DNA of 64,000 nucleotides. It comes from a virus (Duplodnaviria; Caudoviricetes). Positions 1 to 64,000 of this stretch are shown here, piece after piece (the stretch's first letter is position 1; every line of letters begins with the position of its first letter). The notes beneath the pieces are model-generated. The model did no database searches and was not told where the DNA came from. It saw only the letters and a program-made list of their open reading frames with translations. The stretch is taken from IMG/VR virus record IMGVR_UViG_3300028591_000103, positions 64,001 to 128,000 of that record. The stretch is one strand, 5' to 3'. The position numbers and the translations under genes were made by a program.

Positions 1-1172
1 TGGAAAAACAACAAAAAGAATATGACTGGCTTGTTGAGCATCTGGATGAATTCAAAGAGATGATTCGAAATTATGACGAAGACAATATTTATTATCTGAA
101 AGGATTTGATATTCGGATTCACTTATTTGATTTTGATGATGAAATTAAATTGGTGAAGACGGTATTCGATTACATCAACAAATATCGTCCGATGTTTGTA
201 GAATCATGGAATGCTACTTTTGACCATCCGAGACTGTGGCATCGTATCGAATATCTCGGATATGATCCCAAGAGCATTATTATCCCGAAAGAATTCAAAA
301 CTGATCAGATATTCTATAAGGAAGATCAGACTGGTAACTTTGCAATGAAGACATCCAGAAACTGGTTCTTTACTTCGACATATTCTATCTATATCTGTCA
401 AATGAGATTGTTTGCTGCGATCAGAAAATCCCAACAAGAGAGACGATCATATTCTCTGTCTTCTGTTGGTAAGGATATGTGTAAGATTGATAAGTTGACA
501 GATACGAAATCTGGTTCATTCCGTTTATTCCCGTACACAGACTTTTTGAAGTTTCTGTTGTACAATGTTCGTGATACCGTTGTACAGTATGCAATCGGAT
601 TGAAGACGGGTGACTGTTCTACACTGGTCAACCGTTCATTCAAGTTTGCAACGCCATATCCAAAATGCTTCCAGGAAACTCATATTGTGAGAAATGCGCG
701 TGAGTATTATTATGAGAAATTCTCGAAGAAAGTACAAGCGTGTAGATTGATTGTAGACAACACGCAGGATTCTGCATTCAAAGGAGCATTCGTGGCACCT
801 CCTGAGAAAAATGCTCCTACGGGTTTGGTGCTAAATGGTAAACGTCACAACAACATCATATATGGTGCACTGGATGCTGATGCTGCATCATACTATCCAT
901 CTACCAAAATGGGAATGAATATGGATCCAATGTCATTGTTATATAAATGCATTATTCCAAATGATTCATTCCAGAATGGAACCTGTACGAATCGATCTTT
1001 GTGTCAAGAATACTTATGGTATGACACAAAGAATCGTGCGCATAATGAAGATTTGTCAGGACCTATCATCAATGCGTATAAGAATAAAAATACGTGTTCG
1101 TTGATGAATAACTGGTTTAATCTTCCAACGGTTTCTGAGTATTTTGCGTATCTGGATATGAATATGAAATAA
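1..1172 (+). CDS. Family B DNA polymerase, N-terminal subunit (3'-5' exonuclease + motif A); 5'-truncated by window edge
   Basis: Frame open from base 3; ExoII SWNATFD, ExoIII YNVRD, FKGAFV, motif A DADAASYYPS; no motif B or C. Confidence 0.88.
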   Translation, partial: EKQQKEYDWLVEHLDEFKEMIRNYDEDNIYYLKGFDIRIHLFDFDDEIKLVKTVFDYINKYRPMFVESWNATFDHPRLWHRIEYLGYDPKSIIIPKEFKTDQIFYKEDQTGNFAMKTSRNWFFTSTYSIYICQMRLFAAIRKSQQERRSYSLSSVGKDMCKIDKLTDTKSGSFRLFPYTDFLKFLLYNVRDTVVQYAIGLKTGDCSTLVNRSFKFATPYPKCFQETHIVRNAREYYYEKFSKKVQACRLIVDNTQDSAFKGAFVAPPEKNAPTGLVLNGKRHNNIIYGALDADAASYYPSTKMGMNMDPMSLLYKCIIPNDSFQNGTCTNRSLCQEYLWYDTKNRAHNEDLSGPIINAYKNKNTCSLMNNWFNLPTVSEYFAYLDMNMK

Positions 1173-1194
1173 CAAAAGGAGGCGTTGATTCATC

Positions 1195-3474
1195 ATGAAT
1201 CAATACGAATTTACAGACGATATTCCATCTTTGGAATTGGGTGAGACATCAAAACAGTACATGATGTTGTATGGTATCAATATTATTGTACAACGAGCAA
1301 TCCCAATGTTGGTCGATGGATTGAAACCGGTTCATCGCAGAATCATGTGGGCTATGTATCGTGCGCATAAGAATAACTTTATCAAAGTTGCAGAAATTCA
1401 AGGTGATACGTTAAAGTTTTCACCACACTCTGAATTGGGTACACGATTCATTGTTGCTGGATTGGCCCAACCCTTTTCGAATAATGTACCATTCTTAACT
1501 CCGAATGGAAACTGTGGTACAGCTACTGCAGGTGATGATTGTGGTGCTGCTCGTTATTGGAGTGCACGTATTTCTGACTTTTCGATGGATGTCTTCTTTT
1601 CAGAATTCGACGCAAAGGTAAACATGAAACCGAACTATGATGGAGAATATATGGAACCAATTACATTCCCTGCAAAGTTTCCTACAATTCTTTTGAATGG
1701 TTCGAATGGTATCGCATACACAATGTCTTCTGATCTGTTACCGTATAATTTGAATGAGATTGCAGATGCAACAATCAAATTATTGAAAAATCCTGAAGCG
1801 AAAGTGAATCTGATTCCAGATTCTCCAACAGGATGTGACATTCTGAAACGAGATGATCAAACATTCGTGATGCAATCATCGTTTGATGTTGATAACTTGA
1901 ATTATACAATTACATTCAAGAATACACCATATGGAGAATACTTGAATGATATCAATAAACGACTGTGTGCAATTCAAGATGGAGAGCATCCCATCAAAGA
2001 GATCTTATCTGCAGAAGATGAATCCGAATTGTCTGAAGGAAAGATTCGGTATGTTGTTCGTTGTAAACCGTGCAACTTGTATCAAATCATCAATCAGTTA
2101 TTCAAACGAGTTCCTGGATTCCGTGTCACAGTATCGACAAAGAATGCGAAAGTCATTGACACAAAACGCAGGACTCAGCATTACAACGAACGGCAGATTC
2201 TTTGCGCATGGATTTCCAATCGTCTGAAAGAAAAGCGTTCATACTATTTGAGAAAGTTGGTTGATAAAACCACTGAACATAATATGATGGAAGCAAAAGT
2301 ATTCATGTTATCGCCAGAGAATTTGAATAAGACGATTAAGGTATTCCGCAAGTGTGAAGAATCCGATGAAATCGTACAAAGCTTGATGGAAACCTACAAG
2401 GGTAAAGTATCATCTTCTCAAGCAAACTACATATCTGATATGAAGATGAATAAATTGACCAATGGCGAATATGTAAGGACGTTAAATAAACTGAAAGAGA
2501 TTTCTGATGAGATCAAAACTCTGAAAGAAATCGTAAATGATCCGAACCGTATTCGTGATATTATCATTGATGATATCAAAGAGATCAAAGAGAAGTACGG
2601 GTGTCCGCGCCGCAGTAAGATTCTGAATCACAATACAAATGCAGCAGTTCATATTGGAATCTGTCAGATATTAACAGATGGATCTGTGTTATTCTCAGAG
2701 ACAGAGAATCCAGATCATTTCTCATCAGATGTAACACCGATTGATGGAGATGAAGTTTGTCTGATTGATAAGCATGGACGCTTCTTGTGGGTGAATGTAA
2801 ATAAGATTCCACAGGGTAAACCTATGACATTGACATCGATTGGACGTCAACAGATGGATGCATGTATTGCAGCTGTTTCAAAGTCCGAACGTTCTATTGT
2901 GATGCTTTCTAATAAAGGACGAATCAAGTTAATGCCAACAAATCGAATCCCATCTAATCAATCCAGAAAACCATTGATTCCGCTGAACGATGATGAGTAT
3001 CTCGTATCAATTCTGGAAGTAAATGGTACATCGGATGATTTGTTGATGTACACAACGGATGGATTGGGTAAACGATTCTCTGTGTCTGAATTGAACATGG
3101 TGAATTCTCCGGATGCACAAGGACAGTTCATTGTCAAAGAAGATTGTGATGCTGCCGGAATCTTTATCGTGACGAATAAAAAGCCGCTAATTTTCTATGT
3201 TACACGGCTTGGAAGAGTCCGATTGAATCAATCCAAATTCCTGGTGTCTGGTAAGAAATTCGGTGGTTTGAAACCCATTATCAAGTTATCATCGCAAGAT
3301 GATCTGATTGCAGTATTCTGCTGTGACCCCTCTCAAGCAGTTACAATGTATCATGCAGATGGAAGAGTTTCATGTGTAAATGTGAATTCATTGCAACCAG
3401 TTACAATGAATACACCTCCTGCGAAACCAAAACATGTTCCTGGTATCAAAGTCATACGAGCAACACTGTCTTGA
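1195..3474 (+). CDS. gyrA: Type IIA topoisomerase subunit A (GyrA/ParC-like)
   Basis: RAIPMLVDGLKPVHRR, catalytic AARY, FPTILLNGSNGIA, C-terminal beta-pinwheel-like repeats; SD AAGGAGG. Confidence 0.9.
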   Translation: MNQYEFTDDIPSLELGETSKQYMMLYGINIIVQRAIPMLVDGLKPVHRRIMWAMYRAHKNNFIKVAEIQGDTLKFSPHSELGTRFIVAGLAQPFSNNVPFLTPNGNCGTATAGDDCGAARYWSARISDFSMDVFFSEFDAKVNMKPNYDGEYMEPITFPAKFPTILLNGSNGIAYTMSSDLLPYNLNEIADATIKLLKNPEAKVNLIPDSPTGCDILKRDDQTFVMQSSFDVDNLNYTITFKNTPYGEYLNDINKRLCAIQDGEHPIKEILSAEDESELSEGKIRYVVRCKPCNLYQIINQLFKRVPGFRVTVSTKNAKVIDTKRRTQHYNERQILCAWISNRLKEKRSYYLRKLVDKTTEHNMMEAKVFMLSPENLNKTIKVFRKCEESDEIVQSLMETYKGKVSSSQANYISDMKMNKLTNGEYVRTLNKLKEISDEIKTLKEIVNDPNRIRDIIIDDIKEIKEKYGCPRRSKILNHNTNAAVHIGICQILTDGSVLFSETENPDHFSSDVTPIDGDEVCLIDKHGRFLWVNVNKIPQGKPMTLTSIGRQQMDACIAAVSKSERSIVMLSNKGRIKLMPTNRIPSNQSRKPLIPLNDDEYLVSILEVNGTSDDLLMYTTDGLGKRFSVSELNMVNSPDAQGQFIVKEDCDAAGIFIVTNKKPLIFYVTRLGRVRLNQSKFLVSGKKFGGLKPIIKLSSQDDLIAVFCCDPSQAVTMYHADGRVSCVNVNSLQPVTMNTPPAKPKHVPGIKVIRATLS

Positions 3475-3492
3475 TTCAGAAAGGAGTTAGTT

Positions 3493-3705
3493 ATGAAAAT
3501 CTTTAAACGTCAGCCACGTGTATCAATCGTGAAGGAAGAACCCGATGGAAAAGAAGTCCTCAGAAAAACTGAGGACTTCAAGTTGTATGTTATTCGGAAA
3601 AGCTCTGATGATTCTATACTTGGTACCGTTTTATTGACAACTGCTCAGTTTCACATTCTAAATGAATCCTGTAACGCACAAGGAATCAAATTCACGGAGA
3701 GGTGA
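3493..3705 (+). CDS. Hypothetical protein (70 aa)
   Basis: SD AAAGGAG, operon position. Confidence 0.75.
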   Translation: MKIFKRQPRVSIVKEEPDGKEVLRKTEDFKLYVIRKSSDDSILGTVLLTTAQFHILNESCNAQGIKFTER

Positions 3706-3711
3706 TGTAAT

Positions 3712-5241
3712 ATTTTTACCGTTACAATTCGTGCAACATCCGTTATGATCACCCCGGGTTCAGAAGCGCTCATTCCTTTACAACCATTGATCAATCTTCA
3801 TGAATATGAAGATGAATATCAAGATACAGTGAATGTTCTGGGATATATGTTAGATGAAGAACATGATGTCTTGTATTTCCATAAAGGAATAGATATCAAT
3901 TATCTGAAAAGATTATTGGTGGATGTTGAGTTCAAATTCGATCCGTATGATCCCTATCAAGAAATGAGATATCAGTTTGAGGAAGTCTATGCTCCGAGAG
4001 ATGAAGATCAAGAAGATGCTATCGACTTTATATCCGGAGAACATGGACACAAATCAAACATCAATGATTCTCAAATATTCTTGGTACTTGCAACTGGCGC
4101 CGGAAAGACGTATTGTGCTGGATACGGTGCTGGTGTATTGGGTTTAAAGACTCTTATCATCATGCATCGAGATAATCTTCGATCTCAATGGAAAAAATCT
4201 CTCCATGATTTAAATGGATATACTTCTAAAGAGGTATATGAATTGACATCATCCGAAGAATTGGAAATGATTGCAAATGGTGAATTGGAATATGATTATG
4301 ATATCTATCTAATGACACATGCGACATTCCGAGCAGGATGTAATCGTATTCGAGATTGTGAAAAGATTCGTAATATCACAAAGAATCTACATATCGGACT
4401 GAAGATCATTGATGAAGCACATCTTGAATTCCGCGATACATTAATCATGGATTTCCTGTTTAATGTAAAACGGAATTTATATCTAACTGCTACTGATGGT
4501 AGATCATCTAAAGATGAGAATGCTATCTTCAAACATGTATTTGCAAATACAACATTCTATCGTCGTGCAGAGCATTCTTCAAAGAATCATCCTGATAAAT
4601 GGGTTGAATACATCACCGTTGATATCAACACACATGTTCCAATCAGTATTTATAAATACCGCGTCAATGGTGGTAGAGGAATGTCTGCAATTACCTATGG
4701 AAAATGGGTAATCCAGTATGACAAAAAGAAAACACATTTCAAAGTGTGTAAAGAAATCTTAAAAGAGATTTTTACAAATGAATCGACTGCGAAAGTAATT
4801 GTGTTTATGCCGTTGATAGATCTATGTACGGACTGTGCAGAATACCTGTCAAAAGAATTGAATGATGATGACGCATTTGATTTTTATCTTGAAATCAGAA
4901 CTGTGAATTCCCATAATTCAAAATCCGAAAATGAATATAATAAAAAAGCGGATGTAATCGTGACTACGATTCAATCACTTGGAACTGGTTCTGATATTAA
5001 AGGTATCACCGATATTATCAATTGCTCACCGATTGTATCAAAGATTGTTGTAAAGCAGGTGCTTGGTAGAATTCGTTATATTGCGAAGCCATGTCATTAC
5101 TACGACATCGTAGATCAATCTGTACAAGCAGATGTATATTGGTGGAAGTCTAGATCTCGTACATTAAAAGCATTGACGACGAAGTATACACATCTTACGT
5201 GGTTAGAAGATAAAGGAGATGAACAAAATGACTCCGATTAA
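3712..5241 (+). CDS. Superfamily 2 DEAH-box helicase (UvsW/Rad25-like)
   Basis: Walker A LATGAGKT, IIDEAH, TAT, QVLGRIR; SD GAGGTG lies 7 nt before in-frame ATT at 3712 (first ATG at 3745). Confidence 0.88.
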   Translation: MFTVTIRATSVMITPGSEALIPLQPLINLHEYEDEYQDTVNVLGYMLDEEHDVLYFHKGIDINYLKRLLVDVEFKFDPYDPYQEMRYQFEEVYAPRDEDQEDAIDFISGEHGHKSNINDSQIFLVLATGAGKTYCAGYGAGVLGLKTLIIMHRDNLRSQWKKSLHDLNGYTSKEVYELTSSEELEMIANGELEYDYDIYLMTHATFRAGCNRIRDCEKIRNITKNLHIGLKIIDEAHLEFRDTLIMDFLFNVKRNLYLTATDGRSSKDENAIFKHVFANTTFYRRAEHSSKNHPDKWVEYITVDINTHVPISIYKYRVNGGRGMSAITYGKWVIQYDKKKTHFKVCKEILKEIFTNESTAKVIVFMPLIDLCTDCAEYLSKELNDDDAFDFYLEIRTVNSHNSKSENEYNKKADVIVTTIQSLGTGSDIKGITDIINCSPIVSKIVVKQVLGRIRYIAKPCHYYDIVDQSVQADVYWWKSRSRTLKALTTKYTHLTWLEDKGDEQNDSD

Positions 5242-5605
5242 ATTCATAGAAGAAATCATGCATAAAAAGAATCGATTGATTGCGATTTCGTTAGTTCTGA
5301 ATATCGGTGCATATATCATCACCCGTTTAATTATGAATCGTGCATCATTATCGGAACGAACAGAAACATTGATCACAGGTGGCGTTCTCATTATCAGTAC
5401 AGCATTCGTATTGATTTCCAATAAGAAAGCTGATAATAAGATAAGAGAATCATCATATGATCGAATTGAAATGGAGAATTATGAATTCGCAAAAGCTGTA
5501 TATGAACATAAGCTATATGAGGATTCACAAATCATCCCCGTGATTAAGGCAACGCAAACAGTCATGAAAAGTAAATCAAAAGACATTCGTATTGGAGGGG
5601 CCTGA
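5219..5605 (+). CDS. Hypothetical membrane protein
   Basis: Two hydrophobic stretches; SD AAAGGAG. Confidence 0.65.
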   Translation: MNKMTPIKFIEEIMHKKNRLIAISLVLNIGAYIITRLIMNRASLSERTETLITGGVLIISTAFVLISNKKADNKIRESSYDRIEMENYEFAKAVYEHKLYEDSQIIPVIKATQTVMKSKSKDIRIGGA

Positions 5606-5616
5606 GCCCCTCCAAT
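5591..5616. terminator. Bidirectional intrinsic terminator
   Basis: ATTGGAGGGGC-CTGA-GCCCCTCCAAT between convergent genes, T-tract follows. Confidence 0.8.
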
Positions 5617-5626
5617 CATTTCTTTT

Positions 5627-6115
5627 TTATTTATCAGCTTCCTCTTCCGAGGACGGAGGATGTGTTTTAAAATCATGATCCTTCGGATCATAATAAAACT
5701 CCTCATCAAAGACGTTCGGAGGATCCGGGAGATCTGGGAATTCGATATCAGGATCTAACTCATGTAATCTTTTTTCAAGCCAGGAACGATAACGATGATC
5801 ATCACCAACGATCCAATTCATCAACGAAGAAAGCTTGTTATTCAAAACATCAACTTTCTTAATCAGTTTTGAATTCTCTTCTCGAAGTTCAGCAACCTGC
5901 TTCTTGGTTTCTTCGTTCAACTTCTTGGTTTCCTCGTTGACATCTTTCATTGTCTTGGTCACATATTCCATGAGATTCTTCTCATTTATGATCTGCTGTT
6001 CTTTCGCTTCCGCACGATATTTTCGATATGAGAATATTGTTGTAAGAATTGCAGACAATCCCGCGCCACCGCCGATTGCGCCAACTACGACAGCGATTGA
6101 TGTTGCTCCATCCAT
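5627..6115 (-). CDS. N-terminal TM + coiled-coil protein (holin/lysis accessory-like)
   Basis: Gly-rich TM helix then heptad coiled coil; near the holin. Confidence 0.6.
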   Translation of the reverse strand: MDGATSIAVVVGAIGGGAGLSAILTTIFSYRKYRAEAKEQQIINEKNLMEYVTKTMKDVNEETKKLNEETKKQVAELREENSKLIKKVDVLNNKLSSLMNWIVGDDHRYRSWLEKRLHELDPDIEFPDLPDPPNVFDEEFYYDPKDHDFKTHPPSSEEEADK

Positions 6116-6193
6116 AATAATACCACCTTTAAAATTTTATAGGACAACTTGTTGTCGTTCCTTAATCTTGAGTTTGATTTCCATATTTTCCGA

Positions 6194-6205
6194 AACATCA
6201 AATTA
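6194..6205 (+). promoter_or_regulatory. Putative late promoter AACA-N6-TA
   Basis: AACATCAAATTA upstream of the 6247 ORF. Confidence 0.45.
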
Positions 6206-6246
6206 GGTGTTTTCACCAAATACATATGTGGAGGCGATTCTTTCAA

Positions 6247-6489
6247 ATGAAAAAGGGTTTAAAACTAATCAAAGTCGAAATTGATTCGGATGGAAAAATG
6301 AAGTGTTTCACAATCTCAAAATCCGGAGAAGTTGCATCATTGACGTTGACACGCACGCAACGTCATTTGTTCCGCCGTTATACAGATCATGATTTCATTG
6401 ATCAGATTGAATCGGAATTCGGTCCAAACATGTTGGATGATACATTTGTAATTACGATGAACGGCGAAACTGTGTTTTCTTTGGAATAA
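6247..6489 (+). CDS. Hypothetical protein
   Basis: SD GGAGG before ATG 6247. Confidence 0.7.
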   Translation: MKKGLKLIKVEIDSDGKMKCFTISKSGEVASLTLTRTQRHLFRRYTDHDFIDQIESEFGPNMLDDTFVITMNGETVFSLE

Positions 6490-6504
6490 GATTGAGTATG
6501 ATGA

Positions 6505-6532
6505 AATCATGCGGGCTTTTGCCCGCATGATT
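6505..6532. terminator. Bidirectional terminator
   Basis: AATCATGCGGGC-TTTT-GCCCGCATGATT, perfect 12-bp stem between convergent genes. Confidence 0.8.
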
Positions 6533-6870
6533 CATTCATCTTTTGATTCTCCGTCTTCTGTCTTGGTTTCTTCAACCGGTTTAGAAGTAATGATGAGTTC
6601 ATCCTTATCTTTTGTCAGTTGTTTGTAAACCTGATGATATCCGGTTCCACATCCACCAGCTGCCAATCCGATAAAGATTGCTTCAACGATGTTATTCCCC
6701 ATATTAACGCTCGGAATAAAATATCCCCAGACTCCAAGGACAATTCCGAAGATCAGTGAAAGAATGGGAACATAACGATCGATCTTCAAATCAAAGCATG
6801 ATGCAATTCGTTTTGCAGCATCATCCAGAATCATGACAAATGCCGAAATCGTTACAATTGAAAACTCCAT
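6532..6870 (-). CDS. Holin (3 TM, Firmicutes phage type)
   Basis: Start MEFSIV after AGGAG; RYVPILSLIFGIVLG and AIFIGLAAGGCGTGYHQVYKQL, charged tail. Confidence 0.8.
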   Translation of the reverse strand: MEFSIVTISAFVMILDDAAKRIASCFDLKIDRYVPILSLIFGIVLGVWGYFIPSVNMGNNIVEAIFIGLAAGGCGTGYHQVYKQLTKDKDELIITSKPVEETKTEDGESKDE

Positions 6871-6891
6871 ATTTTTATCAACTCCTACATA

Positions 6892-6933
6892 TATATGATT
6901 ACATCGAATATCGCAGAGCCTGTATGCGATATT
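6892..6933 (+). promoter_or_regulatory. Putative early promoter + 5' hairpin
   Basis: TATATGATT-ACAT-CGAATA, then AATATCGCA/TGCGATATT stem. Confidence 0.6.
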
Positions 6934-6957
6934 ACTAAAACGTGGAGGTATGTTTAT

Positions 6958-7110
6958 ATGTGCAAGAATCCAGTTGATCTCATTATCAAACATAATAAGG
7001 TGATTTTGAAACCGAATGAAGTGAATGGTATGGATCCACGGATGCTCATTGACACTGATGAGAACAATGACACAAAAATCAAAAAGGAGGAAAAGAAAAA
7101 TGGAAAATGA
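6958..7110 (+). CDS. Small hypothetical protein (50 aa)
   Basis: SD GGAGG; first ORF after the early motif. Confidence 0.5.
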   Translation: MCKNPVDLIIKHNKVILKPNEVNGMDPRMLIDTDENNDTKIKKEEKKNGK

Positions 7111-7663
7111 AAAGTTTATCGACGTAACTGAAGAAGCTGATGTGTCTGATGCAATTCTTGAGCATGAGGCAAATCCAGAACCTGCTAAGAATCTTGATAC
7201 CGTGTTGTCATCTGCGTTAATGGATAACAATGACAACACGATCAAGATCCATTCTATATCAGCGAACACGTATCTGATGGATCGTGCTACAGTTGACTGG
7301 GAGCAAACAAGTCTCCCTGAAAATCTCCAGAAGATTTATAACAACAAAGATTACATTTATCGAGTATTGCGAGATCTTATGTTTACTCGAAATGTCGATG
7401 CTGAAGATATGAAGAAATTCGCAACTGATCAGGCTATGAATTTCGTAAAGCCTTTTGTAGAAGAATTCGGAATCCGTCCGAATTATAAAATGACATATCC
7501 CGATGCAGCTGAAATCGACGTTGCAATGTGTTATTGTTTTGATGCGATCATCATTCTGATGACCATCTTGACAGAAATCGCCGTATATCGCGCAACTCAT
7601 CCGGTAACAGCATCTGAAGTAGATGTTGAAAATATTGAAACCCACGAGGAGGAACAATCATGA
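7100..7663 (+). CDS. Acidic hypothetical protein
   Basis: SD AAGGAGG, start MENEK. Confidence 0.8.
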   Translation: MENEKFIDVTEEADVSDAILEHEANPEPAKNLDTVLSSALMDNNDNTIKIHSISANTYLMDRATVDWEQTSLPENLQKIYNNKDYIYRVLRDLMFTRNVDAEDMKKFATDQAMNFVKPFVEEFGIRPNYKMTYPDAAEIDVAMCYCFDAIIILMTILTEIAVYRATHPVTASEVDVENIETHEEEQS

Positions 7664-8478
7664 ATATCACGTTCAAAAAAATCCCAACCGCACAGATTCC
7701 CGATAATGTCATACAAATCACCGACATATTGAAGTTGGTAGAACTCCCTTCCGCTGATGCCGATGGAAAGGTTTCGTTGTCTCTGTTCTTTACAACAGAG
7801 AACAATCCGGAGACATATCTTTTTGAAGTAATTCCGGATACACAGACAGGAGCTCTCTCAGATGTCGTGAATGATATTCTGAAGAATCTGTTTGAGAAGA
7901 ATATCGAAGGTATCGATGACAATGAGCTGGGTCCGATCATTCGCGCTGTCAATATTGTCGCAGGGGATATTGCGAAGAATGAGTCATTCGATCCAACTGA
8001 TAAAATCGTCTATCACATGCTCAATGGTATGACGATCTTTTCCAATATGCGTGCACTCAATTGGGAAGATCTTATTAACCATCTGGGTGATATGGAGATG
8101 ACTGCAAACAATGTCCGTGTTCTGCTTCGTCTTCTGTTGACCGAACGTGTATTCACTCCTCCGAAGACTGATGACAATCCGGAACCGAAAGAAGTACCGG
8201 TTGAGGAATTCGTTGCAGATGAAATCAGGAAGTTCCGGGAAAACAACAAATATGACATTGATTACAGCATGTTCGACAATGACATTATTCCGACACGTGG
8301 TGTTCTGATCGCCGAGGTCATTGATATGCTGGAGATCTATAATGAATTCATCACTGTCACCAACATGATGAAAGTACAGCGTGATATCCTGAAAGCAACA
8401 CAACCGGAGATTCCGGAGAATGAGACATCCACAGAAGAAATCCCGACCACTGAAGCAGAAATTGTCAGTGAGGGGTGA
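7660..8478 (+). CDS. Acidic hypothetical protein
   Basis: ATGA overlap, SD GAGGAGG. Confidence 0.8.
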   Translation: MNITFKKIPTAQIPDNVIQITDILKLVELPSADADGKVSLSLFFTTENNPETYLFEVIPDTQTGALSDVVNDILKNLFEKNIEGIDDNELGPIIRAVNIVAGDIAKNESFDPTDKIVYHMLNGMTIFSNMRALNWEDLINHLGDMEMTANNVRVLLRLLLTERVFTPPKTDDNPEPKEVPVEEFVADEIRKFRENNKYDIDYSMFDNDIIPTRGVLIAEVIDMLEIYNEFITVTNMMKVQRDILKATQPEIPENETSTEEIPTTEAEIVSEG

Positions 8479-8484
8479 GTAAAA

Positions 8485-8667
8485 TTGAAACGGATCATCA
8501 TTGGTTCTGTTGCAATTGTTTCGGTTTCTTTCATGCTCGGTTGTATTTACCGAGCATGGGAGAATCATCAGAATAAATTAAGACGTATACAGCGTGAGAA
8601 TGAAAACGCTGCAAAATGTCCATACTATATTGAAGGGAGAAATGGTCATGTTCGTTGTGCACCATAA
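8485..8667 (+). CDS. Small membrane protein
   Basis: TTG start after GGGGTG; N-terminal TM. Confidence 0.5.
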   Translation: MKRIIIGSVAIVSVSFMLGCIYRAWENHQNKLRRIQRENENAAKCPYYIEGRNGHVRCAP

Positions 8668-9661
8668 CGACGATGACGGAAGATGTGCTGCGGCAATTGT
8701 ACAACGCGAATTCACATCATTTGAAACTGTTGATGAACACAATTACATCGAATATGGACACAGTGGTGAAATCGCACATGATTTCATCGAAGAACTGCGT
8801 CCGATGGGTGATAGTGTTTATATCGTTGATCTTGCTCTGGATGATGTGATTATTCAATTGATCAGAGATATTTTAGCACAAAAGCCGAATACAAAAATTA
8901 TTCATATCGATCATCATGAAACGACATTCAAACGCATGGAGAATTTATCTGACGAAGATAAAGTCATTATGTCAAATGAGAATATCACGAAATTCTATCG
9001 GAAAGATGCTTGTGGTGCTCTGTTGACATATATCTATTCATGCATGACAGAAGATGAGAGAGCTCATATCGATGAAATGTATTATGACTTTACAGAGGAA
9101 GGTAGTCATTTTGCATTCTTCCTGGATACTCCTCAGCAGAGAATCTATCGTATTCCGATGATGTTGCGATACATCAACGATTGGGATACATGGACACACG
9201 CTTTCAAAGAAACCAAGTATTTCAATCTTGGATTCGGATGTGTTGGGGATAAGCATCCAATGAATCCTGTATGGGATATCCTGTACGGAAATGATATCAC
9301 CATTATCGACAAATATCTCAAAGACGGAATGGCGATCTATTCGTACAAGGAATCTGAAAACAGACACAAGATGAAGTTTGCTCATGAATACAACATCTCA
9401 TGGGTTACAAGAGATGGGGAATTCAAGCAGACAACAATGTTGTGTCTGAATTCGAACGGCAATTCCACTGTATTCGGTGATAAGATCAATGAATACGATG
9501 TCGTGTGTTTGTACATGTATCATGGAGATACACAAAAATGGTATTACTCGATATATTCAACACGTGGCATCGACGTCTCTGAAATCGCTGAATATTATGG
9601 TGGTGGCGGACATCCGGGTGCATCTGGATTCCAGATCGATGATTTAATTTTCCTTCGATAA
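8648..9661 (+). CDS. DHH/DHHA1 phosphoesterase (NrnB-like)
   Basis: HNDDDG, IVD, IDHH, GGGGHPGASGF motifs. Confidence 0.9.
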   Translation: MFVVHHNDDDGRCAAAIVQREFTSFETVDEHNYIEYGHSGEIAHDFIEELRPMGDSVYIVDLALDDVIIQLIRDILAQKPNTKIIHIDHHETTFKRMENLSDEDKVIMSNENITKFYRKDACGALLTYIYSCMTEDERAHIDEMYYDFTEEGSHFAFFLDTPQQRIYRIPMMLRYINDWDTWTHAFKETKYFNLGFGCVGDKHPMNPVWDILYGNDITIIDKYLKDGMAIYSYKESENRHKMKFAHEYNISWVTRDGEFKQTTMLCLNSNGNSTVFGDKINEYDVVCLYMYHGDTQKWYYSIYSTRGIDVSEIAEYYGGGGHPGASGFQIDDLIFLR

Positions 9662-9670
9662 AAGCATTTA

Positions 9671-9700
9671 GATATATGGGGGCAGTAGCCCCCATATATC
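9671..9700. terminator. Terminator hairpin
   Basis: GATATATGGGGGC-AGTA-GCCCCCATATATC. Confidence 0.8.
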
Positions 9701-9910
9701 CATGCGTTCCTTTGATATTGATTGCCCGCGACATTGTCTTTAAACAATATCGATGCGTGCTCGGAGAAACCAATATCTGTATATATACAATCACACTGAT
9801 GAAAACAAAACCCATCCAAAGTTCCGATTCACTTAATACAAGAGGTGGTAAGAATCAAGTGAATGATGCGCATCACAGATTCATCTCGATCATTGGTCAA
9901 CGCCGCATGA
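9701..9910 (-). ncRNA. Putative structured RNA
   Basis: Ends pair (CATGCG/CGCATG); several 9-11 bp stems that need G-U pairs available only on the minus strand; no credible ORF. Confidence 0.5.
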
Positions 9911-10021
9911 ACTTATTTTTTTTTATACACATAATCTGTGTGAGATGGTTCTTAAGCAATATCGTAAATCCCGAGATTCCATTGAATGAGAATTGTCGCT
10001 CTTTTCACCAATATGATTGGA

Positions 10022-11935
10022 TCACGCCTTCACGACCTTTTCTAACGGTGTAACAGTAGGTTCTATTCCATTTAATGTTTGAGATAAGCCGACATTGATT
10101 GCTGTTGAGATATCTTGGAATAATAATCCTTGAAGGATACCTGCCCGTTGTACAGCTTCACGGAATGCAACCTTCGTATATGACAATGGATTCACATCCG
10201 GATGTTTTCCGTATACATATGCAAACGGTTTTCCGGAATGCTGACATACACGACGTGCCATGATCTCATATGTAATTGAAGGACCTGTCAGATCGATACG
10301 ATTGATTTCCAAACAACGGAACATCATTTCGACCATGATGTTATATGGGATCTGTGGTGTTTTACTATACAAGAATACTTGGTTGATGAAGAATTCCACA
10401 TTTGCAACATTCTGTCGAATTGCAACGGAACATACACGTGATCCAGTGTCATATGGAATGATATAATATTCTGGGTCTTCTTGAATATCGTCATAAATTT
10501 TGAAATCAACGGATCCAGGAATTGTTAATCTGTCGGAGTGTAATTCTTTTCCTGCATTGTCATAGAACTTGACAGGGACTACACCGAATGCGGATGCGGA
10601 CGTTGCTTCAATGGAGAATCCCTTAAAGTCTTCGAATACGCGTGGGATAAATACCTTCATTGGAACTTTGTTGACAATGAATCCTTCTTCCACATCATAA
10701 TATTTGCTATTGACTTCAAACAGATGTTTCTTATCGATGATAGCCGCCTTCATCGTCAAGTCATGTTTTGATTTCAATTTCAAGTTCAGAAGTTTCTGTG
10801 TGATGGAGGTTGTCAACAATCCGACTTGTGTAACTCCGAGATTATGGAAAACTCTTCCTGCACATTTTCCACAGATTGCATCATGTGTGCAACATTGTGG
10901 TGAATACATTTGAACCGTTTTTCCAACAAAGTTTCCAATGTTGTCATTTGTCGTCATCACAGTTTTTCCATTCCAATTAATGTTTCGATATAACATGTAT
11001 TGTTTATTGGAATCAGTAATTGTAATTGGTATCGTAACAGATGTACCACAATCAGAGTTTGGATCCGGGTCAATATGTTCTGATTGCAATAATGCAAGGA
11101 TGATCTTTGCCATGTAGCCGGCATCAGCGGTACCAACTGCAGACGGATATGCACCGGCAACAACTGAATTTGAGAATGCTGGGATGTCTTGTTTTTTGAT
11201 ACCATCCATAAGAGATGATTCAACGACATCAAATTTTCCGGTAATATTATTGTAAACCGGACCTCTCATAACATTAATGGTTTTATAGTTATTATCCAAA
11301 TTACCATCACCAGATGCATACAGATCATAACCATAGTCACCTTTCAGATTCTTACGAACCATTCCCATGAGTTCTTTCTCAATTGCACCAGATGCAAGTA
11401 ACTGTTTCGTCGGGTCATTCGATTTCAAATCCGCTTCATGTTCTTTTAACAATTCCATCTTCCGTTGTTTTACATCATTCATAGGACGAACCAATGTTGC
11501 TGAGATGGACGATGATAAGAATGAGGCTGCCTGGAATCCCAGTGTATCACGTTTATCAACAAATTTACCAAGCGTCTTTGTATCAATTTTATCCGTGATA
11601 ACGAGATTGTTTACAATTGTATTCATCTTACCGAGATTCTTGGAATTTAATTCATTATTCCAATACCCCATAAATTGAATCAATCCCGTTGATTCCAACA
11701 GAAAACGATTCATGAATAACAACCCCAGAGTTGTTTCAAGTTCTTCTTTGACATATTCATATTCGGAATGGGATAATTTAATTGTATCAGTCGCATTGAA
11801 TGGTGGTTGTACCATCTTATGTGCAGTACGATCATAATATCCAGCAAATAAACTTTCCAAGAAATCTTTATTGAATTCGGATATATCTGCAGAGAGAATC
11901 CGTTGTTTTCCGACATTCGCATTATTTTCAGCCAT
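10022..11935 (-). CDS. RNA polymerase beta' C-terminal subunit (probably virion RNAP)
   Basis: Bridge helix TADAGYMAK, SDCGT, Zn site CCTHDAICGKCAG, trigger loop TQKLLNLKLKSKH; late promoter upstream. Confidence 0.88.
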   Translation of the reverse strand: MAENNANVGKQRILSADISEFNKDFLESLFAGYYDRTAHKMVQPPFNATDTIKLSHSEYEYVKEELETTLGLLFMNRFLLESTGLIQFMGYWNNELNSKNLGKMNTIVNNLVITDKIDTKTLGKFVDKRDTLGFQAASFLSSSISATLVRPMNDVKQRKMELLKEHEADLKSNDPTKQLLASGAIEKELMGMVRKNLKGDYGYDLYASGDGNLDNNYKTINVMRGPVYNNITGKFDVVESSLMDGIKKQDIPAFSNSVVAGAYPSAVGTADAGYMAKIILALLQSEHIDPDPNSDCGTSVTIPITITDSNKQYMLYRNINWNGKTVMTTNDNIGNFVGKTVQMYSPQCCTHDAICGKCAGRVFHNLGVTQVGLLTTSITQKLLNLKLKSKHDLTMKAAIIDKKHLFEVNSKYYDVEEGFIVNKVPMKVFIPRVFEDFKGFSIEATSASAFGVVPVKFYDNAGKELHSDRLTIPGSVDFKIYDDIQEDPEYYIIPYDTGSRVCSVAIRQNVANVEFFINQVFLYSKTPQIPYNIMVEMMFRCLEINRIDLTGPSITYEIMARRVCQHSGKPFAYVYGKHPDVNPLSYTKVAFREAVQRAGILQGLLFQDISTAINVGLSQTLNGIEPTVTPLEKVVKA

Positions 11936-11962
11936 AACAAAACCCTCCTTATGATTATGGAC

Positions 11963-11974
11963 CAGATTACTGTT
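11963..11974 (-). promoter_or_regulatory. Putative late promoter AACA-N6-TG
   Basis: AACAGTAATCTG just upstream of the beta'-C SD. Confidence 0.6.
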
Positions 11975-12000
11975 CGGTTTTATTTTTTATTTACCATATG

Positions 12001-12040
12001 TATATTATTATAAATGAATACGGGTGCAATCTACCGTATT
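12001..12040 (+). promoter_or_regulatory. Putative early promoter + 5' hairpin
   Basis: TATATTATT-ATAAA-TGAATA, then AATACGG/CCGTATT stem. Confidence 0.6.
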
Positions 12041-12132
12041 TACATGACATTTCGAGATAGAATATGTGTAATCGTACGGATTCTCATAAGATATCCGAAA
12101 TGATCAAATTTATTTTAAAGGAGGCACACGCC

Positions 12133-12708
12133 ATGATTGTCAACAACATGATCCTAATCAGGGTCGCACAAGCGAATATGCAACAGCTGTTCGCATCAAC
12201 CCAAATCACCGTTTCTGTGAAAGAAGTAGGTGATGATCCATCATTTCGACTTCTAACCATCACATTAGATGGAAAGAAAAAAGACCAAGCAGAGGTCCAG
12301 TTGGAAATGAGGGATGGGAAGGTCATCGGTATTCAATTGAATGCAAATCAGGTTACCGATGTAACGATTGATCTTGTGAGAACCGCGAAAGCGATATCCA
12401 AGAAACTCGAAGAACTCAGAAATATAAAAACGGTTTATTATTATGATGATAACTATTTGATCTCGGATTTTAGAGAGATCGGTATCGATTCTGATGATGG
12501 AAGAAGAGATTTATTAATCAATAATAACAAAATCTATTCATTGGTCAAGTGTCGAAAGAATCGAGTAATCACAGAGCCACTGACGGAAGCACAACTGATC
12601 AATCTGATTCATATTGTGGCTAACTCGAAACATAGCGAACTGGATGTTCGCGATGCAATTGTTCATACCTTCGTCGATTATGACGAGTATGAGTGGGAGG
12701 AAGAATGA
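12133..12708 (+). CDS. Hypothetical early protein
   Basis: SD AAGGAGG before ATG 12133. Confidence 0.75.
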   Translation: MIVNNMILIRVAQANMQQLFASTQITVSVKEVGDDPSFRLLTITLDGKKKDQAEVQLEMRDGKVIGIQLNANQVTDVTIDLVRTAKAISKKLEELRNIKTVYYYDDNYLISDFREIGIDSDDGRRDLLINNNKIYSLVKCRKNRVITEPLTEAQLINLIHIVANSKHSELDVRDAIVHTFVDYDEYEWEEE

Positions 12709-12722
12709 GAGGATGGATGGAG

Positions 12723-12759
12723 GTGGGGGCGTTTGCCCCCACTCATCCGATTTTTTTTT
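12723..12759. terminator. Terminator between convergent genes
   Basis: GTGGGGGC-GTTT-GCCCCCAC plus T9. Confidence 0.8.
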
Positions 12760-12760
12760 G

Positions 12761-13207
12761 TTATCGTAATCCGTGATAGAGTAATGTGTAACGTGGTTTA
12801 TCTTCATCGAAGAATTTCCAACGAATGAAATCATCCAATACAATTGCAACACCTGAAAGGAAGAACCAATAGATGGAATTCCGTAAACAGATCTGTCCAT
12901 ACAGATTGAAACATCTGTCGGAATAATCCCACACATTCCATCCAAGTTTGATGTTCACAATGTATCCGGAAATGAGTTCCATCGCAGTAATCACAAAACA
13001 ACCAATCCCCATTTGCAACAGGAATGGTGTTTTCCATGTATACCATTCGTTGAGTAATCCGATTATGACAAAACATAATCCACCAACGATGAACATAGAC
13101 CAATGTGTGAAACCACGTCCAATAATTTCCATCAACGCATAAATGATTCCACCGATAACGAATAAAATGAATTCACATATCAAGAATTTCTTGATGGATT
13201 CTTTCAT
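12761..13207 (-). CDS. 4-TM membrane protein, ABC_trans_CmpB-like
   Basis: GFTHWSMFIVGG, WNVWDYS, NLYGQICL motifs. Confidence 0.8.
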   Translation of the reverse strand: MKESIKKFLICEFILFVIGGIIYALMEIIGRGFTHWSMFIVGGLCFVIIGLLNEWYTWKTPFLLQMGIGCFVITAMELISGYIVNIKLGWNVWDYSDRCFNLYGQICLRNSIYWFFLSGVAIVLDDFIRWKFFDEDKPRYTLLYHGLR

Positions 13208-13602
13208 TATTCCTCACCTGACGATTCGTTTGAAGTGCGGACACTGTCGTACACAGCAGCCATCAGATTCATGATGTATGTACGATGTTGCGGTGTATCG
13301 ATGTTGCTGTAATTTTCCTGGATAACACCGCTGGAATTGATTGTCATGGTTGCAACACGCGGAGAACCACCAATGAGAGTCCGATTGATACCGATTGTTA
13401 CGATGCCATCAAAGAGAGACTCATCCAGCATTGCAATGATTTCCCATTCATCTGTCTGAAGGATATATCTTGTGGAAGATTCAGGAGTCATCGATTCAGT
13501 GGTCTCGGTTTCGATCGCTTTGATAACATTATCGAAGATGGTGTTCTGCGTACGAATCTCTGTGATTCGTTGGTCCATACGTTCTTGGATATCGGTTTTC
13601 AT
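13207..13602 (-). CDS. Hypothetical protein
   Basis: SD AAAGGAGG, TAATG overlap with next gene. Confidence 0.75.
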   Translation of the reverse strand: MKTDIQERMDQRITEIRTQNTIFDNVIKAIETETTESMTPESSTRYILQTDEWEIIAMLDESLFDGIVTIGINRTLIGGSPRVATMTINSSGVIQENYSNIDTPQHRTYIMNLMAAVYDSVRTSNESSGEE

Positions 13603-13637
13603 TTAGAAAACCTCCTTTCATTTTAATTAATTTTCTG

Positions 13638-14294
13638 TCAAACAGTGATAATGCTCTTTTCAGGATGAAGAATTCTATCATAGTCATAGGGGTCTTCAAT
13701 TTTATCGGTATAAACAACACCCGTTGTCGAAGTGATTGCTTCCATCTGTTCTTGAAGATCCGGTGACAATTCATCACCGTATTGGAATACACATATCTGT
13801 TCAAATGATGAAAGTGTTTTGATATATGCTTTCGCAAAGTTATTGTATGTCGTATGATATGTAACCCAGTTCACGGATAATTGCGCAATTGTCAGAATTT
13901 CTTCCGGTGTGTATTGACGACACAATTGTCCATCCGCATGATAGAATATTGGTATCTGTGGAAATGACATCGCTTGTGTTGCCAATTTTGATAAATTGAT
14001 CTGGTCGGTTTCTGTTAATGAATAATGATCATCACCATACTGGATACCGGATTCGATTACCGATCGACATGTTTTTGACAAAAAGGATATCTTCTCCTGT
14101 TTTGCTTCATTTGCATGTTTGTAATCGGTATCCTGCTTTCTGACGAATTGGCCGTTTATATATTTATATGAGAATATGTCTGACATGATATCATATGGGA
14201 TATTTTCCACATAAATATTTTCCGGATTATCCGGATCACCTCCAACCGTCATCAATCGAGTAATTTCATAGTTTTCATTGATGTTGATAAACAC
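13638..14294 (-). CDS. Tail fibre assembly/chaperone protein (DUF4376-like)
   Basis: HYSLTETDQINL and YHADGQLCRQYT motifs; directly after the long fibre gene. Confidence 0.75.
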   Translation of the reverse strand: MFININENYEITRLMTVGGDPDNPENIYVENIPYDIMSDIFSYKYINGQFVRKQDTDYKHANEAKQEKISFLSKTCRSVIESGIQYGDDHYSLTETDQINLSKLATQAMSFPQIPIFYHADGQLCRQYTPEEILTIAQLSVNWVTYHTTYNNFAKAYIKTLSSFEQICVFQYGDELSPDLQEQMEAITSTTGVVYTDKIEDPYDYDRILHPEKSIITV

Positions 14295-14306
14295 ATTATC
14301 ACCTCC

Positions 14307-17300
14307 TTAATACAGACCATATATTGTCCACAGACCACGTCCACCAATCGTATCTATTCCGCTATTATAATAGCCGATTGTGAATTTATTGTCATTCACA
14401 TATATCAGCTTCATATAATTTCTACCTGTTGGGTTATTCTCGACTGTGAATGGGAGTGGTATATGCATTTCTCCAGAGGTTCCTAATGATTTTAAATATT
14501 CCAATGGAATGATTGCTTGGAAGCTGGAGCATTCATCACCACCACCATAGATCAGACGTGTACATTGTGCCAAAAGAACTTTCCAGTTTGTGAATAAACC
14601 CGTGACTTCAATTGGCATTGGAAGCACCGATAAGTTATCCGTTGATTCAAAGATTTTTGGTTGACCACATGCTCCGTTCATGATCATTCGCCATACTGGA
14701 TAGTATGATGATCCATTACAAGTGTAGAATGCTATTGTGCTTGGTGGAAATTTCGTATATCCAGATGTCGCAGTAAAGTTTGGAGCCGGGTTTGATATGA
14801 TTTTTAATGTAAACGCACCGGCATTGTATGAAGTGGCCACACCAATATATTCAATACGAACACCGGCAAGATCCATTTCATAATTGATACCATTGACAGC
14901 CAATCGCAAAATGTCATTATCCGAATAACTCCATGTTGTTTGCAATACAACATGCTCATATATTCCGGAGTGAATATACTTTTTTGTCGTCATCAGCCAA
15001 TTCATCAAGGTTTGCAATGTAATCTTTTGTCGTTTTGACGAACCTGTTTGAATTGCAAATGGTGTAATCAGTTTTCGACCATTACACCCGATCAAACCTG
15101 TCGAAGGTTGTGCATATAGATTTGCAGAAGCGTATACTTGCTGTGTGACAGTTGTTGTTAAATCAGATGGTGTTGTCGAATTATTATAACCCAACATCAA
15201 CGCTCGAAAGTCTGTTGTTGATGAAATTGATTGTGTAACATAGGTGTTTGTATTTGTGTTATAATCCGAATGTGTCCAACGTGCGTCTGTTGTTGCTGTT
15301 CCACTAACTTTGATTGCGCCTGCTTCAAAGTATGTCAATATGATTGTTGATCCTGCCGGATAATGTGTTGTCAATCGGGTTGTGCCATTCCAGTAACAAT
15401 TGATCGCACCAGTTGTTGCACCTGTAGACAATGTCAGATTCAATGTAACATTCGTGGAAGCCGCGGATGCATATGGTAAATAATATGCAATCGTCAAACC
15501 GTTATGCAGTTTCGATGCAGGAATCGTGCCGGTCCATGCTGCTGTTGATGCGGTTTGTGTACCGATAACATAGTAGAAACCAGTTCCAGGTGCAGTGATA
15601 TCTCTCGGAATATCTAAACTTGAAACAACTGTCAATGAATCATCAACAACTGCACCATTTCCCCATGTGATATTATATGTTCCTCTAACTGTGATATCCG
15701 GATCTAACCACGTGCAATATACTGTCATACCATTATTATTCGTTGTATTATAATAGAAATCAACATATAATGTGTTTCCGTCAGAAGATTTTGTCATTCT
15801 TATTTTTGGGATATATTGTGTAGCTGCGGAATTCGATTTTGAATATAATATTTCAAAACCTTCTGTAGCATTATACAGTCCTATCATACGTACGGAAAAC
15901 ACTTCCGGTTGTCCATTATTATAATTACGGATACATGTCAATTCAATTGTTCGAACTATTCTACCGGATGCTGATGCAGAACATGGGAATGATAAGACGC
16001 GGTGCCATCCAACAGTATTCCACCCAGAAAACACATGTGCCATGTTTAATCCAATATTGTGTTGAAGTTTATTCTGGATATACGAATACAATGCAGACAC
16101 AGGTCTTCTGTGATATGTCGTTGTTGACGTTCCTCCATTTGCGTATTGTGAAATATAATAATCAGCATCGGAAGGAACGGAAGAACCCGTGGTGAGTAAA
16201 TTGATTGCAGCATTCACACCAGCATTTGTATTCGGGACGTAATCCAAAGCAGGAATATCACCTTTGGCTACGGATGCTGTGGCGGACACATGTCCCGCTG
16301 CATCAACTGTGATCTTATATAATCCAGAAGTTTTTGATGTATATGCTTTATGTGAGATCTTCACACCAGAATTGTATGTGAATGCTGCAGTACCACTGCC
16401 GACTGTCGTTGTTGTTGCAGCAACGCTCAGATACGAATCGGTTGTAACAGATGACGCTGTAAGAATGCCATTCCACGTAGACCAATTGGATGAATTTGTA
16501 CCACCAGTATCGTTCTGCCGATACATTAAACTTCCGCCACCATTCGGCATAAGTTGGAATTTATCATTACCAGCGTCGGCTTGAATTCCTACCCAGTCAT
16601 TTATATTACCTAACAGATTAACTCCTTTGAAGAAGAAGCAACCAGCTGTGTTGTTGACTGTGGTTGCATCAACACTTTTGCACGTCAATGTTTCATGTGT
16701 ATGACCTTCCAATGAGACATTAGTGCCATCTAATTTTAATATCCCTTTTCCGATATACAAACCAACATCAGTTCCCCATGGAGCGTTATTATGATGATAT
16801 GGTCTCAGAATGATAGCACCCTTATCAGTGGAATCTCCACCCGTATTATGGAATGTGATACCTGGTTTGTAAGTTGTTGATGTAGCACCATTAACATTCC
16901 ATTCAACAAGAGTAACTGCATTCGAATCACTTCTGAGATTTTGTTGTATCATCGTGTGTTGTGCAGACAGTTCATCAGTTATAGCCCCAGGTGTTAACAA
17001 TGTACCATCCGTTTGGAACTTCCAAACTCTGTGATTGTTGTTGTTGTATGTTGCGATACTTCCTGCATTCGAAATAATCTGAACTTCGGTATCGGCACCA
17101 AGATACAGCTTTTCAGTTTCTGTCGTAACGATATTGTCGTATCCAACCTGTGTTGTATTTGATGAATTTTTTCGTGCATATGCGTTAGTAGCAAACTCAC
17201 CGCCACCAATCACCATATTTCCGTCACATGAGAAAAGTGCAGTCATTCCTGATGTCGCCAACGGATACATGACGATTCCAGGTGCAGTATGTGCTTTGCC

Positions 17301-20300
17301 CGATTTTGTTGTTTGGAAACTGAGTCTAGCATAATCTTGGAATTTTATGTTAAAAATGGTATAGGTTCCATTATACGCGTAAGCAGATACCGTATTCGTG
17401 GTGGTATAGTCTAAAATGTACTTTGGTGTCGTAGCATTACTAGCGTGGAAAAAACCCACTTGTTTACCAGCATACAACATCCCATATGGGTCTATTATGG
17501 CTTTTGAATAAATCATATCACCCCACAACATATATCCTGGTTGACTGGTCAATGATGAATTCAAAAGGTATCCAGATTCTTTATAACCCTCTGGATAGTC
17601 ATTGTTACTTTCGATTATCCATCCACTTTTATTTTCTGCGAAAGTATTATGATTACCAGAATCATCACACACAACGATGTCTCTAATACGAATTTCAGGA
17701 GTATATAATGGAATAGCAGCTCGTGGTACCACAATTTGTATTTGTGCTTTAGAATTTAAAACACCAAATGAAACAGTAAAAGGATAGCAATTTGATAATG
17801 CTGTTACGGCAAACCATCCTAGAGTTGAATTGCTATTACCGATTACTCCAGCAATTGTGAGTGTGTCGCTAGTATATAGGGCTGCGGAGTAACCCCACAT
17901 GTCAACTTTGAATCCTACCTTGAAATAGTCGTCTGCTGATGTAATTGTAGATGTATCAATCGGCAGTGTTATTGTGATACAGCTAATTGGTACACTCTGG
18001 TCAAATCCGGAAAACGTACCGTCTTCCGGATATGAGACGAAACCATCTTTACCAACAGCATTACCAACAACTTCGGTTGAATGAACGGCTTTCCATTTGA
18101 AATTTGATGCTCCGATCTGACCCTTATTGTCAACAGATGGCCGGAAACGACCATCTGAATCAAACAATGCAGTCTTCACATTGGTCCAGTCTGTATGATT
18201 TGTTGTATTCAGACCATTGGCTCCTGATACAAAATAGATGGAACCATCTGATGTGATACACATCTGTTCGAGACCATAACTCCAAGCAGTTGTTCCATAA
18301 GGATTCTTGTCTGTTGACATAACAGCTGTGGTGAAGTTACTCGGTGATTCACCCGCTCCAATACAACAATAACCACCACCAGTGTGGTTAAACACCACAC
18401 CAATACCATTGACATCATAAGGGAGCATCGCGATAATGTTTCCATAACCACGAGTCGACGTTGAATATCTAAGGTATGCACCTTTATCATTTGCATCGTT
18501 GAAATCAAGTAATGCCTGTGTTGTTGAACTGCTTTTAAGTCTAATGCGTGGTGCAATGAAGTATGTTCCGTCCTGATTACCAATTAATGTCAATGATGCC
18601 GGTGAACAATAAGTATCATAATCATCCCAGATCAATTCTGCATTTTGTGAACTATCTGCATTTGTGAATCTGATTTTTGGATTGACACAACCATATTCTT
18701 TAGTAGCAGTAGTCCCACCATGCAACTCTAAGAATGAAGTGGATTTGGTATTGATTTTCAAACCTTCACTCATTGCGACCAATCCGGTTGAATTGTTAAT
18801 GCTGAATGGTCTCAGTGTACTCCAACTACCAGATTCTGCTTCACCGGAATTTGTTAATAAAATCCATGTGTTTGTACCATCGTTTCTGAACAATGCACCA
18901 TAATTTCCGTTGTAAACACGTAACTGTGTTGGAACTTTTATTTCTGCAGGGAATATCGCATTTTTGTCAACATCCCATGAATAAAGATGGTCATAACCCA
19001 TCATTGAATTTGCTGCAGCAAAAAGGCCATTTTTTCCAAATGCTTGAATATCGTGAATTTCAGAAGGTTTGTTGATATATGTTGCACTTGTATTCACAGC
19101 TGTTGTTCTGAATGTCAGACGAATCTTTGACACAGTTGTTTTCAATCGTAAGTTTGAAATGTTGACAACATTTCCACCACTCCAACCGTCGATTAGCGCA
19201 TTTTCTTTATCCATTATAAATGTGGATGGATCTGATGCATTCGCATATTCAATATCAAGTCTTGTCTGATGACCTTTTGTATTAAACCAGATGTACAATT
19301 TACAAATAAATGCATCACGATCCGTAAATGTTAATGTGATTCGTGTCTGCATCTGAGTTGTCCGATTGTCTGATGTATTTGGTCCGACTTTAATCGCGCC
19401 GGCTTGCCTCATTATAAAAAGAGAAGCTTTATCTGCTGCAGTATAACCTCCGTCATTCCATGTTGTACCACCATCTGTCGTATATTCAATTTGAATATTA
19501 TCACTTGTCATGAAAGCAAATTTATCCGCACGGTATGTATTGATGAACGGGGCTGAGATGATAGGTATACCTTCAGAAGTTCTGAAGGTGTCGTCTTTAT
19601 TCATTAACACATCACCTTCATAATGTGTATGACTGGGTAGATCTGATGAAGTTGCCGCAGATGAACCTGTGATGTGACCTTGAGCATCATATGCGAATTT
19701 CAATAATGATTCTGTAGTAACTGCAGTAACAGAATTTGAATGATTAAATGTCAAGCCGGACAATACCAATCCGGTTCCCGCGGTATATGCTGTATTAGTT
19801 GGAATAGCCCATGTTCCATCACCGCGAAGAAATGAAGTTTGTTTTCCAGCAGCCGGCGCCGGTACAAGACCTATTGAACCGGCGGTACTAGAAGTTGCAG
19901 CACCCATTGTTGTATTCGGAATGGTGACTGTTTTTGTATTTAATGTTGTGACATGACCATTTGCATCACGCGACACAGAATCAACAGCAGTAAACGTTCC
20001 ACCAAAAGCTGGAGAAGCTGTGGAAGTTGTATCTGTTGTAACAGGAATAACTGGGTGTTGTGTCAGAAATGTACTACCCAAAGTCAATGTCAATTTATTC
20101 GCATTAGCACCAGTGCCGTATGACGCTGATGTGACTGCATTTCCAGATCCAGTGACTTCAACTGTTGGAGCAGTCCATGCACTCCATGCATATAAATCAT
20201 ACCATTTGGCAATCTTACCAACAATGGTAGCTATGTTATCCAAGTTTGTTAATTCAGCTTTTGATGAGGCTTTTGTAAAAGCAACATCGAGTTGTACATC

Positions 20301-20318
20301 CGAAAACTCATATACCAT
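14307..20318 (-). CDS. Long tail fibre / receptor-binding protein (2003 aa)
   Basis: Thr/Ser/Gly-rich beta repeats, GLVPAP..FLRGDGTW, DAQGHIT, HTH metal motifs. Confidence 0.85.
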   Translation of the reverse strand: MVYEFSDVQLDVAFTKASSKAELTNLDNIATIVGKIAKWYDLYAWSAWTAPTVEVTGSGNAVTSASYGTGANANKLTLTLGSTFLTQHPVIPVTTDTTSTASPAFGGTFTAVDSVSRDANGHVTTLNTKTVTIPNTTMGAATSSTAGSIGLVPAPAAGKQTSFLRGDGTWAIPTNTAYTAGTGLVLSGLTFNHSNSVTAVTTESLLKFAYDAQGHITGSSAATSSDLPSHTHYEGDVLMNKDDTFRTSEGIPIISAPFINTYRADKFAFMTSDNIQIEYTTDGGTTWNDGGYTAADKASLFIMRQAGAIKVGPNTSDNRTTQMQTRITLTFTDRDAFICKLYIWFNTKGHQTRLDIEYANASDPSTFIMDKENALIDGWSGGNVVNISNLRLKTTVSKIRLTFRTTAVNTSATYINKPSEIHDIQAFGKNGLFAAANSMMGYDHLYSWDVDKNAIFPAEIKVPTQLRVYNGNYGALFRNDGTNTWILLTNSGEAESGSWSTLRPFSINNSTGLVAMSEGLKINTKSTSFLELHGGTTATKEYGCVNPKIRFTNADSSQNAELIWDDYDTYCSPASLTLIGNQDGTYFIAPRIRLKSSSTTQALLDFNDANDKGAYLRYSTSTRGYGNIIAMLPYDVNGIGVVFNHTGGGYCCIGAGESPSNFTTAVMSTDKNPYGTTAWSYGLEQMCITSDGSIYFVSGANGLNTTNHTDWTNVKTALFDSDGRFRPSVDNKGQIGASNFKWKAVHSTEVVGNAVGKDGFVSYPEDGTFSGFDQSVPISCITITLPIDTSTITSADDYFKVGFKVDMWGYSAALYTSDTLTIAGVIGNSNSTLGWFAVTALSNCYPFTVSFGVLNSKAQIQIVVPRAAIPLYTPEIRIRDIVVCDDSGNHNTFAENKSGWIIESNNDYPEGYKESGYLLNSSLTSQPGYMLWGDMIYSKAIIDPYGMLYAGKQVGFFHASNATTPKYILDYTTTNTVSAYAYNGTYTIFNIKFQDYARLSFQTTKSGKAHTAPGIVMYPLATSGMTALFSCDGNMVIGGGEFATNAYARKNSSNTTQVGYDNIVTTETEKLYLGADTEVQIISNAGSIATYNNNNHRVWKFQTDGTLLTPGAITDELSAQHTMIQQNLRSDSNAVTLVEWNVNGATSTTYKPGITFHNTGGDSTDKGAIILRPYHHNNAPWGTDVGLYIGKGILKLDGTNVSLEGHTHETLTCKSVDATTVNNTAGCFFFKGVNLLGNINDWVGIQADAGNDKFQLMPNGGGSLMYRQNDTGGTNSSNWSTWNGILTASSVTTDSYLSVAATTTTVGSGTAAFTYNSGVKISHKAYTSKTSGLYKITVDAAGHVSATASVAKGDIPALDYVPNTNAGVNAAINLLTTGSSVPSDADYYISQYANGGTSTTTYHRRPVSALYSYIQNKLQHNIGLNMAHVFSGWNTVGWHRVLSFPCSASASGRIVRTIELTCIRNYNNGQPEVFSVRMIGLYNATEGFEILYSKSNSAATQYIPKIRMTKSSDGNTLYVDFYYNTTNNNGMTVYCTWLDPDITVRGTYNITWGNGAVVDDSLTVVSSLDIPRDITAPGTGFYYVIGTQTASTAAWTGTIPASKLHNGLTIAYYLPYASAASTNVTLNLTLSTGATTGAINCYWNGTTRLTTHYPAGSTIILTYFEAGAIKVSGTATTDARWTHSDYNTNTNTYVTQSISSTTDFRALMLGYNNSTTPSDLTTTVTQQVYASANLYAQPSTGLIGCNGRKLITPFAIQTGSSKRQKITLQTLMNWLMTTKKYIHSGIYEHVVLQTTWSYSDNDILRLAVNGINYEMDLAGVRIEYIGVATSYNAGAFTLKIISNPAPNFTATSGYTKFPPSTIAFYTCNGSSYYPVWRMIMNGACGQPKIFESTDNLSVLPMPIEVTGLFTNWKVLLAQCTRLIYGGGDECSSFQAIIPLEYLKSLGTSGEMHIPLPFTVENNPTGRNYMKLIYVNDNKFTIGYYNSGIDTIGGRGLWTIYGLY

Positions 20319-20343
20319 GGATGTGTCACTCCTTTCAAAAGAT

Positions 20344-20355
20344 TACCGAGTCGTT
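20344..20355 (-). promoter_or_regulatory. Putative late promoter AACG-N6-TA
   Basis: AAAACGACTCGGTAA between terminator and SD. Confidence 0.65.
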
Positions 20356-20381
20356 TTCCACATATGTAATTAAGTAATATA

Positions 20382-20402
20382 GGGAGGGGCAATGCCCCTC
20401 CC
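20382..20402 (-). terminator. Terminator hairpin
   Basis: GGGAGGGGC-AAT-GCCCCTCCC. Confidence 0.75.
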
Positions 20403-20409
20403 ACAATTA

Positions 20410-21876
20410 TTACGATGGTAAAACAGAAGGATTTTGTGTACAATGGAGAATCAGAATATCACTTGACTGGATGCCTGTGTCCAGATCTCCAACAAGTTCG
20501 TAGTTGGTTCCGTCATATATGAATTCGTATACACGCCCAGAAGCCAATACTCCTGGGTCAGGCAGATTAGCACCGCGATATTTAATTGGAGCGCCACCCG
20601 TTGCGTTGACATTCAATTGCAGAGATGCAACCGCGCCGGTATTTGTTGCGGAGAATTTCACAATGATTCTGGAACCAGCAACTTTTGTAAAGCTGGTACA
20701 TGCAACTTCTTTTACGGGTGTTGCTGCAGCTGTTGAACATGTTCCGAAGTGAGTGATCGCTGCAGAACCATCAAATGTTACACCATCAATTGCACGACCG
20801 GTTGTCAATGCTGCAGCAGATGCGACAGATTTACTTGCATCAGCTGTGTTATCAACATTACCAAGACCCACATCGGCTTTTGTTACGTTATGCGGGTTTC
20901 CGGATGTAACCAATGAGTGTTGATATGCTGCTTCACCATAGTCACCATAGTATGCATTCGAATGAGATGTTCCTAATGCGAGATCACCTTTGATCTGTGT
21001 GTATTGTGTTCCAGACCAACGATATGTTGTATCGGAATCTTTGTCAACATAGATCTTTCCTTCTTCAGGAGTGACTGCTGTTGCGGATATGTATTGTGAA
21101 TTATCCGCATCCCATACATATGCAACATATGGTGATGTGGTTTTATCAAGATACAATGTATCTGCCGCAGGAGTAATCTCTGTTGTATGTTCAGAATCCT
21201 CATAGAACTTTCCGGATGTGGAATCATAGTAACCTTCAACTTTATTGGATTCTGTATAGAATGATGTATTGTTCTTATAACCTTCAATGACATCATCTAC
21301 ATATGACGGAAGTTGCGATGATGGAACTTTTCCGGTAGCATCCAATACAGCAACATTGTGGATATTGATTGTTTGCCAAGCCCCACCATCTTCTTGGACT
21401 TGGAATGCACCAGCAGTAGAACCTTCACGGAATGCATATGTGGATCCACCACTACCTCCACCAATCAACTCGGAGAATCCGTTTGTAGAATCCCAACGAT
21501 AAATGATGTCGGTCGTCGTATCGACATAGATCTTTCCGGTTGCTCCGGGAATTTCTGTTGTCTTAGTGGAATCCGTATAGAACTTACCTGTGTTTTCATC
21601 ATAATAACCTTCAGTGACGTTATCAAATGATGCAGGAATTGCATCTGGATTAATTTTAAATGTATGCGGTGTAACGGATGTATCGTATATGATACATTGT
21701 TGATACCAAGAATAAATCTTGGCAAGTTCAACAGCCATATTCGTTTTTCCGGATGGATCCAGATTCGATAATAAATCGACTGCATTACCATCAAGATCAA
21801 CTCGTTTGGTTGCGTCGTTCAAAACATTCAAGAACGCGAAGAATACTTGAATGTCATTCAATACCGAAGCAGGCAT
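20410..21876 (-). CDS. Tail fibre protein (488 aa)
   Basis: LPSYVDDVIEG, NPHNVTKADVGLGNVDNT, IDGVTFDGS fibre motifs. Confidence 0.85.
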   Translation of the reverse strand: MPASVLNDIQVFFAFLNVLNDATKRVDLDGNAVDLLSNLDPSGKTNMAVELAKIYSWYQQCIIYDTSVTPHTFKINPDAIPASFDNVTEGYYDENTGKFYTDSTKTTEIPGATGKIYVDTTTDIIYRWDSTNGFSELIGGGSGGSTYAFREGSTAGAFQVQEDGGAWQTINIHNVAVLDATGKVPSSQLPSYVDDVIEGYKNNTSFYTESNKVEGYYDSTSGKFYEDSEHTTEITPAADTLYLDKTTSPYVAYVWDADNSQYISATAVTPEEGKIYVDKDSDTTYRWSGTQYTQIKGDLALGTSHSNAYYGDYGEAAYQHSLVTSGNPHNVTKADVGLGNVDNTADASKSVASAAALTTGRAIDGVTFDGSAAITHFGTCSTAAATPVKEVACTSFTKVAGSRIIVKFSATNTGAVASLQLNVNATGGAPIKYRGANLPDPGVLASGRVYEFIYDGTNYELVGDLDTGIQSSDILILHCTQNPSVLPS

Positions 21877-21896
21877 TTATAGTCCCTCCTTTAAAT

Positions 21897-24599
21897 TTAA
21901 GACGATGGATTTTGTGTACAATGTAATTCCAATTGGTTTAATGATAACACACCTTGTTGTGTAATATTCAAACCATTACCAACAATGACACCACCAATTG
22001 CTTGGGTGGTTGCTGGAGTCACATTAATCGTTTTTGTCGTTGGTCCAGTTCCGGTGATGTATTGCATTTCATCAAATTTTGATAATGTAACAACATCGCC
22101 GTATCCGTATTGTGTATTATTAATACGAACCGTAATATCCAATGATGATTTTCCGGCCGGCATTGTGTATTCATAATCGCAATCAGTATCCCAATCATTC
22201 GGATCTGAACTCTGTCCAAAATGCAATCCACCAGTTGTTGCAGTATCATTTTCATATCCATATAGATACCAATATATCGTATCATTTGGATCTGCTGGTG
22301 TGAGTTTTATTTTGAACTGTGTGCCTGGTTCAATGTGCAAGTATCTGAGTTTGAATGTTCTGGAATCAGATGTCGGTGAACGCCGACCATCATACATGTC
22401 AGCATAATTTCCCCAGTTAGCACTAGAAAGATCTGTGACTATTTGACCACCGGTGACAATTGATATACCATCACCTGCGAGATACTCTTTCGATTCACCA
22501 CCAGAAGCAGAAATAACACCGTTTTCATCAATACTGATACCATCGCCAATGATAACACCACCGAGATCATTTGCAGATGCGATTGGAAGTGTGTATTCTT
22601 GAGGGAGTGTTATTGTTGTATCGCCGGATTCTTTCGACACAACTAGATTTCCAGATGCATTTTTTGTTACATCCAAAACACCGGTGTTCACAATGTATTT
22701 GGAAGTATCATCCGAATATATGTAATTCAGAATTGCAGCGACAGTATCGGTCGCGGAAGTTTCCTCGGATTCGAAATATGGAACAACCTCGTTGACATCA
22801 CCAACAGGATCGATATCGCCCAGTGATATCATGTAACCATTACCATACCACGTGGTTCCATCAATTGTGACGGAGACCGCATCAGCTGTTGATGATCTTC
22901 CGCTGAAATGATCACTATCTAAGAAATTACACAATGTATCATTGATATTCTTGGATATGACATAAACCGTATACCAGTAATAGGGCAACCCGCTAGTATT
23001 TTTCACTCTGGATATTACAACATATGCAGGATTGGTTGTTGTTCTCGTGTAAGTTCTACGTCGTCCAGGACAATCCAAAATCGCCGAGGTTTGTGTATCA
23101 CTGTAATATGGATGAGTTGTATCATATATCGATGGATCTCCACTAGAAGCTGTTTCTATTGAAATACCTGCTCCGGCCTTATATACAATACTTCCATCAG
23201 CAGATAATATACCATCTTGATCGATGGATAGTCCATCACCAACTTTGATACCTCCTAATGTGGATGCTGATGCTGTTGGTAATGAATAAGGTGTAACAGA
23301 AATCGTACCATCGGCAGCAACAGTTACACCATTACCAATGATAACACCACCAAGTGTCAATGTTGTCGCAGGTGGTAGTTGATAACTGGAAGGAACTGTT
23401 TTCCAAGTTCCATCAGCGGCGAGATACTTTCCATCATCTGTTGTCTCTGGAGCTGGAACCAAACCATGTGTTCCAGCAGTAGATCCATCTGTACCAACAA
23501 AATCCGAATAATTTTGCAATCCAGCAAGCTTTGTTTGTTCCTCAATTGTATATGAAGCAGTGGTATTGTCCAGGACGGATTTGTTGGAATGTGTATGAGC
23601 CGATGCTTGTAATGCCGTGATATCTTGTTTTACAGATGTATCATCATATGGTGTGACAGAGATTGTTCCATCTTGTGTAACATTGACACCAGAACCAATC
23701 TTAACTCCACCAAGCGTATCCTCAGTCGCAGGTTCAATACCTCCAGCTGCAACAGATTTCCAAGTACCATCAGAAGACAAATATTTATTCGCATCTGTAG
23801 ACTGAGGTGCAGGAACCAAACCATGTGTACCATCCTCAGTACCGTCAGTACCAACGAAATCAGAATAGTTTTCTAATTCTGCTAACTTGGTTTTTTCTTC
23901 TCTAGTAAACGCTGCGGTTGTGTCATCGAGGATCTCTTTATTGACATGCACATGTGCTTTTTCTTCCAAACTGGAAACACGGCGTTGAATGGGTGCATCA
24001 TCATAATTATGAAGCGTTGTTAATTTAGACTTCTCTTCTAATGTATAAGATGCTGTCGTATTATCCAGAACAGTTTTATTTTTATGCGTATGCGCTTGAG
24101 CCTCTAACCGATCCAATCTTGGATTGACTTCACTTTTCTTTGCATAACCAGACAAATCAACCTCGGTCCAACCACCACCGACAAGAACCCATTTCTTACC
24201 ATTCCAGATATATTCGATCGGGTCTTCCAGACCTTGGTTTGGATTCTTGACAAATCGCAAATCTCCTAAACGATTTCCTGTTTTTGGTAATGTATTTCTA
24301 CTCTCATAAACAGTCGTCGAAGCGATCGACATATAATTCAGATTGGCAATGATATGATCGACTTCTTGTTTTGTATAATAATTGGATAATTCTGCATCTC
24401 CATCTATGTATGGAAGTTGGTGATAGTATTTATCACCTTCACCAACTTTCAATCGGGTATGATTCTTTGGTGTTATTTCAACACAAAGAACCCCTCTTGG
24501 GATTGGATAATTCGCGATTGCAGAATCATCCCATTCTCGAGATGTTCGAACGATATGATCATTGCTTGCAAAGAAATTATCAGTTTGATTAAATGCCAA
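21897..24599 (-). CDS. Fibre protein with hyaluronidase/Mtd-like N-terminus and internal repeats (900 aa)
   Basis: LKVGEGDK..LPY N-domain; 3x HxHxNKxxLD repeats; 5x LP.A....LGGV.IG-like repeats; TTG start with AAAGGAGG. Confidence 0.85.
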   Translation of the reverse strand: MAFNQTDNFFASNDHIVRTSREWDDSAIANYPIPRGVLCVEITPKNHTRLKVGEGDKYYHQLPYIDGDAELSNYYTKQEVDHIIANLNYMSIASTTVYESRNTLPKTGNRLGDLRFVKNPNQGLEDPIEYIWNGKKWVLVGGGWTEVDLSGYAKKSEVNPRLDRLEAQAHTHKNKTVLDNTTASYTLEEKSKLTTLHNYDDAPIQRRVSSLEEKAHVHVNKEILDDTTAAFTREEKTKLAELENYSDFVGTDGTEDGTHGLVPAPQSTDANKYLSSDGTWKSVAAGGIEPATEDTLGGVKIGSGVNVTQDGTISVTPYDDTSVKQDITALQASAHTHSNKSVLDNTTASYTIEEQTKLAGLQNYSDFVGTDGSTAGTHGLVPAPETTDDGKYLAADGTWKTVPSSYQLPPATTLTLGGVIIGNGVTVAADGTISVTPYSLPTASASTLGGIKVGDGLSIDQDGILSADGSIVYKAGAGISIETASSGDPSIYDTTHPYYSDTQTSAILDCPGRRRTYTRTTTNPAYVVISRVKNTSGLPYYWYTVYVISKNINDTLCNFLDSDHFSGRSSTADAVSVTIDGTTWYGNGYMISLGDIDPVGDVNEVVPYFESEETSATDTVAAILNYIYSDDTSKYIVNTGVLDVTKNASGNLVVSKESGDTTITLPQEYTLPIASANDLGGVIIGDGISIDENGVISASGGESKEYLAGDGISIVTGGQIVTDLSSANWGNYADMYDGRRSPTSDSRTFKLRYLHIEPGTQFKIKLTPADPNDTIYWYLYGYENDTATTGGLHFGQSSDPNDWDTDCDYEYTMPAGKSSLDITVRINNTQYGYGDVVTLSKFDEMQYITGTGPTTKTINVTPATTQAIGGVIVGNGLNITQQGVLSLNQLELHCTQNPSS

Positions 24600-24625
24600 T
24601 TCAAGTTCCTCCTTTCTACAGGATT

Positions 24626-24637
24626 TAATGAAGCGTT
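24626..24637 (-). promoter_or_regulatory. Putative late promoter AACG-N6-TA
   Basis: AAAACGCTTCATTAA. Confidence 0.65.
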
Positions 24638-24642
24638 TTTAT

Positions 24643-24670
24643 GATATGCGGGGGATATCCCCCGCATATC
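24643..24670 (-). terminator. Terminator hairpin
   Basis: Perfect palindrome GATATGCGGGGGATATCCCCCGCATATC. Confidence 0.75.
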
Positions 24671-24677
24671 TCTATCG

Positions 24678-25412
24678 TCATTCTTCTGGATCGGAGTCTT
24701 GTAACAGGAAAAATCCGTCTGTATAATAGTCGATTCCATTCAGAGTTGCGATGCCATCAAATCCCGCCAATTGTGAGAATGGCATCCAGTAAAAACCGAC
24801 AGTTGTATTTATGCCACTGGTGCCTTTGTTTGTTGGAAGCGGTACGAATGTGGTGTAATCTTTGTCGAATTTCGTGATACTCAGATCCATCTCATTCAAG
24901 GGTGCTTCTACATCACCATATGCGACAGTTATAAAGTTTCTCCACTTCATATTAGTTCCTGATGTATTTCCGTTATTTCTGCATGAGATTGCGGTTTCTC
25001 CATTTTTTGCCTTTGAGAATATCATATACTGTCTCTGCAACTTCTGGACAAATGGCGAATTTGATGACGTCAGTTCCAATATGACACCATATTTACAAAT
25101 GTATGCGCCATATATCCAGTGCGCTATATAACCAAGTGATGAAGAACCGCCACCAAACGACCAATACTCTGTTGGACTTCTATACAGATAAACCGTCAGA
25201 AATGAACTTGAATCAGTGTTACCCTCGAACTTAACCAATGGCTTATCACCGTTATAAATCGTCATAATACCATTGTTAGGATTTTGAGTCGAACTCTCTA
25301 ATTCAATTCTGTCAAATACATCGATCAATCCATTTTGAATGTATTCGTTAAGTTTGTCCGCAGCAGGTTTGTATCCGGTTGCCGCAGCGACCGAAAATTT
25401 TTCGTAATACAT
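24678..25412 (-). CDS. Hypothetical virion-associated protein
   Basis: 244-aa ORF in the structural operon, SD GAAAGGAG. Confidence 0.75.
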   Translation of the reverse strand: MYYEKFSVAAATGYKPAADKLNEYIQNGLIDVFDRIELESSTQNPNNGIMTIYNGDKPLVKFEGNTDSSSFLTVYLYRSPTEYWSFGGGSSSLGYIAHWIYGAYICKYGVILELTSSNSPFVQKLQRQYMIFSKAKNGETAISCRNNGNTSGTNMKWRNFITVAYGDVEAPLNEMDLSITKFDKDYTTFVPLPTNKGTSGINTTVGFYWMPFSQLAGFDGIATLNGIDYYTDGFFLLQDSDPEE

Positions 25413-25415
25413 AAA

Positions 25416-25757
25416 TTAACTCCTTTCGATTGTTGTGACAACAGTACCAGGAACGGCGGTGATTTTCGGTTTTGCAAAACCATACCATTTCGTATCTGTT
25501 GATGGAGAAGGACCCGGCCCAGGACCGGGTCCTGGTTTCTTTTCAGGGAAGTAATCGTAATAGGTTCTACCATTCACGATTTTTCCTGTGTAGCTGTCGG
25601 TGATGAAATATTTCGGGATCTGGATTAATTTGCGGGTTTGATCACTATCAGCTTCATATCCAATTACAGGATTCGGTAAATTCACGATAGCAATATTGAC
25701 TGGATTGTCAGGAGAAACACTGCGATCAACAATGTTGATCGCGATTTTATCTGCCAT
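25416..25757 (-). CDS. Small virion adaptor, paralogous to the N-terminus of the LRR protein
   Basis: NIAIVNLPNPV..ITDSYTGKIVNG..YFPEK matches NIAIINQPNPV..ITESATGKVVNG..YFPDK; PGPGPG linker. Confidence 0.75.
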   Translation of the reverse strand: MADKIAINIVDRSVSPDNPVNIAIVNLPNPVIGYEADSDQTRKLIQIPKYFITDSYTGKIVNGRTYYDYFPEKKPGPGPGPGPSPSTDTKWYGFAKPKITAVPGTVVTTIERS

Positions 25758-25785
25758 GAAAATTCACCTCCATTTCATAAAAATT

Positions 25786-27798
25786 TTATAATGCAACCAT
25801 CTTCGCATAGACTTCCTTGCCGTTTCCGACTGTAATCGGATTTGTTTCTGCTCTGAGGTCTGCAATTGTTGCATACCATGTAAGCGAGGTTGTAGATTCG
25901 TCCGGAATTGTAGCTGGGAGTGCTGCTCCGTCTGCAAATGTATCGTAATAGGCATATGTGTAAGTGCTGGGCGATGGGTAGTTGCTTGCTGAGAGATACG
26001 CATAGGATTTAACAAGGATTGCGCAGTCTGTAGGAAGACTTGTGAATGCGTTAGAATTTTGAATGGTCGGTGGAGTTGCTTTCTCAAATTTCACACTACC
26101 GAGTGAAGCGCAGTTACCAAAAGCCAGGTTCCCAATCGATGTAACGCTGTCTGAAATTGTAACACTCCCGAGTGACCTGCAGTATTGAAAAGCATACGTC
26201 GAAATTGATGTAACACTGTCTGGAATGGTAATGTTACTGAGTGAAAGGCAATTGTAAAAAGCATACATCGAAATTGATGTAACACTGTCTGGAATGGTAA
26301 CGCTATCGAGTGAATAGCAGTACATAAAAGCATACGCCGAAATTGATGTAACACTGTCTGGAATGGTAACGCTATCGAGTGAATAGCAGTATTGAAAAGC
26401 ATACATCGAAATTGATGTAAGACTGTCTGGAATGGTAACGCTGTTGAGTGAATAGCAGTAATAAAAAGCATACTTCCCAATTGATGTAACGTTGTCTGGA
26501 ATAGTGATGCTGCTGAGTGAATAGCAGCTGTCAAAAGCATTCGACTGAATTGATGTAACGTTGTCTGGAATAGTAATGCTGCTGAGTGAATAGCAGGATA
26601 TAAAAGCAAGCGACTGAATTGATGTAAAGCTGTCGCCAATAAACATCCTCTTTATAGCATTTATATAGTTTCGCGATTCATTAGCATCGAATCCGTCTTT
26701 CATCAACAATCCACATGAATTGTTTTTTTCTAAGAAATTCGCCGTACCAGTAACCGTCAGCGTAATCACATACTCTCCACCGCTAGGATAGGTATGCGGC
26801 TGAGTGCTGACATAAGTTGACACATTCGTTCCAGTCAGCGTCGTATGCGCAGAACCATCGCCCCAGTCGATATCAACAGAACCATTCACGCCAAGTCCGA
26901 GAACAGGCTCTCTCCGGTATTCGTCAAGCTCGATAAAGATTCGCGTCTTACCGTCAGTCACTTTGTATTTCTGACCGATATCGAGCTTTCCATACTTCGC
27001 TACATACGCCTTTGCTTTTGCGAATGTTGACCACATCCACCCCTGCGCGGTCAGTCCGTCATGAGATGGATTTGTAGGCCAGTCTGTCAGCTCCGCAAAC
27101 TCTGCTGCTGTGTAACTATGGACGATTGTTCCATCATAGTCGATAAAGTTCACGGCTTTCTTTTCAGCTCCGCCGCCGCCACCTGATGGGACATTGACAG
27201 TGAGACTGCTAATCAATGTGGTATCGACATCCCCATTCTCAGTCACAGTATCACTACCCTGTGCGACTAAAGCGCCGTTAGAAACGACTTTACCTTCATC
27301 ACCCGCTGCGTATGTATTTGGTACATTGATTTCAATGCTATTGATTAGGGTTGTATCGACAGTTCCATTAGATGTAGCAGAACTGGAAGACTGTGAAACA
27401 AGTTCTCCACCAGATACGACTTTGCCCTCATCTTGTGCGGTATAGCTATTCGAAACAGAAACGCTGACAGAACTGTATCCATCAGCGTTATCATCTTTTG
27501 CTTTATATGCTCCATTTTCATTAATGGATTTGCTGATCAGTGTACTACCACCGCCACCTCCTCCTCCACCGGAAGGATCCTTGTCTGGAAAGTATTTATA
27601 GATACTTTCGCCGTTCACAACCTTTCCTGTTGCAGACTCGGTAATACGATACTGTGGAAAGTTGATCAGATATGCCAGTTGGTCGTATGTTGCAGCAAAA
27701 CCAGAAACGGGATTTGGTTGATTAATGATTGCAATGTTGATCGCACGCATCGCCGGAACGGAGATATCGACAACATCAATCACCAACGTCTCAGCCAT
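25786..27798 (-). CDS. BspA-like leucine-rich-repeat (LRR_5) virion adhesin with PKD-like domain
   Basis: 8 x 23-aa IPDSVTSIxxxAFxxCxSL repeats, IDWGDG, poly-Gly linkers. Confidence 0.88.
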   Translation of the reverse strand: MAETLVIDVVDISVPAMRAINIAIINQPNPVSGFAATYDQLAYLINFPQYRITESATGKVVNGESIYKYFPDKDPSGGGGGGGGSTLISKSINENGAYKAKDDNADGYSSVSVSVSNSYTAQDEGKVVSGGELVSQSSSSATSNGTVDTTLINSIEINVPNTYAAGDEGKVVSNGALVAQGSDTVTENGDVDTTLISSLTVNVPSGGGGGAEKKAVNFIDYDGTIVHSYTAAEFAELTDWPTNPSHDGLTAQGWMWSTFAKAKAYVAKYGKLDIGQKYKVTDGKTRIFIELDEYRREPVLGLGVNGSVDIDWGDGSAHTTLTGTNVSTYVSTQPHTYPSGGEYVITLTVTGTANFLEKNNSCGLLMKDGFDANESRNYINAIKRMFIGDSFTSIQSLAFISCYSLSSITIPDNVTSIQSNAFDSCYSLSSITIPDNVTSIGKYAFYYCYSLNSVTIPDSLTSISMYAFQYCYSLDSVTIPDSVTSISAYAFMYCYSLDSVTIPDSVTSISMYAFYNCLSLSNITIPDSVTSISTYAFQYCRSLGSVTISDSVTSIGNLAFGNCASLGSVKFEKATPPTIQNSNAFTSLPTDCAILVKSYAYLSASNYPSPSTYTYAYYDTFADGAALPATIPDESTTSLTWYATIADLRAETNPITVGNGKEVYAKMVAL
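26089..26640 (-). repeat. 8 x 69-bp tandem coding repeat (LRR units)
   Basis: Framework codons att..gac..aca..att..gct ttt..tgc..tca ctc identical across units. Confidence 0.95.
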
Positions 27799-27800
27799 AA

Positions 27801-29036
27801 TTATTCACCACCATCCTCATTGGTTTCGTCGATTGGTTGTGTGGATGAAAGTTGAACAAGCTTTCCGATAGCGACATCTGCTTCAAAAGCTTCATCAACA
27901 GTAACGGATTCATCATCCGTTGAAGTATATGTCGCAGAAACTTGATATACATAACCGATCTCATTGTATACGAGATCACCCTTTGTATATTCCGTGTTCT
28001 TTGCGTATTCTTTGACACGCGGTTTCATCGTGATGATCTGATTTTCCAATGCAGCAACACGTGCTTGGAGATCAGATACGGCAGTTGTCAGAATCGTAAC
28101 ATCGCGTGCAAGTTCTTCGATCAAATGCTCAGTCGGATGATACAATGAATTGTATACATCAAATGTATTTCCTGTCGCGATTGTATTCGCCATATAAGCA
28201 GTGAAGTTCATCTTCAGACGAGTTGTCAGATTCAGTTGAACTGCAAATCTCTGATTGATGTTGACTGCTGCAATGAGAATGCGATTATCCGCAATATCAA
28301 TAGCATCATGCTGAACACTGATGTGGGTGTTATTATTCATCCAGATATAATACGGATTCAGATCATCCACAACATGTGTGAGTGTATCAAGAATGTCAAC
28401 ATACGCTTCCATCTTATCAATGAAAATAGTATAGATACCATTATAATCAACCTGTGGAAGATTGGTCACAATGACATTCTTGAATGATGTAATAAAGAAA
28501 TCATTGACATCGGTATAGTGGAACAAATGGTCTTTGACAATACTTTCGACTGTATTCTCATATACCACACCACCTTGTGCATCTTCCAGATGGAAATACA
28601 GTTTGAAGATCACACTAGAATGCTGGATCGGAAGATAGTTCTCCAGTGTTTCAAATTCATTTGAAATCACCTGATTCAGGAATCCATTCCATACAGCATT
28701 TGTGACAATGTCTCCACCGGTCATATCCAGACTTGCAGTCAGATTAATACAAGACGGATCGGAACGTTTGCTGATTCTGGTGTAAACATTTTCAGACACA
28801 CTCAGTTTTGTACCATATTTGGTAGTCGTATTATCGACCAGATATGGAATATTGTTCACGACCATGAATGCGTTTTCTTGCATACTTCCAGATGCAGGAT
28901 ACTTTGCTGTATTCGGTTGGTACATCTGCTGACAGCAATCACACTGGAATGATGCACCTCGTACATATGGATATGACACAAGCACCGGTTGAGAACCATG
29001 TCCACAACCACCGCAGTTGAATCCGCTTTGATTCAT
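27801..29036 (-). CDS. Virion structural protein (Cys-rich N-terminus, coiled coil, CBM-like tail)
   Basis: CGGCG/CDCC; LQARVAALE coil; EYTKGDLVY..VYQV resembles CBM5/12. Confidence 0.7.
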   Translation of the reverse strand: MNQSGFNCGGCGHGSQPVLVSYPYVRGASFQCDCCQQMYQPNTAKYPASGSMQENAFMVVNNIPYLVDNTTTKYGTKLSVSENVYTRISKRSDPSCINLTASLDMTGGDIVTNAVWNGFLNQVISNEFETLENYLPIQHSSVIFKLYFHLEDAQGGVVYENTVESIVKDHLFHYTDVNDFFITSFKNVIVTNLPQVDYNGIYTIFIDKMEAYVDILDTLTHVVDDLNPYYIWMNNNTHISVQHDAIDIADNRILIAAVNINQRFAVQLNLTTRLKMNFTAYMANTIATGNTFDVYNSLYHPTEHLIEELARDVTILTTAVSDLQARVAALENQIITMKPRVKEYAKNTEYTKGDLVYNEIGYVYQVSATYTSTDDESVTVDEAFEADVAIGKLVQLSSTQPIDETNEDGGE

Positions 29037-29048
29037 AAGAAACCCTCC

Positions 29049-30329
29049 TTATTTGATTTTCAATGTTTGCTTGATAATGTATATGATCAACGGTGTCCAA
29101 AGAAATACTTCTTTTGACATAGAATTATCGAACAATTGGTCTCCGGTGTATAATGACAAATCCCGGATACTCCGTAAACGTCCGTGGATATAATCATGAA
29201 TCAGAGAAATGTAATCATACCGCTGCAGCTTGTAACGACGGATACATTTATCTGCACATTTACAACACTTACAATCACACAGTTTACATTGTCTCGGATC
29301 ACATTCAGCTTCCAGAATATTATACACTTCCATCGGGAAATACAGATCTTCACCTGGATTCAAACACCATGCATCACCAGGAATCATGACATCAACATCT
29401 GCACCATAATGTGCGAATGATGAATCAACGTATTCCGAAGCTTTTACTGTACGATATTTGAACGTTGATAGATATCGTAATGGTGCTTCTCGTTCAATCC
29501 ATTGATATGGTGAACGTTGATAATGGAATTCCAATTCACGATCCTTCAACTTGTTTTGAATCAACACGATATTTCCATGTGCATTATCACGAATCATGAT
29601 TCCTGTTTTTGCCATGAAATAATTGCCACATACATCAAACAGCGTTCTACCATTCAGATGTAATAAGAAACAATTGTGTGCCGGATCATAATAATTGGCT
29701 TTGTAATTATCAACCATGTCATCGATCATTTTGATCAAACGAGACCGAAGTTCATAATCCTCTTCACCGATAACAGGCGTCAAATCCTCACCACCAACGG
29801 TTTGAAGATCCATGACATACCGACCAACGACTTGTTTGTTAATTTGATCAACATCTGAAATTTGAGTCGAGTACAGACTGTATGAAATTCGATAAGAACC
29901 GTCTGTATTCAATCCATCCTGCGTTACTTCTGTGACACGGATTAAATGTGTCATTCGAATATGATTTACAATGAAGAAATCATTTTCTTTTGGCATTATA
30001 GTTCCCGGTATAATGAATGCTTCTCCATTCAAATTATAATCACGAACCGTTGTAGATCCAGCATTTCCATTTTCTGGAGATAAAGGTGACAATGCCAACA
30101 GAACCATATTCTCGATTCTCCGATAACGCAATGGGGAATCTCTTCCAATGATCTGATACACATCATTGAATCCAAGAGAATCAGTCGTTTGTTGTTCGTC
30201 GATATTAAAGTATGTCACAAGTGTTCTACCACTTCCAGTATACTTATTGATTCTGGAATGGAGGAATTTATCATACTTAAATATTTGCTCATCGACCAAT
30301 GATCGTTCATCATATATTAAACCAGACAC
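29049..30329 (-). CDS. Probable jumbo-phage virion structural protein
   Basis: Long ORF after a late promoter; likely GTG start (MSGLIYDE) rather than TTG 30353. Confidence 0.65.
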   Translation of the reverse strand: MSGLIYDERSLVDEQIFKYDKFLHSRINKYTGSGRTLVTYFNIDEQQTTDSLGFNDVYQIIGRDSPLRYRRIENMVLLALSPLSPENGNAGSTTVRDYNLNGEAFIIPGTIMPKENDFFIVNHIRMTHLIRVTEVTQDGLNTDGSYRISYSLYSTQISDVDQINKQVVGRYVMDLQTVGGEDLTPVIGEEDYELRSRLIKMIDDMVDNYKANYYDPAHNCFLLHLNGRTLFDVCGNYFMAKTGIMIRDNAHGNIVLIQNKLKDRELEFHYQRSPYQWIEREAPLRYLSTFKYRTVKASEYVDSSFAHYGADVDVMIPGDAWCLNPGEDLYFPMEVYNILEAECDPRQCKLCDCKCCKCADKCIRRYKLQRYDYISLIHDYIHGRLRSIRDLSLYTGDQLFDNSMSKEVFLWTPLIIYIIKQTLKIK

Positions 30330-30387
30330 ATATTTCACCACACTTTCTATCAATCTTGAAAGATACTATAAATATATCTCCCAGAGT

Positions 30388-30399
30388 TACGAAACTGTT
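30388..30399 (-). promoter_or_regulatory. Putative late promoter AACA-N6-TA
   Basis: AAAACAGTTTCGTAA. Confidence 0.65.
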
Positions 30400-30442
30400 T
30401 TACAGCATATATTTGCGTGAAATTATTTTTTCACAAGATAAA

Positions 30443-30488
30443 TATATCATTATTTTGCATACGGAAATCAAAATTCATTTTTCCGTAT
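30443..30488 (+). promoter_or_regulatory. Putative early promoter + 5' hairpin
   Basis: TATATCATT-ATTT-TGCATA, then ATACGGAAA/TTTCCGTAT stem. Confidence 0.6.
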
Positions 30489-30506
30489 AGAAAGGAAGGA
30501 ATTTAT

Positions 30507-31130
30507 ATGGTAAGAATCAAATTAGCTTCAAGATCGGAATCAGATGTAACGAAGATGAAAGCAAAAGGATGGGTGATTAATGTTTTCAGAGAACGAAATG
30601 AACGGGATGATTTTGTCATCGCAGAAAGGGATGCAATCAATACACGATTCACATTGCAATTGGCGAAAGTGCCTCATACAGTTGAAGTGAAGAAATTCGT
30701 CAATGGTGAATTCATTGATTCGAAATTGTTCCATGATCCTGGTTGTGGATTGTCAGGGACATTATGCATCTCCGAAGGAAAGACGGTCACAACAACATAT
30801 GCATTCTTCAGAAATGAAATGCTGATGGAACTCATGGAACGATACGGATTGAAACGAATTGAATTCGCGAAAACGGATGCGGCAAAATTCGATAAGTTCG
30901 TATACGAAAACGATTTGAGTATGTATGGGAAAGGAGAAGGTAAACCAACATTGCCTCCATTCCATACGGATGGAACATACGAGGAAACAACACCGCAGCA
31001 ACCGAATATGCGGAAGTTCCTTGTATCTGGAGCAACGTATGTATATGAATACAAGACATGTACATTGACAATTCCACAACAATACGACATTTGGAAACTG
31101 GACGAGTTATTGAAACATGTAACCGATTGA
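30507..31130 (+). CDS. Hypothetical early protein
   Basis: SD AAAGGAAGG, start MVRIKL. Confidence 0.75.
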   Translation: MVRIKLASRSESDVTKMKAKGWVINVFRERNERDDFVIAERDAINTRFTLQLAKVPHTVEVKKFVNGEFIDSKLFHDPGCGLSGTLCISEGKTVTTTYAFFRNEMLMELMERYGLKRIEFAKTDAAKFDKFVYENDLSMYGKGEGKPTLPPFHTDGTYEETTPQQPNMRKFLVSGATYVYEYKTCTLTIPQQYDIWKLDELLKHVTD

Positions 31131-31141
31131 GGTGATCATCA

Positions 31142-32299
31142 GTGGGAATAGAATATAATTATCCACTAGAGCAATTGGACAAACTGGTTGTGATGGTGTA
31201 TCAAGAAGGAAGGACACCATTATTGCCAGACGCACTCAAACAGGAAGTTGCATTAAGGTATCAAGAATTACAACACATGGATGATGACGAAGACGAGGAT
31301 GAAGATTATCGCACTGCGGTTCAACAACACGAAGATGCAATGCGGAAGATTGAAGAAGAACGAAGAAAATCTCATTCTCGTAATGTTATAATTCTTGAAT
31401 TGACAGAAGAGGAAAAACGGGAACTCCATGAAGGAATGTCCGCTTCATATGTAAGAAGCGATCCAAATTCCGAATATAATATGTCTGATGATGATATGAA
31501 TGCGGATGCAGAACGAAAAGCAATTTATAAAAGCTTGCGGTCTATTGGCAAGATTTATTATCATCAGGAAGATTATCGGAATGCAATCAATATTATTCAT
31601 CGAGCGATTGAATATTCTTTGCGCAATGATTATCCGTGGCTAACATTTGAAGAAGCATGTGAAGAATTCAAAGAGGGAAGAATCAAATATACATTCGCAC
31701 AACTTCCGTTGTTGTATATTGATTATAATACTCAAATTACAGATCCGAAAGTATTGGCGGGAATCGTGTCTGGTGAGATTCATCTGATTGATAAGGATCA
31801 AGAACCTGTCAAGAAGAAGAAAGTCAAATCGAAACCAGTCGATGCAGATTATACAATCATCGGACCGGAAGAACATGCGGAATATGTCAAGATTCACAAT
31901 GCTGGATACAATACTCCGATTTCCACCATTCTCAAATCTTGTTCCACAATTTACAACCGGTATGTCATTCCATCATCATTACAATTCGGATCCAGCCAAC
32001 AGAAAGAGCTTCCTACAGTGGACTGGACACAACCCGGTGCAGGTCAAGCATATTTCGATGCGTTGCATAATATCCAACATAATACAGTATCCGATGTTGT
32101 ATCATTCCTTAATGAGCAAAATGATAAGAAACTGAATCATGTCATCGGAAATGGAATGAGAGAATTCACACATGCTTGGGGACCAAAACAAGAAACATCG
32201 TTCAAAACATTGTCGACATCTTTGGAGCATCATGATAAAGCGGTTGAAATTGAGAATAGGATTCTCGAGATGATGCGACAGACTAATCCGCAATTATAA
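31142..32299 (+). CDS. Hypothetical protein (385 aa)
   Basis: GTG start after GAGGTG. Confidence 0.8.
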   Translation: MGIEYNYPLEQLDKLVVMVYQEGRTPLLPDALKQEVALRYQELQHMDDDEDEDEDYRTAVQQHEDAMRKIEEERRKSHSRNVIILELTEEEKRELHEGMSASYVRSDPNSEYNMSDDDMNADAERKAIYKSLRSIGKIYYHQEDYRNAINIIHRAIEYSLRNDYPWLTFEEACEEFKEGRIKYTFAQLPLLYIDYNTQITDPKVLAGIVSGEIHLIDKDQEPVKKKKVKSKPVDADYTIIGPEEHAEYVKIHNAGYNTPISTILKSCSTIYNRYVIPSSLQFGSSQQKELPTVDWTQPGAGQAYFDALHNIQHNTVSDVVSFLNEQNDKKLNHVIGNGMREFTHAWGPKQETSFKTLSTSLEHHDKAVEIENRILEMMRQTNPQL

Positions 32300-32374
32300 T
32301 CACGGAATGATAATATGTGGCATCTGTGTCCGGTGTCACATATGTGAATTTCTTCATTCCTTTCAAATGGATTA

Positions 32375-32410
32375 TGGTGGGGCTTTCGCCCCACCACTTT
32401 CCTTTTTTTT
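32375..32410. terminator. Terminator between convergent genes
   Basis: TGGTGGGGC-TTTC-GCCCCACCA plus T-tract. Confidence 0.8.
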
Positions 32411-35400
32411 TATTTGATTTGAATAGGAGGTGTATTCGGAATCGTGGATATCAACCATTTGTTTTCAAATGAATCATCAATCCGAATTCGAATACCAGAA
32501 CGGAGGAATGGGAATATTTTCAGAGTGTTTGCAGTATCATCGATTGCAGAATTCTGATAATTCGAGATATACAATGTGAAACAGTAATCTGTGATTCCGG
32601 ATGTATAAATCTCGAAACCTTCGCCTTCTTCCAGTTTCCTCACATGTAATCTCTGTACCTGTCTGTCTTTAATGTCATAATCACTGAGATGTGATAATTT
32701 GATACTACCATTCAGACGTTCCCGTTTCCATACCAAATCGTACTGCTCCAACAATTTCCGGTTGGAATATTCCATAAATCCCATTGATGTCGAAGTCAGA
32801 TGGTAAATCGGAACACCATTGATTGTTGGAATATGATGAAGTTGATTATATGATACAGGATCATCACCAGTATCAGCGTTGATATTATCCAGAATATCCG
32901 GTTCCACATCAACATTGTTTGAACGTCTGATATCATCTGTCAGATATTCATCAATACCATATTTTGTATTCAAGTTGAAAATATACTGAACAGATTCATC
33001 CATGACGTTTGCATGACGTTTCAGAATTTCATAGTATGATCCATATACATTTCCATCCAGGTCAATATACATATTACCCTTTGGGAATAATTTGGAATCC
33101 ACCACATCATCAACCAATTCGACGATATCAAGATTCCGCAATGATGTCAGGTTTCTTAATTGCAAGGAAGTTGGTGATAGAATAATGATATCATCCGGAT
33201 CAGAAATGAATCGACCATTCACCCAGAATTCATAACGATCACGAGACAACGGTGTTGCAATGTATCCTGTTAAGTCAATGATTCCATCTTCTGGAATTGA
33301 TTGAGAAGCATATCGACAGATGCCAATATAATTCGTACGAATCGTATTCACATCTTGATTCAGAGCCAGATCAATCGTCAAACGTTCTCTGAATGTATTC
33401 TTGAAGATATTTCCAACAGGATATCTCAGTTCCTTTTCTTTGTCATAATACACGGTAAACAAATCATTGTCACCGAGATTATATGGAGATACATCATGAT
33501 CTGTATCGAGTTGATAATGATTCTGGAGATAAACCTCCATTGTTTGTAAATCAACATCCGGATCTTTCGGAACGAGAATCACTTCATCTGGTATCAAACG
33601 ATGTTTGATATTCGAAAAACCTTTCCAATCTTCAAATTCTTCAAGTTTAACCCAATCCGCATAATGTGTTAATGGAATTGACGCATGTGACATATGAACC
33701 GTAATGACTCCTCCAGACATTGGATGAGAAGGATCCGGCTTGATGTAACATACAAAATCTGCATCAACATATTCGTCAGCGGTTGTCTCAAGTACACGAA
33801 TACTCGGAGATCCTTCGGTTCCTGTGATCAATGCAGTGAACATAACAGACGAAGCAATCCCGTTGAATTCCGCATTCGCATTGTTATTCACACATGCTAA
33901 TGTAACATATGTGTCAGAAGCAAATCCATCGAACATACGGATGATTGATGTATTGAATTTCGGAATCTGAATATCGGGATCGGTTGTGATGTTTGATATC
34001 GGATGTTTGACATAGATATCGAAATCATCATAATCAAATGTCGTTTGATCATTCTTCGCCATCATATCACAGAATCGAATCGGTGAACCTGTGGTGAATA
34101 ATCCACTGCGAGATGGACGTTTGAACATGATCGCTGATTCAATTCCAGAAGCTTCCAAGAAATCCTCCGGAACATCTTCCAATTCAGCAGGATAATAGAT
34201 TTCGTTTTCGTCATAATGTTTTCTCAAACGAATTTTGTCATATGGATTATGTGATTCTGTCTGTTGTTTATCCAATGCTAACACCGGTCTGAATCGCACT
34301 TTACAATTCATTCCACTCATTGTGATATCATCAAAGATATCTGAATGATCATACACATAATAGATCAAGATCTTTTTCGATGTATAACTTTGATCGGTGA
34401 ATTCAATGATCAATTGTGTCAAAACATTCATTGTCCAGTCATATGTTGGATCATCATCGAAGTGTGCATGATTTGCACCAGATTCAACAACGGAACGCAC
34501 ACTGTATTCTGATGGATCCAACCAACGTTTGTGTTCCCAGTCATACAATCTGACTTCGACTTGATCTGTATATGGTAGATCCTGAATATGTGGACGGAAT
34601 GTATGGTCTAATTTTGCACGACCATTTGAGATATACACCATTGCAGCATCGTATGTGATTACATTATACCATGTAGAAGGTGTTTCCAAATAAGCCATAT
34701 ACAAAGTCAAACGGTCTTGGAATTCTACCTGATACTGATACTTCAATGTCAGATCGGATATTTGTGTTTCAATTTTACGTTTTTCGGCAACTGTCTTGGC
34801 TTGTGACATTTGATATGATAAACTACGAATTCTACCTTGCATGTCATGAATCGTTTTGATTGTCTCATTGAATAAAGATGTATACTTTTTCTTTTCCTGA
34901 TCATAAATCAGACTCTTCCGTTCTCTATCCCATATATTATGATCATTCGGTTCATGACGCAATAACGGGTATAATTCCGGATTTGTCAATGGATTGAAAT
35001 CATGACGGATTGTATTGATAATCATGATATGACCAAGTTGTGAAGTTTGCATCAGATCTCCAGAACCGATGTAAACAAAATGATGTTTTGGATCAATTGT
35101 TTCATCCAAACGATTCGGAATCTCATCATGAAACATCCAATTCAAACGGGTGTACACATAATCGGAATTTGTTTCGACGAAGATAGGATCACCCGGTAAT
35201 GAATAACAATCAATGAAATCATCTGCGGGAACATGTGCCGCTGTTGATAATGGTGGGATTGGATAGAATTCACCATCCCATTCGGAAAATTCATCCAAGA
35301 AATTCCGAATGTTATCATTCACGATTGTACATGTCACATCCGTCGTGAGGTATTTCTCCATCACAACAGGATCGGTTGTGTGGAACCATCGTGCATGATG

Positions 35401-38400
35401 TTCATCCACCTTCAGTTCCAATATTCCGTGGTTCTGCGAATGATTGATCGATGTAATTGTCATTGGGAATAAACTCAAACCATCATCTGTGTAGGCATAT
35501 ACAGTTTGTCCAACAAAATACTTTCCACCCAATGAAGGTAATGTCACACCAACAACCTCGTTATGATATACATGACACGGTTTGAAGAACATTTCTTTCG
35601 TTGGTCTGTTAGATTGATCAACAACAGACAATGTATTCATTCTTGCACAAGACAAATACAATTTATCCCAAGGACCTTGTAAATTTGCTTCACGTGGAGG
35701 ATTACAATATTCCGAAAGATGTGTCAATGGAATGAAATGATTTCCACATAATAATTCATAATGTAATTCTGCATGACGAACATTGACAACGTCATCATGA
35801 TCGTTTACATCGAATCTTTCATGAACATTCATGACTTCCATTGGAATACATTGTAAACCGGAATACCGTTCAAATGTCTTCAGTATATCGGAAGAGATTG
35901 ACACTTTCGTGAATGTGAAATTGTATGTGTATGTATTTATGGCATTTCCATTCTTGTCATAATATTTTACGCTCTTTTGCCATTGTGCATACAGGTTTCC
36001 ATTTACAAATGCATTTTCACATGTTGGTACAAGTCGCAATACACGATAACCGGTTCCGGCAATGTGCTCGTAATCAACATGAAGTGTGACTGTATAATGT
36101 CCTTGTTGATCATTCTGAACATCTGGGAATTGTACAAGAGGACTTGTTTTCTCGATCAGAAGTTCTGCATAAGCTGGAGGTGCACCCAATATACTTGGTT
36201 GTGGTCGTGTTGTCAAATCGACAGCATCCATCACATAGAAATCGAAGATGTAATTCTTCATGACGTCATTACAATAATCGACCAACAGTTGGAGGAATTG
36301 ATTTGCTTGTGATGAAGAATCATAGAATGAATCGATCACTTCTTTTGTTACATCAAACTGATTCACACCATCCGGTTCACCGAGTAATTGTGTAGTTACC
36401 ATCAGATTCAAATGAGCTGCCCAGAATTCCAATTTGTGTTTTGTCGCATCATCAACGACATTTGGATTATCGTCATAATACATTGACATTTGTATCAGCA
36501 TCATTCGATCCAATGTTTCTGCCCATTGTCTGTATTCATGCAGACTCATCGGTTGATTCATCTTCTTCAGTTGTAAATACAATCGTCTGATTCTACGAAC
36601 CGCTACACTCTTGAATCCAGTACATTCGTATACTTTCCTCATGCACATCAATACCTGGTTTACAAGATATTGAATCGTGTATGGATCATAACCAATCTGA
36701 GACAATCTTGTCAATTGTTCAATTTGAATCTGTAACGTGTTTACAACATTCAACATTGGATTCAACAGCGAACCAAGCAAGAAGTAGTTTGCAACCATCA
36801 ATGTGCTTGGATGATGTGCTTGTAATGAACCACCCTGCGAATCAACATAGGCTTTCATCTTCTTGCAAGTTCTGTCAATGACTTTTCGATATGAATCGAT
36901 TCTGGTTTGTGTGTTCCATATCGATTTATAATCCGTCGTAAAATCATTGATCACATCATAGATTTCCGCCAGGAAAATAGAAACGATATTTGCAACACGT
37001 GCATCATCATAATACGATAATACTTCAGAATCGTATGAACCGAATTGGATGTAATGATCATGATCCAATTCATCTTGCATGACATAATTGTATTTTGTGT
37101 CATTTTCGTATACATTGAATACGAATGGATATCTTACACCAACATCCTGAGGAGATTCAAACATATCATGATTTGCATCCAATGGATATTGCATTCCAGC
37201 ATATGTTGTTACACCCTCGACGTCAGGGAATACACACAATTCTTTGTCATCAGAAGATAATGCAGATGGAGGTAAATGAATCACGGAATAATTGATTTTT
37301 TCTTTGGGAAGATCCATATTGATTTCGGATAACTTCAAATCCGCATAACGTGGATAGAACTTTTTCCGAGTTACCATATACATCAAATAATGCGCGAGTT
37401 TATCTTCATTGCCTTGCATCATGGACAATGTATAGAATAAGAAATTCAATGCAAATGGGGCACGATATGATTCTTCGGTATAATCAACAACATTATCCGT
37501 CATTGCATTCGAGAACTCATAGTTCATCTCAGATGGATATTCCAAGAAAATATCACCATCTATTTTTTGTTTCATGATTTTAGACAGAATGGATATTTCC
37601 GTGTTCATATCATGTTTCTGATAATAAATCTTGGAGAGTTTCATCAGCTGATTCTCGACATACCAATATTTGACATAACCGATATGACGATCAACTTCTT
37701 TTGTGAATGCATCGAAATCTCTGAATTCAATATCTGTCAGATTATCAGTCTTCAATTCAACCGGATTCTCCGTGTCTGTATACAAGAAGAAAAACTTAAA
37801 GAGCTCATCACCACGAAGATTATCATTAACATAGAAGACATTTTCGATTCCTTTGAAATGTTTGATATCAGGTACATCGAATATCCAACACGGAATATCA
37901 TCATCATGATTATATTTCAATGCGATGAAGCACTGTTCGGCCACAGGACGATTGATTCTGTAATCATCTTTATCCGATGATGTGAAATAGTTCGGATACA
38001 TGATATCATATGTACCGAGTGTTGAGAAAGGTGGTCTGTATAATGGTGCTAAAACGGCTTTCAAGAAGATGTCATAATTATCACCATATAACATGTCAAT
38101 GTCAACACGCTGGACACCATTCCAACTTGGATCTGCATGTGTCAACTCATCCAGATCCAATAAGAACTTTTCAAATTCTCTCAGATATTCCATATTGATC
38201 AATGATGTAATGATCGCACCATTGTAATATGTCTCATAACATTTCCTCAGTAATTTCAGCAGATACTTTGCAGGATTGATGACATGCTTCGTATAGTATT
38301 GACGTGCATCTGTATCAGTATATTTGATATTGCGTTCATGACCGAGATCCAGTACATCATTCTTGTACGATTTCATTGTATCAATCAATGCATAACATTG

Positions 38401-39576
38401 ACGAAGTGTGTGGAATGAAGCAATATTCTTTCCAACACGATTCAATGAAATTGGCGGTGTACAAATTGGAAGATGCTCATCCACATATGTATTTTGTGAA
38501 TGGATTCTACCACCATATTCGTTTGTCACATGATTGTATTGATCATCATAAACATACTGTGTTCCCATCATATCCAGATAGTTTACTGCAGGGAATACTC
38601 CGGACACTTCATGGAAATGTTTGATCATATAGATACGGACATGAGCTTTCTCCGATTTATACCGTTCGAAGTCAACGGTTGTTTTTTCTTGCATGTTTGT
38701 AATAGCACAACCATTTCCTGTCATACTACCAAAGTTCGGAGAAATCATAATCTCTTTACTGACGATTGAGTCAGAGATCTGAACAATACATCTGCATCCA
38801 TTGAACTGTGATCCAACACCCTGGATTCCCATATCACTATAACGAATCACAGGATTGGCTACGTTCAATTTGGTAATCGGTATTTCAAAATCCAGAACCT
38901 TTGATCCATCCAGTTTGTAGATTGTGAATGTAACGTCGGCAGCATATCTCCATCCGATTTTAAAACGGAAGCCCTTTTCATCAATACCGACATACCAGTC
39001 ATCGGACATATAACCATTCGTACAACAAATGACTGTGAATTTCAGAATCGAAGACATTTCGTCCGATAAGAATCGTGCTGCTGGAATATATTGGCGATTC
39101 TCTGTTTCATAAAATGCATGAAGTTTCTGACGAACAAATTCATCACGTTCTCCAAAATGCATTTGATCGAAAGGTACATCTACGATGTAATAGTGATTGA
39201 ATTTATCTCGACAAACATGTTTCTTGTCTGTCTGAGGATATTGGGCAATGACAGCATGTGTATTTACGAGCATCTTACTCATTGCATTCTGCAATGATTT
39301 ACGATACGTTTCTGCGAGAGATTTATCCAGATCTTCGAAGGTATAATTTGATCGCTCCATCAAATCAACCAACATCTGGAATCCCATATTATTTCCGACA
39401 ACGTTATATGGTTGCTCGGTTAATAACATGGATGATGGTTCCATTTCTATCAGTTTCTGATATCGCTGATAAATGTTCTTCCATTTGGTATCATTGTATG
39501 TCTCATGACCTTTTCGTATGCCGGTCATGTACTGATGGAAATGATGAAACCAATCATGGTAATTCATGATAGCCAT
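32410..39576 (-). CDS. Very large probable virion structural protein (2388 aa, baseplate/tail-associated)
   Basis: Single ORF with its own late promoter; C-terminal YEFWVNGRFI beta repeats; function inferred from context. Confidence 0.7.
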   Translation of the reverse strand: MAIMNYHDWFHHFHQYMTGIRKGHETYNDTKWKNIYQRYQKLIEMEPSSMLLTEQPYNVVGNNMGFQMLVDLMERSNYTFEDLDKSLAETYRKSLQNAMSKMLVNTHAVIAQYPQTDKKHVCRDKFNHYYIVDVPFDQMHFGERDEFVRQKLHAFYETENRQYIPAARFLSDEMSSILKFTVICCTNGYMSDDWYVGIDEKGFRFKIGWRYAADVTFTIYKLDGSKVLDFEIPITKLNVANPVIRYSDMGIQGVGSQFNGCRCIVQISDSIVSKEIMISPNFGSMTGNGCAITNMQEKTTVDFERYKSEKAHVRIYMIKHFHEVSGVFPAVNYLDMMGTQYVYDDQYNHVTNEYGGRIHSQNTYVDEHLPICTPPISLNRVGKNIASFHTLRQCYALIDTMKSYKNDVLDLGHERNIKYTDTDARQYYTKHVINPAKYLLKLLRKCYETYYNGAIITSLINMEYLREFEKFLLDLDELTHADPSWNGVQRVDIDMLYGDNYDIFLKAVLAPLYRPPFSTLGTYDIMYPNYFTSSDKDDYRINRPVAEQCFIALKYNHDDDIPCWIFDVPDIKHFKGIENVFYVNDNLRGDELFKFFFLYTDTENPVELKTDNLTDIEFRDFDAFTKEVDRHIGYVKYWYVENQLMKLSKIYYQKHDMNTEISILSKIMKQKIDGDIFLEYPSEMNYEFSNAMTDNVVDYTEESYRAPFALNFLFYTLSMMQGNEDKLAHYLMYMVTRKKFYPRYADLKLSEINMDLPKEKINYSVIHLPPSALSSDDKELCVFPDVEGVTTYAGMQYPLDANHDMFESPQDVGVRYPFVFNVYENDTKYNYVMQDELDHDHYIQFGSYDSEVLSYYDDARVANIVSIFLAEIYDVINDFTTDYKSIWNTQTRIDSYRKVIDRTCKKMKAYVDSQGGSLQAHHPSTLMVANYFLLGSLLNPMLNVVNTLQIQIEQLTRLSQIGYDPYTIQYLVNQVLMCMRKVYECTGFKSVAVRRIRRLYLQLKKMNQPMSLHEYRQWAETLDRMMLIQMSMYYDDNPNVVDDATKHKLEFWAAHLNLMVTTQLLGEPDGVNQFDVTKEVIDSFYDSSSQANQFLQLLVDYCNDVMKNYIFDFYVMDAVDLTTRPQPSILGAPPAYAELLIEKTSPLVQFPDVQNDQQGHYTVTLHVDYEHIAGTGYRVLRLVPTCENAFVNGNLYAQWQKSVKYYDKNGNAINTYTYNFTFTKVSISSDILKTFERYSGLQCIPMEVMNVHERFDVNDHDDVVNVRHAELHYELLCGNHFIPLTHLSEYCNPPREANLQGPWDKLYLSCARMNTLSVVDQSNRPTKEMFFKPCHVYHNEVVGVTLPSLGGKYFVGQTVYAYTDDGLSLFPMTITSINHSQNHGILELKVDEHHARWFHTTDPVVMEKYLTTDVTCTIVNDNIRNFLDEFSEWDGEFYPIPPLSTAAHVPADDFIDCYSLPGDPIFVETNSDYVYTRLNWMFHDEIPNRLDETIDPKHHFVYIGSGDLMQTSQLGHIMIINTIRHDFNPLTNPELYPLLRHEPNDHNIWDRERKSLIYDQEKKKYTSLFNETIKTIHDMQGRIRSLSYQMSQAKTVAEKRKIETQISDLTLKYQYQVEFQDRLTLYMAYLETPSTWYNVITYDAAMVYISNGRAKLDHTFRPHIQDLPYTDQVEVRLYDWEHKRWLDPSEYSVRSVVESGANHAHFDDDPTYDWTMNVLTQLIIEFTDQSYTSKKILIYYVYDHSDIFDDITMSGMNCKVRFRPVLALDKQQTESHNPYDKIRLRKHYDENEIYYPAELEDVPEDFLEASGIESAIMFKRPSRSGLFTTGSPIRFCDMMAKNDQTTFDYDDFDIYVKHPISNITTDPDIQIPKFNTSIIRMFDGFASDTYVTLACVNNNANAEFNGIASSVMFTALITGTEGSPSIRVLETTADEYVDADFVCYIKPDPSHPMSGGVITVHMSHASIPLTHYADWVKLEEFEDWKGFSNIKHRLIPDEVILVPKDPDVDLQTMEVYLQNHYQLDTDHDVSPYNLGDNDLFTVYYDKEKELRYPVGNIFKNTFRERLTIDLALNQDVNTIRTNYIGICRYASQSIPEDGIIDLTGYIATPLSRDRYEFWVNGRFISDPDDIIILSPTSLQLRNLTSLRNLDIVELVDDVVDSKLFPKGNMYIDLDGNVYGSYYEILKRHANVMDESVQYIFNLNTKYGIDEYLTDDIRRSNNVDVEPDILDNINADTGDDPVSYNQLHHIPTINGVPIYHLTSTSMGFMEYSNRKLLEQYDLVWKRERLNGSIKLSHLSDYDIKDRQVQRLHVRKLEEGEGFEIYTSGITDYCFTLYISNYQNSAIDDTANTLKIFPFLRSGIRIRIDDSFENKWLISTIPNTPPIQIK

Positions 39577-39602
39577 AAAGATAGACTCCTTTCATTGAAA
39601 GT

Positions 39603-39614
39603 TACAGAACCGTT
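39603..39614 (-). promoter_or_regulatory. Putative late promoter AACG-N6-TA
   Basis: AAAACGGTTCTGTAA. Confidence 0.65.
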
Positions 39615-39616
39615 TT

Positions 39617-39634
39617 GTGGGGCCTAAGCCCCAC
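39617..39634. terminator. Hairpin between divergent promoters
   Basis: GTGGGGC-CTAA-GCCCCAC. Confidence 0.6.
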
Positions 39635-39658
39635 GTCACGAAACCTGTTTTTCATATA

Positions 39659-39677
39659 TATATAATTAATATGAATA
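39659..39677 (+). promoter_or_regulatory. Putative early promoter
   Basis: TATATAATT-AATA-TGAATA. Confidence 0.6.
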
Positions 39678-39837
39678 GAAGAAATCCATGGTGGATCGAA
39701 AGGAGGTGATAGATATGACAAATGTCGTAATCATCACCGTTCCTGTAGACACTGAAATCATTTGTGAGTAATGATTAAGAGTGACGAGCCCCCAAATTTA
39801 TTTGGAACGTCAGAAACCATGGATTTCTAATATTCAT
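39671..39837 (+). ncRNA. End-paired structured RNA enclosing a minigene
   Basis: AGAAATCCATGGT (39680-92) pairs with ACCATGGATTTCT (39816-28); ATGAATA pairs with TATTCAT; inner hairpin 39782-39812. Confidence 0.55.
39715..39771 (+). CDS. 18-aa peptide MTNVVIITVPVDTEIICE
   Basis: Full SD AAAGGAGGTGAT just upstream; TAA TGA double stop. Confidence 0.55.
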   Translation: MTNVVIITVPVDTEIICE

Positions 39838-39906
39838 TAAAGAAAGAGTCTTTAAGACTCAATAAATATTTTAAACTCCGCAAGGAGAGAAAGTGAAGGT
39901 ATTAAA

Positions 39907-40461
39907 ATGAAAAACATGAATTCTAAAATCAACGAGAACCTCGATACTCTTAAGTCTCTGGCGTTCGATGCCAGAAATGCTCTCATGGAAATGAGAGCAA
40001 CATTTGTCGCATGGAATGAGGAAGCATTCCGTGCGATCGTCATGGAAGACGCTGAACTCACAGAGGGGCTTATCAATGAGCTCCGCGAATGCGGGTTCGA
40101 AACAGAATCCATTGATGACGGTCGCAAGATCGTCAGCGAGCTCATCGAAAATCTGGGCGAAACTGCCCGGGAAATGAATGAAGCTCAACGTGAACTGACT
40201 CTGCAGAATCTCGTCGGTGGCTCAACAAGAACCTGCTCGGAGTGTCATGCCCCGATAAACGACACCGACGAATATTGTCCGATTTGCGGTTCCAAGGAGG
40301 GTGCACTGAAGCCCTATGTAGAGCCGCGGAGAATTGAGTGTGTCACATGTAAATGCGGACGCACTTATGATCAAGAATATCGCTTCTGCCCGAGCTGTGG
40401 TAAAGCGAATTCTAAGCACAGCTTGAACAAAGAACCTGATGCATTCGACATATTCAAATGA
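39907..40461 (+). CDS. Helical protein with C-terminal double zinc ribbon
   Basis: CSEC..CPIC, CKC..CPSC. Confidence 0.8.
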   Translation: MKNMNSKINENLDTLKSLAFDARNALMEMRATFVAWNEEAFRAIVMEDAELTEGLINELRECGFETESIDDGRKIVSELIENLGETAREMNEAQRELTLQNLVGGSTRTCSECHAPINDTDEYCPICGSKEGALKPYVEPRRIECVTCKCGRTYDQEYRFCPSCGKANSKHSLNKEPDAFDIFK

Positions 40462-40558
40462 TTGTGCCGAATGCTACATAATTCGGAGTCCCGCACAGTA
40501 GGAGGTTCAGCTCCAGAGATTCCTGTGCGGGATGAAAAGATTGAAAAGGAGATGAAAT

Positions 40559-40598
40559 GAGGGGCGCATCACGCGCCCCTCTATCATTATTTTTTTTT
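40559..40598. terminator. Terminator between convergent genes
   Basis: GAGGGGCGC-ATCAC-GCGCCCCTC plus T-tract. Confidence 0.8.
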
Positions 40599-43500
40599 AG
40601 CCATTCCAGATTTTGCCAATATGCCGTTTTAATTCCACCAAGATTTTGTTAGCTGATGCGGTAACAATCATACTTGGAATCATACGTTTCATGATACTGC
40701 CAGCGGATACAAACATGGAGATTTCAGTTTCCGGATCATCTTCCGTAAATGGTTCCTGTCCTTCTGGAATGACTTCGGAAATAACTTGCTTGGATGCTGC
40801 ATAAACAACACACTTATCTCCGATTGACACATCATCACCATGTTCAATATAAATCTCGATCATGACGTCACAATGTTGTCCTTTAATTGATTGACCATTG
40901 ATCGGTTCTGTCGGTAATGAATACAGTGTATCCAACTTATACACGGAATTCGATTTATCATGTTTATCCAGAATTTTACGTTTCTGGATATTCTCTTTGA
41001 AATGTGCATCAAGCAATTCAAACAGAGAAGGAGATAACTTATCCATTCCCTTTGTTGTATACATTCGAATCTCTTTGACAGTTCCGGCATGTTTGGATTT
41101 GATAATACGTTTCGCAGTATCAAGTGAATTGGAGTCACTCTGGAATGCTTTCAGGAATGCATCAACTGCTTTATCACCAGTATCTCCAAGACCGAATACA
41201 ATCAACGGATCTCCGATTTCAACCTCGTCACCAACTTTGACAATGGACTCCACATCATCGGTTGCATTTAACTTTGATGCCTGACGCATTGTGACATGTG
41301 TTCCAAGTCGTTTTGACATCTTCTCTGTGATCATACCAGCATCCTCATATGTTGCATATGTTCCACAGAAAGCAACCTTTGCAAGCGGACCAACATTCAT
41401 TCTCACCATTCCAGAAGAATCCTTGGAGAAGAACTTTTCATGATATGCCAAAATATCATTCTGTTCAAATGTATCTCCGGGTTCGAAATTGGATTTCAGT
41501 TTGTTATCCACAAAGAATCCGGATCCGGGGTTGAATGAATATCTGTCGGATACTGGTATCGCTTGTTTCTTTTTTGATGCGTATTCGACGATCATGTATC
41601 CATCGCTGATCTCCAACACTTTACCATTCTCTTGTGCAGTAACGGCAAATTCATCAGAAACATATGCAGCAACCAACTCATCGACACCATTCGAAACAAG
41701 AACCGGTTCCGCTTCATCAGTAGGAAGAATATGTCCTGTTTGAGATGTTGCGATTGCCGTACGAATTGCGTCATCACGAGAAACAGTTCCTGGAGTTAAT
41801 AACTCGGAAAATGATGCGAGTTGCAGATCATTGTAATCTGCATCGATACCTTTTGTGGAAGTATAACCACGAACAGATTCCAATTTTGGATCAACCGTCA
41901 ATTGTCGATTGATACCAACGTTATTGGAGTTTGGCGTTGAGATGGCAATCTTACCAACCATGGAATCATCAAATGAACGTTTTGCTTCAGAGTATGCTTT
42001 ATCTTCATTGACTCCACCGAATCCCTTCTTAGAAACATTTTCAGTTTCATGAAGTTCAATCATAGGATTCAATGCAGAAGAAGTCGCAATCGTTTGTACA
42101 TTCATCAACATTGTCATGATTTCATTCGGATTAAATTTCAATTTAGATTCTTTGAATTTTGATCCTGGAGCATTGTTATACTTTGATATTGCAACAGCCA
42201 ATGCGTGATGAATCATTGCGGGTATAATTTCGGAAGAACGAATACGATACAATGAAGCATTACTCTCGGATGTGAAATTATTATCCGCCAACAGATTTGA
42301 TGCATAAACCAGCATGTCACACAAATTATCCGGTAACTTATAATGATGACACACATCTTCTGTGATGGCATCTACAAAGAAATGATAATTTGTAATGAAT
42401 GTTGTTTTCTGTGAAAACTGTTTGAAGAAGATCTGATTGAACATATCCACATAGATTGAATTATCATCCATGATCGTAGATTCAAATTCGGTTGTTGTAT
42501 ATTGTCTCGTATTGATTCGATAGAATCCATTGAACAACAACTGATTCTGAATGGTGTTCTGAACAGCCAATGTTTTATCCTTGAACGGAATCTTCATGAA
42601 TCCTTCTGCGTTTTCCTTGGGTCCAATATAACGATATTGTGCACCAGATCTCTTCAGCAATGAAGACAGACCCTCCCATGCAGCAATCGATACACCGACA
42701 GGCAACATGATACCCATCAGCTTCATTTCTGCATACATGGATAATTTTGCTGGTTTGCCCTTATTATACGCTTTCAATATTTCTTCAGGAAGTGTCGGGA
42801 GAATATTGTCCGTAATGGTTCTGTTATGACGATCCAAGCCCGTTTCTGTATTGATAACAAGTGGAACTTGATCGATCATTCCACAACAGAATTCATTTTC
42901 ATTCACAGTAACAAAATTGAATTCACGCAAACATTGTTCGCGGTTGAATATGATTCTGCATTTCCGTTCTTTATTTTCATAAGAGAACCATTTCTTTGCA
43001 AACTCGTCGTATTCAATCGTAGAAACAAATCGGGAATTCGTCACAGAAGAAGAACCGTATTTGACATATGGATTCTTACCATTGGCGTCATTTTTCTGTG
43101 CTACGGCCTTCATCAACAGGGTCAAATCAACCAACGATTTTGTGTCATATCGTTGAACAGAAATCTTGTTGTAGTTAGATGTCAACATGACAAGTTTCTT
43201 ATTGATCTTTAGAATTGGAATCGGGAATTCCTGTTTTCCGATCGTATACCAAGATCCATTATACAAGAACTTTCCATTCACCATCTTCGGTATGCGGATG
43301 TTGATGTGTGATTGTGTACCAGTCTTCTTATTCTTCAAAGATACTTTCCAATTATGCATCAATGAAGTGGAATCGGAAATATCCGTGACTTCAACATTCG
43401 TAACAACAAATCCTTCTGGAAGTTTTTGTAATGTCATAAATGTTGCGACGATATCCTGATCCATCATTTTTTCTTCATATTCTTTTGATATCATTGGGAA

Positions 43501-44793
43501 TGAAGACCCATGCAATGCTCCATGATTTGTGGTTGTTAATTTCAACGGTTTAATCGGAGGAGGGAGTGGTACATCTGTTACGGAAGAAACAGCACCAGTG
43601 TTCAATTCCTTTAAACGAATTTGACCGATGTTTGAACGCAATCTCATCTCACGTGCTGATGTGACTGTATTCATTGTACTTTGATCATTTGAAACCTCAC
43701 GAGATCCTGCCAATTGGGAAGAAGCTTGATTGATTAATTGATTCTCTACAGGATGATCTCCACCTTGTTCCAGATCTTGAGAGATTCGTTTATAATCCGA
43801 TACAGGTGCATTATTCGGAGAAATACGATGAATCAACGATGCATTGATTTCAAATGTCTTTGCATTGTATAATTCATCTTTCTCTGTTTCTGTAGAATCA
43901 ATACCGAATCGATCTTTGATATTCTTCAAAGATTGTTTGAGATTCCCTGAACCACCATCTGTATTGGTGGCATTTTCTCCCTGATCTGATTCCGATGTAT
44001 CTGCATTGATTTCATCCATCAAATCGTCAATGCTGGAATCACTCATAGATGCGGGCTTTGATGATACTCCTTTAAAAGGAACACCGATTGTTGAACAAAT
44101 GTTCTGCAAAGCTTCGGAATCACTCGGCATGATAGAACGCAAATCCAGTTTATAATCTGCTCCGGTAGAACGAAGGATCACTGTTGTATCTTGTGTGGAT
44201 TTTGTTTGACCAGCAATACAAGCTCCCAACAGACCATTGATCAAATCCGCGTTCATGGAATCTTTACTGCTTCCATCATAAATTTTCACACGGTCTGTAT
44301 TCACAACCCATATTCTTCGTTTTGCCCCAGAGAACATTTGGGCAATTGTATTCATCATCCCAATAACATGATTACCCATATATTCGGGAGACAATTCTCG
44401 AATGATACGGTTCAGTTGATAACATACATCCGAAATCGGGACATACACATTTGTATTTGCCGTTCTTTTAATCGGATATGGTTCTACCGTTAATTGCGGA
44501 ACCATCTTCTGTTTCATCAAGTATTCGACACGTTTTTTATATTCCTGCTGAGATAGTTGATACTTGAAATTCATTGGACCTATCTTACTTGCGACGGAAT
44601 ACGGAATAATAATATTTTTGTAATTGGTACGAGGTGGTGGCATTTTCTTGATCAATTCCAGATCATATTCATAAGAACCTGCCATCAAAAATACAACAAC
44701 ATTATCCTTCTGATCCGGAAGCGCATATGGTGTTGATACCGGTTGCAAATTTCTTCCAGTGGAAAGATCTGTTGCTTCTTGAATAAAGCTCAT
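40597..44793 (-). CDS. RNA polymerase beta subunit, large (virion type, phiKZ gp178-like)
   Basis: TPNSNNVGI, DDAIRTAIATSQTGH, ATYEDAG, IGDK, SKQVIS, IMKRMIPS; start MSFIQEA after AGGAG. Confidence 0.88.
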   Translation of the reverse strand: MSFIQEATDLSTGRNLQPVSTPYALPDQKDNVVVFLMAGSYEYDLELIKKMPPPRTNYKNIIIPYSVASKIGPMNFKYQLSQQEYKKRVEYLMKQKMVPQLTVEPYPIKRTANTNVYVPISDVCYQLNRIIRELSPEYMGNHVIGMMNTIAQMFSGAKRRIWVVNTDRVKIYDGSSKDSMNADLINGLLGACIAGQTKSTQDTTVILRSTGADYKLDLRSIMPSDSEALQNICSTIGVPFKGVSSKPASMSDSSIDDLMDEINADTSESDQGENATNTDGGSGNLKQSLKNIKDRFGIDSTETEKDELYNAKTFEINASLIHRISPNNAPVSDYKRISQDLEQGGDHPVENQLINQASSQLAGSREVSNDQSTMNTVTSAREMRLRSNIGQIRLKELNTGAVSSVTDVPLPPPIKPLKLTTTNHGALHGSSFPMISKEYEEKMMDQDIVATFMTLQKLPEGFVVTNVEVTDISDSTSLMHNWKVSLKNKKTGTQSHINIRIPKMVNGKFLYNGSWYTIGKQEFPIPILKINKKLVMLTSNYNKISVQRYDTKSLVDLTLLMKAVAQKNDANGKNPYVKYGSSSVTNSRFVSTIEYDEFAKKWFSYENKERKCRIIFNREQCLREFNFVTVNENEFCCGMIDQVPLVINTETGLDRHNRTITDNILPTLPEEILKAYNKGKPAKLSMYAEMKLMGIMLPVGVSIAAWEGLSSLLKRSGAQYRYIGPKENAEGFMKIPFKDKTLAVQNTIQNQLLFNGFYRINTRQYTTTEFESTIMDDNSIYVDMFNQIFFKQFSQKTTFITNYHFFVDAITEDVCHHYKLPDNLCDMLVYASNLLADNNFTSESNASLYRIRSSEIIPAMIHHALAVAISKYNNAPGSKFKESKLKFNPNEIMTMLMNVQTIATSSALNPMIELHETENVSKKGFGGVNEDKAYSEAKRSFDDSMVGKIAISTPNSNNVGINRQLTVDPKLESVRGYTSTKGIDADYNDLQLASFSELLTPGTVSRDDAIRTAIATSQTGHILPTDEAEPVLVSNGVDELVAAYVSDEFAVTAQENGKVLEISDGYMIVEYASKKKQAIPVSDRYSFNPGSGFFVDNKLKSNFEPGDTFEQNDILAYHEKFFSKDSSGMVRMNVGPLAKVAFCGTYATYEDAGMITEKMSKRLGTHVTMRQASKLNATDDVESIVKVGDEVEIGDPLIVFGLGDTGDKAVDAFLKAFQSDSNSLDTAKRIIKSKHAGTVKEIRMYTTKGMDKLSPSLFELLDAHFKENIQKRKILDKHDKSNSVYKLDTLYSLPTEPINGQSIKGQHCDVMIEIYIEHGDDVSIGDKCVVYAASKQVISEVIPEGQEPFTEDDPETEISMFVSAGSIMKRMIPSMIVTASANKILVELKRHIGKIWNG

Positions 44794-44834
44794 ATATTTC
44801 ACTCCTAACGAAAAAAAAAAATGGAGGTGTTTGT

Positions 44835-45005
44835 GTGTTTCATTTAAAACAAAACACAACTTATTATCACACATGTCCGCTGTGTGGAGCGAATCTTGAT
44901 CCAGGTGAATCGTGTGATTGCCAAAAGGAGCAATCAACTGCTCCAAAGGTTACCGAAAAGTCCGATAACAATATGAATGAAAGGGGTGTAATGAAAAATG
45001 AATAG
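44835..45005 (+). CDS. 56-aa Zn-finger protein (absent from ORF track)
   Basis: SD GGAGGTG, GTG start; YYHTCPLCGANLDPGESCDC. Confidence 0.75.
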   Translation: MFHLKQNTTYYHTCPLCGANLDPGESCDCQKEQSTAPKVTEKSDNNMNERGVMKNE

Positions 45006-45267
45006 TAATAATATCCCAAAAGCAGCGTTGTATTTTATCACATTGGAAGACATCACGGGAAATTGTCATGATGAAAATGATATCGTATACAATTTTGCGT
45101 TACCGCTTGAAAAAAGAATGGAACAATTTCTTGATGTGATGGAGAAGAAATTCGATCATATATTCTCGCCGGATGAAATTGAAATATTATCTTCATATGG
45201 ACAACATCAAGCACATGATTTCATAAATAAAGTCCGTGAATATATTTATCCTTGGATGCAACCATGA
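44998..45267 (+). CDS. Hypothetical protein
   Basis: SD AAAGGGGTG; overlaps the upstream gene. Confidence 0.7.
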   Translation: MNSNNIPKAALYFITLEDITGNCHDENDIVYNFALPLEKRMEQFLDVMEKKFDHIFSPDEIEILSSYGQHQAHDFINKVREYIYPWMQP

Positions 45268-45273
45268 GTGTAA

Positions 45274-45439
45274 TTCCCAAACACTGTGGTCTTTTCCTTT
45301 CTATTCTATTTTTTTTATTCTATCGCCGGGTTACCCATTCCCGACGATACTCCTTTCTTTTTTGAGAACGATTTCTGCCATAGGCATAATTATCATCCTT
45401 CGTGATAATCAACACCACAGATATCCGTTTGTTTGGGAA
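45274..45439 (-). ncRNA. End-paired structured RNA with SD motifs and an 18-codon ORF
   Basis: TTCCCAAACA/TGTTTGGGAA and CTGTGGT/ACCACAG closing stems; 45321-45349 stem needs G-U on minus; late motif AACG-N6-TG at 45429-45418. Confidence 0.5.
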
Positions 45440-45450
45440 GAAAAAATGTA

Positions 45451-45470
45451 CGGCGGGCAATTGCCCGCCG
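45451..45470 (-). terminator. Terminator
   Basis: CGGCGGGC-AATT-GCCCGCCG followed by a U-tract on minus. Confidence 0.8.
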
Positions 45471-45476
45471 TGCGAC

Positions 45477-46076
45477 TTATAATTTGTCTCTGTCGAGAAA
45501 TTCTGCTTTCAAGATTGCATTTTCCATATTCACCAATCTCTGAATCGTTGAAATGGATACAATCATTTTCTGTCTGTCTTCCGGGGAAGATTTGTAATAC
45601 TTTGAAACCAACTGTGACACATTATTTACAATCGTCGGTTTCAATGTTGCAGTCATCTTTTGACGAATCTCCGCAGGTGTAATATTCCAGTATGTCAAAA
45701 CATCATGGAACATATGTAAGAAGTTTACCGGTTCATCATAGAATCCCCATGACATAATAAACTTCATATCCAAATCCGCGGATATCATTGTGACTTCACA
45801 TAAAATACCTGGTTGTACCTTATGGATACTTTCCAGTATTTCTGTCAGTTTCGATTGCGATATTGTATTTGTGTCTGAATTCAATAACTTCACAAGTCGA
45901 TCATTTAACGCAGCCGGTTTAATAACACCTTCACCAACAGCTTTGCATAATGCTGTCATCAGGATGTCGTTATTGACTTTATGCGAGAAATCAATATCCG
46001 GCTTCACCTCAACAACTTCATGAAGTTTGTTCATCGCTTCTTGCGACATCATCGATTTCGCTTCGTCCAATGTCAT
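45477..46076 (-). CDS. Hypothetical early protein
   Basis: SD GAAAGGA; early motif upstream. Confidence 0.75.
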   Translation of the reverse strand: MTLDEAKSMMSQEAMNKLHEVVEVKPDIDFSHKVNNDILMTALCKAVGEGVIKPAALNDRLVKLLNSDTNTISQSKLTEILESIHKVQPGILCEVTMISADLDMKFIMSWGFYDEPVNFLHMFHDVLTYWNITPAEIRQKMTATLKPTIVNNVSQLVSKYYKSSPEDRQKMIVSISTIQRLVNMENAILKAEFLDRDKL

Positions 46077-46107
46077 GATATTCATTCCTTTCATTTTTAT
46101 TATGTTT

Positions 46108-46145
46108 CAAGTCGATATGCTCGACTTGTTCAGATAAATAATATA
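46108..46145 (-). promoter_or_regulatory. Putative early promoter + 5' hairpin
   Basis: TATATTATT-TATC-TGAACA, then CAAGTCGA/TCGACTTG stem. Confidence 0.6.
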
Positions 46146-46173
46146 ATTATACAAAAATAAAAAATAAATAGAA

Positions 46174-46195
46174 TGGTGGGGCCGAAGCCCCACCA
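46174..46195 (-). terminator. Terminator
   Basis: On minus: TGGTGGGGC-TTCG-GCCCCACCA plus T-rich tail. Confidence 0.85.
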
Positions 46196-46206
46196 CACTC
46201 TGTTTA

Positions 46207-47025
46207 TTATTTGAACTTTTCGAAGAAAGATTCCTGGATAGGTTTTCTGGTATCCCATCTGCGAAGAGAATTCATCGTGATATCCTGCTTGAACAGATAA
46301 TCCATCTGCGAAATACAGTATTCAACGATTGCTGCATTGAGACCGGTCTCGTACGGAATCTGAATGCCATGCATTGCACCTTCGGTTACAATACGTCCGC
46401 AAATACGAAGAATCGTAGACTCATTGGTCTGCTCATCAGAAATCTGATTATCTTCGTTCTTCTTTTCGATCTTGTTATCAAGATCGAATACAACCGTACC
46501 ACTTGCATTTTTGACAGTGTTAGCCACATCTTCAACAACCTTGTTGGCTACGGTTTCTTTCAGACGTTCCCGCAATTCATCATAGCTCTCAATGTTCTTC
46601 AGTTCTTCCTTCATATCTTCAGCATCTGCCGTGAAAGCATCATCCTGACGATCAACAACCTTAGATTGAACCTTCAGCGTCTTCTCGTCAATCTCCTGGA
46701 CGATTCCACTGAGAATCGGGGAGTTGAGTTTATCACGGGATTTGCAAAGATAATCATAACAGCCACAACCGTAATTATCACGAATGTGTGTCATGATGGA
46801 CTGATCAATCATTCCATCGAGATCTTTTGTCTCATCGTGCATCATTGCACAGATGATATCTTTGAGAACGTATAATGACAGCTTTTCACGAAACTTTCCA
46901 GCATCAAATGTTTCAGGGGTTTTCACACCCATGTTTTGATGCATTGTGGTATTCATATCATTCGGGAACTTATTGTTCGCACCATCAATGATAGAATCCA
47001 GAATAGACTTGATATCAGCCGGCAT
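46207..47025 (-). CDS. Probable internal head protein
   Basis: Acidic helical protein with PIQES near the C-terminus; co-oriented directly after the polyprotein gene. Confidence 0.6.
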   Translation of the reverse strand: MPADIKSILDSIIDGANNKFPNDMNTTMHQNMGVKTPETFDAGKFREKLSLYVLKDIICAMMHDETKDLDGMIDQSIMTHIRDNYGCGCYDYLCKSRDKLNSPILSGIVQEIDEKTLKVQSKVVDRQDDAFTADAEDMKEELKNIESYDELRERLKETVANKVVEDVANTVKNASGTVVFDLDNKIEKKNEDNQISDEQTNESTILRICGRIVTEGAMHGIQIPYETGLNAAIVEYCISQMDYLFKQDITMNSLRRWDTRKPIQESFFEKFK

Positions 47026-47044
47026 TAGTTATTCACTCCTTTCA

Positions 47045-50000
47045 TTATAAATAATTTCCAGCCTGGCTAACATCTTTGAATTTCATATTATTACCAAAGA
47101 TGATAGCTAGACCATGTTCATTATCGAAATCCCAATCACAATCAATCATGGTATCCCATTTTGATGAGCGGTCATTCGCATAAACGTATGCCGGTCTTAG
47201 ATGCTTCTCCGGATGTTCCCAATCAGCAGACTTTAGTTCGGATTCCGACATCTCAGATTTCCAGCTCTCCATGTAATCACGAATCTGTTTTCGAACAGAA
47301 TCATTGAGGAGTTTCTCGCTATTCTTTACGATATCGAGAGCTTTGTAAGTGCTTTCAAGAGATATTCCTCGTGGAATTCTGACCTTGTATTCCTTGCCGA
47401 AGAAATTCATGTTTGTAGTATCATATTTCGAATCACTTTCTTTGATAGTATACAAAAGCTTTTCGAATTCATCCCAACTTTTGGCAATCTGCTTAAGACC
47501 GTTTTTTGCATCATGTACATAAGTGAATATTCTGGTATCGGTCTTGGACTTATTGCCCATCAGGATTTCGTCACCACGTCCATTATTCGCGAGAGGAATA
47601 AATTCGGCACCAGGATGACCAGCATAATCATATTTGCCGCGATCACGCAAAGATGATTCAATGAGCCCCCATTCACATCCTTGGAACCATCCGTCAGCAC
47701 CTTTGATTCCGATATCTTCAATACCGGACTCGAGTAATCGTTTGTATCCATCTGGAAGAGATCTTCCGATAATAGATTCGCACTTAGTGATATGTGATTT
47801 GAAACGGTCTAAATCTTTTGGTGGATAGTAAGCTTCCTGAACAAAACTCGGTGCTTCTTTCTGAACCTTATCAATGAACTTTTGACCGATGGATTCAATG
47901 CCCTTGACATTGTTTGCTTTGCTTCTCTGTGCATGGAATCCATCATTCAGCATCTTGATATATGCTTCAAAATCTTCTGCGTCCGGTTGTTCCTTTGTAT
48001 CAAAGACATAAACCTTTCCGTTATAGTACAGAAGTTCGTCATCACACTGAATGACACCGAACGGGACTGTTCCTTGTGGATGTAAGAATTCAGCATCCTC
48101 TCCAACAAGTTCATCTGTCCACATCCACATGAGAATGTATGTGTTATCGACAACCCAGTATTCGGTATCATATCCTTTTTCATCAGGAATGTTAATAGAT
48201 TCATTTAATATTTCCTGATAAGCTTTCGACTTATAAACCTTCTTGAAACCTTCAGGAAGTTTATAACCACAACCCGCTTCGATATAGTCTGTATCTGTTG
48301 GATCAGGGTTCTTAAATGAATCAAGCAATCCCTTCATGGAATCAGAAAGTTTCTTGATCTGGTTTTCACCAGACATGTCATAGACTCCATATACCTTATC
48401 CTTTACAGAATAACCGACCAGTTCATCATTGAAGCATGAGAACAGTGGAATGAATACACTGAGCTTTCTTGCTCGTTGGATTTCTTCCGGGTAATAGACT
48501 CTACAAATGATATGGTATTTAGAACCATCTTTGACCATCATCATGTATTGTCCATGATGATCTTGACGCCATTTTACAATGCCTTTCTCCGTGGAAAGAT
48601 ATCGTTTCAAATCCTCCGGAAGAGGACCTGACTGGGCTTCTATCTTTTGAAGACGTTTGTCAGAACTCTTCTTCCGGAGACCGTCAAAAAAACCTTCTTG
48701 GACGGGTTCACCATCATCTGCAGGCTTTTCACGAGTCTCAAGCATCTTCAGAACACCGGTTGCTTCAGAAACAAAAGCTTGAATCATTCTCTTTACAGTC
48801 ATGATTTCACTTTGTTTCACATCAGCACGCATCATCGCCATAAGATCAGATAAGCAATGATTCAACCGCAGGAGCTGTTTGATTTCGGCTTCATTGAATA
48901 CTTTCTTCATCTTTGAAGCCTTATGAACGACACGATTGCATTGTCTGCCTTCCTTGCGGAATGCATCACAAAGCTCTTCGATTTCCATCTCATTGTCGTT
49001 CAATATACCAAGAGCTTTTCTGAGGTGAATATCAAGCTCCTTACCGATATTACCTCGCGTCAGAAAAAAAGCTTCTTGTGCAACATCAGGTGCGGTTCCT
49101 TCAGGAGATTGCAAGAAGTCTTTCAGCTGTTGAAGCGTCATACCCTTCAGTCTTTCAGTACCCTGTGCAAGCAGCTCATCCATCGTCATATTATCAAAAT
49201 CGATATCAGAAACTTCTGATGGAGTATCTGTCATTTCAGAAGAAGTATCAGTGCCGAGTTCAGCATTCAGATCATCTTCGGTCGGTTCATCTGTTGCACC
49301 CAAATCATCAGATACATCGGACGAATTGGTTGCATCCAGATTCACATCATCTGTATTGATGTCTGCATCAGCATTGGTATCATCCGAAATCTTTTCTGCA
49401 ATTTCGTTCGAAACATCGTTAACCGTAACGAGTTCCTTTTGACCATCCGCTGCAGTACCATCATCAACAGCCGGTGTATCTGTCGGCGCAGTTGCATCTG
49501 CATCTGTTGAAGGTGCGTCACCACTGATTTCGGGTGCAGAGTTGTCACCACCATCAATGGAAACAGAAGCTGCATTTGGATCTGCATCCGGAGCAGTATC
49601 AGGATTACCGAAATCAATTTCTTCCTGGAAGAATCTGGAATGTTTCGGCTTCTGATACATTGCTTCTTCCATACGAACAACATCCATCTTCGACATTGCG
49701 TTAGAAGTAACAGCACCGAGTTCCTTTGAGCTGACACGATTCAAATCGTCTGCAGCAATAGCATTCTTCTTCTTTCCAGAATTGACAGGAATCATGAGGG
49801 CAAGATAATCTCTCTTGGTTTCACCATCAATTTCGAATTCGAATGCTGCATGGTATTTATCAACAGGATCAACAAGAATCAGAATACGTGTTGGTGTGAC
49901 GAACTTCCAGATCTTATCGATGTCAGTGCAGTTTACCTTTTCACCCCAGATTTTGAATGCTGCATCACGAATCATAACGCCGAGGCCATCGGCATCACGA

Positions 50001-50605
50001 ATAATGTATGCAGTCTCAAGTTGCTTTCTGGTGATACGATTCTTCTTGTCCAGTTCAAACAGGACAGGAAGCTTGACATAATAGTCTTTGCCGTCACATT
50101 CACCGAAATTGATTGTAACACGGGAAGGAACGCGTTCGTCATTGATATGAATCATATCACCACCGAACAAACCTTCTTGATACAATTTTTCAGTATATTC
50201 TTTATACATTTTATCCGCAGTCGCATAGACACGTTTGTCATATTGATGACCGGTTTCACGTGCGAACTGTGATAATGTTGCATATGCTTCCTGAACAAAA
50301 TCATCTCTTGTCTTGAATTTGGAATAATCCGTGAATTCAGATTCTTGAACAGTCGCATCACCAGGAATATTGGTAACACGTCCATCCAACATGTTCAGTT
50401 CGAGCGAAGTGATCTCGATGTCATCTTCCAGAGGAATGCTCATTCGGTTAAACGCTCTTTGAGGTTTACCGTTCATACTGAGGTCATCCATCTCTTGGAA
50501 CAGATGGGCACATTCGAGAATTGCTTCATCCATTTGTGCTTCCTGGACGGCTTCTTCATCTCGTCCAGTTTTTGCTTGAAGCTGCTTACGAATATACTCA
50601 AGCAT
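47045..50605 (-). CDS. Probable internal-head polyprotein with 3 SMI1/KNR4 (SUKH) domains and a DUF6985-like domain
   Basis: Repeated [VFYA]QE motifs; acidic linker; SUKH signatures IEAQSGPLPEDLKRYL, IEAGCGYKLPEGFKK, CESIIGRSLPDGYKRLL..FIPLANNGRGD..IAKSWDEF; C-terminal CDWDFDNEHGLAIIF. Confidence 0.75.
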   Translation of the reverse strand: MLEYIRKQLQAKTGRDEEAVQEAQMDEAILECAHLFQEMDDLSMNGKPQRAFNRMSIPLEDDIEITSLELNMLDGRVTNIPGDATVQESEFTDYSKFKTRDDFVQEAYATLSQFARETGHQYDKRVYATADKMYKEYTEKLYQEGLFGGDMIHINDERVPSRVTINFGECDGKDYYVKLPVLFELDKKNRITRKQLETAYIIRDADGLGVMIRDAAFKIWGEKVNCTDIDKIWKFVTPTRILILVDPVDKYHAAFEFEIDGETKRDYLALMIPVNSGKKKNAIAADDLNRVSSKELGAVTSNAMSKMDVVRMEEAMYQKPKHSRFFQEEIDFGNPDTAPDADPNAASVSIDGGDNSAPEISGDAPSTDADATAPTDTPAVDDGTAADGQKELVTVNDVSNEIAEKISDDTNADADINTDDVNLDATNSSDVSDDLGATDEPTEDDLNAELGTDTSSEMTDTPSEVSDIDFDNMTMDELLAQGTERLKGMTLQQLKDFLQSPEGTAPDVAQEAFFLTRGNIGKELDIHLRKALGILNDNEMEIEELCDAFRKEGRQCNRVVHKASKMKKVFNEAEIKQLLRLNHCLSDLMAMMRADVKQSEIMTVKRMIQAFVSEATGVLKMLETREKPADDGEPVQEGFFDGLRKKSSDKRLQKIEAQSGPLPEDLKRYLSTEKGIVKWRQDHHGQYMMMVKDGSKYHIICRVYYPEEIQRARKLSVFIPLFSCFNDELVGYSVKDKVYGVYDMSGENQIKKLSDSMKGLLDSFKNPDPTDTDYIEAGCGYKLPEGFKKVYKSKAYQEILNESINIPDEKGYDTEYWVVDNTYILMWMWTDELVGEDAEFLHPQGTVPFGVIQCDDELLYYNGKVYVFDTKEQPDAEDFEAYIKMLNDGFHAQRSKANNVKGIESIGQKFIDKVQKEAPSFVQEAYYPPKDLDRFKSHITKCESIIGRSLPDGYKRLLESGIEDIGIKGADGWFQGCEWGLIESSLRDRGKYDYAGHPGAEFIPLANNGRGDEILMGNKSKTDTRIFTYVHDAKNGLKQIAKSWDEFEKLLYTIKESDSKYDTTNMNFFGKEYKVRIPRGISLESTYKALDIVKNSEKLLNDSVRKQIRDYMESWKSEMSESELKSADWEHPEKHLRPAYVYANDRSSKWDTMIDCDWDFDNEHGLAIIFGNNMKFKDVSQAGNYL

Positions 50606-50683
50606 ATTCTTCTCTCCTTTACATTTTTTTTTTGAAATGGGACATATATCGTTCTTAGGTACTGGAGACATTGTGTATACTAT

Positions 50684-50830
50684 TTATAGTATCACACCAA
50701 ACACTTCGAGAAAAATCTCTGAAACCATGTCTGGGGTCAACTCCGATATACCAATGTCTTCCAATTCCAAATCACCCTCTAACGTTGTACCGTTGATGGT
50801 TGGTTTGTTCTCAAGATCATTGTAATCCAT
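50684..50830 (-). CDS. 48-aa fibre-repeat-like protein (absent from ORF track)
   Basis: SD GAGGTG; MDYNDLENKPTINGTTLEGDLELEDIGI. Confidence 0.7.
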   Translation of the reverse strand: MDYNDLENKPTINGTTLEGDLELEDIGISELTPDMVSEIFLEVFGVIL

Positions 50831-50864
50831 ATGATTCACCTCACATAGAAAGGATCGTGATTTT

Positions 50865-52793
50865 ATGAATCCATATCAAGAGTATTTGGATCGTGTTGCA
50901 ACAATGTACATGCAAATGAATCCGGATAAAAATCCGGATATCATTCGTCAACATGTACAAGAAATGACTGATCGATATTTCAAGAATATCCCATGTCAGT
51001 TGCATAATAACATCACACACGAAATGATCAATACTTCTGTATGTGATACATTCGACTGGATTGAACAACGTTCACCGATCATATCCGGAAATGGGACATT
51101 CTTCAAACAACACGACGAATATCTCGCTCCTGTTGTTGTCATGTTGGAAACATTACAAGCTGAACGTAAAGCCGTTAAGAAAGAAATGTATAAACATGAC
51201 AAGAAGTCGGTAGAATACGCATTGCTCAATACAGAGCAAGGTTCGATCAAGGTCATTATGAACGCAGACTACGGTGGGTCTGGAACAACGTTGTCTCCGT
51301 TCTATAGTTGTTATATCCCGCCAGCGACGACGGGATCAGCTAAGGTCATGACCACGACCTTAATCTGTTGTCTGGAGATGCTTTCTGGCAATAAAGATAA
51401 GTGGGCTATGATGCAAAACATCAATGGCTTATATGATTTCATCAATATCGTATTGACCGATGAAGAAGAAAGAGAAATCATTGATGTGAAATATGATGTG
51501 CAAGAAGTAGCCGGTGCGTTATTGTCATTTGTACAAAATTATTCGGTTTCTGATTGTATGTATTTGAAGAGGTATCTTGCGACATTGACAGATCAACAGA
51601 GAACAAAATTGAGACATGCATTCCAAGTCAAATATGTTCTGACAACATATCTCGCTGATGAGATTCATATGTGTATGGATTATCTGAAAGCACATCAGAT
51701 TGATTGGAATAATATCACAAAAGAATCTTTACAGGTGTCTGGATTTGGTACAGATATTCCTGAAGAGATTAAAACATATGTCGAAAGAATCAATAAAGTG
51801 ATTCTGGATAATTGTTGTTATCCATTCATATTGAATGACAATGAAGTCCGTGCTGCAGAAATGAGGAATCGTTTAATCGTATGCGTCACAGATACAGATT
51901 CATTGATGGTTCACTTTGCATCCTATGTCGATGAATTCCAATCAAGAGTGTCAAACTTCCGCGACAGTTGTATCCTTGCATCAGCACTTGGAATGCGTTT
52001 ATTTGTTGAAGCAATCATTCCAAAGATGGTGAAGTATCTGACGATTGGTTGTAATATTAAAGATGAATACTATCGAAAGAAGTTCGTCTTTAAAAATGAA
52101 TTTGGATTCTTGGCAATGGCGCTGATTGCAAAGAAGATGTATGCATCATCCATGTTTGTTCAAGAAGGAACACCGCGTGACATTCATGATATTGCTGTAT
52201 CCGGTTTGTCATTTAAGAAAAGAGACGCTGCAGAATTCTTGGAAGAGATCATGGTTCATCTGTATGATAAATACATCCTGACTGCTGATCATGTTTCTGT
52301 CGAAGGTATCTTAAATGATTATCAAAATCTGAGAGAAAAGCTTCGTTCGGAATTGGATCATAATCCCAAGTATTATCAGGTGCTTGGATTGAAGGATGTA
52401 TCAGCATACGATCCAAACAAGATTCTTCCAGAACAAATGCGTGGCGCTATTATATGGAATCATCTCATGCCGGATGAGCAGTTACTTCCGATGGATCGTG
52501 TTATCGTAATTCGATTGTCATTTGATAAAATGAGAGAACATGCAAGTGATGATCCAAAGATTGCCGAAGTATTACGTTTAACATTGATCAATAATGAGAA
52601 GATGAAAGATACACCATTTATTTGTTTACCGGAACAATATCGGGAGATTCCGGAATGGATCAGACCAATTATAGATAAGGAGGGATGTATCGATAAACTC
52701 CTGACACCATTCAAACAGTTGTTGAGTTTGTTTGATGTCATGGTCGCAGATACGAAAGCTGGTTCTGTTTCCAGCCGAATGATCTGTCTATAA
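50865..52793 (+). CDS. Family B DNA polymerase, C-terminal subunit (motifs B and C)
   Basis: ISGNGTFF, ERKAVKKEM, KVIMNADYG, VTDTDS, KNEF, AKKMY. Confidence 0.88.
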   Translation: MNPYQEYLDRVATMYMQMNPDKNPDIIRQHVQEMTDRYFKNIPCQLHNNITHEMINTSVCDTFDWIEQRSPIISGNGTFFKQHDEYLAPVVVMLETLQAERKAVKKEMYKHDKKSVEYALLNTEQGSIKVIMNADYGGSGTTLSPFYSCYIPPATTGSAKVMTTTLICCLEMLSGNKDKWAMMQNINGLYDFINIVLTDEEEREIIDVKYDVQEVAGALLSFVQNYSVSDCMYLKRYLATLTDQQRTKLRHAFQVKYVLTTYLADEIHMCMDYLKAHQIDWNNITKESLQVSGFGTDIPEEIKTYVERINKVILDNCCYPFILNDNEVRAAEMRNRLIVCVTDTDSLMVHFASYVDEFQSRVSNFRDSCILASALGMRLFVEAIIPKMVKYLTIGCNIKDEYYRKKFVFKNEFGFLAMALIAKKMYASSMFVQEGTPRDIHDIAVSGLSFKKRDAAEFLEEIMVHLYDKYILTADHVSVEGILNDYQNLREKLRSELDHNPKYYQVLGLKDVSAYDPNKILPEQMRGAIIWNHLMPDEQLLPMDRVIVIRLSFDKMREHASDDPKIAEVLRLTLINNEKMKDTPFICLPEQYREIPEWIRPIIDKEGCIDKLLTPFKQLLSLFDVMVADTKAGSVSSRMICL

Positions 52794-52815
52794 TTGAAGA
52801 AAGGAGGTATGATGT

Positions 52816-53370
52816 ATGTTTGAAGAAATCTATATCTGGTTGGAATCTTACTCCGGAACATCATATGATTTCGATGAATCCATTCAAGAAATTTCTTCTG
52901 ATGATGCATTCAATCAACCGTTCGACTGGAGTGTCGGAATTGATCTCATCTTAAAACAGTTGGATGATGCTTGCGATGTCATTGATCAGTATTGGAGAGC
53001 GATCCCTACAGATCTTCCTGACAAAAACACGATGAAGAAACTGTTATCTCGAAAGACATTGGAAGGATTGGTTGCAAACATCCGTTCAGTATGTGGGAAG
53101 TTAAACATTGATGCTATCCGAATCGATAGTATTGACCAGTTGAAATTCATTGTCGTTACACTGTCTGAATTGATCGATATGTTGATCAACCATGATCCGG
53201 AAGAAATCATGGCAAAAGGATTATTCGATCAACATGAGGAAGATAACAATGAATCTTTCTATAGACTTCTCAACGTCATGAAAGAAGACGTACCACAGCT
53301 TTCGTTCAATGTTCGTGCAATCAGAGATTCCTATCTTGATTCATTGAACAATGAAGAAGATTTGTTTTAA
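52816..53370 (+). CDS. Acidic hypothetical protein
   Basis: SD AAAGGAGG. Confidence 0.8.
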   Translation: MFEEIYIWLESYSGTSYDFDESIQEISSDDAFNQPFDWSVGIDLILKQLDDACDVIDQYWRAIPTDLPDKNTMKKLLSRKTLEGLVANIRSVCGKLNIDAIRIDSIDQLKFIVVTLSELIDMLINHDPEEIMAKGLFDQHEEDNNESFYRLLNVMKEDVPQLSFNVRAIRDSYLDSLNNEEDLF

Positions 53371-53442
53371 TTTCGAAATAATAATATTGTTCCGAAATTT
53401 AACATTTACTTACATCATTATATTCGTTAGGAGGATATTACT

Positions 53443-54018
53443 ATGGCTTTCCAACAAAACTTCAACGGAGGAAACTCCAACCAGACTGGTGATAAGAAGA
53501 AGACAAACTTCCCTGTCGGAAGATTGTTTGGTTCCGATGCTGTTATGAACATCAGCGTCTGGAATTCTGATTCTGCAGTCTACACAATCCTCTCCATCAA
53601 ACAAGCAGTCGGAAAGGATCCTTCCACTGGTGCAAATGTTTACGAACAGAAAGCACCGAATGAACTCCCGCGTGTCTTCCTGAATCCTGAAAATCTCCGT
53701 GCATTCATAGAACGTGCAAAGGACATTGATCAGAACAACATCAACTTCACACTTCCCCTGAAGAATGGTTCCAAGGCAACAGTTGTAGGTTCCGCAACTG
53801 GACAGATCAAGATTACACTTGAAACCGAAAAACAGGGAAGTCGCACAGTCACATTCGAAGCGATTCCGGTTGGTTCCACAAGCATCAATGCTTCTTGGAA
53901 GAATATGATCGCACTCCTCGATGTTGCAATGAAGAAGGCTCTGTATGCAAAACTCGATCCGGAAGAGTTTGCAACGGCTCTTGGTGCTTCTTCATCTGAA
54001 GAGGAGCTTCCGATCTGA
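53443..54018 (+). CDS. Probable single-stranded DNA-binding protein
   Basis: Beta-rich core with SSB-like acidic tail EEELPI; inference only. Confidence 0.5.
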   Translation: MAFQQNFNGGNSNQTGDKKKTNFPVGRLFGSDAVMNISVWNSDSAVYTILSIKQAVGKDPSTGANVYEQKAPNELPRVFLNPENLRAFIERAKDIDQNNINFTLPLKNGSKATVVGSATGQIKITLETEKQGSRTVTFEAIPVGSTSINASWKNMIALLDVAMKKALYAKLDPEEFATALGASSSEEELPI

Positions 54019-54626
54019 TGATTGACTTTTCATACATTGGACAGGATGCATTTGTCATTCAATACGAAGATCTCATTTCTTTGATCGGAGTAAATGCTGT
54101 GAAACTTCTGAACTCCATGGAGGATAAAGAAGAAATCACACAAATGACATTGGATTATTTCAATCGAACGAAGTATGATATCCCGACATTCATTCAAGAG
54201 AAAACCGGAAAGTTTATATCGATGGAAGATCTATATAAATCCGGAATCGCTTGTCAATTCAATTTGGCATATGCATTCAAAATGATGCAAGCTGCCGCAC
54301 AGAATGGTTTGTCGAAATTATATGTTCATTCGAATATGTATTCTCCAATCATTGAAAAGCTCATCGGATTTCTGGAAATACCAACAAATTATGTGCACGG
54401 GGATATACTCCCCGTGTTACATAATTTACCCAATTGCACATATACAACCTCCAATCCAGAAAACATCCGAAGATGCATGGAAGCAGATGTTCCATTCGCA
54501 TTGACCATTGTGGATGATTTTCAATATCTCGCTCCAATCGTAATGGATGATAAATTTATCAACAAATTACGTGATAAGAATATTTATGTCCAATTCACCG
54601 GTGTGATATCAGCCGGGTTCATTTGA
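54018..54626 (+). CDS. Hypothetical protein, possibly degenerate HAD-like fold
   Basis: TGATG overlap; alpha/beta pattern, IVDD. Confidence 0.55.
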   Translation: MIDFSYIGQDAFVIQYEDLISLIGVNAVKLLNSMEDKEEITQMTLDYFNRTKYDIPTFIQEKTGKFISMEDLYKSGIACQFNLAYAFKMMQAAAQNGLSKLYVHSNMYSPIIEKLIGFLEIPTNYVHGDILPVLHNLPNCTYTTSNPENIRRCMEADVPFALTIVDDFQYLAPIVMDDKFINKLRDKNIYVQFTGVISAGFI

Positions 54627-54658
54627 TATCAATCGCATTACAAGGGAGGCCAAACAGC

Positions 54659-56287
54659 GTGAAGGAACCAGTCAACAAGACCCTGTTATATTTATACGAT
54701 CCGAATGCAGAGTATACGTATAACGCAAACCACGGTACGGAATATCCGTATAACGGATTCCCTACAGGACAATATGGCAGAAAATATAAAAAGACCCGAT
54801 TCATTAATTGGGAACCGATTCCAGAAGACATTATCATCCGTCATGCAGGTTCACAAATCTTTGTGAATTTCTCTGCGCTGTTTCCGGATGATGTTACGGA
54901 TCCGGCTATCCAATTATTCCAAATGCGAACTCGTAGATTGGATTTACAGAATCTGATTTGCGAACAAATCAATTTCTTCACGGCATTATATGATGAAGAT
55001 AACGATCTGATTACATCAATGCTGATTGCGAAGTTTATGACTGATTCACAAACATATACAATCGTCACGTTTGATGAATATCAGAAACAGTTATTCGACA
55101 TCTTATTCCCAGAAAGAACAATTGAGAAGATCAAGAAGATGGTAGAAGAGAATGATGTTGGTGATGATGTTACAGGCTTATTCCCAGAGGATATGCCACG
55201 CGATATTTTCATCGTGTCATTCATGATCAAGGTGATGCATATTTTCATTGAACATTTCATCATTTCTACAGGAAATTCTCCAAAGGATTTGTATGAACTG
55301 TTTGCTGTTGCATTTACCAATGTCATGAATCATATCAATCCAAACATCTACGTGTTGTTGTATGATTATGTCTACAACAGCGTCGTACAATCCTGCTCAT
55401 CCAATGCGAACATTTATGACATGCAGGCAATCGATGGTGTCACAATCCCGACAACCACACAGTTTGTGATGCGGAAATCATTACTTTGTGATGGTTTGAT
55501 CAAGCTGACATTTGCTTCTGCATGGGATAAAATCAACAAACGTCCGACATACTCCTGTGTTGGATTGATCAAAGCGATTATCACACAAGCATCTTTCGTA
55601 ACCAGAAAGGTTCAGTTGAGATATTCATTGGTCAATGTGGATGATGTTTCTCAATTACTGTCAGATCAGATATCAAATAACTCTCCGATTTCAATGGTTC
55701 GTTCATTCAATCCTGGAGAGTATTCTTGTATGTATAAAGATTTGACAATCATCATCGCACATATTGCATTGGAAGTCGATTTGTCTCCGGTTGATTTCTA
55801 TCTGAATCATCTGACTCAAATGAACGATCTTTCCAAGATTCTCATCGAATCTGTCTTATATAATAAATTCCATTCTTCTATTTCGATCAATACATTGTCT
55901 ATGAAACAGAAGTACATTCTTCTGTTGTATGTCAGAAGTTTGATTATGAAAATATATAATCTTTCTGAAGAAGACACAAAATGCAATGAATTGATCAATA
56001 TGTTGACAGCTCGAACAGTAACACATACAACAAAAACATTGACGACGAAGGATTTGAATTCCATCAAGAAATATGTCAAACTGAATAACTTGAAAGAGTT
56101 CCTGCTTTCAGAAAAGAATGTCAATATCTTTGTTGAATCCATCATGCATTCTGTGTTGTCATCATACACAGTGGTGAATCATAATGATCCGAATCTGTTA
56201 GATACACCGTTACAGTATGATGCCAATACAATGACATTGAATCTGCTGGATATGTGTGTATCTCTGTTTGATTACATTGCGCATTAA
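54659..56287 (+). CDS. Probable non-virion RNAP promoter-specificity subunit (phiKZ gp68 / AR9 gp226-like)
   Basis: ~540-aa helical protein immediately before beta'-N and near SbcD; GTG start after GGGAGG; call rests on size and context. Confidence 0.5.
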   Translation: MKEPVNKTLLYLYDPNAEYTYNANHGTEYPYNGFPTGQYGRKYKKTRFINWEPIPEDIIIRHAGSQIFVNFSALFPDDVTDPAIQLFQMRTRRLDLQNLICEQINFFTALYDEDNDLITSMLIAKFMTDSQTYTIVTFDEYQKQLFDILFPERTIEKIKKMVEENDVGDDVTGLFPEDMPRDIFIVSFMIKVMHIFIEHFIISTGNSPKDLYELFAVAFTNVMNHINPNIYVLLYDYVYNSVVQSCSSNANIYDMQAIDGVTIPTTTQFVMRKSLLCDGLIKLTFASAWDKINKRPTYSCVGLIKAIITQASFVTRKVQLRYSLVNVDDVSQLLSDQISNNSPISMVRSFNPGEYSCMYKDLTIIIAHIALEVDLSPVDFYLNHLTQMNDLSKILIESVLYNKFHSSISINTLSMKQKYILLLYVRSLIMKIYNLSEEDTKCNELINMLTARTVTHTTKTLTTKDLNSIKKYVKLNNLKEFLLSEKNVNIFVESIMHSVLSSYTVVNHNDPNLLDTPLQYDANTMTLNLLDMCVSLFDYIAH

Positions 56288-56312
56288 TATATAAATAGAA
56301 AGGAATTAAGAG

Positions 56313-57695
56313 ATGAAAGCCGAACGTATTAATCTGGAAACGGAATTCCTTACAGATATGACAACACACAATGGATTCCGTATCGAGAAAGAAGACCATT
56401 ATGCACCGACAAACGTCGATGCATTAGTGGATTCTTCTAAGTTCACGGATTGTGAATACAGATGTGATTGTGGTGCATTCATTGGCCAAGATCTGATTGG
56501 TCAGGTTTGTCCCAGATGTAAATCGGAAATCTCTCTGCATTCACTAAACTTTGCATATACTGGATGGATTGATTTGAAAGGACACAAGGTCATTTCTCCG
56601 GTATACTATATTATTCTGAAACGTGTTCTCGGAACGAATGTACTTCGTATGATTCTGGGTGATTATAAATGCAAACAGAACATCAAGTACAATGAGAACG
56701 ATAAAGGAATTGAAGAAGAAAAGAAACAGAAACGTGCAGGAAGAGTTTCGCAGGATGATATCCGTTATATTCTGAAGAAGGTTCCGAAAACTAAACACTG
56801 TTACCAGGGCATTGGTCACGATCAATTCTATGAGAGATTTGAAGAGATCATTGCTGCATGTGCTCCAAAGAATAATCCGGAAGTTGATATTCTTTTGAAG
56901 AATAAAGAAGCTGTATTCACTTCATATATTCCCTTATATTCAACAGCATTCCGCCCTGTATCCAAAACATCAGAAACCAAGTTCTATCCAAAAATCAATA
57001 AATGGTTTGCAATGATGGTTTCTGTTGCATGCAGAATGGAAAACATGGTTCTGGATATTGAAAAGATTCAGGCATTGAATTACATTCAGAAATGCTGGTT
57101 AGATGCTGTTGAACATGTCATCAAGAATGAAATGTCTAAGAAAGAAGGATTCGTTCGTTCAGAGATTGTTGGTGGTTCTTTCACATTCTCTGGACGTGCT
57201 GTTATTACTTTGGATATTTCATTGGATGTTGATGAGGTTGATTTACCATACTCCATGGTCATCACCGCATATCAATATCGTCTGACATATATGCTTGCGA
57301 CTCGTTATAATATGACATTGGAGCAGGCATATCTGTTTGTCAATACATATGAAAAGAATGACATCATCATTTCATTGTTGGATGAAATCATGGCAGAAGG
57401 GCAATGGGTAATGTATTTACGTGAGCCGACAAACAATCTTGCGTCGATTGTATTGGCAAAAATCCGTCGATATAAGATCGGTGATGACACAATGTCTGTA
57501 CCTCTCGAAGTTTTGCAAGCATTGAACGCAGACTTCGATGGTGATGCATTAGACATTCTCTTCTTGATGGACAAGAATCTCGTAGAACGATTTGGTGCAT
57601 TCCATTATTCATGTCTGTCAGACCGTGTCAATGAAACCGTTAAATTGGATTTGTTAGCATGGTCTGCAGTTGCAATGGGACGTATGACAGAATGA
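56313..57695 (+). CDS. RNA polymerase beta' N-terminal subunit (probably non-virion)
   Basis: Zn finger RCDCG..CPRC, FSGRAVI, LREPT, catalytic LNADFDGD. Confidence 0.92.
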   Translation: MKAERINLETEFLTDMTTHNGFRIEKEDHYAPTNVDALVDSSKFTDCEYRCDCGAFIGQDLIGQVCPRCKSEISLHSLNFAYTGWIDLKGHKVISPVYYIILKRVLGTNVLRMILGDYKCKQNIKYNENDKGIEEEKKQKRAGRVSQDDIRYILKKVPKTKHCYQGIGHDQFYERFEEIIAACAPKNNPEVDILLKNKEAVFTSYIPLYSTAFRPVSKTSETKFYPKINKWFAMMVSVACRMENMVLDIEKIQALNYIQKCWLDAVEHVIKNEMSKKEGFVRSEIVGGSFTFSGRAVITLDISLDVDEVDLPYSMVITAYQYRLTYMLATRYNMTLEQAYLFVNTYEKNDIIISLLDEIMAEGQWVMYLREPTNNLASIVLAKIRRYKIGDDTMSVPLEVLQALNADFDGDALDILFLMDKNLVERFGAFHYSCLSDRVNETVKLDLLAWSAVAMGRMTE

Positions 57696-57702
57696 TTAGA
57701 AT

Positions 57703-57738
57703 ATGGCGGGGCAATGCCCCGCCATTCTATTCTTTTTT
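57703..57738 (+). terminator. Terminator
   Basis: ATGGCGGGGC-AAT-GCCCCGCCAT plus T-tract. Confidence 0.85.
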
Positions 57739-57739
57739 C

Positions 57740-57892
57740 AATATGAAGAGCCGCGGGAAGACTTTTTACAAGGAGGCCTACGGCACAGTGAAACACTCAA
57801 GTTTAGGAGGCATGAGTAATATTGGTCACTTCGAATCGGGGGAGCTAATCCCGATCTATTCACAACGGCAAGAAACCGCGGCTCTTCATATT
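57740..57892 (+). ncRNA. 153-nt structured RNA closed by a perfect 17-bp stem
   Basis: AATATGAAGAGCCGCGG...CCGCGGCTCTTCATATT; inner hairpins with AGGAGG/GGAG; G-U pairs favour the + strand. Confidence 0.6.
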
Positions 57893-57908
57893 ACTAATTT
57901 TGTGTACA

Positions 57909-57927
57909 TATATAATTTATTCGAAAG
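57909..57927 (+). promoter_or_regulatory. Putative early promoter
   Basis: TATATAATT-TATT-CGAAAG. Confidence 0.55.
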
Positions 57928-57938
57928 GAGTGATTCTT

Positions 57939-58361
57939 ATGTTGGAAAATGCAGAAAATGCCCAACAAGTTTTACACGGTCCCTTCGATCCGGAGGTACA
58001 CAAAAAGACTTTCATGGACTATCTGGAAGTCATTATCAAAAATGATGGAACCATCGAATATGCTGTCCCATCTCATCAGGAAAAACTGATCGCATTGATG
58101 GATATGCCGAGAGAAGAGGTATATCAAATGTACGGTCAAAATTTTCTTGGATTCACGCCAATACAATGGCTGTGTTTCAAAACAAAAGCGATATCTGTAT
58201 GGGATACATATTATGAAGGTGAAGCCAATGAGCTTCAGAAAGAAGCATTGAGAATGCTAAAAACAGAAGGATTATATAAAGGAGCGATTGATCATGAAGG
58301 TATTCATTTCACAACCGATGGCGGGATTGACGGATGCACAGATTATGCAACGTCGTACTGA
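57939..58361 (+). CDS. Hypothetical protein
   Basis: SD AAAGGAG. Confidence 0.75.
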   Translation: MLENAENAQQVLHGPFDPEVHKKTFMDYLEVIIKNDGTIEYAVPSHQEKLIALMDMPREEVYQMYGQNFLGFTPIQWLCFKTKAISVWDTYYEGEANELQKEALRMLKTEGLYKGAIDHEGIHFTTDGGIDGCTDYATSY

Positions 58362-58671
58362 ACTGATTTCTTTGATAAAGAATTGGTTTAAAGATGAGGA
58401 CATTGAAGTCATTGACTCATTTACAAAATCAGAAGAAATCAAGGGCCGTGGTAGAATTGCGATGTTAGGAGATTCCATTGCATTGATGCGGGATGCGGAA
58501 ATGGTAATCTTTGCAAAAGGATGGGAGAAATCCCCGGGATGTAATGTAGAGCATGAGGTATGCGTCCAATACAAAATTCGTAGAATGTACGAAACTGTGA
58601 TGGAGAATGAGAACAAACCTCCAAAAATGAAAAATGAGGATACTTCTGAGAAACATATTTTCTGGAGGTAA
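58288..58671 (+). CDS. DUF4406-like nucleoside 2-deoxyribosyltransferase-fold protein
   Basis: KVFISQPMAG and GWEKSPGCNVEH. Confidence 0.75.
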   Translation: MIMKVFISQPMAGLTDAQIMQRRTELISLIKNWFKDEDIEVIDSFTKSEEIKGRGRIAMLGDSIALMRDAEMVIFAKGWEKSPGCNVEHEVCVQYKIRRMYETVMENENKPPKMKNEDTSEKHIFWR

Positions 58672-58676
58672 GTATC

Positions 58677-59732
58677 ATGTATGCATTCATTGGAGATTTG
58701 CACATCGGTGTCAAATTACCAAAAATCGACTTTATCAAATCAATGACAGATTTTCTCGGAATCATCCGGAATCACAAAGAGGAATGTCACGCAATTTTTG
58801 TATGCGGCGACTTCTTTGACAGACGTTTATCGACAGAAGAATTGAAATTTGCGTCAGAGATGATGTTGTGTCTGGTTTGTAATGAATGTGGTAGAAATGG
58901 AAGAACACATGTTCCGGTATATTTCATTCATGGAACTTACACACATGATCAGGGGCAATATGATATCTTCTTACCAATGTTGCAGAAGCTTGATAATGTG
59001 GAAATATTCTATATCGAAAATGCTTGTGAATTAACATTGGTTGATGGTAGGAGAGCTTTGTTCTTACCACAGGAATATGGAGATATATCATACGATAAAT
59101 TCTTCAAAGATAAACATTACGACATTATCGTCGGGCACGGTCCTATTGCATCCAATACAAAGAATCCATGTAAGTCTGCAAAGTATGAGATCGTTCATTC
59201 AGCAGAGTTATTAGGAGACATTTCTGAGATATGTGTGTTCGGTCATTATCACGGATATACGGATTTCGGAAATAATGTATTCTATACTGGACCGTGGTTA
59301 CAATGGAAATATGGTGAAGATACACCGAAAGTATTCTTCTTTTGTGATGACGAGTTCAAAGTATTCACAAAGCCAAATCAGAATGCAATGGAATTTAAAA
59401 CCGTTGAAATTCAAAATCCGGAGCAGCTGCGTGAGTACATGTCACAAGAAATCGAGACACCTCATCGATTTGTAATTAATTCATTGCCGGAGAACATGGA
59501 TGTTTATCGAGGCATCATTAATGCAAATAAATCTTCCTTGGTGAAATTCCAATTGGAAGAGATCGTTGATGAAGATGATTTGCAATTAACGGTCGATGAA
59601 GTGCTGGATGCACAAGTCGAGGCATCGCAGCCAATTCCCGCATTGGTTACATACATCAAAGACAAGTACGGTGTTGACGCAGAGGAACAGTTACATGATT
59701 ATGAGACGCAAATTAATAAGGAGGTAAATTAA
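58677..59732 (+). CDS. SbcD/Mre11-like metallophosphoesterase nuclease
   Basis: GDLH, GDFFD, GTYTHD, GH, GHYH. Confidence 0.85.
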   Translation: MYAFIGDLHIGVKLPKIDFIKSMTDFLGIIRNHKEECHAIFVCGDFFDRRLSTEELKFASEMMLCLVCNECGRNGRTHVPVYFIHGTYTHDQGQYDIFLPMLQKLDNVEIFYIENACELTLVDGRRALFLPQEYGDISYDKFFKDKHYDIIVGHGPIASNTKNPCKSAKYEIVHSAELLGDISEICVFGHYHGYTDFGNNVFYTGPWLQWKYGEDTPKVFFFCDDEFKVFTKPNQNAMEFKTVEIQNPEQLREYMSQEIETPHRFVINSLPENMDVYRGIINANKSSLVKFQLEEIVDEDDLQLTVDEVLDAQVEASQPIPALVTYIKDKYGVDAEEQLHDYETQINKEVN

Positions 59733-59733
59733 T

Positions 59734-60297
59734 ATGAAAACCGAGATGGTATTTTTCGATGAGAAACGTATGGCACATGTTGTATTCGATCATGTTGCAT
59801 TTGCAATTTTAAATTCTTTTAAACAATATACCGGTGAGTATATGAATATGGCATTGATCTTCAATAATGTAGATCATATCGATCCGAGAGAGTTTGACTA
59901 TGAGGACTACAGCATGGTCGAGTTTGTTCAGTTGAATGGCTATGTCAGAAAAGAAACCGATAAACATGTCAGACAACAGCAATTCTGTGGTATTGCTCTT
60001 TTAGAGCATGATACAGATGAGAAGTGTAAGATCGTTGTCGAAATCCCGGGGAACAATATCAGATATACAATCAATATTGAACGGAGACATGGCGACGATG
60101 ATATTCATGATACTTTAGTAGCATCTATGGCAGCTGATCGAATCTTCATAACAAATATTGAAGAACTTTTGGAAGAAGAACCCATTAAGTATTATGGACA
60201 AATCATTTCAGATGCTGTTGCTGAAATTGTGGAACATCAGTCTCTTGCAAGAATTATCGATGAAGACGGACGTCAGATGTTTGAGTATCGTCTTTGA
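59734..60297 (+). CDS. Hypothetical protein
   Basis: SD AAGGAGG. Confidence 0.8.
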   Translation: MKTEMVFFDEKRMAHVVFDHVAFAILNSFKQYTGEYMNMALIFNNVDHIDPREFDYEDYSMVEFVQLNGYVRKETDKHVRQQQFCGIALLEHDTDEKCKIVVEIPGNNIRYTINIERRHGDDDIHDTLVASMAADRIFITNIEELLEEEPIKYYGQIISDAVAEIVEHQSLARIIDEDGRQMFEYRL

Positions 60298-60311
60298 TAA
60301 AACGATGAGTA

Positions 60312-60337
60312 ATAAGGTGGGCATATGCCCACCTTAT
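60312..60337 (+). terminator. Terminator hairpin
   Basis: ATAAGGTGGGC-ATAT-GCCCACCTTAT. Confidence 0.75.
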
Positions 60338-60364
60338 ACATATTTATTTTGAGGAGGTTTTTTT

Positions 60365-60883
60365 ATGAAAACTTATTTCCAATCGTTGAATGTCGCACGC
60401 AATCAAACATATCAGGAGATTATTCACGCGTGTTACAACGCGATCAAACAGTCCATTGATGATAAGACTGAGATTCGTATGGAGTTTGCTGAAATCGAAA
60501 ATGATATGAACGGTAAATCAGAAGTTTGTCTTCTTTCCACAGAAACAAAGGGAAAGCATGTTTCTGATGCGAAGCCGCATTTCACGATTTATAATATGAT
60601 CGAGCATGATGTCGTGCGTGTCATGATGCAATGCTGTGAAACAATCGATGGTCCTGCTATCGTAGATTTCATTGTACGACATGATGAAGAAACCGGTTCT
60701 ATCAATTATGAATTTGCACCAATTGTTCAACCAATCATTGAAAAAGATCCAACATTGATGATGCCGTTCAATTATATACTCGGCTACATCGGTGGGGCAC
60801 TCAAAGCATTTTCAGAATTTTCAATTCCTGAAAAGATTGATCCCACTGAAAATGGTGATGATGGAACTGAAAGCGAGGTTTAA
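60365..60883 (+). CDS. Hypothetical protein
   Basis: SD GAGGAGG. Confidence 0.8.
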   Translation: MKTYFQSLNVARNQTYQEIIHACYNAIKQSIDDKTEIRMEFAEIENDMNGKSEVCLLSTETKGKHVSDAKPHFTIYNMIEHDVVRVMMQCCETIDGPAIVDFIVRHDEETGSINYEFAPIVQPIIEKDPTLMMPFNYILGYIGGALKAFSEFSIPEKIDPTENGDDGTESEV

Positions 60884-60887
60884 TCAT

Positions 60888-61490
60888 ATGGAAAATAAAC
60901 TGATACTCGGATTTGTAACGATGGAGTCACTTGCAAGATTCATCTTTTCAAAAGTGTCATTTGCTTTGATCAATCGTTACAGTGATTTACGAACCGGACT
61001 CAATGTCGTGAAAGCGATCGGCTATGGTCAATCAACACAAGCTGATGACTATGATAAACATCCATGGTACATCGAAGATGCTATGTCAATTTATACTGGA
61101 CCTGGACCCGCAGAACAAGATGAACTCAATGCACTTGTTGCGCTAAAACATAACTCAGAAATATTGAACACAGATTCACGAATGATACAGAAAACCGCAG
61201 TGTATCATATCACAACAGTGTTATCAGATGCACATACACATGTCATTATCATAGTTCGATATCCAAAACAGATTGACGGGTTGACCGGACTTGATGAAGT
61301 CATTACAGATAAAGGTTTTGATGTCACGATGGATGTTGTTGATGAACATGGGGATCATATCGAACCAGACAATGTTCCGAAAGAACTTCATGACGATGTG
61401 ATTTGTATTGCTGAAGTCGCACATGAAATCAGATCAACACTTAGGAATGCTGTAGAAAAGGATTTGAACGATGGATCAAAAAGCAATTGA
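60888..61490 (+). CDS. Hypothetical protein
   Basis: SD GAGG; start MENKL. Confidence 0.75.
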   Translation: MENKLILGFVTMESLARFIFSKVSFALINRYSDLRTGLNVVKAIGYGQSTQADDYDKHPWYIEDAMSIYTGPGPAEQDELNALVALKHNSEILNTDSRMIQKTAVYHITTVLSDAHTHVIIIVRYPKQIDGLTGLDEVITDKGFDVTMDVVDEHGDHIEPDNVPKELHDDVICIAEVAHEIRSTLRNAVEKDLNDGSKSN

Positions 61491-61773
61491 TGAAGCGTAT
61501 GCAAATGTGGTAGAAAAGGAACTGATTCCTGGTGTCAAAGTAAAAATGACACATGCCAAGATGACATTTGCCCCATATGGTTTTCCACGGGAAATCATCT
61601 TATGCGGGAGATTGATTGATGTTTTGCATGCCGCAAAGATGAGTGTCGAAGAACGTTCAAAATACATGGAAATATCATATGGATGTAATCTAGAATGGTG
61701 GTGTGGCGTCTCGCAGGATTACATCATGGCATTGCCAAAACCGAGAGGAAGTAGCGAAAATGAAAGGAGATAA
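61471..61773 (+). CDS. Hypothetical protein
   Basis: SD AAAGGA; operon position. Confidence 0.7.
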   Translation: MDQKAIDEAYANVVEKELIPGVKVKMTHAKMTFAPYGFPREIILCGRLIDVLHAAKMSVEERSKYMEISYGCNLEWWCGVSQDYIMALPKPRGSSENERR

Positions 61774-61778
61774 ACAAC

Positions 61779-62318
61779 ATGATTGAGGTTGATGGATTCC
61801 GTCTGAATGGTGGTTGTGATTTCAATAATACAACAAAACGAGATACCCCGTTTCCAAACTCGTCATCAACACCGGTTTCAATTAAAAAACTCTGTGATGA
61901 TCCAAACGATCCAAACTATTGGAAAGAAAACATCACAACAAATGAAGACCGCGGCATCAAAGTCCCGATTACTCAACCAGGAATTCCATTGTCGGAATTT
62001 GCTGAACGGTTGATCGCTCTTGAACAAGAGAATGTTGTACTTCGGGAAGGAATTGAACAGCTTGAAGCCGAAGTCGCGAAACTCAAGATTCTTGTACAAC
62101 TTGCAATAGGATTGGGTGGCAGCGCAATGTTTGTTTTACACAATGATTCCGAACGTTGGAACGGATTGTGCAAATATATGGCACATATGGGTCTCGACAA
62201 TAATACTGCATTCGAGATCAATGGTGACGGTGTTATCGTTCGCCGTGACGGAAAGGAGATTCCTGAATGTTCGTTAAAGAATACAGACGAGCCTTCTCCC
62301 ACGAATGGAGTATCATGA
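61779..62318 (+). CDS. Coiled-coil hypothetical protein
   Basis: SD AAAGGAG; heptad LIALEQENVVLREGIEQLEAEVAKL. Confidence 0.75.
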   Translation: MIEVDGFRLNGGCDFNNTTKRDTPFPNSSSTPVSIKKLCDDPNDPNYWKENITTNEDRGIKVPITQPGIPLSEFAERLIALEQENVVLREGIEQLEAEVAKLKILVQLAIGLGGSAMFVLHNDSERWNGLCKYMAHMGLDNNTAFEINGDGVIVRRDGKEIPECSLKNTDEPSPTNGVS

Positions 62319-62695
62319 TTAATCGTCAACTAGATATTCCCAGGAAGGTGCATGAGATATTCGTTTTAGGACCCAAGACGCCTCATGAAATATGGGGTGC
62401 TACCAGTGAGGATGCTCGTAAAGATCTTCATGAACAAGATAGTCTTGTGACTGATGTTGAAATGAAATTTCTGATGGATGTGCAGTATTCACGCCTTGAA
62501 TACTGTATCAGGGTTACTGTTAACGCATCATTCATGCCGGAATCAACTGATGAGATCTGTCAGAAATATTTTGAAGACCGCTGGAATCATATTCGGAAGG
62601 TATTTGGTAATGTCACTGATGACGAAGCTCTGGAGATCGCTCATCACATCGAGAAAGAATATCTCGGAATGCCTGGTGACAGCTGGCATCTATAA
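62315..62695 (+). CDS. Hypothetical protein
   Basis: ATGA overlap, SD GGAG. Confidence 0.7.
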   Translation: MINRQLDIPRKVHEIFVLGPKTPHEIWGATSEDARKDLHEQDSLVTDVEMKFLMDVQYSRLEYCIRVTVNASFMPESTDEICQKYFEDRWNHIRKVFGNVTDDEALEIAHHIEKEYLGMPGDSWHL

Positions 62696-62709
62696 AGGAG
62701 GAATATTGT

Positions 62710-63405
62710 ATGCCGATTAATTATGAATCAGCATGGAAACATCTGAAAACGTTTGTTTCGGATATGGAGTTTTATTCAAAGCCATATAAAGGCAATGGAT
62801 TCCGAGCTGTCTTGCTTAAGATGGAAGAACTGGAAAAGGCTTTGAAAACAGACGAGCCGAAAGACGAATCATCAACGACGATATCCAGCATTCTCCGTAA
62901 GTATAATTTGTTAACAGATGATACCACATTGCCGGACATCAAGATTGGTGACTTTACACTCGAACGTTCAAAACTCCCGAAATTTACCGCGGAAGATTTC
63001 AAGGTTGCAAAAGATGCTTTCAATTCAAGCATCCACGTTTATGGGATTGCTCATGAACTTGAAAGTCAATTGATTGAAACTGCAAATGCTGCAGCACGAG
63101 AAGTCGATAAATGGATTCTGGATATATTCAAAACACTTTACGGTTGTAAAAGCTTTGACGATGTATATCTCAAAATGACTCATCAGCAATATCTCACAGA
63201 ATTCAAACACGCCATTGAACGCGTCAATGAACGATTGGAATATATTGACAATTCACAAGACAAATGGGAACGTGACGGAAATACGATAACATATTATCCG
63301 TTGCATGGATATCGATTGAGTGTTCCAAAAGAACCTGTCAAACCTTCTGAGGAACTGTATCAGAATCTTAAATCATTATGGGAGGAAGTCTACAATGAAA
63401 ATTGA
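62710..63405 (+). CDS. Hypothetical protein
   Basis: SD AAAGGAGG. Confidence 0.75.
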   Translation: MPINYESAWKHLKTFVSDMEFYSKPYKGNGFRAVLLKMEELEKALKTDEPKDESSTTISSILRKYNLLTDDTTLPDIKIGDFTLERSKLPKFTAEDFKVAKDAFNSSIHVYGIAHELESQLIETANAAAREVDKWILDIFKTLYGCKSFDDVYLKMTHQQYLTEFKHAIERVNERLEYIDNSQDKWERDGNTITYYPLHGYRLSVPKEPVKPSEELYQNLKSLWEEVYNEN

Positions 63406-63799
63406 ACTTTGGTGCTTCAATCAGTCATCGACAGGAATGCTCGATAATCCTGTTAGAACGGAAGTCTCATTTGTAACAAATGACGACGTCGACCGCGACA
63501 CACTTCTCGAGCATATTAAACTTTATGACGGATCGACAGCAACACCGATTGATCTGGATTTGTATCGGCGCATGAAGAAATTTGCCGAAGAAGATGAGAA
63601 ACTTCATGATTTCTATCGCGGAAGAAGCCCGGAACAGATTAAGGAAATCTGTGACGGAATATATGAGAAAATTCATAAACGTGTTGAACGCAATGTCAGA
63701 TCGCCACAAGTCAATTGGGAATACCGTAAACTCTCAGTCGGCATTGAGATTTTGCGTTCTTACAATATCTGGTGGACACCACAGACAGATGAGAAATAA
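63395..63799 (+). CDS. Hypothetical protein
   Basis: SD GGAGG; start MKIELW. Confidence 0.7.
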   Translation: MKIELWCFNQSSTGMLDNPVRTEVSFVTNDDVDRDTLLEHIKLYDGSTATPIDLDLYRRMKKFAEEDEKLHDFYRGRSPEQIKEICDGIYEKIHKRVERNVRSPQVNWEYRKLSVGIEILRSYNIWWTPQTDEK

Positions 63800-63816
63800 T
63801 AGGGGACAAGTGAAAT

Positions 63817-64000
63817 ATGGAAAATCATGCAAAAGATTCATTCACGTTGATTTCCGGTTTCTATTGGAAAGAGATGTTCAGACCGTCATTTATTGGACGA
63901 CTCCAGAAGGCTACCGCAAAAATCTTTAGTGATAGTGATCGAAAAAAGAAATACAGTACCACAAAGTTCAACCTCATCATCGAACCTGTTGAAAAACCGA
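63817..64000 (+). CDS. Hypothetical protein, 3'-truncated by window edge
   Basis: ATG 63817, frame open to the end of the window. Confidence 0.55.
   Translation, partial: MENHAKDSFTLISGFYWKEMFRPSFIGRLQKATAKIFSDSDRKKKYSTTKFNLIIEPVEKP

Follow-up and report, generated by a model that had tools for sequence, protein, structure and literature searches.

A covarying RNA clamp around an 18-codon micro-gene, and three unrelated intergenic islands, in an uncultured jumbo phage

We analysed four intergenic islands in a 64,000-nt stretch of DNA (the window) that lies within a 151.6-kb fragment from an uncultured jumbo phage encoding split multisubunit RNA polymerase genes. Among the four, only island 2 (39671–39837) belongs to a previously undescribed family of clamped micro-genes that we define here as the EIICE family. 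The family comprises five diverged copies, two in the source genome and three in a 262-kb relative, and in each copy a covarying closing helix of 18–25 bp surrounds a Shine-Dalgarno (SD) site and an ORF of 18–19 codons ending in EIICE. A first-pass annotation of the window had placed all four islands in a single family. The coordinates of the islands and most of the features described for them were correct; however, profile HMM, covariance-model and shuffled-control alignment analyses gave no link of islands 1, 3 and 4 to island 2, and sequence and covariance-model searches gave none among islands 1, 3 and 4 themselves. On balance, we lean towards a joint explanation in which the islands are four different things: island 2 the 5′ domain of an early RNA, island 3 a separate RNA domain, island 4 a lineage-specific clamp, and island 1 an unstructured spacer.

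End pairing and folding of the four islands

When the entire 151.6-kb record was scanned for ungapped inverted repeats, islands 2 and 4 were the two top matches, both fully intergenic; scores of at least 17 occurred twice in the real sequence versus 0.0 times per shuffled genome. The end arms of island 2 are 22 nt long and 91% complementary (z = −7.2; 0/200 shuffles fold as well), those of island 4 (57740–57892) are 17 nt long and perfectly complementary (z = −5.0), and island 3 (45274–45439) is closed by a bulged stem of 16 bp (z = −6.2). Hence, the proposal that all four islands have paired ends and fold better than shuffled controls held for islands 2, 3 and 4 (z = −5 to −7.3) but not for island 1 (9701–9910), for which the end pairing is just 6 bp and z = 0.02, with folding equally good in 98 of 200 shuffles. 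We conclude that islands 2, 3 and 4 are real intergenic RNA domains with paired ends, yet not one family. These data support a recurring design in which a long helix joins both ends of an intergenic RNA domain of 130–190 nt.

The genome is, as had been described, roughly packed gene-to-gene, but many of its other intergenic gaps also fold strongly, with very negative z-scores, because terminators lie within them. Islands 2 and 4 are set apart by end pairing, not by folding energy alone. A G+C hairpin is present beside each island, and those at 45450–45471 and 57703–57725 score as intrinsic terminators (a G+C stem followed by a T tract), but that at 39617–39634 has no T tail; adjacency to a terminator, previously listed in the common plan of the islands, is ordinary intergenic context rather than a shared functional part.

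A scan of Rfam, suggested as a check on the single-family idea, gave no match across the whole window at gathering scores, and at E ≤ 1 the islands had no match within 39550–45500. No tRNA or tmRNA was found in the window. We compared four related genomes: G000 (the source record), G001, G002 and G003. No RVT_1 match was found in G000, G002 or G003, which argues against retron msr/msd elements there; the sole reverse transcriptase of the four genomes is in G001, which has neither the EIICE family nor the island 3 element. Y1 transposase and TnpB-type genes were absent from all four genomes. Neither a retron, a transposase nor an Rfam match accounts for any of the islands.

The EIICE micro-gene and its clamp

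Island 2 and its surroundings contain the following features.

39617–39634, no strand assigned: G+C hairpin near island 2, with no T tail on either strand and not listed as a terminator; kept in two relatives
39646–39673, + strand: putative early (virion RNA polymerase) promoter, an AT-rich block followed after 6 nt by G 39673, the predicted start; by AR9 consensus
39671–39692, + strand: 5′ arm of the P1 closing helix, from inverted-repeat and fold analysis and covariation
39699–39710, + strand: SD of the micro-ORF, with AGGAGG at 39701, 8 nt before the ATG
39715–39771, + strand: micro-ORF, 18 codons plus stop, ending EIICE; five-copy family under purifying selection
39816–39837, + strand: 3′ arm of the P1 closing helix, from the same analyses as the 5′ arm
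39846–39906, + strand: short hairpin, then the cargo-gene ribosome-binding site; leader segment common to other cassette copies
39907–40461, + strand: cargo gene, a 184-aa zinc-ribbon protein; an unrelated gene is at the same position in each of four genomes

A peptide HMM recovered the five copies of the family with E = 1e-9 to 2e-11, the next match being at E = 3. The same number was recovered by nhmmer and by covariance model R1 (R1 E = 1e-20 to 1e-36), with island 2 scoring 174 bits (E = 1e-36) against R1. By contrast, islands 1, 3 and 4 gave nothing at E ≤ 10 against R1, and likewise nothing with nhmmer; island 4 scored 2.9 bits in a dedicated R1 search. Across the five ORF copies, variable sites by codon position number 7/6/15, third positions vary at 15 of 17, and pN/pS is 0.11–0.43. 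Eight residues are invariant, each encoded by 2–3 synonymous codons, and the remaining two frames are mostly shut by stops. Both of the 18-codon ORFs noted previously exist (39715–39771, + strand; 45331–45387, − strand), but only that of island 2 is conserved. The island 2 peptide is acidic, 18 residues long and free of any membrane-spanning stretch, and the SD word of the island would simply serve a real micro-gene as its ribosome-binding site.

In the consensus fold, the SD and the start codon are both paired with the micro-ORF's own codons (helix P2 pairs the SD with codons 5–8), a hairpin, P3, lies over the stop codon of island 2, and the cistron is clamped by the covarying helix. This is the arrangement expected of the fold-back-gated peptide that the first-pass annotation had suggested as one possibility. 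Compensatory changes in homologues, another proposed check, were found for island 2 and for the stems of island 3 in two relatives. For the EIICE family, 83.7% of cells are paired versus 29–48% with partners slid, both-sided changes occur at 20 of 50 pairs versus 3–10 with partners slid (9 such pairs are in the P1 helices), and the observed pairing score was matched by 0 of 500 shuffles; these statistics are weak because n = 5 from two phage genomes, with two of the five being orthologues, and they apply to a structure taken from one member and an alignment fitted to that structure. Cognate 5′ and 3′ arms pair with −18 to −31 kcal/mol, versus −3 to −20 kcal/mol for arms from independent copies. 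The copies are not uniformly strong: one orthologue has a weakened P1 (−19 kcal/mol), and the copy at about 193 kb of G003 has a poor SD.

An AT-rich motif similar to the AR9 early promoter lies immediately before the start of island 2, and this motif is a putative early promoter of the virion-polymerase type, by analogy with a phage whose polymerase is only ~25% identical to that of the jumbo phage. The 151-kb record contains three copies of the ~33-nt promoter block. No two of the four genomes have related cargo genes behind the island 2 slot; G002 keeps just a 73-nt hairpin with the same termini at this slot, and G001 has no clamp there.

We propose that island 2 is the 5′-terminal domain of a probable early transcript that would start at G 39673, 6 nt past the AT-rich motif. 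The first ~20 nt of this RNA would pair with a segment 125–150 nt downstream (P1), enclosing a mini-cistron made up of a strong SD held by its own codons (P2), the 18-codon ORF, and P3 over the stop. The functional product may be the conserved acidic micro-protein. The clamp could stabilise the RNA by burying its 5′ end, could gate translation, and may also present a site for RNase III-type cutting, by which the mini-messenger would be released from the cargo gene. As a unit, promoter, clamp and leader would form a repeated regulatory cassette heading variable early genes. We hold a broader version of this proposal only tentatively: jumbo phages of this clade may start infection with clamped early RNAs that are nuclease-resistant, translation-gated capsules, one family of which would deliver an 18-residue beta-hairpin-like micro-protein acting on a host target, and ORF-less clamps (island 4, island 3 and G000:2983–3115) would be RNA-only versions.

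It is also conceivable, though in our judgement unlikely, that the EIICE elements are cis-acting leader cistrons (uORFs), with translation of or stalling on an Ile/Val-rich peptide remodelling the leader and setting early-gene expression, and with no trans function of the peptide. Ile or Val accounts for 6–7 of the 18 codons, and pairing with codons of the ORF itself sequesters the SD. A cis-regulatory role is possible, since four of the five copies precede a gene, 70–110 nt ahead, with a common leader segment before its ribosome-binding site. However, the cargo genes are unrelated to one another, no part of the element visibly pairs with the cargo ribosome-binding site, and no terminator/antiterminator alternative was seen. 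Moreover, an intact copy at about 47.2 kb of G003 is flanked by two terminators and followed by no gene, at a site that is empty in G001, which favours a product of the element itself. Conservation of the residues does not discriminate, being predicted by arrest-peptide and trans-acting readings alike.

The distribution of the islands could instead reflect DNA-level elements, either miniature inverted-repeat transposable elements or recombination scars or sites, with the RNA fold incidental. Islands are present or absent at otherwise conserved slots and sit at the edges of variable or rearranged gene blocks, the family copies occupy four different slots, and the outer 7 nt of the arms are common to four copies. 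Nevertheless, we regard this as improbable. The inner arms are wholly different between copies but remain complementary, indicating selection for pairing rather than for a transposase-binding sequence, and the shared outer nucleotides correspond to the predicted promoter start region, which also occurs without a clamp. The copies are few and old (two or three per genome; pS 0.4–0.86 between copies), no target-site duplication was seen at the borders, and no Y1 transposase or TnpB-type gene accompanies them in the four genomes. The terminal repeats, target duplication and many similar copies that together mark miniature inverted-repeat transposable elements are thus not what we observed.

Islands 1, 3 and 4

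The remaining islands and their neighbouring features are listed below.

9671–9700, no strand assigned: G+C hairpin with a 13-bp perfect stem; ends the upstream DHHA1-domain gene and borders island 1
9701–9910, + strand: island 1, not significantly folded; intergenic slot with conserved non-coding blocks in all four genomes
9778–9798, + strand: AT-rich early-promoter-like motif in island 1, a TATATATA core, 6 nt, then G; assigned by the AR9 early consensus (PMC5312081)
45274–45439, no strand assigned: island 3, end-paired, with arms at about 45275–45290 and 45413–45438; bounded by the stop codon of an 89-aa gene and by a terminator
45331–45387, − strand: 18-codon ORF in island 3, absent from positional counterparts
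45450–45471, no strand assigned: terminator hairpin beside island 3; scores on either strand, the T tail being better on the − strand
57703–57725, + strand: intrinsic terminator of an RNA polymerase beta-prime-like gene, from the terminator listing
57740–57892, + strand: island 4, a singleton clamp with arms at 57740–57756 and 57876–57892 (17 bp, perfect) and no closed ORF
57903–57938, + strand: AT-rich promoter-like core and ribosome-binding site of the next gene, downstream of island 4

Island 1 is a conserved but unstructured regulatory spacer. Indels in its conserved blocks break any common reading frame, and the transcript predicted at 9798–9925 has z = 0.34.

Island 3 is a separate end-paired RNA domain held at one intergenic slot in three of the four relatives. 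G003 and G002 carry counterparts between the same borders, with inner arms that are different yet complementary, in a comparison of three poorly alignable sequences; G001 has none. The 18-codon ORF of island 3 is unrelated to the EIICE ORF and is probably not a gene, since it is not conserved in the counterparts. Island 4, a lineage-specific clamp, lacks its own promoter and sits at a rearrangement junction. The case for islands 3 and 4 as functional RNAs comes from folding energy, because homologues are absent or too few.

The SD-like words that had suggested dispersed SD/anti-SD decoys, titrating ribosomes or RNA-binding proteins, are real: AGGAGG occurs at 39701, 57771 and 57805, and CTCCTTTC-type words occur on the + strand of island 3. 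We found nothing to support a decoy role, and consider it highly improbable. Island 4 carries its two orphan AGGAGG words within 153 nt, versus about 0.03 expected from the window density, with no usable ORF behind them, and island 3 and its counterparts carry on the + strand a word identical to the usual 16S rRNA 3′ tail. However, the island 2 SD is accounted for by the micro-gene, the island 3 word is an ordinary SD if read on the other strand, and one or two copies per genome is small for a titration device. The words of islands 3 and 4 are not position-conserved across a family, because no family exists. In the window as a whole, AGGAGG occurs 28 times versus 9.3 expected, mostly at gene starts.

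Significance and relation to known systems

Genes of 18 codons are invisible to standard annotation, and to our knowledge very few phage micro-proteins have been described. Several known phage micro-proteins are potent host-takeover or anti-defence factors. The island 2 micro-gene has unusually clean comparative support, combining a coding signature with a covarying RNA clamp, and a defined place within the opening nucleotides of probable early jumbo-phage transcripts. Together, these make it a tractable test case for how jumbo phages stabilise and time their first messages, and for how repeated regulatory cassettes shuffle early genes. Later analyses should avoid pooling the four islands into a single RNA family.

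Toxin mRNAs of the hok and AapA types are typified by long 5′–3′ pairing combined with a sequestered SD, and island 2, like hok/sok and AapA1/IsoA1, has both surrounding a very short ORF. That island 2 is a type I toxin-like locus, in which the fold-back mRNA silences a toxic peptide until processing, is nonetheless a very remote prospect: the peptide is acidic rather than hydrophobic, has only 18 residues and no membrane-spanning stretch, no antisense partner or antisense promoter was seen, and the element is behind a predicted strong early-type promoter of a lytic phage.

Island 4 has a likeness to STAB-SD and the SP82 polypurine 5′ stabiliser (Agaisse and Lereclus, 1996; Hue et al., 1995; both listed in PMC3997798), since its SD-like words without an ORF could bind 30S subunits and block a 5′ exonuclease; unlike in STAB-SD, these words are inside a clamp without its own promoter.

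In the Bacillus subtilis hbs mRNA, pairing of the 5′- and 3′-UTRs (14 bp) and a strong SD protect against RNase Y and RNase J1 (PMC5737220). Island 2 similarly resembles a small messenger with paired ends and a strong SD. By contrast with hbs, a 92-codon cellular gene, the island 2 clamp is 18–25 bp long and surrounds an 18-codon cistron within a longer transcript.

Early units of the AR9/phiKZ type have an AT-rich block of ~10 nt centred near −10, then 6 nt and a G start (PMC5312081, PMC7598289). The jumbo phage shares the AT-rich block, the 6-nt interval and the G, and encodes split multisubunit RNA polymerase subunits; the likeness of the island 2 motif to AR9 is by pattern only, and its start site is predicted. 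We found no description of clamped 5′ domains or enclosed micro-ORFs in these two reports, and the AR9 text contains neither "hairpin" nor "stem-loop".

A further parallel is with PeSLs, the promoter-early stem-loop cassettes of T4-type phages (PMC2839356, PMC4122927). Like PeSLs, the island 2 cassette is a repeated early-promoter block with a stem-loop that borders variable genes, with unrelated cargo in relatives; recombination at the cassette is inferred. Unlike PeSLs, which have T4-type sigma-70 early promoters and a terminator stem-loop, island 2 has an AT-rich AR9-type block resembling jumbo-phage virion-polymerase promoters, and its stem is expanded to a domain-enclosing clamp of 130–190 nt that is able to enclose a conserved micro-gene.

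End pairing and folding of the four islands

The window covers bases 64001-128000 of a 151,638-bp IMG/VR record (39% G+C, estimated 56% complete; hereafter G000). It encodes RNA polymerase beta and beta-prime pieces of the multisubunit type, their identity to the counterparts in phiKZ-, phiR1-37- and AR9-like jumbo phages being only about 25%. A search for near-identical phage records found none. Four related contigs were found, and the full sequences used for comparison were G001 (258.5 kb, 96% complete), G002 (83 kb) and G003 (262.7 kb, 98% complete).

The first-pass annotation had described four intergenic islands with paired ends, at window positions 9701-9910, 39671-39837, 45274-45439 and 57740-57892 (islands 1 to 4). 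We observed a long helix joining both ends in the minimum-energy folds of islands 2, 3 and 4, but end pairing of just 6 bp in island 1. Similarly, islands 2, 3 and 4 were far more stable than dinucleotide shuffles (z = -7.2, -6.2 and -5.0, with 0 of 200 shuffles as stable in each case), whereas island 1 was not (z = 0.02). When the full record was scanned for ungapped inverted repeats, islands 2 and 4, both wholly non-coding, took the two top ranks in that order, and ten shuffled genomes contained no inverted repeat with a score of at least 17. A genome-wide scan for gapped stems at a loose energy threshold did not discriminate, shuffled and random controls reaching similar scores. Folding energy by itself is unremarkable in G000, because several terminator-bearing gaps of the same genome reach z-scores of -6 to -7. 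The distinguishing trait is end pairing, with 24 end pairs in the island 2 gap and 17 in the island 4 gap, as compared to 0 in terminator gaps. The Rfam scan that the annotation had proposed gave no match on the islands at gathering scores or, within 39550-45500, at E <= 1, nor did a tRNA/tmRNA search. Each island adjoins a hairpin:

9671-9700: perfect 13-bp G+C hairpin, adjoining island 1
39617-39634: G+C hairpin without a T tail, adjoining island 2
45450-45471: ordinary terminator hairpin, adjoining island 3
57703-57725: ordinary terminator hairpin, adjoining island 4

A family of clamped micro-genes

The island 4 slot of G003 contains an end-paired element with a 19-codon ORF that is a clear homologue of the 18-codon ORF in island 2. 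Searches with a degenerate pattern, a peptide HMM (against all six-frame segments), nhmmer and a covariance model each returned the same five elements and no others, which we refer to as the EIICE family; G001 and G002 have no copy.

window 39671-39837: island 2
G000:145102-145277, minus strand: copy outside the window
G003 near 47.2, 174.5 and 193.3 kb: three copies, that at 174.5 kb being the orthologue of island 2

Degenerate micro-ORF patterns matched only G003 and two further contigs among viral and metagenome contigs; the viral-contig matches were identical at the locus to the G003 47-kb copy and added no new diversity.

Judged by comparative criteria, the micro-ORF is a protein-coding gene of 18-19 codons. 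Across codons 2-18 of the five copies, variable sites number 7 at first, 6 at second and 15 at third codon positions, pairwise pN/pS ranges over 0.11-0.43 (pS 0.39-0.86), and each of the 8 invariant residues is encoded by two or three synonymous codons. Stops interrupt both alternative frames in four copies and one of the two in the fifth, and a GGAGG-type site lies 8 nt upstream of the ATG in four of five. The peptide is acidic and Ile/Val-rich, with a central Pro-x-Gly/Asp turn and EIICE at its C-terminal end, a composition that suggests a beta-hairpin.

All five copies are closed by a helix (P1, the clamp) of 18-25 bp, with z-scores of -3.2 to -7.8. Cognate arms pair with energies of -18 to -31 kcal/mol, as compared to -3 to -20 kcal/mol for arms taken from independent copies, indicating that the inner helix has been rewritten while complementarity stayed. 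In a covariation set of only five sequences, two of them orthologues, with the tested structure projected from island 2 and the alignment fitted to that same structure, paired cells made up 83.7% as compared to 29-48% when partners were slid by 1-3 columns, two-sided changes occurred in 20 of 50 pairs as compared to 3-10 when partners were slid, and none of 500 shuffles matched the observed covariation score. The consensus also has three hairpins: P2, in which codons 5-8 pair with the SD and the start codon; P3, which spans the stop codon; and a further one on the 3' side.

The putative promoter cassette and replacement slot at island 2

Directly upstream of island 2 is an AT-rich block of roughly 33 nt that occurs three times in the record (103.65, 143.7 and 145.3 kb), with a variant at 2.97 kb. 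Its form, "AT-rich 13-mer, 6 nt, G", is that of mapped AR9 early promoters, in which the G is the start site (PMC5312081); AT-rich motifs centred near -10 have been reviewed as marking virion-polymerase promoters in all RNA-polymerase-encoding jumbo phages (PMC7598289). By analogy with AR9, the block is a putative early promoter from which transcription would begin at 39673, burying the 5' end of the RNA in P1. A 12-15-codon "leaderless" ORF, running from the first ATG of the element to an end in the SD and in frame in four of five copies, was dropped because the start predicted by the same analogy is the G of that ATG, leaving the ATG outside the RNA. On the minus strand, a conserved block 5' of a 2388-aa gene (window 39577-39616; same place in G001-G003) matches the AR9 late-promoter consensus in form (AAC-type tetramer, 6 nt, TA). 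It may serve as the giant gene's late promoter, oriented divergently to the early cassette.

The clamp is followed by a short hairpin, a shared ribosome-binding segment, and the gene behind the cassette (the cargo). The genes on either side are conserved, with an RNA polymerase beta-like gene after the cargo, and the cargo occupies a single-gene replacement slot:

window 39907-40461: cargo gene of 184 aa
G003:174782: cargo gene of 195 aa
G001:171657: cargo gene of 148 aa
G002:58073: cargo gene of 261 aa

Reduced versions occupy this slot in two relatives: G002 has the promoter and a 73-nt hairpin with identical termini but no ORF, and G001 has the promoter with a short, clampless leader. For island 2, the main rival reading is a cis-acting leader peptide. 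Against this, the four cargo genes are mutually unrelated, each being unique to its genome, and the G003 47-kb copy stands alone, with terminators on both sides and no gene behind it (G001 has one terminator only at the corresponding site). The stand-alone copy argues for an element that makes its own product. Were that product a type I toxin, the layout of the RNA would fit but the peptide would not. We consider the clamped micro-gene cassette of island 2 to be the valuable core of the finding.

Islands 1, 3 and 4, further clamps, and known cassettes

The proposal that all four islands form one family is not borne out: nhmmer, a covariance model and shuffled-control alignment fail to join islands 1, 3 and 4 to the EIICE family, and we rejected them as decayed members. 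Local alignment to the family, evaluated against 300 shuffles, gave P = 0.55-0.76 for island 3 (minus strand), island 4 (plus strand) and island 1; a value of P = 0.03 for the plus strand of island 3 against one copy was taken as chance given the many comparisons, and a short resemblance at the start of a minus-strand ORF in island 3 is at chance level. The observation in the first-pass annotation is confirmed in part, and its interpretation is partly supported.

In each of the four genomes, the island 1 slot has several non-coding blocks that are conserved. Among them are a word resembling TTGACA, an AT-rich block similar to a promoter, and a T tract with a conserved word of roughly 12 nt after it. 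The slot has these coordinates:

window 9662-10025: island 1 slot, with an early-promoter-like motif at 9778-9798 inside the island
L039:6515-6925, L053:1905-2285 and L060:12995-13530 (stretches of related contigs): the same slot

A conserved small protein was ruled out, since block indels break every common reading frame, and the stretch from the promoter-like motif to the T tract was rejected as a small structured RNA (z = 0.34, not significantly folded). Island 1 is not end-paired; it is either a conserved spacer with a regulatory role or a small transcript without structure.

Island 3 is bordered by the stop codon of an 89-aa gene and then a terminator. End-paired elements occupy the same borders in G003 (143 nt) and G002 (126 nt), and in G001 the stop codon leads directly to the terminator with no element. 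The G003 and G002 elements have a few short blocks in common; their inner arms differ, and are complementary within each. Island 3 of the window is barely alignable with them, but has the same borders, a clamp, a CTCCTTTC-type word and a 3' hairpin. No ORF is common to island 3 and its counterparts on either strand, and the slot terminator is oriented for the plus strand in G003 and for the minus strand in the window, so that either strand may be the transcribed one. From these comparisons we read island 3 as a fast-evolving structured domain, probably maintained by selection for pairing.

The compensatory changes that the annotation had looked to in homologues are seen for island 2 and for the inner arms of the island 3 counterparts in G003 and G002. 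For island 4, searches including nhmmer and an exact arm search of viral contigs found no homologue. Island 4 lies between a terminator and the promoter-like core of the next gene, at a site where G000/G001 and G002/G003 diverge in gene order and where G003 has one of its micro-gene copies. The first 8 nt of island 4 match the start region of the promoter cassette, with the upstream AT-rich core absent. The island contains two AGGAGG words on the same strand as the neighbouring genes, as compared to ~0.03 expected from the window density, and no ORF closes inside the island after either. Island 4 may be a relic of a clamp cassette without its promoter, or else newly derived from one, and its perfect 17-bp helix suggests recent origin or selection. 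Islands 3 and 4 are real clamps, and are unexplained. Only two features favour the idea of a ribosome decoy, namely the orphan SD words in island 4 and the anti-SD-like word in island 3. Across window 57696-58400, the gene order that differs is that after the RNA polymerase beta-prime-like gene; in G000 and G001, the gene that comes next in G002 and G003 is found on the opposite strand at a distance of ~22 kb. The gene-order junctions host island 4 and two micro-gene copies.

We disfavour the possibility that the islands are mobile DNA: their arms covary instead of being conserved, target duplications are absent, the copies are few and old, and Y1 and TnpB-type genes are absent from the four genomes searched. 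Retron RNA is excluded because the element-carrying genomes (G000, G002 and G003) lack a reverse transcriptase. The sole reverse transcriptase of the four genomes (RVT_1, 46.9 bits, 369-aa open frame) lies at G001:154773-155321; G001 has neither the EIICE family nor the island 3 element.

Other clamps occur in these genomes:

G000:2983-3115, plus strand, outside the window: 133-nt end-paired domain after an early-promoter block, with a 16-bp stem (-43 kcal/mol), two terminator hairpins downstream and no micro-ORF; a candidate stand-alone early non-coding RNA with the same clamp plan
L050:7072-7390 (G001:87072-87390): perfect 22-bp inverted repeat around a 64-aa ORF (L050:7159-7353)
G003:76409-76640 (in stretch L035): two consecutive end-paired domains downstream of an AT-rich promoter motif, the second (76526-76639) with a 22-bp stem, termini resembling those of the EIICE family, and no ORF

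The 64-aa ORF has a weak Pfam match to the GnsA/GnsB toxin, below threshold (E = 8e-4; 19.8 bits, cut-off 27), and its C-terminus recalls that of the EIICE micro-peptide; its enclosure by the 22-bp repeat indicates that the clamp design is able to wrap a larger small gene.

The island 2 cassette behaves like the promoter/stem-loop cassettes (PeSLs) of T4-type phages. We conclude that it is an undescribed variant of themes already known, namely micro-ORFs, end-paired small messengers and early-promoter cassettes.

Follow-up and report, generated by a model that had tools for sequence, protein, structure and literature searches.

Why should a phage gene lying between those for its DNA polymerase and its virion RNA polymerase encode a row of toxin-immunity-type domains, and where might these domains act? 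The gene is in the window (the whole 64,000-nucleotide stretch analysed here, positions 64,001 to 128,000 of virus record IMGVR_UViG_3300028591_000103), and a preliminary description had proposed a head-targeted polyprotein that is cut by the prohead protease and releases immunity domains into the host. Our reading is a modified form of that proposal. We think it probable that this uncultured jumbo phage, a relative of phiKZ and AR9, makes a conserved, clade-specific internal head polyprotein that is cut by protease and carries modular, exchangeable cargo.

The polyprotein gene and its constant N-half

The gene encodes 1186 aa plus a stop codon and matches the database gene call P0002 at 100% identity. 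It lies within an open reading frame of 1208 aa (47045..50671, minus strand); the start is the ATG at 50605-50603, which is preceded by AAAGGAGAG at 50620-50612. Residue positions of Pfam matches to the whole protein are given in the 1208-aa numbering, and, outside the cargo model, all other residue positions of the polyprotein refer to the 1186-aa gene. The two junctions that bound the cargo, PVQE↓GFF and FVQE↓AYY (arrows mark predicted cuts), have their glutamate codons where the preliminary description had placed them (Table 1).

Table 1. Features of the polyprotein gene and its surroundings, in positions of the window
Feature	Position	Strand	Basis or remark
Whole gene	47045..50605	(-)	Constant N-half and two C-terminal cargo modules; ORF, start site, P0002
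N-terminal residues 1-144, rich in predicted sites	50174..50605	(-)	Sites kept in orthologues
Conserved alpha+beta domain, residues 145-328	49622..50173	(-)	AlphaFold model m72cc5215abda, pLDDT 82-91
Acidic disordered linker, residues 329-511	49073..49621	(-)	pI 4.05; 48 D+E vs 5 K+R
Conserved 4-helix bundle, residues 512-637, ending ...EPVQE	48695..49072	(-)	pLDDT 85-92
Bundle/D junction PVQE↓GFF	Glu codon 48695-48697	(-)	DNA GGT TTT TTT, T7 run
Module D, residues 638-924, tandem SUKH-like domains	47834..48694	(-)	Begins GFF, closes SFVQE
D1 SUKH-like domain	about 48305-48676	(-)	Structural matches to SUKH chains
D2 SUKH-like domain	about 47960-48283	(-)	Pfam SMI1_KNR4 and SUKH_6, hhalign
D/B junction FVQE↓AYY	Glu codon 47834-47836	(-)	Sequence
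Module B, residues 925-1186, SUKH-1 and DUF6985	47048..47833	(-)	Begins AYY
B1 SUKH-1 domain	about 47465-47794	(-)	Pfam 35.2 bits
DUF6985 domain	about 47063-47422	(-)	Pfam 26.8 bits
Downstream gene, 272 aa	46207..47025	(-)	19-nt gap after polyprotein gene; syntenic in all relatives
Terminator-like hairpin after 272-aa gene	46173-46196		Terminator scan
Virion-type RNA polymerase beta subunit	40597..44790	(-)	PHROG 3148, E 1e-149; same gene string

The N-half had been described as acidic and scaffold-like. An acidic disordered stretch is present, but it is flanked by a confidently folded alpha+beta domain and a 4-helix bundle; the N-half is acidic in part. The borders of the linker are FFQE↓E (RF[VY]QE↓AIDFG in most orthologues) and VAQE↓AFF, the first of which, with Glu at P1', may be left uncut. 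The 4-helix bundle is the last constant domain, and cargo-free orthologues (L013, L016, L028, L033) end there. The alpha+beta domain has no match in Pfam, PHROGs or NCBIfam and no usable match in the ESM Atlas. With Foldseek, the model of the N-half had no significant match in the PDB or BFVD, and with VIA-align it had generic 4-helix bundle matches alone (Z about 11). There are no N-half paralogues in the examined portion (56%) of the genome.

In 26 related IMG/VR contigs the gene keeps its place in the order DNA polymerase, polyprotein, p272, p205 and virion RNA polymerase beta. The 272-aa gene is predicted to be co-transcribed with the polyprotein gene, and its product ends in ...KPIQE↓SFFEKFK. 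The AR9-type late promoter AACA-N6-TW was not enriched (94 matches against 126 expected). Searches of GenBank phages (50,697 phage records by tblastn) gave no megablast or tblastn match to the polyprotein and no tblastn match to the capsid protein, and neither the polyprotein nor its cargo matched PHROGs or NCBIfam. A profile of the N-half found nothing in PBS1 or MarsHill, and hhalign gave no sign of a relation to the similarly placed PBS1 gp83 (probability 0.3%). Nor was the N-half detectably homologous to T4 internal proteins, to the inner-body proteins of phiKZ or to any PHROG. The only relatives that RNA polymerase beta has among GenBank phages, at about 29% identity, occur in Staphylococcus phages S6 and MarsHill, PBS1, Listeria phage LPJP1, Fusobacterium phages and phiR1-37.

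A hydrophobic-Q-E motif and the prohead protease

The motif found between modules is hydrophobic-Q-E followed by A, S or G, and the polyprotein contains five strict copies against 0.06 expected. The 151-kb record has 20 copies of the form [VI]QE[ASG], where 2.5 are expected and 2000 shuffles gave 9 at most. The 129 orthologues have a mean of 5.1 sites against 0.19 expected, with V, Y, I or F at P3, Q at P2, E at P1 and A, G or S at P1'. In the AlphaFold models the predicted sites sit in low-confidence linkers that separate confidently folded domains; pLDDT is low at residues 628-639 around PVQE↓GFF, and in the cargo model it is below 50 at residues 274-286, directly ahead of the D/B junction.

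Close to their N-termini, the S80 prohead protease and the beta subunit of the virion RNA polymerase also carry the motif, as do neighbours among the head genes. In the major capsid protein, SF[LMV][IV]QE↓SYNV is kept in five relatives, with variable sequence ahead of it and highly conserved sequence after it; its position is that of a conserved maturation-type site. The likely N-terminus of RNA polymerase beta is MSFIQE↓ATDL, the motif falling at residues 55-60 of the long ORF, and M-x-F-[IY]-Q-E↓A is found at this N-terminus in nine of 15 relatives. The protease itself matches PHROG 3014, head maturation protease (E 1.5e-10), and Pfam Peptidase_S80 (24.5 bits, cut-off 23.4), and is of the phiKZ gp175 type. 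Because an S80 protease is encoded and the same motif is common to the capsid and other head proteins, we predict that the prohead protease cuts the polyprotein. This prediction is well supported indirectly, by a motif derived from sequence rather than from mapped N-termini.

In the scheme that we favor, the S80 protease would cut after hydrophobic-Q-E and ahead of A, S or G, fragmenting the N-terminal ~144 residues and separating the alpha+beta domain, the acidic linker, the 4-helix bundle and each cargo module. Here the released cargo would be a 33-kDa tandem-SUKH piece and a 30-kDa SUKH-DUF6985 piece. Residues 1-144, which are largely low-confidence or helical in the AlphaFold model, contain the sites AVQE↓A (22), LFQE↓M (38), TVQE↓S (88), FVQE↓A (106) and LYQE↓G (144). 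This region looks like a long propeptide with several cuts, a reading for which there is precedent in SPN3US, where gp245 cuts after A-X-E with a preference for Ser at P1' and where propeptides of 111-254 residues are cut several times (PMC10052503).

The cargo modules and their exchange among relatives

SMI1/KNR4-like and DUF6985-like domains had been recognized in the C-terminal half, and Pfam, VIA-align and the ESM Atlas agree on them. Over the whole protein, SMI1_KNR4 (PF09346) scored 57.9 bits (cut-off 25.4) in three stretches, SUKH_6 (PF14568) matched residues 797-904, and DUF6985 (PF22481) matched residues 1084-1203 (24.5 bits). Taken by itself, the third SUKH segment (47447-47827) had an SMI1_KNR4-type match of 35.2 bits, and the DUF6985 segment (47048-47446) scored 26.8 bits against a cut-off of 24.5 (26.1 bits in the genome scan). 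The D2 segment (47828-48286) was slightly below the Pfam cut-off by itself (23.1 bits, E 1.2e-4), and the D1 segment (48287-48688) had no Pfam match by itself.

Structural comparison of the AlphaFold cargo model with 48,161 PDB chains by VIA-align gave, for D1 (model residues 5-128), top matches that were all SUKH proteins: Syd 3ffv (Z 6.9), BF1740 3d5p (6.0), YobK 2prv (6.0), 2icg (5.8), 2pag (5.3) and Knr4 5j1b (5.2). Six chains in all had Z>=5, every one of them SUKH, at Z values that are modest. B1 matched the RhsPI immunity protein 8bd1_B (Z 5.9). D2 is poorly modelled by AlphaFold, and the fold match was scored for D1 and B1; by hhalign, D2 matches the SUKH module J (71%). The ESM Atlas clusters nearest to module B are DUF6985. 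By Foldseek the cargo model had no match at E<=0.001, but its hit list was enriched in SUKH entries; the cargo had no phmmer match in the PDB. Among 1.84 billion representative proteins, module D has three relatives. For module B, the search for relatives that stand alone gave nothing but fragments of the same phage protein.

The polypeptide thus has three SUKH domains, recognized by an HMM score above cut-off for the whole protein and by the SUKH alpha+beta fold, and one DUF6985 domain with a score above cut-off. This fits the definition of a polyimmunity protein, with at least two immunity-type domains per polypeptide. DUF6985 had also been counted among the immunity components of toxin loci; no paper in the literature searched mentions the family, no search result links it to immunity, and we would soften that part of the claim. 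The neighbours (DNA polymerase, two small conserved proteins and RNA polymerase beta) include no toxin gene, the Pfam matches include neither Phage_Mu_F nor a toxin family, and scans of the head module and neighbours, within 56% of the genome, yielded no toxin or target partner.

Across the syntenic contigs, the protein varies in length from 615 to 1133 aa. The cargo after the 4-helix bundle ranges from 0 to 756 aa and comprises about 34 module families, most of them unannotated and some helical or acidic. The modules are freely combined, as in D+B, M+B, G+B, N+G+B, D+C, C+E, U+E and J+F, and in each of these architectures the breaks coincide exactly with the motif. P0003 is 99% identical to the window protein in the core, 96% in D and 67% in B; for P0004 the values are 99%, 54% and 75%; P0005 is 67% identical in the N-domain and 96% in D, with B deleted at the site. 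The discord between a core at 99% and D at 54% or B at 67% indicates, at the level of sequence, that modules are exchanged by recombination among related phages. The junctions have in common the short DNA identity GTYCARGAA↓G. Each cassette begins with the residue next to a predicted site and closes with an x-V-Q-E tail of its own, and recombination probably swaps, adds or deletes cassettes exactly at the junctions. The earlier suggestion of a constant N-half with variable C-terminal cargo bounded by QE sites is borne out by these comparisons; the cargo consists of recombining cassettes and is not invariant core. In one orthologue (L017), a U UUU UUU heptamer stands at a junction and the cargo follows it in the -1 frame; the RNA hairpin after this slippery site is no more stable than shuffles (z -0.72).

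The preliminary description had called the system poly-immunity, and this is correct for part of it. SUKH, DUF6985 or DUF1963 cargo is present in 33 of 128 orthologues, the cargo is unannotated only in 72, and 23 have none. This split means that 'poly-immunity' describes one sub-clade and not the whole system, and the label 'immunity' may apply to perhaps a minority of orthologues. The cargo-free and unannotated orthologues also place the conserved role of the gene in the N-half. By hhalign, none of families A, C, F, I, K, L, N, O and P matched SUKH at more than 30%, with shallow profiles that give this comparison little power. We considered DUF1963 as an established immunity domain and dropped it; it is described as a TYPP domain, which is protein-binding and proposed to be chaperone-like (PMC4275035).

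Possible roles of the cargo

In polymorphic toxin systems SUKH proteins provide immunity; they also make up polyimmunity proteins, and DNA viruses have recruited them (PMC3113570, PMC3482391). By analogy with the T4 internal proteins and the ejection proteins of phiKZ and SPN3US, we suspect that the cleaved, folded modules are kept inside the capsid and reach the host together with the DNA. There, SUKH-type modules could attach to host proteins and block them; the most plausible targets would be effectors of defence or competition systems, of the nuclease type or another toxin type. This suggests a virus-delivered counter-defence kit built from swappable SUKH modules. In a broader and more tentative version, which we consider possible but would not bet on, the head protein of this jumbo-phage clade is a chassis, with SUKH, DUF6985, TYPP and about 25 unknown families plugged between protease sites; virions would deliver a lineage-specific counter-defence or anti-toxin cocktail, and at least one lineage would attach cargo to a fraction of molecules by a -1 frameshift at U UUU UUU.

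Several known systems resemble parts of this arrangement. The T4 internal proteins (IPI*, IPII, IPIII and Alt) are targeted to the prohead core by a propeptide that is the capsid targeting sequence, cut after x-x-E by the prohead protease and retained in the head until they are injected along with the DNA (PMC9026906), and we propose the same for the polyprotein. However, each of them is a small, single protein whose targeting peptide measures ~10 residues. The phage polyprotein, at 1186 aa, has over 140 residues in its putative targeting or propeptide region, several predicted internal sites and modules that can be exchanged, and it shows no homology in sequence to the T4 proteins. The inner-body proteins of phiKZ and the ejection proteins of SPN3US (gp53/gp54), which are processed by gp175 and gp245, also come from jumbo phages with a virion RNA polymerase and an S80-family protease, and are abundant head-internal proteins with long multi-cut propeptides, some of which enter the cell (PMC10052503, PMC13282480). 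Their motif is A/S/G-X-E rather than V/I/Y/F-Q-E, no homology to them was detected, and a multi-module form with SUKH cargo is not described in those two papers. Bacterial polyimmunity proteins likewise have several immunity-type domains, SUKH being the commonest, and vary in content between close relatives (PMC3482391), but they are chromosomal and not known to be cleaved, whereas the phage protein is the product of a syntenic core gene with a head-protein N-half and protease-type sites between modules. MuF toxins share a constant head-associated N-terminal domain and a variable, recombining C-terminal module (PMC5576092). In contrast, the MuF cargo is a toxin followed by an immunity gene in a temperate siphophage; the polyprotein belongs to a jumbo phage with two RNA polymerases, has no MuF domain and carries immunity-type or binding domains. 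The herpesvirus proteins US22, TRS1 and IRS1 also contain tandem SUKH domains recruited by DNA viruses (PMC3113570), although they are from eukaryotic viruses and are not protease-released capsid cargo.

The cargo of a processed head protein could instead act in the producer cell or the capsid, as adaptors that hold or silence co-packaged phage proteins (e.g., a packaged enzyme or toxin) or as building blocks of an inner body. SUKH and TYPP are general protein-binding domains, the latter proposed to be chaperone-like (PMC4275035), the helical or acidic and unannotated cargo families would suit such roles, the constant N-half suggests a structural or assembly function, and the protein ranks among the richest predicted protease substrates. 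Yet the cargo is dispensable and fast-replaced, a pattern more like an arms race than a conserved contact in assembly, and no toxin-like domain turned up in the head module and neighbours examined (within 56% of the genome); we regard this alternative as unlikely. Still less likely, in our view, is that the modules neutralize toxins of bacterial competitors or other phages (T6SS, T7SS or CDI effectors, or MuF-type toxins) and so let the infected cell survive up to lysis. What is documented for SUKH is immunity against the polymorphic toxins that bacteria use on each other, polyimmunity proteins have been read as cover against non-kin toxins (PMC3482391), and head-associated, phage-borne polymorphic toxins exist in the MuF family (PMC5576092). 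Our observations agree equally well with this reading and with counter-defence, but delivery with the DNA mainly helps against first-minute threats, for which defence systems fit better than attack by neighbours. That the motif is a linker or recombination scar in an intact, cytoplasmic polyimmunity protein expressed after infection is very improbable: bacterial polyimmunity proteins do function uncut (PMC3482391) and the short junction identities could merely mark recombination points, but the motif is kept away from junctions, in the N-half, the capsid maturation-type site, the RNA polymerase beta N-terminus and the protease, and fits the x-x-E rule of the protease family that the phage encodes.

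If the cleaved cargo does enter with the DNA, the module families would be a ready catalogue of candidate first-minute phage counter-measures. With about 34 families, one recognizable chassis and a simple delimiting motif, metagenomes could be mined by synteny and the modules tested one by one. The predicted specificity of the S80 prohead protease, V/I/Y/F-Q-E followed by A/S/G, is for a clade without a cultured member and can be used to annotate virion proteins there, and the conserved N-half might serve as a carrier that targets foreign proteins to the capsid. IPI* of T4 blocks a host restriction system; if the proposal is true, that principle would extend to a modular, recombining polyprotein, SUKH domains of bacterial toxin immunity would gain a role in phage offence, and the chassis system would be a mirror image of the polymorphic toxin systems of bacteria.

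Architecture of the polyprotein and its phage

Comparison of the target protein with its orthologues shows the layout of a polyprotein predicted to be cut at protease-type sites, with C-terminal modules swapped between lineages. The longest open reading frame of its gene extends to 50671 (1208 aa), and the start is the ATG at 50605-50603, just behind a strong Shine-Dalgarno sequence, AAAGGAGAG. P0002, the 1186-aa gene call in the database, agrees with this start. Residues are numbered on the 1186-aa polyprotein except in the Pfam scan of the whole protein.

Features of the polyprotein and other loci (the bar marks the predicted cut point)
Feature	Position	Strand	Description
Polyprotein gene	window 47045-50605	-	single gene carrying the whole finding
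N-terminal region	~144 residues		mostly low-confidence or helical, N-half model
QE site	residue 22		AVQE|A
QE site	residue 88		TVQE|S
QE site	residue 106		FVQE|A
QE site	residue 144		LYQE|G
Alpha+beta domain	residues 145-328		well folded, N-half model
QE site	residue 328		FFQE|E
Acidic disordered stretch	residues 329-511		pI 4.05, N-half model
QE site	residue 511		VAQE|A
4-helix bundle	residues 512-637		N-half model
QE site	residue 637		PVQE|G
QE site	residue 924		FVQE|A
SUKH_6	residues 797-904 (1208-aa numbering)		Pfam, whole protein
DUF6985	residues 1084-1203 (1208-aa numbering)		Pfam, whole protein
First T7 junction	window 48680-48691		GGT TTT TTT GAC, in frame
Second T7 junction	window 49061-49072		GCT TTT TTT CTG, in frame
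272-aa gene	window 46207-47025	-	downstream; product ends K-P-I-Q-E|SFFEKFK
~47-codon ORF	window 50685-50829	-	MDYNDLENKP...
670-aa protein	window 25786-27798	-	BspA-type leucine-rich repeats (LRR_5, E 1e-67)
2388-aa ORF	window 32410-39576	-	zero Pfam or PHROG matches
1333-aa protein	G000:C1:45040-49041 (L005:9040-13041)	-	outside the window; TVQE|A (449), FVQE|G (750); no family match

The preliminary description read the cargo as three SUKH domains plus DUF6985, and Pfam and structure matches together support this, with the middle domain poorly modelled. In the whole protein, SMI1_KNR4 (SUKH-1) scores 57.9 bits over three stretches. When the pieces are scanned separately, scores are 35.2 bits for the last SUKH domain and 23.1 for the middle one (cut-off 25.4 for both) and 26.8 for DUF6985 (cut-off 24.5); the first SUKH-like domain has no Pfam match. 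Among 48,161 PDB chains searched with an AlphaFold cargo model, six alone reached Z>=5, and each is a SUKH protein. Syd, BF1740, YobK, 2icg and 2pag match the first cargo domain at that threshold, Knr4 (5j1b, Z 5.2) is likewise among the matches, and the RhsPI immunity protein matches the third SUKH domain. Family and fold searches with the four parts of the N-half gave nothing beyond "helical bundle".

The source IMG/VR virus record is 151.6 kb long and estimated to be 56% complete. A virion-type RNA polymerase beta subunit is encoded immediately downstream of the polyprotein gene and a family-B DNA polymerase upstream, divergently read; the genome also has a second RNA polymerase set, tail fibres and a tape measure. 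These surrounding genes point to a phiKZ/AR9-like jumbo phage. By RNA polymerase beta, the closest cultured phages (Staphylococcus S6/MarsHill, Bacillus PBS1, Listeria LPJP1, Fusobacterium phages and Yersinia phiR1-37) are only ~29% identical, and tblastn with the capsid and target proteins found zero matches among 50,697 GenBank phage records. The phage belongs to an uncultured clade, and a Gram-positive or gut/rumen anaerobe is the probable host. Between the DNA polymerase and polyprotein genes is the ~47-codon ORF, which has its own Shine-Dalgarno sequence and falls below the ORF size threshold. The 670-aa protein, within the tail-fibre region, is probably a receptor-binding protein; repeats of the BspA type are often found in Firmicutes, Bacteroidetes and Treponema from gut and mouth.

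QE sites and the prohead protease

QE sites are far more frequent than expected. The strict form [VI]QE[ASG] occurs 5 times in the polyprotein (0.06 expected) and 20 times genome-wide (2.5 expected; maximum of 9 in 2000 shuffles), and 129 orthologues average 5.1 sites where 0.19 are expected. In these orthologues the site logo is V/Y/I/F at P3, Q at P2, E at P1 and A/G/S at P1', and the sites occupy conserved alignment positions. In the models of the N-half and cargo, they lie in low-confidence linkers joining folded domains.

Elsewhere in the genome, the motif clusters in head proteins: it is present in the major capsid protein (LIQE|S), in the prohead protease itself (FVQE|S, close to its N-terminus), in four adjacent head-module genes and in virion RNA polymerase beta, whose N-terminus is M-x-F-[IY]-Q-E|A in 9 of 15 relatives. 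Five related phages keep the capsid-protein site, SF[LMV][IV]QE|SYNV; sequence upstream of it is variable and sequence downstream highly conserved, the expected picture of a propeptide boundary. Because of this clustering, and because a head maturation protease related to phiKZ gp175 (PHROG 3014; Pfam Peptidase_S80 above cut-off) is encoded at G000:C1:49579-50469 on the minus strand, the prohead protease probably cuts at the QE motif. In experiments, the related protease of SPN3US cuts after A-X-E, prefers Ser at P1' and makes multiple cuts in long N-terminal propeptides (PMC10052503). We propose that the QE specificity is a variant of this A-X-E rule.

The 1333-aa protein has two QE sites, and its gene sits between those for capsid protein and prohead protease; it is a possible second head or scaffold polyprotein that undergoes processing. 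The QE tail of the 272-aa gene product, which could be left over from a junction or mark processing at the C-terminus, occurs only in the closest relatives (contigs L010 and L011: TIQE|SFFDIFK and PIQE|GFFDYFK); other orthologues have no such tail.

Constant N-half and exchanged cargo

A constant N-half with variable C-terminal cargo bounded by QE sites, the pattern that the preliminary description proposed to look for, is seen across homologues and contigs. A database search gave 109 homologues of 664-1384 aa that have the N-half in common and whose C-terminal Pfam matches vary (SUKH, DUF6985, DUF1963 or none). Gene order is constant in 26 IMG/VR contigs (divergent DNA polymerase, target, ~270-aa gene, ~200-aa gene, virion RNA polymerase beta), with targets of 615-1133 aa. 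Beyond the helical bundle, orthologues carry 0-756 aa of cargo. Cargo-free orthologues stop just past the bundle, and the next gene begins at once.

Cutting the orthologues in silico at the motif yields ~34 module families that recur in varied combinations: D+B (the window protein), M+B, G+B, N+G+B, D+C, C+E, U+E, J+F and M+G. Family B is SUKH plus DUF6985; D, G, J, M and a28 are SUKH; H is DUF6985; and E is DUF1963/TYPP, which the literature describes as chaperone-like or protein-binding rather than as an immunity domain. Annotated families (SUKH/DUF6985/DUF1963) are present in 33 of 128 orthologues, only unannotated modules in 72, and no cargo in 23; this set merges two sources with a few duplicate entries between them. 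In five distant orthologues (P0071, P0074, P0077, P0078 and P0089), cassettes are also inserted at a second position, which follows the alpha+beta domain (residues ~290-490). The flanking sites there are VVQE|S or VYQE|G on one side and FIQE|A on the other, and the inserts measure 96-200 aa; that of P0074 holds a SUKH domain (residues 308-421).

Identities to the window protein are discordant between core and modules. For example, homologue P0003 is 99% identical in the core, 96% in D and 67% in B, and P0004 is 99%, 54% and 75%. P0005 is 67% identical in the N-domain and 96% in D; it lacks B and ends SFVQE|NERSE. B is also 75% identical in phages whose N-domain is only 43-46% identical. The discordance indicates that recombination has exchanged modules between lineages. 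Every module has its own first residues (GFF, AYY, GFL, AAT, etc.) and its own x-V-Q-E tail, and thus the cassette break point is the predicted scissile bond itself. Junction DNA has ~9-12 nt in common (GTYCARGAA|G...); that this might drive the exchange is conjecture.

In one relative, cargo lies out of frame. On the 262-kb contig L017 (IMGVR_UViG_3300033463_000004, 8383-10055), the orthologue ends ...NVQE|GFFQI-stop, five codons past the junction. Four contigs, drawn from three sources, have this identical truncated protein called. The junction codons GGT TTT TTT contain a U UUU UUU heptamer, from which the -1 frame is open for ~552 codons. This frame encodes a tandem-SUKH module D that aligns collinearly with module D of the window protein from the second residue onwards (E 4e-37); MIQE|GFF and a DUF1963-type module (E 6e-45) follow. 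L017 is thus a candidate for programmed -1 frameshifting or for slippage, either of which would attach cargo to some of the molecules, or else for a frameshift allele or split gene with its cargo maintained. A hairpin downstream of the heptamer was indistinguishable from shuffles. Slippage at the first T7 junction of the window gene would stop translation ~16 codons on, giving a core-only product. The T7 runs at the window junctions may also reflect codon bias only.

A possible route for the cargo

Drawing on the parallel with T4 capsid targeting sequences (PMC9026906) and giant-phage propeptides (PMC10052503), we postulate that the N-terminal region would target the polyprotein into the prohead. 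Folded modules of 30-33 kDa would be retained in the head and then ejected, as happens to virion RNA polymerase and to some of the phiKZ inner-body proteins (PMC13282480). The SUKH modules could then neutralise host toxin-type effectors, because SUKH proteins are established immunity proteins, occur in polyimmunity proteins and have been recruited by DNA viruses (PMC3113570, PMC3482391).

There are three main rivals to this route: the cargo might act inside the capsid or the producer cell, it might protect against the toxins of competitors and not against defence systems, or the target might be an uncut cytoplasmic polyimmunity protein. The last is unlikely, because the capsid protein, protease and RNA polymerase also have the QE motif.

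The closest analogues of the target are T4 internal proteins, the inner-body and ejection proteins of phiKZ/SPN3US, bacterial polyimmunity proteins and MuF polymorphic toxins, the last of which combine a constant head domain with a variable C-terminal module. Homology to the phage analogues (T4, phiKZ/SPN3US, MuF) was sought and none was found, and a full-text literature search for SUKH/SMI1 with jumbo phages or anti-defence returned no description of such a protein. With its predicted processing by the prohead protease, the target is classed as a putative virion internal protein of an already known type. What is new is its modular, recombining form, which bears immunity domains.
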